From positions 1 through 31,481 of the forward strand of contig CAXTKV010000004.1 in assembly GCA_964244895.1 (NCBI GenBank): a DNA stretch of 31,481 nt, given 5' to 3'. Position numbers and translations under genes: made by a program. The notes beneath the pieces are model-generated. The model saw only the letters and a list, made by a program, of their open reading frames with translations. It ran no database searches and was not told the DNA's origin. Positions within the stretch are counted from its first letter, which is position 1. Each line of letters begins with the position of its first letter. Shown here one piece after another: positions 1 through 31,481 of this stretch. The DNA is from an uncultured Deinococcales bacterium. GTDB taxonomy: Bacteria; Deinococcota; Deinococci; Deinococcales; JAAFIG01.

Positions 1-51
1 GATGCTCTGAATTCCCCCTGAAAACCGGGAACCCAGCCCCTGAAAGCAAAG

Positions 52-114
52 TTTTGCGTGCCAGACAGTATTTTAATGACCAGCGAAAACCGTACAGGAT
101 GCGTCTGGACGGTT
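52..114. repeat. Degenerate cluster of the 21-bp palindrome family
   Basis: TTTTGCGTGCCAGACAGTATT (52-72) and AAAACCGTACAGGATGCGTCTGGACGGTT (86-114). Confidence 0.5.
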
Positions 115-125
115 CAGCCCTGAAA

Positions 126-491
126 TCAGGCCGGGCGAAGGTCTTCGGACAGGCTCCAACCGACCGAGGCATCGGTCGCGTTCAGGATCGCATCGAGCAG
201 GGTACTCGAGAGCATCGCGCGGTCGTGCATGACTTCGTTGCTGGGCCAGACCGGAAAAATGTCCAGCACGGTCAACTGGTAGAACTGCTGGCTGGCGGTC
301 GGTTCACCGTTGGCGAAAAACGCCATCGGGGCGCGCACCGGGTCGATCACCAGGCTGGCGCCGGACTCGAGCGTGGGCGGCAACTCGGGGCGCTCCAGCG
401 TCAACGGGTGCCAGAGGTAGCCCTGCAGGAGCTTCATGGCGATCGGCTCGCCATCGTAATCGTCCGGCCAGTTGGAACCGCGTTCGCTCAC
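126..491 (-). CDS. DUF3208-like hypothetical protein (Deinococcus-Thermus family)
   Basis: Translation contains LLQGYLWHP...PMAFFANGEPTASQQFYQLTVL...VGWSLSEDLRP, which resembles the DUF3208 pattern as I recall it. GTG at 491 overlaps the TGA of the upstream HAD gene (GTGA coupling). Alternative ATG at 437. Confidence 0.65.
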   Translation of the reverse strand: MSERGSNWPDDYDGEPIAMKLLQGYLWHPLTLERPELPPTLESGASLVIDPVRAPMAFFANGEPTASQQFYQLTVLDIFPVWPSNEVMHDRAMLSSTLLDAILNATDASVGWSLSEDLRPA

Positions 492-1102
492 GGCGCAGCG
501 ATCCAGGTTTGAATCTCGCTCAAGAAGCGTTCGTGTTCGTGGGCGCTGTACAGGATCGTGGAAAACCCCAGCTTGGAGGCCGCGTCCAGGTTCTCCTGCA
601 CGTCGTCCACGAAGACCGTCCGCGACGCGGGAACCTCGAGCGCCAAGCTCAGGGCTTCGAAGGCTTTCGGGTCGGGTTTCTTGACGTGAATGCGGTTGGA
701 AAAGACTTTGGCATCGAAGCGCGCCCATCGCGGATCGGCGTCCAGGTGATCGGCCACGACGGGGTAGTTGTTGGACAGCAACCCGACCGTGAAGCGGCGC
801 GGAATCGTCGGCAGGAAAGCGTACATGGGTGCGTTCTCGTGGACGCTATTGATGTACAGGCGCTCGAAATCGGCGTAGGGCACGCCGCCCAGCCCGATTG
901 CCTTTGAAAATACCGTCCAGAACTCCGGCAGCGTCCACGACCCGACCTCGAGGTGGTGGATCAGCGCGAAGTAACGCTGGCGCACGGTCTCCACGTTCAG
1001 ACCGTACTGTTCGGCCAGCCGTCCAGTGGATCGGCCATCGAAAGTTCCGACGGTGAACACGCCGCCCCAGTCGAAGGCGATGGCTCGAGACGAATCGGTC
1101 AT
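488..1102 (-). CDS. HAD-superfamily phosphatase (YihX-like, subfamily IA)
   Basis: Motif I FDWGGV, motif II LLSNN, motif III KKPDP, motif IV FVDDVQENL. Start overlaps the stop of the upstream gene (ATGA). Confidence 0.9.
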   Translation of the reverse strand: MTDSSRAIAFDWGGVFTVGTFDGRSTGRLAEQYGLNVETVRQRYFALIHHLEVGSWTLPEFWTVFSKAIGLGGVPYADFERLYINSVHENAPMYAFLPTIPRRFTVGLLSNNYPVVADHLDADPRWARFDAKVFSNRIHVKKPDPKAFEALSLALEVPASRTVFVDDVQENLDAASKLGFSTILYSAHEHERFLSEIQTWIAAP

Positions 1103-1791
1103 TTCCTGACCCCGGCCAGTTCCGGCACGGATTTGAGCGCGCCGCGTTCGCGCCAGGCGCGAAAGTTTTCCTGGGCGATCTCGAGGTACGCGGCCCGGAA
1201 GTCAGCTTCGGTTTGCGCTCGACGGTTGGCCTTGCCGAGTTCGACGACCTTGCCCCGGTGCAATTGAAAGGTCTGCTCCGGGCTGGAATCCGGCGCTGAA
1301 AGCCAGACCAGCCGCTCGCTCGGGTCGAGCGCTTCCGGAGCGTGCGCGCTCGAGGTGACGATCCCGATGCCGCCGTCTCGCTCAGCTCGGAAGACCGTGT
1401 ACAGCTCCAGGTACGGCGCTGGGCCGCTCGCGTCGCTGACGTAGAGCGCCCCGAAGGTATCGGCTGATTTGGTGTACGCGAAAAAATTGCGCGGGTACGG
1501 CATTCCGGCCAGCCGGAACGCGCCGACCTGGGCAAAATCCATGCCGTGCAGCGCGTCCCGCATCTCCCTGGCCGCTCGCGCCTGCTCGAGGCTCGCGCCG
1601 AGCGCGTCCCAGTCGGCTTCCTCCGCGATCAGCAACTCGAGGGTTTCGGGGTACGCGTCGGGCGCGAACATCGGGCGGCGAGCCAGCCGCGCCAGCGCCA
1701 GAGCCGGTCGCGTGGCCAGGTACTCGCCGCGCGGCAGGGTGCGTTGCAACTCGTGCGGTCGCATTGCAGCAAGATCGAGTCGGAGCGTCAT
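1099..1791 (-). CDS. Hypothetical protein
   Basis: Protein-like ORF coupled to the HAD gene. Start placed at ATG 1791 because the longer ORF (to 1902) runs through a palindromic repeat. Confidence 0.7.
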   Translation of the reverse strand: MTLRLDLAAMRPHELQRTLPRGEYLATRPALALARLARRPMFAPDAYPETLELLIAEEADWDALGASLEQARAAREMRDALHGMDFAQVGAFRLAGMPYPRNFFAYTKSADTFGALYVSDASGPAPYLELYTVFRAERDGGIGIVTSSAHAPEALDPSERLVWLSAPDSSPEQTFQLHRGKVVELGKANRRAQTEADFRAAYLEIAQENFRAWRERGALKSVPELAGVRK

Positions 1792-1853
1792 GCGCGGATT
1801 ATCGCACGCCTCGGTGCGGGTCAAACAGGGCCGCTCGCGCCTGGGCTTTCGAG

Positions 1854-1899
1854 AACACCGTCCAGAACGCAAATCTAAAATAGCGTCCTGGACGGTGTT
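1854..1899. repeat. Paired palindrome, 46-bp class (21+4+21)
   Basis: AACACCGTCCAGAACGC-N12-GCGTCCTGGACGGTGTT. Confidence 0.9.
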
Positions 1900-2177
1900 C
1901 ACAGCGATTTCAGCCTTTCGTTCCGAATTTCAGATCGCGCTCGAGGCGCTCAGACCCACGATGCCTCGAGCACACATCACATTCCCAGGATGCGAATCCA
2001 AAACGAGCTGTTCGAGCCGCGTCCGCATGCGCCCGGATCGCGTTTCAAGGTGCGGCACACGGCGCGCTGGCGTGAACATCTTTCTCACAAGTAGCCCAAA
2101 AGAGGTCTCATCAGCGGCACGTAGGCTTTGAACTGAAGGTGGCGCTGAAAAGCAAAGCCTCCATACATCCCTCCCCA

Positions 2178-2202
2178 GCCCCCGCAAGGGGGCACCTTTT
2201 TT
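2178..2202 (+). terminator. Rho-independent terminator
   Basis: GCCCCC-GCAA-GGGGGC (GNRA loop) followed by ACC and TTTTTT. Confidence 0.65.
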
Positions 2203-2330
2203 GGCTCGCCTCGGATCGTTCGTTCGGCTCGCACCGCGCACCCGACGAACGTTCAGCACCGTGCGGGCTCGGGCAAAAACCAATCTGATTAGCAAGTGGA
2301 TCAAAGCACAAAGGCTCAGGATTCCGCAAG

Positions 2331-2351
2331 AACTCCGTCCCAGACGGCGTT
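2331..2351. repeat. Single 21-bp palindrome unit
   Basis: AACTCCGTC-CCA-GACGGCGTT, flanked by AAG/CTT. Confidence 0.8.
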
Positions 2352-2474
2352 CTTGATCCGCACCAAAGAAATTTGCGCTATGATGCGGGTCAATACGGCA
2401 ACCGAAACATCCTTTTCGTCTCGAGTCATGCCGTGTGGCGTGCGCCGGTCGGCGACACCACCAGGAGGTTGGTC

Positions 2475-5036
2475 TTGCAATCCATCGGAACCATCACCGT
2501 GCAACCCGTCCTGCCCGCGCAAATCGCACGCCTCAAGGAACTGGCTTACAACCTCTACTGGACGTGGCACCCGGAAATTCAGGCGCTCTTCCAGGAAATC
2601 AACCCGCGCGTCTGGGAAGATTCGGGGCACAACCCGGTTCGGGTGCTTCAAGAATGCGCCCAGCGCGATCTGGAACGCGCGACCGATTCGCAGTTGTTCG
2701 TCAACCAACTGGACGCGGCCCTGATCGCCTTCGACGCGTACATGAACCGCGCCGACACCTGGTGGAAGCGCACCCGGGCCACCAACCCCGCGAAGCTGGC
2801 GTACTTCAGCATGGAGTACGGCTTCCACGAGAGCGTCCAGATTTACTCCGGCGGTCTGGGCATCCTGGCGGGCGACCACCTCAAAAGCGCCAGCGACCTG
2901 GATTTGCCATTGGTCGCGGTCGGCATGCTCTTCCGCGAGGGCTACTTTCACCAGCGCATCGGGCCGGACGGCTGGCAGGGCGAGTATTACGACACCCTGG
3001 AGCCGCAACGCCTGCCCTTGACGCCCGCGTTGGGTGCGGACGGCAAGCCCGTCAAGGTCTGGGTCGAGATTTCGGACCGGAAGGTCTGCGCGCAAGTCTG
3101 GCAGATGAACATCGGGCGGATCAAGATTTACTTGCTGGACGCGAACACGATCGAAAACACACCGTCCGACCGGGCGATCACGGATCGGTTGTACGGCACC
3201 GCCCAGCCGGGCCGCAGCGCGCACGAGTTGCGCGTCGCGCAGGAATTGCTCTTGGGCGTCGGCGGCGTGCGGGCCTTGCGCGCCATGGGCATGAGCCCGA
3301 CCGTCTTTCACATGAACGAGGGTCACGCGTCGTTCCTGGGGCTCGAGCGAGCCCGAGAGTACGTGGCGGAAGGTCTGAAATTCCCCGAAGCGCTCGAGGC
3401 GGTCGCGTCCGGCGCGATCTTCACGACCCACACGCCCGTCCCGGCGGGCAACGATGCCTTCGCCTTCGAACTGGTCGATCAGAAGCTCGGCGGGTACTGG
3501 TTCAACGCGCTCCAAATCTCCAGGGACGAATTCCTGCGCTTGGGCTGGCAGGACTCGCGCGACGGACCGAGCTTCTCGATGACGGTGCTGGCGTTGAAAC
3601 TCTCACGGTTCCACAACGGCGTCAGCGAGCTGCACGGGGAAGTGTCCCGCAAAATGTGGAATTTCGTCTGGCCGGGCGCGGAACTGCCCGAAGTGCCGAT
3701 CACGCACGTCACCAACGGCATTCACACCCGCACGTTTCTCGCACCCGAGATGGCCAAACTCTTCGACGCGCACCTGCCAAAAAACTGGGACGATGAAATC
3801 GAAAACCACGCCGTCTGGCACGGCATCAACGACATCCCAGATCGCGAGCTCTGGGAAGTGCGCAAGTCGCTCAAACGCCACCTGATCGAATTCACCCGCG
3901 CCCGGTTGCGTCGCCAGTACCTGCGCGATGACAGCACGGCGGGTCGCGTCGGAGAACTCGAGACGATCCTCGACGAGAACGCGCTGACCATCGGTTTCGC
4001 GCGGCGCTTCGCGACTTACAAACGCGCCACGCTCTTGTTTCGCGATCTCGAGCGCATTCGCAGGATCGTCAATAACCCCGAACGGCCCGTGCAGTTCATC
4101 TTCGCGGGCAAAGCGCACCCCGCCGACAACCCCGGCAAGGAATTCATCCAGGGCATCGTGCGCATGAGCCAGGACCCGGAGTTGCGCGGCAAGATCGTGT
4201 TCCTGGAGGACTACGACATGAACGTCGCGCGCCACCTGGTGCAGGGCTGCGACATCTGGCTGAACAACCCGCGCCGTCCCTTGGAGGCTTCCGGCACGAG
4301 CGGCGAGAAGGCATCGTTGAACGGCTGCATCAATTTCAGCGTGCTGGACGGCTGGTGGCGCGAGGCTTACGATGGCGCGAACGGCTGGAGCATCGGCGAG
4401 GAACGCGAGTACGCGAACCTGGATTTGCAGGACGCCGCCGACGCCGAAAGTCTGTACCACACCCTCGAATCCGATATCGCCACGCTCTATTACGCCGACA
4501 AGGACGGCGTGCCGGAGGGCTGGATCGCGCGCGTCAAGAACGCGATCCGCACCATCGCGCCCCAGTTCAGCATGCAGCGCCAGGTGCTGGACTACACCCG
4601 CGACCTGTACGTGCCCGCCAGCGCCCACAGCCTGTCCATCAACGCCGACGCCCACGCCAGAGCCAGGAGCCTGTCCGTCTGGAAGGCGCGCATCGCAGCC
4701 GACTGGAGCGGGGTGCGCATCGAGGCGCAGTTCGAGCCAATCAAAGCGATCCACCCCGGCCAGGGCGTGCCCGTCAGCGCCCGCGCTTACCTCGGGTCGC
4801 TCGAGCCCGTAGACGTGCGCATTGAGGTCGTGTTGTCCCATCAGAACGGCGAGATGCGCACCATTTTAGAGCGCACCGCGCTGAACCTGGTCGAACGCGG
4901 TCCCGACGGCTGGGTCACGTATCGCGGCGAAGCCCACCCGAGCGAGTCCGGCAGCTTCGACCTCGGCGTGCGCGCCGTGCCGTACCGCGACGATCTGGCC
5001 CACCCGCTCGAGCTGGGTCTGGCGCGCTGGGCGTAG
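2475..5036 (+). CDS. glgP: Alpha-glucan (glycogen/starch) phosphorylase
   Basis: AYFSMEYG, YSGGLGILAGDHLK, HMNEGH, FTTHTPVPAG, GFARRFATYKRA, FAGKAHP and the PLP-lysine motif EASGTSGEK. AGGAGG at 2463-2468 precedes an in-frame TTG at 2475. Confidence 0.96.
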   Translation: MQSIGTITVQPVLPAQIARLKELAYNLYWTWHPEIQALFQEINPRVWEDSGHNPVRVLQECAQRDLERATDSQLFVNQLDAALIAFDAYMNRADTWWKRTRATNPAKLAYFSMEYGFHESVQIYSGGLGILAGDHLKSASDLDLPLVAVGMLFREGYFHQRIGPDGWQGEYYDTLEPQRLPLTPALGADGKPVKVWVEISDRKVCAQVWQMNIGRIKIYLLDANTIENTPSDRAITDRLYGTAQPGRSAHELRVAQELLLGVGGVRALRAMGMSPTVFHMNEGHASFLGLERAREYVAEGLKFPEALEAVASGAIFTTHTPVPAGNDAFAFELVDQKLGGYWFNALQISRDEFLRLGWQDSRDGPSFSMTVLALKLSRFHNGVSELHGEVSRKMWNFVWPGAELPEVPITHVTNGIHTRTFLAPEMAKLFDAHLPKNWDDEIENHAVWHGINDIPDRELWEVRKSLKRHLIEFTRARLRRQYLRDDSTAGRVGELETILDENALTIGFARRFATYKRATLLFRDLERIRRIVNNPERPVQFIFAGKAHPADNPGKEFIQGIVRMSQDPELRGKIVFLEDYDMNVARHLVQGCDIWLNNPRRPLEASGTSGEKASLNGCINFSVLDGWWREAYDGANGWSIGEEREYANLDLQDAADAESLYHTLESDIATLYYADKDGVPEGWIARVKNAIRTIAPQFSMQRQVLDYTRDLYVPASAHSLSINADAHARARSLSVWKARIAADWSGVRIEAQFEPIKAIHPGQGVPVSARAYLGSLEPVDVRIEVVLSHQNGEMRTILERTALNLVERGPDGWVTYRGEAHPSESGSFDLGVRAVPYRDDLAHPLELGLARWA

Positions 5037-5039
5037 AGG

Positions 5040-5095
5040 AATACCGTCCCAGACGCAAATATCGAGTATCTAAGAACACCGTCCTGGACGGTGTT
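5040..5095. repeat. Paired palindrome, 56-bp class (21+14+21)
   Basis: AATACCGTCCCAGACGCAAAT-N14-AACACCGTCCTGGACGGTGTT. Confidence 0.9.
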
Positions 5096-5181
5096 CTTTA
5101 TTTCGGGTACGAGAATTCCATTAGCTCACCCATCTCGAGACACCTTCTTGTCCAAGGGCGAACCTCGTGTGTGCCCTACAA

Positions 5182-5202
5182 AACACCGTCCTGAAGGGTT
5201 TC
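5182..5202. repeat. Single degenerate unit
   Basis: AACACCGTC-CTG-AAGGGTTTC. Confidence 0.6.
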
Positions 5203-5256
5203 TCTTTCGTGTCGTCGGTCAGCTTGCTGTGACCGTGCGACCGTCACACGAACGGT

Positions 5257-7062
5257 TCAGCCCAACAGCGTCTCGAGCCTGCCGACGTAGCTTTCCAGCA
5301 CCTTGAAGGTCTCCTCTACCGCCTCTGGGCTGGACAAATCCACCCCGGCCAGCTTGAGCGCGTCCAACGGGTACAGACTCGAACCCGCGCTGAGGAACTT
5401 CAGGTAATTCGAGGCGGCGTCAGGCTCGCCCGCCAGCACACCCTTCGCCAGCGCGTGCGCGCCGCTGATGCCGGTCGCGTACTGGTAGACGTAAAAGTTC
5501 GCGTACAGGTGCGAAGAAAATTCCGCCCAGGTGATCCCGACCCGATCCCGATCCACCTGGACGGCGGGGCCGTAGGCTTCGGTGAACAAGTCAGCGCACA
5601 GATTCGTCAGGTCATCGGCGGTCAGGGTTTCACCGCGTTCGACGCGCGCGTGAATCTCGAGTTCGAAGCGCGCCAGGGTCGGCATGACGAAGAAATACCG
5701 GTGGAAGTTCGACATCGCTTCTTCCAGCACGCTGATCTGGAAATCCCGGTCGGGGTTGGTCTTCAAAAGGTGATCGCGCACCAGAGCCTGATTGAAGTTG
5801 CTGGCGACCTCCGCCACGAACAAACCGTAATCCGCGTACACCGGCGGTTGCGTTTTCCAGGTGTGAAAAGAGTGCATCGAGTGCCCGATCTCGTGCGCCA
5901 GGGTGGACACGGACAGGAGCGTGTCCTGGTAGCTCATCAAAATAAAAGGGTGCGTACCCTGGGAACCCGTGCTGAACGCGCCCATGCGCTTACCCCGGTT
6001 GGGGTACACGTCCACCCAGCGCTCCTCGAGCAACCCCTTGCGCATGATCTGCCCGTAGTCCTGACCCAGAGGTTTCATGCCCTCGCAGATCAGGTCAACA
6101 CCTTCCTCGTAGGAAATCTGCGGCACGGCCTTCGTCAACGGAGCCTTGATATCGAATTCCGCAAAATCATCCAGTTTCAGCGCGCGCTTCCGAAGCGCCC
6201 AGTAACGGTGCCAGACGGGAATGTATCGCTTGAACGTGTCGAGCAGCGTCTGAAAGACGCTGACCGGGATGAATGCGCCGCCCAGCGCCGCCTCCAGGCT
6301 CGAGCCGTAACCGCGCGAGCGCGCCCGAAACACGTCCTGCTTGACGCCCGCCGCCAACGCGTTGGCCATCGTGTTCTTGAAACCCAGGTGCGCATCGGCG
6401 TAACTGGAATAAGCGCTCTTGCGCAACGCGCGGTCAGGATCGGTGGTCAGTGAACCGATGCTGCCCTGCGCGACCTCGAAGCTCGTCCCGTTCGAATCGG
6501 TGGCCGCCGCGAACTTCAAATCGGCGTTGGTCAACGTACCGTGCGTGCCAGAAGCCGTCCTGAACGGGTCTTCGATGGCTCCCAGCAACTGCTCGACCTC
6601 GGCAGAACGGGTGTGGTCGCGCTGTCGCTCGATGGTATCGAAGAAGTGCGCGTAAACGCTCAACTTCGGTTCCTGCGCCACCAGAACCTGAAGTTTTTCC
6701 TGCCCCAACGCCAGAATCTCGGGCTCGATGAACGCCGCTTCCGCCCCGACGCGGGCGTACAAACTCGAGGCCCGCCCGGCTCGCGCCCTCGCTGCCTGAT
6801 CGGTCGTGTCAACGCTCGAGAACAAACTGGCGAAGACGTAAGCCCGCTCAGCACGCGCCCGCACGTCCCATGCGAACTCCAGCGCCCCGAGCAGAATCTG
6901 GCCAGAATCCCCCAGACGCTCCTTAAAGGTATTGAGCTTCACCAGATCGCGCTCGAGCACCTCGACCGAATCAATCCAGGCTTCAAAGCTCGGAAAGATG
7001 CTGAACGCATCCCAAGTGCGTCCTTCCTGGAGTTCGGCGCGGGTCGGCAAGGTCTTGGTCAT
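5257..7062 (-). CDS. pepF: Oligoendopeptidase F (M3B)
   Basis: HEIGH zinc motif, WVDVYPNRGKRMGAFS, FVAEVASNFNQ, FYVYQYATG. Start at ATG 7062 (MTKTLPTR). Confidence 0.95.
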   Translation of the reverse strand: MTKTLPTRAELQEGRTWDAFSIFPSFEAWIDSVEVLERDLVKLNTFKERLGDSGQILLGALEFAWDVRARAERAYVFASLFSSVDTTDQAARARAGRASSLYARVGAEAAFIEPEILALGQEKLQVLVAQEPKLSVYAHFFDTIERQRDHTRSAEVEQLLGAIEDPFRTASGTHGTLTNADLKFAAATDSNGTSFEVAQGSIGSLTTDPDRALRKSAYSSYADAHLGFKNTMANALAAGVKQDVFRARSRGYGSSLEAALGGAFIPVSVFQTLLDTFKRYIPVWHRYWALRKRALKLDDFAEFDIKAPLTKAVPQISYEEGVDLICEGMKPLGQDYGQIMRKGLLEERWVDVYPNRGKRMGAFSTGSQGTHPFILMSYQDTLLSVSTLAHEIGHSMHSFHTWKTQPPVYADYGLFVAEVASNFNQALVRDHLLKTNPDRDFQISVLEEAMSNFHRYFFVMPTLARFELEIHARVERGETLTADDLTNLCADLFTEAYGPAVQVDRDRVGITWAEFSSHLYANFYVYQYATGISGAHALAKGVLAGEPDAASNYLKFLSAGSSLYPLDALKLAGVDLSSPEAVEETFKVLESYVGRLETLLG

Positions 7063-7120
7063 GTGAAAAGCGTACCCCACGGGTTCAATTGCGTTTGTCG
7101 GGCTTTAACACCACGCCGCG

Positions 7121-7163
7121 AACACCGTTCCAGACGCGCCTCTCGACACTGCCCCAGGCACGC
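7121..7163. repeat. Unit plus degenerate partner
   Basis: AACACCGTTCCAGACGCGCCT followed by GACACTGCCCCAGGCACGC. Confidence 0.6.
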
Positions 7164-7241
7164 ATCACCCCTACTTGAAAAACCTTCGGTGCTGTGCGAC
7201 ACTTCAAAAGCTCGAAAGACGGGCGGTTCGCGTCACGGTAA

Positions 7242-7316
7242 GGGCGGTTAGCTCAGCGGTAGAGCATTCGCTTCACACGCGAGGGGTCGTAGGTTCAAAT
7301 CCTATACCGCCCACCA
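7242..7316 (+). tRNA. tRNA-Val (anticodon CAC)
   Basis: Acceptor stem GGGCGGT/ACCGCCC, D arm GCTC..GAGC, anticodon loop TT-CAC-AC, T loop GGTTCAAATCC, encoded 3' CCA. Confidence 0.97.
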
Positions 7317-7321
7317 CGACA

Positions 7322-7358
7322 GGGACGCAACCTTCACCAGTTGCGTCCCCGCCTTTTG
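7322..7358 (+). terminator. Hairpin/terminator after the tRNA
   Basis: GGGACGCAAC-N8-GTTGCGTCCC is a perfect 10-bp stem, followed a few nt later by TTTT. Confidence 0.6.
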
Positions 7359-7521
7359 GGGGTTTACGCCCTATCGCCCGACATTGCGCGGGTCGCGAAT
7401 ATCAGGTGCGTCTCGAGCCCGTCCCAGTCGCACCGCTCGAGATCCGCATCTGGCGACTCGAGCCATCACCAGAGTCCGTCATTCCCGAGACGTTGCGGAG
7501 TTCACCGGGCGAGCGCCACCC

Positions 7522-7551
7522 TTGACAAAGTCTGGCGGCGTCTTCTAGTAT
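7522..7551 (+). promoter_or_regulatory. Sigma70-type promoter of the marR-headed cluster
   Basis: TTGACA (7522-7527), 18-nt spacer, TAGTAT (7546-7551). Confidence 0.65.
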
Positions 7552-7558
7552 TCGCCTC

Positions 7559-7586
7559 ATTCGTATCCAAACGTTCGATCTCTAAC
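7559..7586. promoter_or_regulatory. Candidate tandem MarR operators
   Basis: Two abutting 14-bp imperfect palindromes, ATTCG-TATC-CAAAC and GTTCG-ATCT-CTAAC, directly downstream of the -10 box. Confidence 0.5.
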
Positions 7587-7630
7587 GGCTTGCGTTTTTG
7601 CGTCCAGGCCGAGGATTTGGAGTATTCAAA

Positions 7631-8176
7631 ATGCCCGTTCACGATGACTTCAGCCGCAGCGAACTCGAGATCATGCGCCGCGTTTCCGGCTTGCCGATCG
7701 ACGAGCTGGCGCTGGCGGTCGCCTCGAACATCTGGCGGGCGGCGCAGGCCTTCAAACTCAAGATGGAACGCAGCGTGCTGCGCGAACACGACCTGAGCTT
7801 CGCCAGTTTCTCGACGCTGTTTATCGTCTGGATCTGGGGGCCGATCGAGACCCGCGACATCGCGCGTTCCCAGGCGATCTCTCGGGCGACCGTCACCAGC
7901 CTGGTCAACACCTTAGAAAAACGCAAACTGGTCAAACGCCGCACCAGCAAGGTGGACAGGAGATTGGTGATCGTCGAACTGACGCCGCAGGGCCAGGCGC
8001 TGGTCGAATGGGTGTTCCCCCGGTTCAACCAGGGCGAAATCGAGGTGACTTCGACCCTGACCGACGACGAACAGGAGACGCTGGCGCACCTCTTGCGCAA
8101 GGTCGTGTCCGGCGTCAACGCGCAGATCGGCAACGCGGTTGACACCGCAGTTGACGAGGAAATCGCGCCCGTGTGA
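7631..8176 (+). CDS. MarR-family transcriptional regulator
   Basis: Winged-HTH signature SRATVTSLVNTLEKRKLVKR...DRRLVIVELTPQG. ATG at 7631. Confidence 0.93.
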   Translation: MPVHDDFSRSELEIMRRVSGLPIDELALAVASNIWRAAQAFKLKMERSVLREHDLSFASFSTLFIVWIWGPIETRDIARSQAISRATVTSLVNTLEKRKLVKRRTSKVDRRLVIVELTPQGQALVEWVFPRFNQGEIEVTSTLTDDEQETLAHLLRKVVSGVNAQIGNAVDTAVDEEIAPV

Positions 8177-8207
8177 GGCGCGAGGCTCGAGCCCAGGAGG
8201 TTCATTG

Positions 8208-9677
8208 ATGCCCGAAAGTTTCATCACCATCGCTGGCGTGCGCGTGCGGACGGGGCACTTCATCAATAACCAGCGCGTCTCCAGTGCCCAGACCTTCGCG
8301 GCGCACAGCGCGATTGACGAAAGCCTTCTGGGGAACGTCGCACGCGGAACCCCACTCGAGGTCAACGCCGCCGTCGAGGCCGCCAAGCGCGCCTTTCCGG
8401 CCTGGGCGGCACTCGGTCCGCGCGGGCGCTTCGAGATCCTGGAACGCTTCGCGCACGTGATCGAATCCCACATTGAGGATCTGGCAGCGGTCGAAACAGC
8501 CAACAACGGTTCACTCCTCGAAGCCAGCCGTTTGCGCGTCATGAGGCGCGGCGCGCACAACATCCATTTCTTCGCGGAACTGGCCTTGCAGATGGGCGAG
8601 GCGTGGGACACGGAAGCCGCCAAGAACGCGCGCAACACCGTGCATTACGATCCGGCGGGCGTGACCGCGCTGATCACGCCGTGGAACGCACCGTTCATGC
8701 TGGCCACCTGGAAGATCGGGCCGGCGCTGGCAGCGGGCAACACGGTCGTCTTAAAACCCGCCGAGTGGACGCCGTTCACCGCGTCATTGATGGCGGATTA
8801 CGCCCTGGAAGCCGGACTGCCAGCGGGCGTGTTCAACCTCGTGCAGGGCATCGGCGCGGAGGCGGGAGCGGCGTTGGTGGCGCACCCGGATGTCAAACGC
8901 ATCTCTTTTACGGGCAGCGTCCCGACCGCCAAGAAGATTGCCTCGAGCGCCGCCGTGAACCTCACGCCCGTCAGCTTCGAGCTGGGCGGCAAGAGCCCGT
9001 TCATCGTGTTTGCGGATTCCGACCTCGATCTGGCGATCCGCAACGCAGTCGATCAGTACGACAACTGCGGTCAGGTCTGCCTGTCCGGCACGCGGTTTCT
9101 AGTCGAAGCCGAGATTTACGACGCGTTCCTCGAGCGCTTTGGCGAGGCCGTCAGGAACACCAAGCAGGGCGACCCGCGCGAGCCCGACACGGTCGTCGGG
9201 CCGCTGGTGACGCGCGCGCACCTCGAGCGCGTGCAGGCTTTCGTGGATCGGGCCATTCAATCCGGAGCGAGGCTCGAGTTCGGCGGCAAGGTCTCCCCTG
9301 CGCTGGGTGGGTTGTACTTCGAGCCGACGCTGTTCACGAACGCGGCGCACGACAGCGAAATCTGGCAGCGCGAGGTTTTCGGGCCGGTGCTGGTGCTGGA
9401 TAAATTCTCGGGCGAGGCCGAACTGGTAAAACTCGCCAACGACACGGAATACGGGCTGGCCGCAATGATCTTCACGCGGGATCGAGAAAAAGCCGAGCGA
9501 GTGGCGGATCAACTCGTGGCGGGAACCGTCTGGATCAACTGTTTTTACGTGCGCGACCTGGCCGCGCCGTTCGGCGGCTCGAGACATTCCGGCGTCGGGC
9601 GAGAGGGCGGGCACTGGAGCTTCGACTTTTACTGCGACGTGAAAAACGTGGTTCATCGCAAGGGGACGTTCGCCTGA
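8208..9677 (+). CDS. Aldehyde dehydrogenase, hydroxymuconate-semialdehyde/HpaE-like
   Basis: ITPWNAP, FTGS, FELGGKSP, catalytic GQVCLSGTR, EVFGPV, RDLAAPFGG, SGVGREGG. AGGAGG RBS precedes ATG 8208. Confidence 0.92.
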   Translation: MPESFITIAGVRVRTGHFINNQRVSSAQTFAAHSAIDESLLGNVARGTPLEVNAAVEAAKRAFPAWAALGPRGRFEILERFAHVIESHIEDLAAVETANNGSLLEASRLRVMRRGAHNIHFFAELALQMGEAWDTEAAKNARNTVHYDPAGVTALITPWNAPFMLATWKIGPALAAGNTVVLKPAEWTPFTASLMADYALEAGLPAGVFNLVQGIGAEAGAALVAHPDVKRISFTGSVPTAKKIASSAAVNLTPVSFELGGKSPFIVFADSDLDLAIRNAVDQYDNCGQVCLSGTRFLVEAEIYDAFLERFGEAVRNTKQGDPREPDTVVGPLVTRAHLERVQAFVDRAIQSGARLEFGGKVSPALGGLYFEPTLFTNAAHDSEIWQREVFGPVLVLDKFSGEAELVKLANDTEYGLAAMIFTRDREKAERVADQLVAGTVWINCFYVRDLAAPFGGSRHSGVGREGGHWSFDFYCDVKNVVHRKGTFA

Positions 9678-9711
9678 GGCCAAAGGGTTTCTGGCGAAGG
9701 AGGAGGGAATC

Positions 9712-11097
9712 ATGTCGAGCAACACCCAACCCACGCACCTCGGCAAACCGAAACTCACCGTGGTAGACGCGATCGCTCAATCGCTGGCCATCGGGCCGGT
9801 GCTTTCAGCCGGATTGCTGGCCACGCTGGTGGCGGGCGCGGCGGGCAGCGCGGCTCCGCTGGCCACGATCCTGGGCGCGATCGGTTCGATCTGCGTCGGC
9901 TGGGTGATCGTGCTGTTCGCGCGGCAGTACACGGGCGCGGGCGCGATCTACGATTACGTGCGGCGTTCGGCTGGAGCCAGTTTGGGCTTGTTCACCGCCG
10001 GGATTTACTTCATCGGCGCGATGTTCCTGGGCGGCGCGGGCATTTTCTTGGCCATCGGGTTCTTCGCCAACCTGGCCTTCTCGAGTTACTTGGGCATCAA
10101 CCTGCCGTGGTGGGTCTGGTCGCTGGTGGCGATCGGGATCGTGTTCGCCGCCAACCACTTCGGCGTGCAGACCGCGACGCGCACGCAACTGGTGCTGACG
10201 GCGCTGGCGGTGCTGCCGGTGCTGATCATCGCGCTCTCGATCATCTTCTCGGGTGGGGCGCACGGCAACACCTTGGAGGTCTTCAATCCGGGCAACCCGA
10301 ACGCGGGTAGCCTCTTCAAGGGCGTGCTGTTCGCGGTGACGCTCTTCATCGGCTTTGAGGCCAGCGCGTCATTATCCGAAGAGACCGCCAACCCGAAGCG
10401 CACCATTCCCTTCGCGGTGATCGGCACGGTCGTGATCGCCGCCGTGTTCTACGTGATTGTGCTGTACGCGTCCGCCATCGGGTTCGGGGTGGACAAGGTC
10501 GGGGATTGGGTCAAGGATCCGTCTCCGCTGGGCACGCTGGGCGCGAAGTACGTCGGTGGTTGGATCGCGCCGTGGGTCGATGTCGCCATCATCATCGACA
10601 TGCTGGCAGTCGCCAGCGCCTTCACGGCGACCGCCGCGCGCGGCTGGTTCGCGCTGGCGCGTCACAAGCTCTTACCGGAAATCTTCGCTACGACCTCGAG
10701 CCACAACACGCCGTTGGGCGGCAACCTGTTCACGGCGGGACTGGCGGTGCTGTTGGTGGTGATTGCGCTCGCCTCCGGCATGGACGTGATGGCGGTCTTC
10801 GGCGCGAGCGCGCTGGCCGGGACGCTCCTGATTACGGTGATTTACATCGTGCTGGCCGTGTTGGCCTTCCGGTTGGTGCCGCAGAACGCGCCGTGGCAGT
10901 ACGCGGTGCTGCTGGGCGCGATTGTCACGCCCGTGCTGGCGATCTACGGTTCGATCGTGCCGTTCCCGCCGTACCCGGCCAGCCTCGGCGTCTGGGGTGC
11001 GGTCGTGGGCGTGATCGTGGCGGGCATCTGGACGATCACCTCGACGGCGCGCCTGCCCGCGATCACGGCGCTGGACGCGGCAGCCGAAGCGCAGTAA
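9712..11097 (+). CDS. APC-family amino acid/amine permease
   Basis: About 12 hydrophobic segments, GAGAIYDY, FIGFEASASLSEETANPKRTIP. RBS AGGAGGAGG. Confidence 0.92.
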   Translation: MSSNTQPTHLGKPKLTVVDAIAQSLAIGPVLSAGLLATLVAGAAGSAAPLATILGAIGSICVGWVIVLFARQYTGAGAIYDYVRRSAGASLGLFTAGIYFIGAMFLGGAGIFLAIGFFANLAFSSYLGINLPWWVWSLVAIGIVFAANHFGVQTATRTQLVLTALAVLPVLIIALSIIFSGGAHGNTLEVFNPGNPNAGSLFKGVLFAVTLFIGFEASASLSEETANPKRTIPFAVIGTVVIAAVFYVIVLYASAIGFGVDKVGDWVKDPSPLGTLGAKYVGGWIAPWVDVAIIIDMLAVASAFTATAARGWFALARHKLLPEIFATTSSHNTPLGGNLFTAGLAVLLVVIALASGMDVMAVFGASALAGTLLITVIYIVLAVLAFRLVPQNAPWQYAVLLGAIVTPVLAIYGSIVPFPPYPASLGVWGAVVGVIVAGIWTITSTARLPAITALDAAAEAQ

Positions 11098-11103
11098 GCA
11101 AGG

Positions 11104-11159
11104 GACACCGTCCTAGACAGCGTTTCTCGAGAATCAGAATTCGCGTGCTGGACGGTGTT
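11104..11159. repeat. Paired palindrome, 56-bp class
   Basis: GACACCGTCCTAGACAGCGTT-N14-ATTCGCGTGCTGGACGGTGTT. Confidence 0.88.
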
Positions 11160-11218
11160 CTTCAAAAGCTCGAGCCGACCTCGAAAACCCTCAAGCCCAA
11201 TATAAGGAAGGGGAATCC

Positions 11219-12499
11219 ATGCCCGATTACAAACGCATCAGAGCCCTGTTCCCCGACCACCACGGTCTGGCGCGCGGCAAGTACCTGCCGATCAGCCAGG
11301 CTGCGCGCGGAACGCGGCACTGCATCACGCTGTTCGCGCTGGCCTTCGACCGCACGATGGTTCCCGCCCCCGGATCCCGGTTGCTGGAGGGCTTGCCGGA
11401 TTGCGATCTCGAGTTTTCACTGGACGATGTCAGACCCGGCTGGGAAGAAGGAACGGGCGTGGTCGTCGGCGATCTGGGCTTTCGCGGTCAGCCGCTCTCG
11501 ATCTCGCCGCGCCACGCGCTCCGGCGGGCCATCGCGGACTGGGAGGCACTCGGCTACACCGCCAAGGTCGGCATCGAACTCGAGGCCTTCGTGATGCAGC
11601 CCGATGGCAAGGGCGGGTGGGCGGAGTGGGACACGCCGGGCGCGTACGTCTACGGCACGGGGCCAGCCGTCGATCCGAGCGGGTTGCTGGACGAGATCAT
11701 GGCGACCGCCGACCGGTGCGGATTGCCGATTGAGTCCATCAACTCCGAGTACGACACGCCTCAATTCGAGCTGACCCTGACTTACGGCGACGCGCTGGCG
11801 GCGGTGGACAACATTTTCTTGTTCAAACTGATGGCCCGAGAGATCGCCACGAAGCACGGTTTGCTCTTGACCTACATGGGCAAGCCCTTCGCGGATCGCG
11901 GCGGCAGCGGCTTTCACGTGAATTTCTCGCTCGAGAAAAACGGTCAGAACGCCATGCATGACCCGAACGCAAAAGACGGACTTTCAGCTCTGGCGCACGC
12001 CTGCATCGCCGGGATGATCGAACACTTCGAGGCCACGGCGGCCCTGTGCGCACCGACGGTCAACGCCTACAAGCGCCTTCGTCCAGCGCAACTCGCGGGC
12101 TACTGGGCCAACTGGGGTTACGACCATCGCGGCGCGAGCGTGCGGATTCCGTTCGAACGCGGCAAAGCGACCCGCCTGGAGCACCGCATGGCGGACGGCG
12201 CGGCCAACCCGTACCTGGCGACCGCCGCCGTGTTGCAGGCCGCGCGGTTGGGCTTCGAGGGCGAGCTGACGCCGCCCGCCCCCGAAGAGCAGGATTGCCT
12301 GGAGCACCAGAGCACCACGCGCCACGTGCCGGACAACCTGTCGCTGGCGCTGGACGCGCTCGAGGCGAACGCGGCCTTCGCTGAAGCCATCGGCGCCGAT
12401 CTGGTCGGGCAATTCGTGGCGGTCAAACGCGCCGAGTGGGACAAGTTCACCGCCGCCGTGACCGACTGGGAATTGAACTATTACATGCCGTTCCTGTGA
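11219..12499 (+). CDS. Glutamine synthetase-like gamma-glutamyl-amine ligase (PuuA/GlnA3-like)
   Basis: DHHGLARGK, GIELEAF, EYDTPQFE, YMGKP..GGSGFHVNFS, PTVNAYKR, WGYDHRGASVRIP, RLEHRMADGAANPY. Short (426 aa) and located in a catabolic cluster. Confidence 0.88.
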   Translation: MPDYKRIRALFPDHHGLARGKYLPISQAARGTRHCITLFALAFDRTMVPAPGSRLLEGLPDCDLEFSLDDVRPGWEEGTGVVVGDLGFRGQPLSISPRHALRRAIADWEALGYTAKVGIELEAFVMQPDGKGGWAEWDTPGAYVYGTGPAVDPSGLLDEIMATADRCGLPIESINSEYDTPQFELTLTYGDALAAVDNIFLFKLMAREIATKHGLLLTYMGKPFADRGGSGFHVNFSLEKNGQNAMHDPNAKDGLSALAHACIAGMIEHFEATAALCAPTVNAYKRLRPAQLAGYWANWGYDHRGASVRIPFERGKATRLEHRMADGAANPYLATAAVLQAARLGFEGELTPPAPEEQDCLEHQSTTRHVPDNLSLALDALEANAAFAEAIGADLVGQFVAVKRAEWDKFTAAVTDWELNYYMPFL

Positions 12500-12580
12500 C
12501 CAAGCCATCCGGAGGGGCGAACCCGGTGTTCGCCCTCTCATGGCAACGATCTTCATCCATCAAGACGCGAGCATTTTAAG

Positions 12581-12626
12581 AACACCGTCCAGCACACATA
12601 TTTGAATTCGTGTCCCGGACGGTGTT
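12581..12626. repeat. Paired palindrome, 46-bp class
   Basis: AACACCGTCCAGCACAC-N12-GTGTCCCGGACGGTGTT. Confidence 0.9.
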
Positions 12627-12657
12627 CTCGAGAGACCAACTTTTTGCAGGAGACCTC

Positions 12658-13911
12658 ATGACCCGAACACTTTTCACGGACGAACACGCGAACATCACCG
12701 ACCCGGACGCGTACGTCTCGGGCGTGCCGCACGCGACCTTCAAACGCTTGCGCGATCACGATCCGGTGTCCTGGTGGGATGAACCGAACGGGCGCGGTTT
12801 CTGGGCGGTCACGCGCTATCACGACATCCTGGAAGTCTCGCGCAGGCCGCACATCTTTTCATCCGCCAAGGGCATCCGATTGGAAGACATGCAGCCCGAC
12901 GAGCTCGAGGCGCGCAAGACCATGATGGAGCTCGATCCGCCGGAGCACACGAGTTACCGGCGCATGGTGCAGGCTCCGTTCTCGAACCGCGAGGTGGCGT
13001 CCTACGAGGAAGGCCTGCGCTTGATGGCTCGAGCCGTGATCGCTGAAGTGCGGGGAATGGAGCGCTTCGATTTCGTGGAACTGCTGGCGCGTCAGGTTCC
13101 CATGCGGATGCTGGGCAAATTGCTGGGCGTGCCCGACGAGGACGGCCCGTGGCTGGTGCGGCGCGGCGACGCGTTGATCGGCAACGCCGACCCTGAATTC
13201 ACGGAACACGTGGTGGACAAGACGAACACCGACGCGTACCGTTTGCTGCCGTTCAGGAATCCCGTCAGCCTGGAACTTTTTTCTTACGCCGAAGAACAGG
13301 CCAGGCTGCGCCGAGACGCGCCGCGCGACGACGTGATCTCGAGGTTGCTGCAGCCCAAACGCGACGCGGAACCGCTCTCCGAACTGGAATTCAAGAACTT
13401 CTTTACGCTCTTGGTCGCGGCGGGCAACGACACCACGCGCTACACGATGGCGGCGGGCATGGACGCGCTCTTGGAGCACCCCGAGCAACTCGAGTTGCTG
13501 CGCGAGAAGCCCGAACTTTTGCCCAGCGCCACCGAGGAAATCCTGCGCTGGGGCACGGTCACGATGAACTTCCGGCGCACCGTCACCGAGGACGTGATGC
13601 TGAACGAACGGCAACTGCGCGCCGGGGACAAGCTGCTGCTGTATTACATCTCCGGCGATTTTGACGAGCGCGCTTTTACCGATCCGTTCGCGTTCGACAT
13701 CACCCGCACGCCGAACGACCACCTGGCCTTCGGACTGAAAAGTCCGCACAAGTGCCTGGGCGAACACCTGGCGCGCCTGGAAATTCACGTCTTGTTCGAG
13801 GAGCTGCTGCCGAAACTTTCCAGCATCGAACTGGATGGCGCACCCGAACGCCTGAGATCGGATTTCATCTCCGGCATCAAGCACCTGCCCGTGAAGGTGA
13901 GCTGGGCGTGA
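12658..13911 (+). CDS. Cytochrome P450
   Basis: I-helix AAGNDTT, EEILRW (ExxR), heme motif FGLKSPHKCLG, DPPEHT. RBS AGGAG precedes ATG 12658. Confidence 0.95.
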   Translation: MTRTLFTDEHANITDPDAYVSGVPHATFKRLRDHDPVSWWDEPNGRGFWAVTRYHDILEVSRRPHIFSSAKGIRLEDMQPDELEARKTMMELDPPEHTSYRRMVQAPFSNREVASYEEGLRLMARAVIAEVRGMERFDFVELLARQVPMRMLGKLLGVPDEDGPWLVRRGDALIGNADPEFTEHVVDKTNTDAYRLLPFRNPVSLELFSYAEEQARLRRDAPRDDVISRLLQPKRDAEPLSELEFKNFFTLLVAAGNDTTRYTMAAGMDALLEHPEQLELLREKPELLPSATEEILRWGTVTMNFRRTVTEDVMLNERQLRAGDKLLLYYISGDFDERAFTDPFAFDITRTPNDHLAFGLKSPHKCLGEHLARLEIHVLFEELLPKLSSIELDGAPERLRSDFISGIKHLPVKVSWA

Positions 13912-15023
13912 TGCGATCCGACGGAATCGCTCGGGTCGCGGCGGTCGTGGATCGGCACATCCGCCAGGGCGGTTTCGCGGGTGCGGCGGTGATCGGCGCG
14001 CGCCACGGGAAGACCGTGCTCGAGCACTACGCGGGCGATGCCGCACCGGGTTTGCCCGCAGATGATCGCGTGCTGTGGCCGATCGCGTCGATCTCGAAGA
14101 TGTACGCGGTCAGCGCCATCATGCGGCTGGTCGAGATGGGCGAGTTGACGCTCAACACGCTGGTTGTAGATGTGATCCCTGAATTTTCGGGCGGCGGGCG
14201 CGAGGAGATCCGATTGCGCCACCTGCTGACGCACACGTCCGGCTTGATCTACGAATCGGAGGAAATGGAAGCGCGATTGATCGCGCAGACGCCGATTGAG
14301 GAATTGATCACTGAAGCCTACAGCGCGCCGCTCAAATTCAAACCCGGAACATCGCTGGTCTACGCGGACTACAACACGCTGATCGCCGGACACGTGGCCG
14401 CGAGGGTCGCGGGCAGACCGCTCGAGGCGCTGGTGCGCGAACTGATCCTTGAGCCGATGGGTTTGAAGGACACGTTCTTTCCCACGCCCGCCGACCAGGA
14501 TTTCAGGGTCGCCACGGTTCGCGCCGTGATGGCGGAGGGCACGCCGGGCGCGATGTACAACTCGCGTTACGCCCGAGGGCTGCCGCACCCCGCCTTCGCC
14601 GTGACCGCCACGGCCAGGGACGTGTTGCGCTTCATGTCCCACTTCGCGCCGAACGGCCCGCGCGTTCACGCGGAGGCCACCGTGCGCGCCATGACGACCG
14701 ATCAGACGGGCGTGGTCACGGGCATTCACCCGAGCATGAAAGGTTACGACACGACCGCGCCGATGCCCTGGGGCCTCGGCTGGGCCTTGCAGACGCGCTG
14801 GACGCCCGCATTATTTTGCGAACTCTCGAGCTTCAGAACCTTCGGTCACGGCGGCGCGAGCGGCTGCGAGATTTTTGTCGATCCCGAAAACGGCATCGCG
14901 CTGGCGGTGCTGACCAACACGCACCTGCGCGTCGGGCGGGAAGGCTGGTATCGGCGCTTGCAATCCGTGTTGAACGTCGCCTTCGCCGAACTTTCCGGGA
15001 TGCCGGACAGAGGTTCTCCGTGA
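13911..15023 (+). CDS. Serine hydrolase, beta-lactamase/family VIII esterase fold (amidase or esterase)
   Basis: SxxK (ASISK), LRHLLTHTSGL, Y-A-D in place of Y-x-N, FGHGG. No signal peptide. TGATG coupling with the P450. Confidence 0.88.
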   Translation: MRSDGIARVAAVVDRHIRQGGFAGAAVIGARHGKTVLEHYAGDAAPGLPADDRVLWPIASISKMYAVSAIMRLVEMGELTLNTLVVDVIPEFSGGGREEIRLRHLLTHTSGLIYESEEMEARLIAQTPIEELITEAYSAPLKFKPGTSLVYADYNTLIAGHVAARVAGRPLEALVRELILEPMGLKDTFFPTPADQDFRVATVRAVMAEGTPGAMYNSRYARGLPHPAFAVTATARDVLRFMSHFAPNGPRVHAEATVRAMTTDQTGVVTGIHPSMKGYDTTAPMPWGLGWALQTRWTPALFCELSSFRTFGHGGASGCEIFVDPENGIALAVLTNTHLRVGREGWYRRLQSVLNVAFAELSGMPDRGSP

Positions 15024-16444
15024 GCGGCACGGCGCGCGAGAATCTGCCGCTGGATGTCTCTCGCCAGGAGCTGCTGGAACACGCCGGGCGAGCGATTCTC
15101 GAGGCCTGGGCGAGCTTCGATCGCGCCAGAGCCACCGAGACGCCGATCGCGGATTCGATCAAGGCGCTGTCCCGATTGCCGTTGCAGGACGCGCCCGTTC
15201 CCGCCCTGCAAGCCATCGACGAGGCCGCGCGCGCCCTGGACGCCAGCCTCGCGCAGAGCCGCCCGAGGTTCTTCGCCTTCGTCGGCTCGAGCGGTCTCGA
15301 GGTCGGCGTGCTGGGCGATGCGCTGGCGGCCTGTTTCGATGTCAACCTGGCGGTCAGCGGTCGCGCCGCAGACCTGATCGAGCAGCAATCGCTGGCCTGG
15401 GTGGCGGAACTGATCGGTTACCCGGCAGCTTCGGGAACCTGCACCAGCGGCGGCATGGTCTCCAACCTGACGGCGCTGGCCGCCGCCCGAGAGCGCGCCC
15501 TGCCCGACGTGCGCCACATCGGGCTGGCGGGCCGTCCTGCGGCCTTGTACTGCTCGAGCGAGGCGCATTACTCGGTGCGTCGCGCGGCGGAATTGCTGGG
15601 CATCGGGGCGAACTTCGTGCGCGCCCTGCCGATGGACGAGCATCGGCGCGTGATCCCCGAAGCGGTCGCCGCCGCGATCGACGCCGACGCTCGAGCGGGC
15701 ATCGCGCCCGTGGCGGTGATCGCGACCGCCGGAACGACCCTGACAGGCGCAGTCGATCCGCTCGAGCCACTGGCCGAGGTCTGCGCGTCCAGAGGCATCT
15801 GGTTGCACGTCGACGGCGCCTACGGCCTGCCCGCCTCCTGCGCCGCATCCACCAGAGCGCTCTTTCGCGGCCTCGAGCGCGCGGATTCGGTCTCCATCGA
15901 CGCGCACAAGTGGCTGTACCTGCCCAAAGCCTGCGGCGTGGTGCTGGTCAAGAACCGCGAGTCCCTGGTCAAGACCTTCAGCCACGTTGAAAACTACATG
16001 GTTCACGACGAGATCGAGAATCCCCTCAACCCGGTGGACATGACGCTGGAATACTCCAGGCCGTTCCGGGCGCTGAAGCTCTGGCTGGCGTTTCGCGTTC
16101 ACGGCGCGGATCAATTCCGGCAGGCCATCGAATCGAATCTGGCGCAGGCGAGGCTGTGCGCCAACCTGGTGCGGGCGCACCCGAATTTGGAGCTTCTGGT
16201 CGAGCCGCAACTCTCCACCGTGCCGTTCCGCCACGTTCCCGACGCCCTGCGCGGCGACGAAGCTGCGATGAATCACCACAACCTTGAACTCGTTAAACGC
16301 TTGCAAGCCGACGGGCGCGTGTTCGTTTCCAGCGCACTGGTGGATGGTCGGGCGTGCTTGCGCCCGTGCTTCGTCAATTTCCGCACCTGTCAGGACGACG
16401 TGCGCACGCTGATCGAGGTCGCGCTCGAGCTGGGGAACGCGTGA
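15020..16444 (+). CDS. Group II PLP-dependent decarboxylase (aromatic amino acid/DABA decarboxylase family)
   Basis: TSGGMVSN, AHYSV, TAGTTLTGAVDP, HVDGAYG, DAHKW (PLP lysine), SRPFRALKLW. GTGA coupling. Confidence 0.92.
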   Translation: MSGTARENLPLDVSRQELLEHAGRAILEAWASFDRARATETPIADSIKALSRLPLQDAPVPALQAIDEAARALDASLAQSRPRFFAFVGSSGLEVGVLGDALAACFDVNLAVSGRAADLIEQQSLAWVAELIGYPAASGTCTSGGMVSNLTALAAARERALPDVRHIGLAGRPAALYCSSEAHYSVRRAAELLGIGANFVRALPMDEHRRVIPEAVAAAIDADARAGIAPVAVIATAGTTLTGAVDPLEPLAEVCASRGIWLHVDGAYGLPASCAASTRALFRGLERADSVSIDAHKWLYLPKACGVVLVKNRESLVKTFSHVENYMVHDEIENPLNPVDMTLEYSRPFRALKLWLAFRVHGADQFRQAIESNLAQARLCANLVRAHPNLELLVEPQLSTVPFRHVPDALRGDEAAMNHHNLELVKRLQADGRVFVSSALVDGRACLRPCFVNFRTCQDDVRTLIEVALELGNA

Positions 16445-16494
16445 ACGGGCTGTCGTCTCGACCAGAGCTCGGCCTCAAGTTCGAGATCTCGAGG

Positions 16495-16550
16495 GACACC
16501 GTCTGGGACGCACTCTTTTCACCTCGAGAAAAGCCGTGCTGGACGGTGTT
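16495..16550. repeat. Paired palindrome, 56-bp class
   Basis: GACACCGTCTGGGACGCACTC-N14-AAAGCCGTGCTGGACGGTGTT. Confidence 0.88.
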
Positions 16551-16651
16551 CCTGGCGAATCAGGCGCGTCGTTGCGCACTTTAGGACGCGCGTTGAGGTC
16601 AGCGCAGACGCGATCAACCAACCCCTCAAGAACCCTCGCCCGAGGTGAACC

Positions 16652-17479
16652 ATGACAGACCGCAAACCGCCCATCGGTTACACCTTCCCGCTCTCGCCGG
16701 ACGGACGCGCCAGCCTGGTGCCGCCGCCGCCGTGGCATTACTCCGGCGATTTTTTGATCGTCGAGTACCGCACCGATCCGGACGCGGTGATCGCGCTGTT
16801 GCCGCCGGAACTCGAGCCTGCGGACGATCCGGGCGCGGTCGCCGCTATTTTCGCGGACTGGCAATCGTGCTCGAATGACCTGCACGAACTGACCGACCCG
16901 ATCCAATCGCAGTACAAGGAATTTTTTCTGGTGGTCGGTGCAAAGTACCGGGGCGAGCCCGTCAGCCGCTGCGTTTACATCTGGGTGGACAAGGATTTTG
17001 CGATGTTCCGGGGCTACATTCAGGGCTTCCCGAAAAAGTTGGGCAGCATCCACATCACGCGCGCCATGGCGGTCGGCAAGGCCACGCCGCGCATTGAGGC
17101 GGGCGGGCGCTTCGGGGCAACGTGCACGGCGGGTTCCCGCGAGATCGCTCGGGCCACCGTGACCTTGCGAGAACTGTCCAAAACAGGCCCGACGGTGAAT
17201 GACCCTCCGATGTACAACTCGAGGCATTTCCCGGCCTACGACGGCCTGCGCCCGGACGTGTTCGAGCTGGTCAAGTCGGGCGGTTTCGACCGCGACGCGA
17301 CCCCGATCTGGGAGGGCGACGCGACCCTGGAACTGGGAACGAACGCGATCGAGGATTTGCAGGCCATCAAACCGCACAGCATCATCAAGGGCTACCGGTT
17401 CAGCTTCGGTTACTCCGTCCACGGCGGCCAGGTCATCGCGCAACACGATCAGGAAGCCGCCCAGGAGGTCAGACGATGA
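16652..17479 (+). CDS. Acetoacetate decarboxylase-like superfamily protein (MppR/Sbi00515-type)
   Basis: GYTFPLSPDG...PPPWHYSG, FADWQ, SQYKEF, RGYIQGFPKKLG (Schiff-base Lys). Resembles Sbi00515 as I recall its sequence. Confidence 0.85.
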   Translation: MTDRKPPIGYTFPLSPDGRASLVPPPPWHYSGDFLIVEYRTDPDAVIALLPPELEPADDPGAVAAIFADWQSCSNDLHELTDPIQSQYKEFFLVVGAKYRGEPVSRCVYIWVDKDFAMFRGYIQGFPKKLGSIHITRAMAVGKATPRIEAGGRFGATCTAGSREIARATVTLRELSKTGPTVNDPPMYNSRHFPAYDGLRPDVFELVKSGGFDRDATPIWEGDATLELGTNAIEDLQAIKPHSIIKGYRFSFGYSVHGGQVIAQHDQEAAQEVRR

Positions 17480-18354
17480 AACACGTCCGCGTCGAATACG
17501 GTGGTCAGGCCGTGGCGGGAACCCTGGATGGGAACACGGACAGCGGCACGATCGCGCTCGAGAACGGCCTCAGGCTCGAGGCGGCGACCGCGTCTTTCCT
17601 CGCGCCCCTCGTGCCGCACCAGATTTTTGCGACGCACCTGACGTACCGTTCGCGCTGCGTCGAGTACGAAATGAAGAAGCTGCCCGAAGCGCCCGCCTGG
17701 TTCGTCAAGCCGCTCAATTCGCTCTCGAGTCACAAGGCCAGCGTGGCGCGCCCCAGGGGTTGCCAGTACCTCAATTACGAGGGCGAGATCGCCGTGGTGA
17801 TCGGCCAGCGCTGCAAGGGCGCGACCCTGGAGAACGCGCTTTCCTTCGTGCGCGGCTACACCATCGTCAACGATTTCGGGGTTCACGATTTCCGCCACGC
17901 GGATCGCGGCGCGATGGTGCGCGTCAAGGGTCAGGACGGCTTCTGCCCGATGGGGCCGGTGATGGTGGACGCAGGAGACGTGAACCCCGCGAACCTGCGG
18001 CTCAGAACCTTCGTCAATGGCGAGGTCGTGCAGGAGACGAACACGGGGAATGATTTGATGTTCAGTATTGCCTACCAGATCGCTGACCTCTCCAGGTTGC
18101 TGACGCTCGAGGCCGGGGACGTGCTGCTGACCGGCACGCCCGCACATTCCAGGCCCGTCCAGATCGGCGATCTCGTGGCGGTCGAGGTGGACGGCATCGG
18201 GCGGTTGGAAAACACGATCACCGAACTCGAGCGCGACCTCGAGCCCGTGGGTATTCAACCGGAAGTCACGGCGGCGACCCTGCACGTGGCGCTGGCCATC
18301 CCGGAGGACGAGGCCGAACGGCGCGTCGCGGTCATCAAGGAGGGCAGGAGATGA
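17476..18354 (+). CDS. Fumarylacetoacetate hydrolase-family protein (HpaG-like decarboxylase/isomerase)
   Basis: WFVKP, NYEGEIAVVIG, YTIVND, VKGQDGFCPMGP, GDVLLTGTP. ATGA coupling. Confidence 0.92.
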   Translation: MKHVRVEYGGQAVAGTLDGNTDSGTIALENGLRLEAATASFLAPLVPHQIFATHLTYRSRCVEYEMKKLPEAPAWFVKPLNSLSSHKASVARPRGCQYLNYEGEIAVVIGQRCKGATLENALSFVRGYTIVNDFGVHDFRHADRGAMVRVKGQDGFCPMGPVMVDAGDVNPANLRLRTFVNGEVVQETNTGNDLMFSIAYQIADLSRLLTLEAGDVLLTGTPAHSRPVQIGDLVAVEVDGIGRLENTITELERDLEPVGIQPEVTAATLHVALAIPEDEAERRVAVIKEGRR

Positions 18355-19292
18355 CACAACGTTTGATCTTCGGCATTCACCACGCGGCCTTGCGCGTCCG
18401 GGATCTGGACGAGGCCTTCGAGCGCTGGTCGCGCGTGCTGGGCTTGCACGGCGAGCAGCACGCCGATCACGCGATTCTGCGCTGCACCCACGAGGATTTC
18501 GCGCTCTTGCTGCTGCCATCGGGCGATAAACCCGGCATCGAGCACACGGCCTACGAGCTCTCGCCGGGATTGAGCCTGCAGGGTGCGCGCAGCATCCTCG
18601 AGTCTCGAGGCTTGACGCCGCAGGGCATCAGCGTGCCGCACCGGGGCGAGGGCTTGCGCGTGACCGATCCCGACGGCAATCACGTTGTCCTGATCGAACG
18701 CCAGCGCCCGACGGACGCCCGACCCGCCGAAGTCAAGTATTCGGAGCGCATTCCTGGCCTTCACCCGCGCAAATTCGGGCACGTCAACTTCCTGACCGAA
18801 AACGCGGAACGGTTCGTGGACTGGTACGTGGAAAAATTGGGCTTCCAGATCACCGATCGGATCGGCACGGAAGGCTGCTGGTTGCACGTCAACGCGGATC
18901 ACCACGTGCTGGCCGTGCTCGAAAAAGGTTACAACCACATTCACCACGTGGCTTTCGACCTGGTGGACTGGGGCGAGTTGCGCGTCATGCTGGATCACCT
19001 GGCGCAGAACAGACGCCCGATCGTCTGGGGGCCGGGACGCCACGGCATGGCCCGGAATTTCTTCAGTTACTTCCGCATGCCGGAAGAGGATTTGTTCGTG
19101 GAGTTGCTCTGTGATCTCGAGCAACTTCAGGAGGATCACCAGCCGCGCCAGTTCCCGGACGATCCGCATTCATCGAACACCTGGGGAATCCTGCCGCCGC
19201 GATCGTATTTTCGGTTCGACAAGGAAGCCCTGGAATCCGAGGCCGAGCAGCGCGAAGCCTACGCCGCCGACCGCATCCCGACCGCGTTGTAA
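18351..19292 (+). CDS. VOC-family extradiol (catechol 2,3-type) dioxygenase
   Basis: Two-domain VOC protein with metal ligands in FGHVNF, IHHVAF and FVEL, plus DHHVLA and WGPGRHG. ATGA coupling. Confidence 0.88.
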   Translation: MTQRLIFGIHHAALRVRDLDEAFERWSRVLGLHGEQHADHAILRCTHEDFALLLLPSGDKPGIEHTAYELSPGLSLQGARSILESRGLTPQGISVPHRGEGLRVTDPDGNHVVLIERQRPTDARPAEVKYSERIPGLHPRKFGHVNFLTENAERFVDWYVEKLGFQITDRIGTEGCWLHVNADHHVLAVLEKGYNHIHHVAFDLVDWGELRVMLDHLAQNRRPIVWGPGRHGMARNFFSYFRMPEEDLFVELLCDLEQLQEDHQPRQFPDDPHSSNTWGILPPRSYFRFDKEALESEAEQREAYAADRIPTAL

Positions 19293-19309
19293 TCGCACCC
19301 AGAGCCAAA

Positions 19310-19355
19310 TACACCGTCCAGCACGCAAGATTGAACACGCGTGCCGGACGGTGTT
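19310..19355. repeat. Paired palindrome, 46-bp class
   Basis: TACACCGTCCAGCACGC-N12-GCGTGCCGGACGGTGTT. Confidence 0.9.
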
Positions 19356-19653
19356 GTTATCGCTCGAGCTACCGGATTCCGTCAGGTTTCTCGAGCCGCC
19401 AGGTTTCTCGAGTCGCGCCCTCGCGGGCACGAATTTCCGGCGGGCGTCCGCTCGCGTTTTGCACATCGGCGCCCTTTCTCCAGAGATTCTCGACCGCGTT
19501 TCTGGAAGGTTCAATGCCATCTCGAGCGTTCACTCGAGTGGCCGAACGAGGTTCTCGAGAACCGTCCCGCGAATGTGAGCAAAACGCGATTTATTGCGTC
19601 AATAACGATGTTCATGAGGCGTCGCACTTTTTGAAAGTGCAGTAGGGTGAGCA

Positions 19654-20625
19654 ATGCCACTCCAAGCGCCATCTCAGTTGCAACGGTCCGTGCCAGCCGA
19701 AGCCCAAAATGAGATTTCGCTCCGAGAGATCTACGTGATCTTGCACCACTGGCGCGCGTTCATCGCGGCGTGCATCCTGATCCCCATCGTCGTCGCGCTG
19801 GTGATCGGAGCGCTGATGCCCCGCGTGTACACCTCCAAGGTCACCCTGTCGCTGGGATTGAACGCCCAGTCCGTCGGCGGTTCAGGCATCACGGCGCAAC
19901 TCCTGACCAACTTGCCCAACCTGGCCGGACTCGCGCAGGGCTTTACCGATCTGATGCGCACCAAAGTGATCGCCGATCAACTCGGTGAAGCCGACCCGGA
20001 AAGCAAGTACAAGGCGCAGTTCCAGGAAAAACAGGGCCTGTTCGTGCTGACCGCTCGCGGCGGTACGGCCCGAGAAGCGCTGCAAGGCGCGCAGCGCTTC
20101 TCGACGGTCGCCAAGCAGTATTTCAAGGGTCGGTTGGTGCTGGCGGTCGTCTCGAATCTCGAGTCGTTGCTGTCGCGCTCCAGGCTGGACATCGCGAACA
20201 TGCAAGAAAACCTGCGGCGTTTGCAGGTCGAACTCAAAAATACGCCCACTGAAACCCGCACCATCGAAGCGCTGCTGCCCAGCGCAGGCGCGAACGGTCG
20301 CGCCAACGGTGCCTTCAGCGCCAGGGGAACCAGCCCCGCCTTCGCCACGTTGAGCGTTCAGGAAGCCACGCTGCGCACGGGGCTGGCGCAATCGAGGGCC
20401 CTGATCGAGGCGCTGGAGGGCGTGCAGAAGCAACCCGGCGAACTGGACAAGTTGATCGGTCAGGCGTTGCAGTTGCAGGAACTCGTACCCGCAGCGGAAC
20501 CGTTGCGCCCCGACCAGCCGCGCCCGTTGCTGTACGCCGCCATCGCGGGCGTGCTGGGCTTGTTGATCGGGTTGATCGCGCCGTTCCTGATCGAGGCGAT
20601 ACGCGAACCTCAGACCACGTGGTGA
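19654..20625 (+). CDS. Wzz/polysaccharide co-polymerase-like membrane protein
   Basis: N-terminal EISLREI followed by a TM segment and PRVYTS, central coiled coil, C-terminal Pro-rich PLRPDQPRP followed by a Gly-rich TM segment. Confidence 0.8.
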   Translation: MPLQAPSQLQRSVPAEAQNEISLREIYVILHHWRAFIAACILIPIVVALVIGALMPRVYTSKVTLSLGLNAQSVGGSGITAQLLTNLPNLAGLAQGFTDLMRTKVIADQLGEADPESKYKAQFQEKQGLFVLTARGGTAREALQGAQRFSTVAKQYFKGRLVLAVVSNLESLLSRSRLDIANMQENLRRLQVELKNTPTETRTIEALLPSAGANGRANGAFSARGTSPAFATLSVQEATLRTGLAQSRALIEALEGVQKQPGELDKLIGQALQLQELVPAAEPLRPDQPRPLLYAAIAGVLGLLIGLIAPFLIEAIREPQTTW

Positions 20626-20726
20626 ACGCGAGAACATCAATCTTTGAGCGCGCCCGCCGCTCGATATCGGGCGATCTCGTCAGCCACGGACCTCGCTCGA
20701 GATACGGTATTCGGTTTCACACGGGA

Positions 20727-20772
20727 AACACCGTCCAGCACGCATGTTGATAAACGCGTGCTGGACGGTGTT
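20727..20772. repeat. Paired palindrome, 46-bp class (perfect 17-bp arms)
   Basis: AACACCGTCCAGCACGC-N12-GCGTGCTGGACGGTGTT. Confidence 0.92.
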
Positions 20773-20790
20773 CTTGAAGCTCGAGCCACG

Positions 20791-20825
20791 AAAAAGCCCG
20801 TCTCGAGAGGCTCGAGACGGGCTTT
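20791..20825 (-). terminator. Terminator between the convergent wzz-like and OFOR beta genes
   Basis: Perfect 15-bp stem AAAGCCCGTCTCGAG-AGG-CTCGAGACGGGCTTT. The A5 run gives a U-tract on the minus strand. Confidence 0.75.
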
Positions 20826-20840
20826 GAGCAGATCGTTTTC

Positions 20841-21875
20841 TTACGCGAATTCCGCCATGACCTTATCGAGCACGTCCTGGCTGGGGCGCAGCAGGCGCTC
20901 GGGCAGCAGGGCAATCGGCGTGTCGTGGACGCCTTCGGTGTCCAGGATCGTCTCGCGGGATTCGTTGATGTACACCACGCCCGTGGTCAACTCGCCGGAA
21001 CGCCGCGAATCCTCGAGCATCTTCAGGGCGCTCAGCTTGTTGGTCGGGTCGTGATCCTTGGAGAGCTTGCGGAGCTGCACCACGTCGCCGTCGTGAAGCT
21101 TGACGCTGACCACCTCGCCGGGTTCGTAATCCACGGCAATTTCGGTGTATTCGGGTACGAAGGTGATGTCGTGCAACTGCACCTCGTGCTCCTTGCCGTA
21201 AGAGTAGGACTTGGTGCTCTCATCGGCGTTGTTGAAGGTCACGCACGGGCTGATGATGTCCAGCACGGCCAGCCCGTTGAAGTTCATGGCGGCCTTCAAA
21301 AGCTCCGTGACCTGCTTGGCGTCGCCCGCAAAGCTGCGCGCCACGAAGCCCGCACCGGCCACGATCGCCTCGGCGCACAGGTCCAAGGGCGGCAGTTCGT
21401 TGGTTCCGGCGTACTTGAGCGTCTGGCCTTCGTCGGCGGTGGCGCTGAACTGGCCTTTGGTCAATCCGTAAACGCCGTTGTTCTCGATGATGTAGACCAT
21501 CGGTACGTTGCGGCGCACCAGGTGCTTGAACTGGCCCAGCCCGATCGAGCCCGTGTCGCCGTCGCCGGAGACGCCGATGGCGTGCTGGTTGCGGTTGGCC
21601 AGCATCGCGCCGGTGGCCACGGACGGCATGCGCCCGTGAACGGTGTTGATGCCGTGCGCGCCGTTCAGGAAGTACGCCGGGGATTTCGATGAGCACCCGA
21701 TGCCGGAGAGCTTGATGACCTCGTGCGGTCGGACGCCCAACTGGTAGGCGGCGTCGATGATCCGGCTCGAGATCGAATCGTGCCCGCAACCGGGGCAGAG
21801 TGTGCTGGGCAAGCCCTTGTAGTCGCTCTTCTCGAGACCGATGCTGTTCACTTTCGGTTCAACGGCGGCAGTCAC
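20841..21875 (-). CDS. korB: 2-oxoacid:ferredoxin oxidoreductase beta subunit
   Basis: LCPGCGH, SGIGCSSK, HGRMPSVATG, TPP motif GDGD...ENNGVYGLTKGQ, SPCVTFN. Substrate specificity not determinable. Confidence 0.92.
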   Translation of the reverse strand: MTAAVEPKVNSIGLEKSDYKGLPSTLCPGCGHDSISSRIIDAAYQLGVRPHEVIKLSGIGCSSKSPAYFLNGAHGINTVHGRMPSVATGAMLANRNQHAIGVSGDGDTGSIGLGQFKHLVRRNVPMVYIIENNGVYGLTKGQFSATADEGQTLKYAGTNELPPLDLCAEAIVAGAGFVARSFAGDAKQVTELLKAAMNFNGLAVLDIISPCVTFNNADESTKSYSYGKEHEVQLHDITFVPEYTEIAVDYEPGEVVSVKLHDGDVVQLRKLSKDHDPTNKLSALKMLEDSRRSGELTTGVVYINESRETILDTEGVHDTPIALLPERLLRPSQDVLDKVMAEFA

Positions 21876-21876
21876 T

Positions 21877-23697
21877 TTATTTTCCTCCCTTGACTCGCGC
21901 GGCCACGAAGGTGCCCGAGAGCGGCAGGCCGTCGCAGTGCGCGATCGAGTGGATCTTCACGGCGAATTCCGGATATTCGGAGCGCAGAATCGTGGCCAGT
22001 TGACCGTGCTGGTTGAGTTCGATCACCACGACGCGCTCGTGGCCTTCCAGGAAGGCTTTGACTTCGGCGGTCAACGGCAACGCGCGAAGGCGCAGGTAAT
22101 CCGTCTCGAGCCCTTCAGCTTTGAGCATCGCGCGACCCTCGACGATGGCCGGGTCGGTGCTGCCGAAGGCGATGATCCCGAGCGCGTGACCGCTCTCGTC
22201 CACGACGGGCTTGGGCACGATGGTGCGCGCGAAGTTGTGCTTGCGATCCAGTCGCTCGAGGTTCTTCATCCAGTCGTCCGGGCGCTCCGAGTACGTGGCG
22301 GTGTCCGTGTGGCCCGTGCCGCGCGTGAAGTAGGCCGCGCCCATCGCGTCCGTGCCGGGCAGCGTGCGCGGGCCGACGCCCGTGCCGTCCTCGTCGCGGT
22401 AGCGCGCGAACTGCCCACCGAGCGCTTTGACGTCATCGGCGCTCAGGATCTTGCCGCGCTGGATAGGCTGGTTGGGGTACTCGAACTTTTCGGACATCCA
22501 GAGGTTCATGCCCAAGTCCAGATCCGAAAGCACGAACACCGGCGTCTGAAGCGTATCGGCCAGATCCAATGAGCGCCAGCCGAACTCGAAGCACTCCTTG
22601 ACGCTGCCGGGCAGCAACACGATGTGCTTTGTGTCGCCGTGCGAGAGGTAGTACGTGCTCAACAGGTCGCCCTGCGAGACTCGAGTCGGCAAGCCCGTGC
22701 TCGGGCCCATGCGCTGCACGTCCCAGATCACGGCGGGAATTTCAGCGAAGTACCCCAATCCCGCGAACTCGCCCATCAGGGAAATACCGGGGCCTGAGGT
22801 GCTGGTCATGGCTCGAGCGCCCGCCCAGCCCGCGCCCAGCAGCATCCCGATGGCGGCCAGTTCGTCCTCGGCCTGCACGATCGCGAAAGTCGCCTTGCCC
22901 GTTTCGGGGTCGGTGCGCAATTTCGGCAGGTACTCCGTGACCGCGTCCGCCAGGCTGGTGGCCGGGGTGATCGGGTACCAGGCCATCACGCCCACGCCGC
23001 CCCAGATTGCGCCCAGACCGCCCGCCGTGTTGCCATCCACCAATATCATGCCTTCGGTGGCGTTCATGCGCTCCACGCGGTACGGGTCAGATTTAACGAT
23101 GTTCTGCTCGCACCACTGAAAGGCCGCCTTGGCGATGTTCAAGTTGGAATCCACGACCTTCTGCTTGCCACCGAAGGTCTTCATCAGGTACGCGTTGATC
23201 GCGTCCATCTCGAGCCCGATGACCTGCGCCAGCGCCCCGACGTAGACCATGTTGATCATGCGGTCGCGGAACTTCACGTCCACGTTCTGCTCTTTCATGA
23301 TCGCGTTGGCGGGTAGCGCGTAATACGCTACGTCCTCGCGGGTTTTCTCGAATTTCAGGTGATCCGGGTAAAAAATCGCGCCGCCCGTCGGCAGTTCCTT
23401 CAGGTCAGCATCGATGGTTTTGGCGTTGAACGCGACCAGCACTTCCGATTTATCGCGGCGCGCCACGTAGCCGTCCTTGCTGGCGCGGATCGAATACCAG
23501 GTCGGCAAGCCCTTGATGTTCGACGGGAACAAGTTTTTGGCGTTGACCGGGATGCCCATGTGAAACAGCGCATCCACGATGGTCGCGTTCGCGGTCTGAG
23601 AGCCCGAACCGTTGACGGTCGCGACGTTGATCGTGAAATCGTTGATCACCTGCGGGCGGGGGGTTTTCGCGTCTGGGCGTTCCTGAAGTTGGGTCAT
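21877..23697 (-). CDS. korA: 2-oxoacid:ferredoxin oxidoreductase alpha subunit (gamma-alpha fusion)
   Basis: NGSGSQT, YPITPAT, QAEDELAA, TSGPGISLM, QRMGPSTGLPT. RBS GAGAGGAAGG precedes ATG 23697. Confidence 0.92.
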   Translation of the reverse strand: MTQLQERPDAKTPRPQVINDFTINVATVNGSGSQTANATIVDALFHMGIPVNAKNLFPSNIKGLPTWYSIRASKDGYVARRDKSEVLVAFNAKTIDADLKELPTGGAIFYPDHLKFEKTREDVAYYALPANAIMKEQNVDVKFRDRMINMVYVGALAQVIGLEMDAINAYLMKTFGGKQKVVDSNLNIAKAAFQWCEQNIVKSDPYRVERMNATEGMILVDGNTAGGLGAIWGGVGVMAWYPITPATSLADAVTEYLPKLRTDPETGKATFAIVQAEDELAAIGMLLGAGWAGARAMTSTSGPGISLMGEFAGLGYFAEIPAVIWDVQRMGPSTGLPTRVSQGDLLSTYYLSHGDTKHIVLLPGSVKECFEFGWRSLDLADTLQTPVFVLSDLDLGMNLWMSEKFEYPNQPIQRGKILSADDVKALGGQFARYRDEDGTGVGPRTLPGTDAMGAAYFTRGTGHTDTATYSERPDDWMKNLERLDRKHNFARTIVPKPVVDESGHALGIIAFGSTDPAIVEGRAMLKAEGLETDYLRLRALPLTAEVKAFLEGHERVVVIELNQHGQLATILRSEYPEFAVKIHSIAHCDGLPLSGTFVAARVKGGK

Positions 23698-23980
23698 GAG
23701 CCTTCCTCTCGAGGCGCGCGGGATGAAATTCACCCGTGGAGGCCGTTGTGGGTTGCACCGGTCAATCCCGGTGCACTCTACATTGGCCTGACGGTCGCAA
23801 AACCGTCGTGGCCAAAAACGTCAAGCATTGTACCAACTCGGGGTCATACAAACACGGGTTCGCGCACGCTTTAGAATCCGTCCCTTCGTCGGGAACAATG
23901 TCCCGTTCCAAAGGGCTCCGCGACCCACGAAACTCGTCCTGAGCGCTCGAGACGCAATGCTCGAGTCCGTGGATATCAGG

Positions 23981-24027
23981 AACACCGTCTGGGACGGTGT
24001 TTCGTGAATAGCGTGCTGGACGGTGTT
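23981..24027. repeat. Paired palindrome, 47 bp (21+5+21)
   Basis: AACACCGTCTGGGACGGTGTT-TCGTG-AATAGCGTGCTGGACGGTGTT. Confidence 0.9.
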
Positions 24028-24111
24028 CCCGCTCGAGACACCCGCCATGACCGATTTACAGCAATCCCTCTCGACCCAAGCCGAACCCGCTCCCCATCGG
24101 GTCAGAACGGG

Positions 24112-24141
24112 TTGACACCCCATTCAACCTGGGCATAACAT
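24112..24141 (+). promoter_or_regulatory. Sigma70-type promoter for the mgtE leader
   Basis: TTGACA (24112-24117), 18-nt spacer, TAACAT (24136-24141). Confidence 0.6.
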
Positions 24142-24196
24142 TCTTGAGGTTCGCTCGAGATGGTTTTCAATCTCGAGAACCAGATAGGGAGGTGGT

Positions 24197-24283
24197 ATGG
24201 AACCCATTCCCAGTTCGGGGCCAGTGCCTTTATCGCGCACTTCGGGGGTTCGTGCCACGGCTCAAATCGAACACGGCTCCTGA
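24197..24283 (+). CDS. Putative 28-aa Pro-rich leader peptide MEPIPSSGPVPLSRTSGVRATAQIEHGS
   Basis: Strong SD GGGAGGT just upstream of ATG 24197, open to TGA 24281-24283. Absent from the supplied ORF track because it is short. Confidence 0.55.
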   Translation: MEPIPSSGPVPLSRTSGVRATAQIEHGS

Positions 24284-24388
24284 CAAACCCTGAATACGCT
24301 CCAGCACGGCAACGCAGCGATAAAGCCCGTGCTTCATTTTCCTGTGCGTGAAAGCGTTCAGGTCGCGCCCTTCGTGGGCTGTCAGGAG
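24277..24388 (+). promoter_or_regulatory. Structured 5' leader sequestering the mgtE ribosome-binding site
   Basis: CTCCTGACA (24277-24285) pairs with TGTCAGGAG (24380-24388, includes the SD). Nested helices: CCTGAA/TTCAGG, TACGC/GCGTG, AGCACGG/CCGTGCT, GCCC/GGGC. Confidence 0.65.
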
Positions 24389-24395
24389 GTGAGTC

Positions 24396-25775
24396 ATGAT
24401 CCAGTTCGACACGATTCTCGAGTCCATCGAACTCCTCGAGATTTTGCGCGAGGCCGAACTCGACCCGAAGCGCCGGGACGAGTTCAAACGTTTGTTGCGA
24501 ACCCAGCCGGAACCCGTGGTGGATGCGGCCTTCGAGGAAGCATCCAGGGATGAACGCCTGGAATTCTTGCGGTTGATGCCGGTGGAGCGGGCCGCGACGA
24601 CCTTCACGGACTTGCCGCTTGTGGCCCAGGCGGAATACCTGCCGGATCTGGCAGCTGACCGTTTGCGGGTGATGGGCGCGTTCATCGGCCCGGACGAGAT
24701 CGCGGACTTGCTGGGCGAACTGGGCGATGACCCACGGCGGGATTATTTGCTCAATTCCTTGCCGCCGACGCTCGCCAAGAGCGCGCGGGAACTCGAGCAT
24801 TACGACGAGGACGAGGCGGGCGGCATCATGACGCCCGAATACGTCGCACTGCGCGAGGGCACGACGGTCGCGCAGGCCATCGCGTTCTTGCGCCAGGCCG
24901 CCGATCACGCGGAAACCGTCTCGAACCTGTACCTGGTGAACGCCACGGGTCAACTTTCGGGCGTGATCTCGTTGCAGAGCCTGGTGACGGGCGCGCCGAA
25001 CGCGAAGGTGGACGACCTGGCGCGGCGCGAGATCATCTTTGCGCGCACCGACACCGACCAGGAAGAGGTCGCGCACCTGATGCGCGATTACGACCTGGCG
25101 GTCTTGCCGGTCGTGGATGCAGACGGCGTATTGAAGGGTATCGTCACGATCGACGACGTGCTGGACGTGGTGCAGGAGGAAGCCACGGAGGACATCTACC
25201 GCGGCGCAGCCATGGAAGGCTCCGAGATCGAGTACCGCGACGCCAGCCCGTTGCTGCTGTGGCGCAAGCGCATCGGCTGGTTGCTGATCCTGTTCGTGAC
25301 GGAAAGCCTGACGGCCAACGTGATTTCGGCTTACGACAAATTGATCGCGGCTGCGCCATTGTTGGCCGTGTACTTGCCGACGCTGATCGGCACGGGCGGC
25401 AACACGGGTTCTCAATCGGCGACGCTGGTGATTCGCGCGATCGCGCTCGGTCAGATTCGCGGGCGGGACGCGCTGCGGGTGCTGGTCAAGGAGTTCGGTG
25501 CGGGGTTGCTGATCGGCTTGACCATCGGCGTGGTGGCGTTCTTTCGGATCGTGATTTTTCGCAGCCAGCAGGGTGTGGGTCTGGCCGTGACCGCCGCCGT
25601 CTCGATGTTTTTCATCGCCATTTTTGCCAACATCACGGGGGCGCTCTTACCGTTGTTGTTCAAGAAGCTCCGGATCGATCCGGCCCTGACCTCGAGCCCG
25701 TTCCTGGCGACGGTCATGGATGCGACCGGCTTGCTGATTTATTTCAACATCGCCAAGTTCGTGCTGAAGCTCTGA
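24396..25775 (+). CDS. mgtE: Magnesium transporter MgtE
   Basis: Acidic N domain, AGGIMTPEY, two CBS domains (GIVTIDDVLD), GTGGNTGSQ, DPALTSSPFLATVMDATG. Confidence 0.96.
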   Translation: MIQFDTILESIELLEILREAELDPKRRDEFKRLLRTQPEPVVDAAFEEASRDERLEFLRLMPVERAATTFTDLPLVAQAEYLPDLAADRLRVMGAFIGPDEIADLLGELGDDPRRDYLLNSLPPTLAKSARELEHYDEDEAGGIMTPEYVALREGTTVAQAIAFLRQAADHAETVSNLYLVNATGQLSGVISLQSLVTGAPNAKVDDLARREIIFARTDTDQEEVAHLMRDYDLAVLPVVDADGVLKGIVTIDDVLDVVQEEATEDIYRGAAMEGSEIEYRDASPLLLWRKRIGWLLILFVTESLTANVISAYDKLIAAAPLLAVYLPTLIGTGGNTGSQSATLVIRAIALGQIRGRDALRVLVKEFGAGLLIGLTIGVVAFFRIVIFRSQQGVGLAVTAAVSMFFIAIFANITGALLPLLFKKLRIDPALTSSPFLATVMDATGLLIYFNIAKFVLKL

Positions 25776-25795
25776 AATTCAGGTCTCCGTTTCGG

Positions 25796-25851
25796 GACAC
25801 CGTTCAGGACGCAAAATCTCGATGCCAGAGAACACCGTGTTGGACGGTGTT
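25796..25851. repeat. Paired palindrome, 56-bp class
   Basis: GACACCGTTCAGGACGCAAAA-N14-AACACCGTGTTGGACGGTGTT. Confidence 0.88.
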
Positions 25852-25867
25852 CTCGAGGTTGCTGCCA

Positions 25868-26590
25868 TCACTTCCCGCCGAGCTGGCTGGCGAACAGGTT
25901 GATCGATAACCCGATGATGATCGTGTTGTAAAAGAACGAGATCAGCGCGTGGCGCAACACGGCGCGCCGGATGCCGCGATCGGAGATGTTCGTGTCCGCC
26001 ACCTGAAAGGTCATGCCGATGATGAACGAGAAATACGCGAAATCGAGGTCGTCCGGGTCGCCTTCGTCGTTGAAATCGATGCCGCCGACATCGCCGTCGT
26101 TGCGGTAGTACAGGTGCGCGTAATGAAGCGTGTAGGCCGTCTGGGTCATGAACCAGGCGACGACGACGGCGGTCACGCTGAGCAACTCCACCAGGCCGGT
26201 CGAGGTGGGGTCGATGGCTTTCACGTCGCGCAGCACCAGCACCGCCACCGCGATCGAGGCGATGCTGGAAAGCACCACCACCAGGAACACGCCCGGCCCA
26301 CCGGGGTCATCTTCGGCGGCGCGCATCCTGGTGTGTTCGGCATCGCTGTGGGTGATCAACCACCAGGCCAGCACCAGGAACACCAGCCCGCCCGCGTCCC
26401 AGGCGGCCAGAACCCGGATCAGCGGGTGAGCGTTCGAGACTCCGAGCGCGACCGCGAGGCTGACGGTGAGCGCGATCAGCAAGCGTCCGGCTGCGCCGAG
26501 CGGATCACCGGCTTCTCGCATCGTGGCGCGGATGGCGCGTCGATCGCGTTTTTGGTCGTGTCGCTTGGCGGAGCGTTCGGGGGCTTTCAC
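25868..26590 (-). CDS. DUF1345 family membrane protein
   Basis: AAEDDPG, YTLHYAHLYY, PDDLDFAYFSFIIGMTFQVADT, LRHALISFFYNT. Confidence 0.88.
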   Translation of the reverse strand: MKAPERSAKRHDQKRDRRAIRATMREAGDPLGAAGRLLIALTVSLAVALGVSNAHPLIRVLAAWDAGGLVFLVLAWWLITHSDAEHTRMRAAEDDPGGPGVFLVVVLSSIASIAVAVLVLRDVKAIDPTSTGLVELLSVTAVVVAWFMTQTAYTLHYAHLYYRNDGDVGGIDFNDEGDPDDLDFAYFSFIIGMTFQVADTNISDRGIRRAVLRHALISFFYNTIIIGLSINLFASQLGGK

Positions 26591-26662
26591 GGCAAGAGTG
26601 TAATCGCTCGGGCGTGGATGGAAGCTGAAGCGGTGGGTCGCTCAGGGCTTTGAATATCAAAA

Positions 26663-26713
26663 AAGACCGTTCCAGACGGTGTTCTCGAGGTTTTTACCGT
26701 CTGGGACGGTCTT
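26663..26713. repeat. Paired palindrome, 51 bp (21+9+21)
   Basis: AAGACCGTTCCAGACGGTGTT-CTCGAGGTT-TTTACCGTCTGGGACGGTCTT. Confidence 0.85.
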
Positions 26714-26752
26714 CTCCAGAATTCGCACCTCGAGAATGCACGCCTCGAGCAC

Positions 26753-28651
26753 TCAATTCTCGGCCAGCACGATGATCCGGTCGGCGGGCTTGAAGCTGAC
26801 GCTCTGGGATTTGACCGGGTTGACGCGCACGCCGTAGGCGGCGCTGGCATCGTGGGCCTGATGCTGCAAGCGGTAACCGATGGCCACCTCGCCGCGCAGA
26901 CGGGCGGCTTCCAGAACCGTGTAGAAGTTGACGCTCTGTCCAGGTTTGACGTACTGATCGGCGGGCTTGAGGTACAGCTCAGAGCCGTCCGCGCTGAACA
27001 GGTAGCGGAACACGTCCGCCAGGCCCTTGTTCTCGCTGACCTGAGAGAGCATCAGGCTGATCAGTTTGTCGCTGACGATGAAATCGTCGGCCTTGGTGAC
27101 TTCGGCCAGTTCGCGGTTGCGGTTGTCCAGCATCTCGGAGACGACGGACAGATCTCGCCCGGAACGGTCCGCGATCTCGCGCAGGTGCAACAGCGTCACC
27201 AGCGTGCGCGCGTCGGCCTGCTGGGGCTCGAGGCTATCGCTGTAGGCCAGCACGATCACGTGGTTGAAGCGCGTCGGATCGAGCGCGTCCAGGGTGCGGC
27301 GGTCGGTGGTGTCGCCGCGCTGAAAGGTCACGGTCTGTTTCCGGTTCTGTTCGCCCTCGGTGATTCCCACGATTTCGCCCAGGTCGGCCACGACCGTCAG
27401 GCTGGAACCCGCCGCGACGTACTGCTCGAGTTCCTGCACGATCATCAGTCCGCGCCGGTTCCAGCCCAGGATCAGCGTGCGCTCCGGCGCGGCTTTCGGG
27501 ATGGGCGCCGTGACGATGGCGCTGGCGTCCAGGCTGGGCATCAGACCGGAGGCTTTGATCGTGTCGTCGTCCTCTGAGATCACGATCAGTTGGTCATCGG
27601 CGGCAATCACCGTCTCGCTGGGCGGGTTGAGCATGGCCGCGCCGTCGCGGAAGAGACCCATCACGCTCGAGGTCTCGAAATGAAAAACGGCATCCTGAAA
27701 GGTCTTGCCGACCAGCGCGGATTCACGGTGAAAATAGATCTCGTCGCCGCCGAAGTCCAGCAATTCCGTGTACACGACGCTCAACCCGGACTGACGGCAG
27801 GTCTGCACGGTGATCCGGGAGATCAGGTCGCCCGCCAGCACGAAGTGCGCTTCAGATTTGCCGACCAGCCTGGCGGCCTCGAGGTTCCGCTCGTCGCGCA
27901 CCTCGGCCACGATGTGGTACGGCTCCGCGCGGCGGCGCGGGTTGTTGGTGATCGCCAGCACCGTCTTGATCACGTGCGAATCCGGGTCATCCACCTCCGG
28001 AGCCAGCACGATGATCGATTTCGAGGCGTGCGGGTTCGCGATCTCGAGGTCAGTCAGGTCGATCGGGCTGCCCGAACGGCAGACGATTCGCGTGCGACCC
28101 GTCGCCCCGATGCGTCCTCGGATCTCGTCTTCCATCTCGACCTTGTCGCGGTCGGCCAGCACCACGATGGCGGCCCGGCGTTGGTTGGCGTTGGCCAGCA
28201 CCAGCTCGGAAAGGATAGAGAAAATCTGCGGCGACCAGCCCAGGATCAGCGTGTGGTTCCGTTCGATCACGAAGCTGCGGCCCTTGCGCATGTCGTCCAG
28301 CTTCGATTCCAGGCCGCTCGAGATGATGCCGATCAGACTGCTGACCACGAAAATACCGCCGACGGTCACGGCCAGCATGGCGAACAAAAACGGCCAGCCG
28401 CCCGTGTCGCCGCCCATCGTGCCGGAATCCAGGGTTCGCATCAAGCCCATCCACAGCAGTTGCGGGAAGTTCGGTCTGGCACCGCTGTCGTCCACGGCGG
28501 GTGCCAACCCCAGCACGGTCACGATCAGCGCGATGGCGACGATGATCAGGGCTGAAAGCAAAAACAACCAGGCGATCATGGCCACCGGGCCGCGCGCCAT
28601 GATGTTGTCGAAGGTGTAGCGCCAGCGATCCTGCCAGGTGATTCGTCGCAT
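26753..28651 (-). CDS. CASTOR/POLLUX-related putative ion channel (TM pore plus two RCK domains)
   Basis: RYTFDNIMARG, pore segment MRTLDSGTMGGD, KGRSFVIERNHTLILGW, CRQSGLSVVYTELLDFGGDEIYF, ADDFIVS, GSELYLKP. RBS AGGAG precedes ATG 28651. Confidence 0.88.
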   Translation of the reverse strand: MRRITWQDRWRYTFDNIMARGPVAMIAWLFLLSALIIVAIALIVTVLGLAPAVDDSGARPNFPQLLWMGLMRTLDSGTMGGDTGGWPFLFAMLAVTVGGIFVVSSLIGIISSGLESKLDDMRKGRSFVIERNHTLILGWSPQIFSILSELVLANANQRRAAIVVLADRDKVEMEDEIRGRIGATGRTRIVCRSGSPIDLTDLEIANPHASKSIIVLAPEVDDPDSHVIKTVLAITNNPRRRAEPYHIVAEVRDERNLEAARLVGKSEAHFVLAGDLISRITVQTCRQSGLSVVYTELLDFGGDEIYFHRESALVGKTFQDAVFHFETSSVMGLFRDGAAMLNPPSETVIAADDQLIVISEDDDTIKASGLMPSLDASAIVTAPIPKAAPERTLILGWNRRGLMIVQELEQYVAAGSSLTVVADLGEIVGITEGEQNRKQTVTFQRGDTTDRRTLDALDPTRFNHVIVLAYSDSLEPQQADARTLVTLLHLREIADRSGRDLSVVSEMLDNRNRELAEVTKADDFIVSDKLISLMLSQVSENKGLADVFRYLFSADGSELYLKPADQYVKPGQSVNFYTVLEAARLRGEVAIGYRLQHQAHDASAAYGVRVNPVKSQSVSFKPADRIIVLAEN

Positions 28652-28740
28652 CGGGGCTCCTCGTGAACTGTGATTTCCGCGATGATCATACGGGCGCTGG
28701 CTCAAGGTCAGCTTCAAACACCGCGCCGGAATCCCCGGTC

Positions 28741-28785
28741 AGTGGTCAGCCTGAAGCTCGAGGCTCGAGCTTCGGGTTGACCGCT
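28741..28785 (+). other. Long stem-loop in the divergent intergenic region
   Basis: AGTGGTCAGCCTGAAGCTCGAG-G-CTCGAGCTTCGGGTTGACCGCT, 22-nt arms. All three deviations are G-U pairs on the + strand. Confidence 0.6.
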
Positions 28786-28789
28786 CGAG

Positions 28790-28845
28790 AAGACCGTGCG
28801 GGACAGCTTTTCTTGGCTTCAGTAAACACCGTCTGAGACGGTCTA
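28790..28845. repeat. Paired palindrome, 56-bp class (a further degenerate unit starts near 28868)
   Basis: AAGACCGTGCGGGACAGCTTT-N14-AACACCGTCTGAGACGGTCTA. Confidence 0.8.
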
Positions 28846-29053
28846 TTCGTGCAGTCGTGCAGGCGTGAGAGCCGTCCAAGACGCGTCAGGTGACCGGAAT
28901 CCACGGACGGCGCATCGGGCCCCTGTTAAGCTACTCGGGAACGATTTCCCATCGCTGCCCGTATCATGGGCTCGAGCCACACCGATTCGAGCGCATCGCG
29001 CCAGGATCGAACCCAGGGTCGCCGCGCCCGAGGGATTCTTCAAGGAGGAAAGC

Positions 29054-30403
29054 GTGATTCAAGTCAGCCTCACCCCGCATCGCGGGTTCCTGCGCGCCTC
29101 GCCGGAAGGCAGCACGGAGACGCAAAAGCTGTTCTTGCTGGCGCAACTCACGCCGCAGATCACGACGCGCGCACCGCTCGCGTTGACCTTCATCGTGGAC
29201 ACGTCAGGTTCCATGCGCGAGAAAGTTCAGGGCGGGCGCAACAAGCTCGAACTGGTCGTGAACGCGCTCACCAGCCTGATTCAGTCCCCGGCGCTGGGCG
29301 ATCAGGATCAGGTCTCGATCGTGCAGTTCGACGACGACGCCAGCACGCTCTGCGCACCGACCCACGACAAGGCTCAGCTCTTGCAGGCCATCGAAAACTT
29401 GCGGCGTCACTCGGGCGGCACGATGATGGGCCTGGGCATGCTCGAGGCGTTGCAGCACGTGTCCTCCGGCAGCGCCAACCGCCGCGTGATGCTCTTGACG
29501 GACGGCGCGACCTTCGACGAGGACGCCTGCCGTGCGGTCACGGGAACCTACGTGGCTCAGAACACGGCCATCACCAGCATCGGTGTCGGCGACGAATTCA
29601 ACGAGGATCTGATGGGCGAGATCAGCGACCGCACGGGTGGGCGCGTGATTCACGTCGTGGCCCAGAACGCCAACCCGCCCGCCAGCGTGCTGGCCAACGA
29701 CCTGCCGCAAGTGCTTTCCAGCGAATTCGCGCGCGCGGCCAGCGAAGTCATCACCAACCTGGAAATCACCATGCGCGGCGTCAAGGGCGTCAGCCTGGAT
29801 CGCGTCACGCGCGTCTACCCGTTCCTGTCCGAATCCGAATTGCAACGCTTCGAGGGCGGCGCGCGCGCCAAGGGCGGCAACCTCGAGGCCAAAGACCAGA
29901 CGGCCTTCTTGCTCGAGCTGACCTTGCCGCCGCGCCCACCGGCGCGCGTCCGCATCGCGCAGGTCGGCTTGACCTTCGACGTGCCCGGCGAGGGCACGCG
30001 CGGCGAGATTCCGCCCGTGGACGTGGTGGTCGAATTCACCTTCGACGAGAACCTGACCGCGCAGGTCAACCCGACCGTGATGGGCTACGTCCAGCAGCGC
30101 AACCTCGAAGGTCTGGTCAAGCAGGCCGCCGAGGAATCCAAATCCAACCCTCAGCAGGCCGCCAAGACCATCGAGATCGCGCGCGCCATGACGGTGCGCC
30201 TGGGCAACACCGCCATGACGGTCGCGCTCGACCAGGCCAAATCGGAACTCGAGACCAACAAGACCATTCAGGCGGGCACGGCCAAAACCATCAAGATCGG
30301 CGCAAAAACCCAGACCATCAAGGTCGGTGGCGACGCCGGGCCGGACGCTACGGGTTCCGGCTTGCCCAGCGACGAGGAGATTCGCCGCATCACGGGCGCG
30401 TAA
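29054..30403 (+). CDS. vWA domain protein (YfbK/Ca-activated chloride channel-like)
   Basis: MIDAS elements DTSGSM, GGTMMG, LLTDG, IGVGDEFNEDL. AAGGAGG precedes GTG 29054. Confidence 0.9.
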   Translation: MIQVSLTPHRGFLRASPEGSTETQKLFLLAQLTPQITTRAPLALTFIVDTSGSMREKVQGGRNKLELVVNALTSLIQSPALGDQDQVSIVQFDDDASTLCAPTHDKAQLLQAIENLRRHSGGTMMGLGMLEALQHVSSGSANRRVMLLTDGATFDEDACRAVTGTYVAQNTAITSIGVGDEFNEDLMGEISDRTGGRVIHVVAQNANPPASVLANDLPQVLSSEFARAASEVITNLEITMRGVKGVSLDRVTRVYPFLSESELQRFEGGARAKGGNLEAKDQTAFLLELTLPPRPPARVRIAQVGLTFDVPGEGTRGEIPPVDVVVEFTFDENLTAQVNPTVMGYVQQRNLEGLVKQAAEESKSNPQQAAKTIEIARAMTVRLGNTAMTVALDQAKSELETNKTIQAGTAKTIKIGAKTQTIKVGGDAGPDATGSGLPSDEEIRRITGA

Positions 30404-30474
30404 GCGTTCTGCCGAGCCCGAGGGTTGCTCGAGCCATTTCAGAATCCGCTTTTCACATCACTCAGGAGGCCAGA

Positions 30475-31305
30475 ATGATCGTTTGTCACGTCTGCGGAAC
30501 CGAGAACGCCGATTCCAACAAGTACTGCGAGGGTTGCGGTGTCGAATTGCAGGCCGCCGCACCCATCGCAGCGGCCAGCCCGAGCCCGGAAGCTGCCGCG
30601 CCCGCGAGCGCGGCACCCGCGACCCCGGAAGTGACCCCTGCCCCGGTCGAGGCAGCGCCCCACAGCGACGTGGTTCCGACCGTCGGCACGACCATCCAGG
30701 GCTCTCAGACGATGGACGAGATCCTGGCCGCCAGCGCTGCGAGCACCGCCAGCACCAGCGCTGCCCCGGTCGAGACGCCCGAACTCGCGCCGTTGCCGGA
30801 GAGCGCCGCCGCAACCGCAGCCCCCGCAACGACACCGACCGCATCGCCGGAGGCCGCATCCGTCGCAGAAGTGGCGGCGCCAGTCGTACCGACCCCGACC
30901 CCGACACCAATCCCGTCTCCGATCGCGACCGCACCCGTCAGCTCGGGCAACCCGGTCAGTGCGCGCTTGATCCCGCGCCAGTTCGGGGCGCTCACCAACG
31001 CGCAATTCCCGTTGAACGGCGACCGCCTGGTGGTCGGGCGTTTCGATCCCTCGACCGGCCCGGTGGACATCGACCTGACGGGCTTGCCCGGCGACAGCCA
31101 CGTCTCGAGGCGTCACGGCGAGATGTTCCTGGAGGCGGGCAAATGGATGGTGCGCGACCTGGGCAGCACCAACGGCATTTACGTCAAGCGCGCCGGTGAG
31201 GACAAGTTCGGCCCGCGTTTGCAGGCTCCGGCCAGCGTCGGGAACGGTGACGAGATCGCCTTCGGTAACGTGATGTTCGTTTACCGCGACGGTCCCGAGG
31301 CGTGA
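30475..31305 (+). CDS. Zinc-ribbon + Ala/Pro/Thr-rich linker + FHA domain protein
   Basis: CHVCG..CEGCG at the N terminus; FHA motifs VGRFD, VSRRHG, DLGSTNG, GDEIAFG. AGGAGG precedes ATG 30475. Confidence 0.92.
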   Translation: MIVCHVCGTENADSNKYCEGCGVELQAAAPIAAASPSPEAAAPASAAPATPEVTPAPVEAAPHSDVVPTVGTTIQGSQTMDEILAASAASTASTSAAPVETPELAPLPESAAATAAPATTPTASPEAASVAEVAAPVVPTPTPTPIPSPIATAPVSSGNPVSARLIPRQFGALTNAQFPLNGDRLVVGRFDPSTGPVDIDLTGLPGDSHVSRRHGEMFLEAGKWMVRDLGSTNGIYVKRAGEDKFGPRLQAPASVGNGDEIAFGNVMFVYRDGPEA

Positions 31306-31481
31306 ACGAACCGGCAAAACCCGATCAGGCGGAAAATCTGCCGACATTGGACTCCGCGCAGGCAGTGCCCGAATCGGACGGACACGAACCCGAAGTCCCG
31401 CAGGCTTCAGCACCCGAAGTTTCGCAGGCGTCCGCGCCCGAGGCTGCCTCGTCGACGGAACCCGTCCCGGTCAGCTCCGAC
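31302..31481 (+). CDS. 5' fragment of the next operon gene (low-complexity N terminus, truncated by the window edge)
   Basis: GTG overlaps the FHA gene stop (GTGA). Open for 60 codons: MNEPAKPDQAENLPTLDS...APEVSQASAPEA. Confidence 0.6.
   Translation, partial: MNEPAKPDQAENLPTLDSAQAVPESDGHEPEVPQASAPEVSQASAPEAASSTEPVPVSSD

Follow-up and report, generated by a model that had tools for sequence, protein, structure and literature searches.

The window analysed here is the whole of a 31,481-nucleotide stretch (positions 1-31,481, forward strand, of contig CAXTKV010000004.1) from an uncultured Deinococcales bacterium, whose assembly GCA_964244895.1 is 91% complete. Its genes are interspersed with copies of a 21-bp motif which recurs in intergenic DNA genome-wide, as about 1,800 pairs and about 1,000 singles. 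A weight matrix was trained on the main pair classes, and each match to it is called a unit; at a threshold of 14 bits the window has 27 units, in 11 pairs and five singles (Table 1), while 50 dinucleotide shuffles of the window give a mean of 0.12 units and a maximum of one. The matrix finds 4,614 units in the genome versus 10 in the reversed genome; these group into 1,773 pairs, 1,004 singles and 21 larger clusters. A matrix-free check, using a 9-nt half-site with at most one mismatch, returns end-to-end spans of 21 (520 cases), 46 (668), 47 (108), 56 (306) and 57 bp (138); every other span from 22 to 150 bp has at most 13 cases. Comparison of the window with Rfam recovers tRNA only, leaving the elements without a match. 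The nine 46- and 56-bp pairs of the preliminary description proved correct in coordinates and span, and the 47- and 51-bp pairs it had mentioned were located.

Table 1. Paired and single units in the window, with one example of a predicted full footprint
Feature	Coordinates	Strand	Remarks
Single, 17 bits	52-72	.	Non-coding
Single weak unit, 15 bits	612-632	.	Within predicted gene; may be chance
Pair, 46-bp class (spacing 25)	1854-1899	.	Divergent gap; units 30 and 33 bits
Single, near-palindromic, 21 bits	2331-2351	.	Matrix scan
Pair, 56-bp class (spacing 35)	5040-5095	.	Convergent gap, 3 nt past phosphorylase stop codon; right unit fully palindromic
Single, 18 bits	5182-5202	.	Matrix scan
Single, 19 bits	7121-7141	.	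Upstream of oligopeptidase gene
Pair, 56-bp class	11104-11159	.	Begins 6 nt past permease stop codon
Pair, 46-bp class	12581-12626	.	Flanked by glutamine-synthetase-like and P450 genes
Pair, 56-bp class	16495-16550	.	Tandem gap
Pair, 46-bp class	19310-19355	.	17 nt past stop codon
Predicted full footprint (example)	20667-20832	.	Pair plus ~55-60 bp phased A/T flank per side; the phase emerges statistically over all pairs and is not demonstrable at a single locus
Pair, 46-bp class	20727-20772	.	Convergent gap; near consensus
Pair, 47-bp class (spacing 26)	23981-24027	.	Divergent gap; one unit fully palindromic, as usual for the class
Pair, 56-bp class	25796-25851	.	Fills short convergent gap
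Pair, 51-bp minor class (spacing 30)	26663-26713	.	Matrix scan
Pair, 56-bp class	28790-28845	.	Divergent gap; more decayed

The units had been described as palindromes, and some are fully so, but most paired units combine a conserved outer half with an inner half that follows a consensus of its own, most strongly in the 46-bp class. The invariant CGT-N5-ACG core of each unit would be read by a dimer, and one pair carries about 48 bits of information. Spacing is quantised: among 1,816 neighbour distances of at most 45 bp genome-wide, 1,658 are 25 (807), 26 (122), 35 (537) or 36 bp (192), minor classes lie at 30/31 (42 cases) and 41/42 bp (27 cases), and 27-29, 32-33 and 38-40 bp make up just 19 cases combined. 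The rule originally read from the window, gaps of exactly 4 or 14 bp, captured the two main classes but has to be restated as 25/26 and 35/36 bp, to which 30/31 and 41/42 add minor classes; of the peaks foreseen for a genome-wide histogram, those at 25/26 and 35/36 appear but one at 45-46 bp is absent (a single case). Inner regions share 46-51% pairwise identity and are nearly all distinct despite their fixed lengths, which bears out the earlier remark that spacers diverge while their lengths are conserved. In the main classes two dimers would sit 2.4-2.5 and 3.3-3.4 turns from each other, the longer class repeating the setting of the shorter with an extra turn. Orientation matters too: none of 1,121 head-out pairs has a spacing of 30/31, while this spacing is found in 16 of 39 tail-out pairs, a group with no case at 25/26; a binomial test on the tail-out spacings, its classes chosen once the data had been seen, is descriptive only. 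A model in which two units share one CTCGAG hexamer predicts a spacing of 27 bp, found in only six cases. Quantised spacing had also been offered as an argument against a hairpin. Alone it proves little: REPIN doublets, too, have conserved spacings of 71 and 110 bp as described in PMC3116915, so fixed spacing alone cannot exclude a hairpin element.

The elements are dense just past stop codons (median 21-24 nt) and most frequent in convergent gaps, occupying 452 of 542, versus 338 of 605 divergent gaps; no orientation bias relative to transcription was found. They are scarce in integrase-bearing or foreign-looking regions and present in sibling strains. Beyond these, the strict palindrome pattern is absent from 18 genomes of the family and occurs in one (a single match) of 22 other genomes of the order, and the paired pattern gives three matches of off-class span in actinomycetes, none in viral contigs and one in a metagenome contig. 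No comparable dense repeat was seen in four relatives (84-91 kb each), where the top 12-mer reaches at most seven copies; in 80 kb of the own genome it reaches 23. The literature search found no description of this repeat family, though supplementary REP lists could hold a related one, and the only matches on the motif were unrelated eukaryotic papers.

Are the strong hairpins predicted for most window copies what selection maintains? Base-pairing is under little or no selection: (i) natives of the 47-, 56- and 57-bp classes hold no folding advantage over chimeric halves, which match or surpass them, only the 46-bp class folding slightly better than its chimeras (-26.2 vs -24.9); (ii) mirrored covariation is weak in the 46-bp class (kappa up to 0.24) and absent at variable positions of the 56-bp class; (iii) G.U and A.C mismatches on the transcribed strand are balanced (633 vs 646), with no strand asymmetry; and (iv) the 46-bp class has a polar centre that avoids mirror symmetry, the commonest triplet being observed 0 times versus 14.3 expected. 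Nearly all elements are distinct (797 of 800 and 524 of 524), and nearest-neighbour distances lie so close to a positional Markov null (5.46 vs 5.80; 10.64 vs 11.25) that clonal subfamilies are not indicated. Near-identical whole copies (at most two mismatches) form 52 pairs, versus 9.6 in a plain half-swap control and 30 (maximum 41) in a stratified one, and identical pairs in unrelated flanks number three versus 0.1 expected. The alternative raised at the outset, two ancestral templates copied as units, is a possible reading in view of the near-identical copies and the polar centre.

The sequence around the elements is patterned as well. A/T dinucleotides peak near 7, 20, 32, 43 and 54 bp from the element edge, with a period of 11.7 bp (bootstrap 11.4-11.8) that stays locked to the edge over about 55 bp in unrelated flanks. 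Its relative amplitude is 0.149 across 3,184 flanks versus 0.015-0.066 in 15 control anchor sets, or 2-10 times controls, and 0.152 in the flanks of in-gene sites (n=244); the phase is the same whether the flanks are convergent-only (772), divergent-only (386) or adjoining coding DNA (895 flanks). Helically phased flanks locked to the site are what a protein docking site with DNA wrapping would show. An 11-bp A/T period is common in bacteria, its cause not agreed in the accounts consulted (PMC4132750, PMC7537859). The present genome and its relatives have a general period of 11.2-11.5 bp, so the phased flanks could record the target preference of an inserting enzyme; the elements themselves were rejected as the cause of the genome-wide period, which persists more than 300 bp away from them and in relatives.

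How do new sites arise? About 95% of units avoid genes: only 239 of 4,614 lie in 3.26 Mb of confident coding DNA, as do 20 of 1,635 main-class pairs. In-gene units of at least 24 bits nevertheless number 38, versus 1-4 in four null sets. The in-gene sites chosen for alignment were the highest-scoring ones (12, out of 239 units or 25 pairs; two alignments were uninformative and one protein lacked an orthologue in five genomes). All four top-scoring singles tested align gap-free at the site, where orthologues score at most 2.7 bits, and one 57-bp pair is gap-free against 15 orthologues scoring at most 2.2 bits there; such gains within conserved genes cannot be simple insertions. Three more pairs add only 1-8 residues, too few for a full insertion. 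In-place gains are accompanied by amino-acid changes; sites are gained by substitution under constraint, which would be expected of protein docking sites. Elements can also arrive as a block: relative to nine homologues, one of the in-gene pairs forms a clean in-frame insertion of 17 residues (51 nt). The insertion in the ATPase is shared by a sibling strain (run X1; no gap, 84 differences in 901 nt), so its boundaries were not learned. No target-site duplication of 2-9 nt was found in 1,629 pairs, and a search for empty alleles among paralogous flanks of the own genome (97 matches) gave none that was clean among the matches listed.

Taken together, the elements are probably (at roughly 0.6) paired docking sites of a putative DNA-wrapping protein. 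Double-stranded recognition in a fixed rotational setting appears the best-supported reading of the sequence, because the flanks are phased, sites have arisen in place within genes and pairing is not selected. The same three observations, none of them available to the original proposal of two phased dimers on double-stranded DNA, favour that proposal, which is weakened by a ladder that ends at 35/36 (41/42 being minor) and by the failure to recognise a binder. Two dimers of a lineage-specific protein would dock on head-to-head pairs in a fixed rotational setting and, as the phased flanks predict, would bend or wrap some 160-170 bp of duplex. Selection would keep the length, keep the flanks bendable and build new sites by substitution, while low-rate whole-element copying or conversion would help to seed sites. 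The likely job would be structural, the local shaping of DNA or the management of supercoils where genes end, rather than gene-specific regulation. Among candidate binders, gyrase, three HU-like proteins (one to three in relatives) and DdrO look ordinary, GyrA being single-copy and departing from the norm only in lacking an acidic tail. Twenty XRE matches include no clear candidate, nor do 72 small high-codon-bias proteins inspected by eye; there is one DUF559 match outside gene calls and one GIY-YIG match in a UvrC-like gene.

Could the family instead be selfish? Two or a few hairpin templates of 46 and 56 bp might have been copied, in the manner of REPINs or BIMEs, by a single-strand transposase missing from the assembly; spacing would then be inherited, and phased flanks would mark where insertion is easy. 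The REP/BIME/REPIN elements described in PMC3733652, PMC3116915 and PMC6006769 are similarly lineage-specific extragenic inverted doublets, hundreds to thousands per genome (1,773 pairs here), downstream of genes (REPs likewise just past stop codons; PMC3733652), with conserved spacing, no target duplication, occasional in-frame insertions and hits by other mobile DNA. Preference for convergent gaps, stable predicted hairpins, the 51-nt insertion, the excess of near-identical copies and the polar centre all sit well with such copying. Absence of target duplication is compatible with HUH chemistry, and the enzyme could have been missed, since the assembly is 91% complete and the main ribosomal-protein operon and EF-Tu are without a motif match in it. 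However, the REP tag, a GTAG/GTGG tetranucleotide 0-2 nt 5' of the hairpin foot (PMC6006769), accompanies just 35 of 3,268 element ends. Y1 transposase (PF01797 or a six-frame motif), IS110 and reverse transcriptase all lack a match in the 91% complete assembly; the 34 genes most densely flanked by units include no transposase candidate and the 45 largest paralogue groups no transposase in multiple copies, although repeats collapse in such assemblies. The elements also differ from REPINs in gap-free gains inside conserved genes, hairpins not maintained by compensatory change (the 56/57 classes are free of pairing selection), near-Markov neighbour distances, two spacings one helical turn apart, minor classes peculiar to tail-out pairs and phased flanks. 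CGTC-tagged REPs have an unpaired terminal CGTC tag, an 8-9 bp stem, a 4-5 nt loop and a CCA tail, whereas here CGTC lies inside the dyad (positions 6-9), the loop is 3 nt and there is no such tail. Unlike a MITE or IS derivative, the elements have no target-site duplications and are almost all distinct. On balance, a selfish origin of this kind seems unlikely.

Less probable again is molecular drive, in which an uptake, recombination or repair machine prefers motif DNA or converts partial matches, so that sites need not be useful. In-place gains with amino-acid changes and the paucity of elements in foreign-looking regions are what drive would produce; one hexamer (21,883 copies) is already over-represented throughout the genome in the bacterial family, and several proteins high in codon bias are, as we recognise them, ComEA-like helix-hairpin-helix proteins. 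DNA uptake sequences, however, are common inside genes, which the units avoid, and known uptake signals carry far less than the ~48 bits of a pair; we know of no uptake specificity in Deinococcota. A role as RNA hairpins, in two-way termination or 3' stabilisation, would suit the position past stop codons, the enrichment in convergent gaps and the stable stems but is very improbable, given that the elements lack the strand-specific stem and U run of intrinsic terminators, mismatch asymmetry and orientation bias are absent, divergent gaps are occupied too, occupancy does not rise with a codon-bias expression proxy built on a reference set of only six genes (0.38-0.42, 0.32 in the top bin), a terminator-like site overlaps one of nine pairs at 10000-29500 of the window (scan with loops of at most 8 nt), and an RNA would have no use for symmetric phased flanks.

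Paired docking sites would also stand apart from known duplex sites. Like matS (MatP), SBS (SlmA), parS (ParB) and DNA uptake sequences, which also occur inside genes, the elements would be dispersed palindromic sites kept by selection or drive; yet chromosome-organising sites are single sites in tens of copies and uptake sequences short words, and to our knowledge obligate phased pairs with wrapped flanks have no precedent at such density. In E. coli, RIB (IHF-binding BIME-1) and the gyrase sites of BIME-2 are repeats at the 3' ends of transcription units, beside or within which a general protein binds. The elements would similarly be duplex sites for a putative architectural protein or topoisomerase, but their units are themselves operator-like, number thousands and include no recognised IHF-type box. 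The DNA gyrase motif, as described in PMC6379681, is degenerate, spans 130 bp with a period of ~10 bp, has a symmetric core and ~47-bp periodic flanks per side ascribed to wrapping, is enriched downstream of genes and follows transcription. Core, flanks and location are alike; here, however, the core holds ~48 bits, the predicted footprint is ~160-170 bp, the period is 11.7 and no link to the expression proxy was seen. The RDRM operator of DdrO, a 17-bp dyad with invariant terminal TT/AA in repair-gene promoters (PMC1978522, PMC8533742), has the same inner G/C geometry as the 21-bp unit, whose inner 13 bp, scored with the own-genome RDRM matrix, rank above 99.5% of random sequence; this likeness hints at an XRE-type helix-turn-helix dimer. 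The units are nonetheless not RDRMs, as the terminal TT/AA is missing and none of 3,898 reaches the lowest RDRM score (8.1 vs 13.2), and the genome still has DdrO in canonical form together with 18 RDRM sites of the ordinary kind.

A bolder version of the docking-site reading is possible but tentative: a nucleosome-sized particle of one Deinococcales genus, in which a new protein, or one that loads gyrase or some other machine, would dock as two dimers on some 2,000 paired sites (a single pair in each gap between genes), wrap ~165 bp with a handed twist and mark the resident chromosome as self, under selection sufficient to alter essential genes in both codons and residues. Bacterial chromosomes are thought, in the accounts of PMC4132750 and PMC7537859, to be organised mainly by proteins of little sequence specificity; here the 11-bp A/T period is locked to a defined, high-information site in most gene gaps. 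This site offers a ready probe with which to pull out the protein and to test phase, wrap length and handedness, and flank phasing together with in-place gains provides a way of separating protein-docking repeats from ordinary REPs. Even if the REPIN reading were true, the elements would form a family that lacks the tag and has an enzyme selecting bent targets.

How regular is the pairing of the 21-bp units? The preliminary description was right on the coordinates and spans of nine pairs in the window, which holds 27 units against 0.12 in shuffles; the remaining two pairs are placed in the table. An untrained half-site count across the genome returns spans of 21 (520), 46 (668), 47 (108), 56 (306) and 57 bp (138), with any other span up to 150 bp seen at most 13 times. 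A pair-trained matrix finds 4,614 units, compared with 10 when the genome is reversed, and they fall into 1,773 pairs, 1,004 singles and 21 larger clusters. Unit-to-unit distances are 25, 26, 35 or 36 in 1,658 of 1,816 close cases, and pair correlation under looser criteria agrees. The rule of gaps of exactly 4 or 14 bp has to be relaxed: spacings of 25 and 35 dominate, but 26 and 36 are main classes too, 30/31 (42) and 41/42 (27) are minor ones, and of the expected histogram peaks those at 25 and 35 appear while the possible one at 45-46 is absent (one case).

The outer half of each unit is conserved (for example AACACCGTC at window 1854-1862), positions 6-8 (CGT) and 14-16 (ACG) are nearly invariant, and the inner half comes in two forms, a true mirror image and a variant with an A/T tract at its end; the variant dominates the 46-bp class. 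Orientation sets spacing: head-out pairs stand at 25/26 and 35/36, with 0 of 1,121 at 30/31, and tail-out pairs never at 25/26, with 16 of 39 at 30/31 and 14 of 39 at 33-35.

In the non-homologous DNA beyond the conserved ends, peaks of A/T dinucleotides stand about 7, 20, 32, 43 and 54 bp away on either side, T runs preceding A runs, with a period of 11.7 bp (11.4-11.8). The relative amplitude is 0.149 (0.152 at in-gene sites) versus 0.015-0.066 at 15 control anchors, some of them long A/T tracts and some decoy sites with the same A/T pattern as the element; the phase is identical in convergent and divergent gaps and extends into adjoining coding DNA. A general period of 11.2-11.5 bp, independent of the elements, runs through the genome and through its relatives (on the 11-bp A/T period, see PMC7537859 and PMC4132750), so what is new here is the phase lock and its size. 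Among described patterns the nearest is that of DNA gyrase, whose motif has a 36-bp core between periodic arms of 47 bp that are put down to wrapping (PMC6379681); that motif is degenerate and follows transcription, unlike these elements.

The assembly spans 5.12 Mb in 328 contigs and is 91% complete, with 4,478 genes placed by a codon-model caller; no motif matches to the main ribosomal-protein operon were found in it, and it therefore has gaps. The window, the first 31,481 bp of its contig, carries ordinary metabolic and transport genes, one DUF3208 gene and a tRNA, its sole Rfam match. The DUF3208 gene, together with the canonical DdrO listed in the table, assigns the genome to the Deinococcota. 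Only 20 of 1,635 main-class pairs lie inside genes. Among gaps of at least 60 bp, elements are present in 452 of 542 convergent ones, 1,391 of 2,031 tandem ones and 338 of 605 divergent ones, at a median of 21-24 nt past the stop codon. Their orientation shows no bias relative to transcription, and their presence does not rise with a codon-bias expression proxy whose reference set is 6 genes. Five of 27 element-free stretches of at least 9 kb (the longest a whole 55-kb contig) carry a tyrosine integrase, so these stretches are likely foreign DNA; long stretches without a strong unit on C5 (55 kb) and C15 (41 kb), of normal GC content, are likely plasmid or island DNA. The genome also holds 21,883 copies of CTCGAG, a HIP1-like excess (5-10 per kb in relatives L034-L062); by contrast, strong avoidance is seen for many other palindromic hexamers.

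Coordinates of features in the window and elsewhere in the genome
Feature	Position	Remark
47-bp pair	window 23981-24027	
51-bp pair	window 26663-26713	
tRNA gene	window 7242-7313	Rfam
Second element, examples	C3:~3060-3100; C91:~9540-9660; C174:~2210-2330	
DdrO, canonical	C77:2266-2655	E 2.6e-66 to PDB 6jq1
HU-like gene	C10:5198-5500	among highest codon-bias scores
HU-like gene	C103:16593-16886	
HU-like gene	C117:13596-13862	
Exported helix-hairpin-helix paralogues (four), presumably ComEA-like	C206:645-962; C240:6088-6543; C225:5440-5760; C179:9785-10273	all among small genes with highest codon bias
GyrA	C149:1443-3890	lacks acidic C-terminal tail seen in three relatives; two short insertions in C-terminal domain
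CRISPR array	C36:~30800-32050	37-bp repeat; one spacer start unit-like by chance

The strict pattern was not found in 18 family genomes and matches once in 22 others; collection scans gave three matches with off-class spans, no match in viral contigs, and one metagenome contig. That contig bears two 25-spaced pairs, each after a gene 90% or 79% identical to one of this genome; the two loci here carry pairs spaced 25 and 26, and their spacers differ from those of the contig. Sequencing run X1 contains a sibling at ~91% identity with the same element family, and no comparable dense repeat was found in 84-91 kb from each of four relatives. Taken together, the relative scans, the contig and the run indicate a family confined to this lineage, within the searched set, and vertically inherited. 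No description of it was found in the literature searched.

Are the elements mobile? Some copying is real: three identical pairs lie in unrelated flanks, and 52 pairs are at most 2 mismatches apart, versus 9.6 in a control or 30 in a stratified one. One in-gene pair, also present in X1, inserts 17 residues that nine homologues lack, in what we take, from its motif, to be a P-type ATPase gene. Descent from two copied templates would explain the near-identical excess, but almost every copy is unique (797 of 800 and 524 of 524), and nearest neighbours lie about as far apart as under a positional Markov null. No target duplication was found at elements, nor any Y1 transposase, IS110 or reverse transcriptase in this 91% complete, gapped assembly.

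Selection for pairing, not fold strength, was the hairpin criterion, as most copies fold well, which is expected of any inverted pair. The 46-bp class shows modest mirrored covariation (kappa up to 0.24); in the 56-bp class it is near zero at variable positions 10, 11 and 13 and 0.26 at position 14. When unrelated halves are joined, the chimeras fold at least as well as native copies in the 47-, 56- and 57-bp classes, and only in the 46-bp class do they fold slightly worse. The 46-bp centre avoids symmetry: its commonest inner triplet is found opposite its mirror image in 0 cases where 14.3 are expected, a pattern that would follow from selection against long cruciform-prone stems or from descent from a polar template. 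The GT[AG]G tag, the defining feature of REPs (PMC6006769), occurs at 35 of 3,268 element ends; by tag and by hairpin constraint, the elements are not members of the REP families (PMC3733652, PMC3116915). They would act much as BIME and RIB do, as closely packed repeats near gene ends on which a protein docks (on such repeats, see PMC12306157). A REPIN-like element whose missing enzyme favours bent targets would account for position, insertion and copying, but leaves the absent pairing selection and gapless gains unexplained, and is unlikely.

A second structured element of 37-41 bp inserts after position 8 of the unit's outer half, sharing at most 1-2 nt at the junction, and forms tandem and self-nested copies. 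A profile search finds 78 loci genome-wide, none in the window; at 42 the pattern of the left junction is unit-like, and a good many of the other loci likewise lie within units. Resolvable host pairs retain spacings of 24-26 (24) or 35/36 (12). A few copies sit in genes we take to encode IS5-like transposases; no enzyme for the element was found in this genome.

Units of at least 24 bits number 38 in coding DNA; four null sets, of which three preserve protein sequence, give 1-4. Orthologue alignments cover 8 of the 25 pairs found in genes and four singles from the top of the score list. None of these four (27.7-31.8 bits) shows a gap at its site, where orthologues reach at most 2.7 bits, and a 57-bp pair in a presumably PheT-like gene, its motif created by residue changes, is gapless against 15 orthologues with at most 2.2 bits. 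Three pairs lengthen the protein by 2, 1-3 and 6-8 residues, less than an insertion of 46-55 bp would add; the others are the full ATPase-gene insertion, two in variable loops, and one whose protein had no orthologue in five genomes searched. These alignments and the coding excess imply that sites often arise in situ, through selection or conversion. An uptake- or repair-type drive would produce such gains but fails to explain the avoidance of genes, and is improbable. A function as RNA hairpins is very unlikely: this reading fails the strand tests, with mismatches on the transcribed strand balanced (G.U 633 versus A.C 646).

What, then, would read the units? They are not DdrO operators: no unit scores as one, and the radiation-response regulon appears intact, with 18 operator-like sites genome-wide, including some before genes that are, we assume, gyrase, excision-repair and recombination-like. 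The unit nevertheless has its inner geometry in common with the DdrO operator (RDRM; PMC1978522 and PMC8533742), and this hints at an XRE-type dimer as binder. The earlier proposal of two dimers bound to duplex DNA in fixed phase gains from spacing, orientation rule, phased flanks and gains in place, but no binder was found. The best reading (probability about 0.6) is that a putative duplex-binding protein docks on paired units and bends or wraps the DNA, with sites selected and little copied. Each unit would be read by a protein dimer, two dimers pairing at 2.4-2.5 or 3.3-3.4 turns would bend or wrap ~160-170 bp, and selection, plus a little copying, would keep and add sites.

Follow-up and report, generated by a model that had tools for sequence, protein, structure and literature searches.

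Ribosome-based sensing of Mg2+ has been worked out in enterobacteria, for the mgtL, corL and mgtQ leaders. In Salmonella, the acidic upstream open reading frame (uORF) mgtQ precedes mgtB, and the leader can form stems 1:2 and 3:4 or the alternative stem 2:3, with stem 3:4 hiding the ribosome binding site (RBS) of mgtB (Choi et al. 2021, PMC8092293). Intrinsic destabilisation of the ribosome at low Mg2+ was demonstrated for MgtL and MgtQ (bioRxiv 2021.02.02.429294; PMC8092293). The output described for mgtA and corA of enterobacteria is Rho-dependent termination (PMC11552253; bioRxiv 2021.02.02.429294; PMC12856214). A further mgtE motif, SRC-65-1, was reported only in Thioalkalivibrio, as a riboswitch candidate, in a study that also presents uORF candidates (Narunsky et al. 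2024, PMC11109978). In the open full-text literature (PMC and bioRxiv, most subscription papers lying outside it), no account of the motif presented here was found, nor of a leader peptide of mgtE or corA in Deinococcota or Actinomycetota.

The window, which is the whole stretch of 31,481 nt of DNA that was analysed, contains a full-length mgtE gene at positions 24396-25775 of the forward strand, where all features given below are also located. The gene encodes an Mg2+ transporter of 459 amino acids with a TIGR00400 score of 372 bits (cut-off 233) and the Pfam domains MgtE_N, CBS and MgtE. The leader of this gene is probably a translational attenuator of the mgtQ/mgtL type, in which a motif within a uORF acts as the Mg2+ sensor that controls mgtE.

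The promoter, hairpin, Shine-Dalgarno (SD) sequence and 28-codon reading frame listed in a preliminary description of this DNA are all present in the sequence. A sigma70-type promoter (TTGACA-18-TAACAT) is predicted at 24112-24141 by a promoter scan, and it is the sole promoter-like site within 23700-24500 (0.3 in shuffled sequence). Of the 18 related leaders examined, 16 have a TTGACA box 51-135 nt upstream of their uORF start; one of the other two is truncated at a contig end and the second lacks the box. The 5' hairpin at 24148-24181 (core 24154-24177) appears in the minimum free energy (MFE) fold, probably at the start of the transcript. It is probably accessory; the relatives have other 5' hairpins or none, and the hairpin sequence is not conserved. 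The SD of the uORF, GGGAGGTGGT, is found at 24187-24196 and is followed by the uORF at 24197-24283, which was identified by ORF calling and by homologues in relatives. Four prolines fall within codons 2-11, as had been stated for the first 11 codons, a count matched by only 1 of the 326 SD-led genes of the window's genome. Five D/E/P residues occupy the same codons, and five or more are reached by 2 of the 326. The predicted sensor motif, E-P-I-P-S(AGU), at 24200-24214, is the family form of E/D-P-P-S(AGU). The leader thus has the features of the MgtL type, namely a short uORF, an N-terminal D/E/P cluster and a downstream Mg2+ importer.

Three mutually exclusive helices are possible in the leader. 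Segment 1 (24191-24205), which holds the SD and the start of the uORF, can pair with segment 2 (24243-24258, uORF codons 16-21) as helix 1:2. Alternatively, segment 2 can form helix 2:3 with segment 3 (24272-24285), the anti-SD strand that carries the uORF stop codon. Segment 3 can also pair with segment 4 (24380-24395), the mgtE RBS with its SD AGGAGGTGA at 24384-24392, as helix 3:4. Within helix 3:4, the TGA-bearing CTCCTGACA (24277-24285) is exactly complementary to TGTCAGGAG (24380-24388) over the mgtE SD, in agreement with the preliminary description; among 20,000 Markov-shuffled leaders, 0.7% contain a 9-nt stretch with perfect complementarity to the 20-nt RBS region. When the helices are compared with random windows, p values of 0.011, 0.033 and 0.017 are obtained for 1:2, 2:3 and 3:4, respectively. 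Helices 1:2 and 2:3 had been overlooked before; on the folding models they would make the leader an mgtQ-like three-helix switch. Segments 3 and 4 are joined by a helical insert (24289-24378). The multi-helix domain described between the two arms is seen in the MFE fold at 24289-24362, and z is -2.38 for the whole leader. Most relatives lack this insert. It is therefore not a shared part of the leader, and its candidacy as an aptamer was rejected for the same reason.

A scan of the window with Rfam gave nothing at the gathering score except a tRNA, and the leader gave nothing meaningful at E≤10, so that it does not score as a riboswitch of this collection. The covariance models of the M-box (RF00380) and of the mgtA leader/Magnesium-II (RF01056) match neither the leader nor any other part of the genome, which is 91% complete. 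As controls, the first model was positive in B. subtilis and L. lactis and the second in E. coli. The Rfam scan was also negative for 40 related loci, 20 from Actinomycetota and 20 from Deinococcales. The terminator search returned a single weak site, at 24142-24160 and at chance level, with none after the uORF. These results bear out the earlier statement that the leader has neither an M-box nor a real terminator. The uORF peptide has no match in NCBIfam (E≤10) or Pfam, and hence no homology to MgtL or another curated leader-peptide family by these searches, whose sensitivity is limited for short peptides. Five of five leader peptides checked, including the exact window peptide, are absent from a collection of 15 billion proteins.

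The uORF is conserved in front of mgtE. Family f1, to which the window's genome belongs, is represented by 19 genomes, of which 18 contain mgtE, and upstream DNA is available for 16 mgtE loci. An SD-led uORF is found in all 16 of these leaders and in both of the loci obtained by a metagenome scan with the MgtE N-terminus (2/2). These uORFs are 22-33 codons long and are located 97-298 nt upstream of mgtE. The f1 peptides are of two types, one starting with M-E-P-I-P-S and the other with a conserved part that ends in D/E-P-E-P-L-S; AGT appears at codon 4-6 or 11-17, depending on the type. The AGT codon is present in 18 of the 18 f1 and metagenome uORFs, always 2-4 codons downstream of Asp or Glu. 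The first eight codons have the same nucleotides across three genera except for one synonymous base. The C-terminal half of the f1 uORFs drifts, and one leader (L002) is frameshifted after codon 15. The window motif, E-P-I-P-S, does not have the consecutive prolines of canonical E/D-P-P-S. It is placed in the acid-Pro-Ser(AGU) family because the spacing from the acid to AGU is shared and because leader L032 carries E-P-P-S in front of a family-type mgtE.

A uniform detector, devised after the data had been seen, was applied to mgtE leaders across the order. It calls an SD, a start codon and, within the first 18 codons, an AGT that is in frame and follows D/E by 2-4 codons. The order-wide set includes 60 added upstream regions that were hand-chosen across families, and two loci without upstream DNA were dropped. 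The detector is positive in 41 of 90 mgtE leaders versus 6 of 1383 other genes of the window's genome. By group, the positives are 16/16 in f1, 2/2 in the metagenome loci, 20/28 in f5, 1/8 in f4, 2/32 in f2 and 0/4 in f3. The window leader is detected as a member of the acid-Pro-Ser(AGU) family, as this family is defined in the present analysis. The motif was undetected in 49 of the 90 leaders; in f2, the position assigned to some of the starts may be wrong. Peptides of f5 start with E-D and have one early proline or none, and they keep E/D and AGU. The acidic residue and AGU are therefore the common core, and the Pro-richness given as a general trait in the preliminary description is not. The motif uORF was not found before the two corA genes or the mgtC gene of the window's genome, nor at the other corA loci inspected. 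For the general acid...AGU form, a loosely defined DNA pattern gave about as many matches as reversed-pattern controls, which is the background level.

Family f3, which is mostly without mgtE, carries the motif before corA instead. The corA genes of named Deinococcus records are 74-90% identical to f3 corA, and leaders were retrieved for 70 of 104 such corA genes. In 69 of these 70 Deinococcaceae leaders, an SD and a start codon are followed by 4-16 codons and then by [E/D/Q/N]-P-P-S. The Ser codon is AGT in all 69, with AGC permitted by the search; the share of AGT among Ser codons is 5.0% in 2272 long ORFs from the window's genome, compared with 9.4% in the corA genes of this set. CCC encodes the second Pro in 66 of the 69 leaders, and the base after the motif is a pyrimidine in 67. 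A frame-blind test placed the motif in frame with the SD-defined start in 69/69, over nine spacer lengths that are all multiples of three. Synonymous change is seen at the Pro and acid codons. The corA-leader uORFs contain 19-71 codons and have variable ends. A second SD-led ORF, with a stop codon that overlaps the corA start, is present in 62 of the 69 leaders, and the sensor uORF crosses the start of this second ORF in 61 of the 62. In sequence terms, such a passage fits occlusion by read-through. A programmed frameshift into corA was considered and rejected, since the distance from the motif to corA occurs in all three frames. A small hairpin around AGU was likewise rejected as the explanation of the invariance, since no fixed partner pairs with the AGU bases; AGU is also retained with GAG, GAC, CAG or AAC at the acid position.

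A DNA pattern derived from the Deinococcaceae leaders was scanned over one genome per GTDB species and gave at least 120 matches. Flanking DNA was available for 80 of these, with 70 in frame and 10 out of frame. Among the matches listed, an Mg-transport gene is found downstream in 60 of the 70 in-frame cases versus 0 of the 10 out-of-frame cases (Fisher p 1e-7, which is overstated because kin are not independent). The genes downstream of the 70 listed in-frame matches are mgtE in 48 cases, corA in 11 and an MgtE_N-CBS gene in 1. The listed matches come mainly from Nocardia and Streptomyces, with others from Nocardioides, Terrabacter, Aeromicrobium, Goekera and Acidimicrobiia records, and the Actinomycetota uORFs among them have 12-31 codons. 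A pattern that permits either AGT or AGC was matched in 19 of 401 Actinomycetota genomes (20 places). Mg-transport genes are linked to 10 of the 13 AGT matches and to 0 of the 7 AGC matches, and all four Pro codons are seen. Either the element is patchy in Actinomycetota or the pattern is over-strict.

These comparisons bear on the possibility that the leader is an RNA-only Mg2+ riboswitch whose conserved bases contain an ORF by chance. The near-identity of the first eight codons in nucleotides across three genera would suit such an element, as would the pairing of the E-P codons with segment 2 and the ability of the Actinomycetota E-P-P codons to pair with the SD of their own uORF. The possibility is nonetheless very remote. 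The reading frame is held over nine spacer lengths, codons vary synonymously while the peptide is conserved, and AGU has no constant pairing partner; there is also no conserved structured core, and the 40 related loci gave no Rfam match.

From the conservation of the frame we infer that the uORF is translated, and gene context together with precedent points to Mg2+ as the signal. A ribosome-dependent uORF switch that answers to another signal, such as charging or modification of seryl-tRNA(GCU), prolyl-tRNA/EF-P, pH or ATP, is an unlikely alternative to Mg2+ sensing. It would account for an invariant that is one particular Ser codon, the usual sign of sensing at the tRNA level, and for the preference for CCC at the second Pro codon of the corA leaders; the mgtM and mgtP leaders of Salmonella sense ATP and charged tRNA-Pro (PMC8092293). 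The genes downstream, however, are of three Mg-transport kinds (mgtE, corA and MgtE_N-CBS), no Ser or Pro biosynthesis genes were found beside the matches examined, one codon alone would make a poor amino-acid sensor, and the acidic N-terminus agrees with Mg-sensitive destabilisation of the ribosome.

Whether a wider grouping should be recognised is evenly balanced in our judgement. Such a grouping would be a class of Mg2+-sensing leader peptides spanning Deinococcota and Actinomycetota, in which the invariant AGU serves as a decoding timer behind an acidic/Pro chain. In these two phyla the class would play the part that the M-box and MgtL play elsewhere, reused before MgtE, CorA and MgtE_N-CBS genes with several RNA output platforms. 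AGU is probably decoded slowly via G:U wobble. The window's genome has tRNA-Ser(GCT), and no tRNA with an ACT anticodon is among the 69 tRNAs found. In attenuators of the mgtQ type, acidic codons bring about an abortion of translation that depends on Mg and bL31; in the present case E2 is conserved and the bL31 gene is present.

The helices were evaluated in related leaders with hand-picked segments, and 1:2, 2:3 and 3:4 reach p≤0.05 in 13, 10 and 9 of 17 leaders, respectively. In the 16 aligned f1 leaders, 86% of the cells are paired in helix 1:2 and 83% in helix 2:3, compared with 20-58% when the segments are slid. The covariation is weak. In helix 1:2, one pair is changed on both sides and 22 of 500 shuffles match the pairing level; in helix 2:3, two pairs are changed on both sides and 98 of 500 shuffles match it. 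Both helices are well paired among relatives, but the two-sided changes are few and the shuffles unconvincing.

Folding was modelled for the nascent RNA, that is, for the transcript before emergence of the mgtE SD. In the window leader, the predicted probability of pairing between the anti-SD strand and segment 2 is 0.74-0.75 with no ribosome or with a ribosome at AGU, 0.44 with a ribosome eight codons past AGU, and 0 with a ribosome at the stop codon, a zero that is built into the model. With the ribosome at AGU, this pairing is predicted at 0.3 or above in 14 of 17 family leaders. The result is sensitive to the assumed ribosome edge: when P+15 is used in place of P+12, values of 0.01-0.37 are obtained at AGU (L013, L004, L006 and L007; 12 of the 17 leaders were run). 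In the seven modelled leaders of genera g5 and g2, segment 2 begins 9 nt past AGU, at the leading edge of the ribosome, and a ribosome two codons further on abolishes helix 2:3. For the full-length window leader at equilibrium, the SD-closed state is favoured over the 2:3 state by 6.2 kcal/mol, and the SD stays closed when a ribosome is placed at codons 1-20. The ON state would therefore rely on the order of folding. The equilibrium scans of RBS opening give mixed profiles, from which the direction of the switch does not follow. The leaders disagree on stalling versus drop-off. Most of those from genus g5 require a bound ribosome. The modelled g13 and g24 leaders (f5) are predicted to be more open only in the absence of a ribosome and closed when one occupies the start, a modelled profile that fits drop-off.

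A different use of the same helices was contained in the preliminary description, in which the whole uORF is translated and a ribosome that lingers at the stop codon covers the anti-SD strand and unmasks the RBS, with Mg2+ setting the dwell and termination acting as the sensor. In the full-length equilibrium fold of the window leader, the SD is indeed loosened only by ribosomes at codons 24-29, and in 15 of 17 family leaders the stop codon lies between -14 and +10 nt relative to the anti-SD strand. The stop lies inside the strand in just 6 of the 17, however, and its position is not conserved; the last codons are not conserved either, and L002 is frameshifted upstream of them. Among the corA leaders, stop positions extend from 126 nt upstream of corA to 59 nt within it. 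Dwelling at the stop would also leave the invariant N-terminal AGU unexplained, and efficient read-through would turn the importer ON at high Mg2+, which is the wrong way unless termination is Mg-sensitive. This explanation is regarded as improbable. The stop codon in the anti-SD helix is accordingly replaced, as the key feature, by the N-terminal acid-(Pro)-Ser(AGU) motif, which is the invariant. The proposal of an MgtL-like leader with translational output keeps its conserved ORF and its anti-SD strand and loses the stop position, universal Pro-richness and the multi-helix domain.

In the preferred reading, with the N-terminal motif as the Mg2+ sensor, ribosomes would load on the uORF co-transcriptionally by means of its strong SD. 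The AGU codon, if decoded slowly, would detain the ribosome just after synthesis of a short nascent chain of acidic/Pro character. The ribosome complex would stall or split at the motif when Mg2+ is low, and at high Mg2+ it would move on. With no ribosome beyond about codon 13, helix 2:3 would form first and capture the anti-SD strand, leaving the mgtE SD free (ON). Read-through of segment 2 to the stop codon would melt helix 2:3, and helix 3:4 would then pair the SD (OFF). In this proposal, the stop lies close to segment 3 because the ribosome has to unwind helix 2:3 completely. After closure of 3:4, helix 1:2 would prevent reloading of the ribosome, and the mRNA left untranslated may subsequently become a target of Rho. 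Precedent and the modelled folding order suggest the direction given here for the switch. Other lineages may combine the same sensor with other RNA output platforms.

The same sensor could instead have a mainly transcriptional output, with read-through exposing a Rho site or a terminator and the anti-SD strand in a secondary role. All 18 family relatives have a rho gene (14 of them with a score above the cut-off), and a U-tract follows the 2:3 hairpin in three genus-g5 leaders (L004-L006), both of which would allow such an output. It is considered less likely still than a dwell at the stop codon, for the window has a perfect 9-nt anti-SD and no terminator after the uORF, the U-tract hairpin of L004-L006 is the predicted ON helix, and rho was not found in the window's assembly (91% complete).

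Judged by the sequence comparisons, the feature is real and conserved, is probably of a known mechanism type with an unexplained invariant codon, and extends beyond what the preliminary description saw. The element would extend ribosome-based Mg2+ sensing to two distant phyla, including the model organisms Deinococcus and Streptomyces. Should a silent change of AGU to AGC abolish the Mg response, the identity of the codon and the waiting time at the A site would belong to the way in which ribosomes sense Mg2+. If the class reading is true, the identity of a synonymous codon gates destabilisation of the ribosome. The element also bears on the primary sensor in mgtA-type leaders, be it stalling, drop-off or RNA folding, and the motif can be used as a search handle for small ORFs that are overlooked by gene callers.

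The element would work like mgtQ, mgtL and corL, yet it matches neither Rfam models nor protein families. With SRC-65-1, the window leader shares the character of an orphan structured leader, and the last stem of SRC-65-1 contains the mgtE SD and AUG; the accessible description of SRC-65-1 mentions no uORF, and the two are compared by description only (PMC11109978). With the M-box (ykoK, RF00380), and also with the translational, uORF-bearing M-box of Mtb, it shares cis control of mgtE-type import from the 5' leader (PMC12810186). Unlike the M-box, the leader and its genome have no aptamer match, and the conserved element is a reading frame. With mgtL-mgtA and corL-corA it shares a uORF within a stem that hides its own SD, an alternative stem, and read-through that is predicted to repress. 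An N-terminal E-P motif is also common to these peptides, as EPDP in MgtL and EPIP in the window uORF (bioRxiv 2021.02.02.429294). The output of mgtL and corL is Rho-dependent termination, whereas the window leader has an anti-SD helix and no RF01056 match; the accessible accounts of mgtL and corL describe no AGU requirement, and the phyla are different. Salmonella mgtQ has 8 codons, is intergenic in mgtCBRU and precedes a P-type ATPase, whereas the uORFs of the window family have 22-33 codons and lie within the 5' leader of mgtE. The Pro codon of mgtQ is described as dispensable, and the invariant Ser-AGU is a feature of the window family. The two are likened by architecture alone, which in both consists of a short acidic uORF before an Mg2+ importer, mutually exclusive stems with 3:4 over the RBS of the transporter gene, and a translational output, stems and output being predicted in the present case.

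A second short open reading frame (ORF), led by its own Shine–Dalgarno (SD) sequence, was found in 62 of the 69 Deinococcaceae corA leaders that carry the acidic residue-Pro-Ser(AGU) motif (within L124–L193). This ORF is roughly 9–60 codons in length and variable in sequence, and its stop codon overlaps the corA start as ATGCTGA or GTGCTGA in the same 62 leaders. Since an SD sequence of corA's own is present in only 11 leaders, corA is probably translated by coupling to the second ORF.

In the Actinomycetota leaders L196, L201, L247, and L260, a perfect complement of the SD sequence of the upstream ORF (uORF) lies inside the E-P-P codons. These codons can fold back onto the SD, which would make the uORF start self-masking. 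A self-masking start of this kind was not seen in the window. The motif also appears upstream of genes for MgtE_N-CBS proteins (L320–L324, L332, and L232), in which the same ORF lacks the MgtE membrane domain. These genes probably represent split MgtE systems.

Three leaders are damaged. The motif of L179 is interrupted by extra bases and its start codon is non-standard, the uORF of L025 has no stop codon and reads on into mgtE, and the uORF of L002 is frameshifted past codon 15. Sequencing errors or decay would account for this damage. Two copies of mgtE are present in each of the genomes G031 (L029 and L089) and G034 (L025 and L090). Both copies in G031 have family leader peptides, which differ from each other, and an intact family leader peptide is found at only one of the two copies in G034.

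On one side of mgtE in the window lies a divergent 2-oxoacid:acceptor oxidoreductase operon (20841–23733, minus strand; alpha subunit, TIGR03710), and on the other a convergent DUF1345 gene (25868–26590, minus strand). No connection was seen between the mgtE leader and either neighbor. A REP-like palindrome of ~20 nt with ACCGT..ACGGT arms occurs 409 times in the genome and five times in the window (5078, 23984, 25834, 26696, and 28828), with copies on either side of mgtE. The sole Rfam match in the window is a tRNA gene (7242–7313, plus strand). No match to rho was obtained in the G000 assembly of this genome (91% complete), whereas rho is present in 18 of 18 family relatives; incompleteness of the assembly is the most likely explanation.

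The mgtE motif of Thioalkalivibrio, SRC-65-1, is an orphan riboswitch candidate (PMC11109978), and it may conceal a uORF of the acidic residue-Pro-Ser(AGU) or a similar kind.
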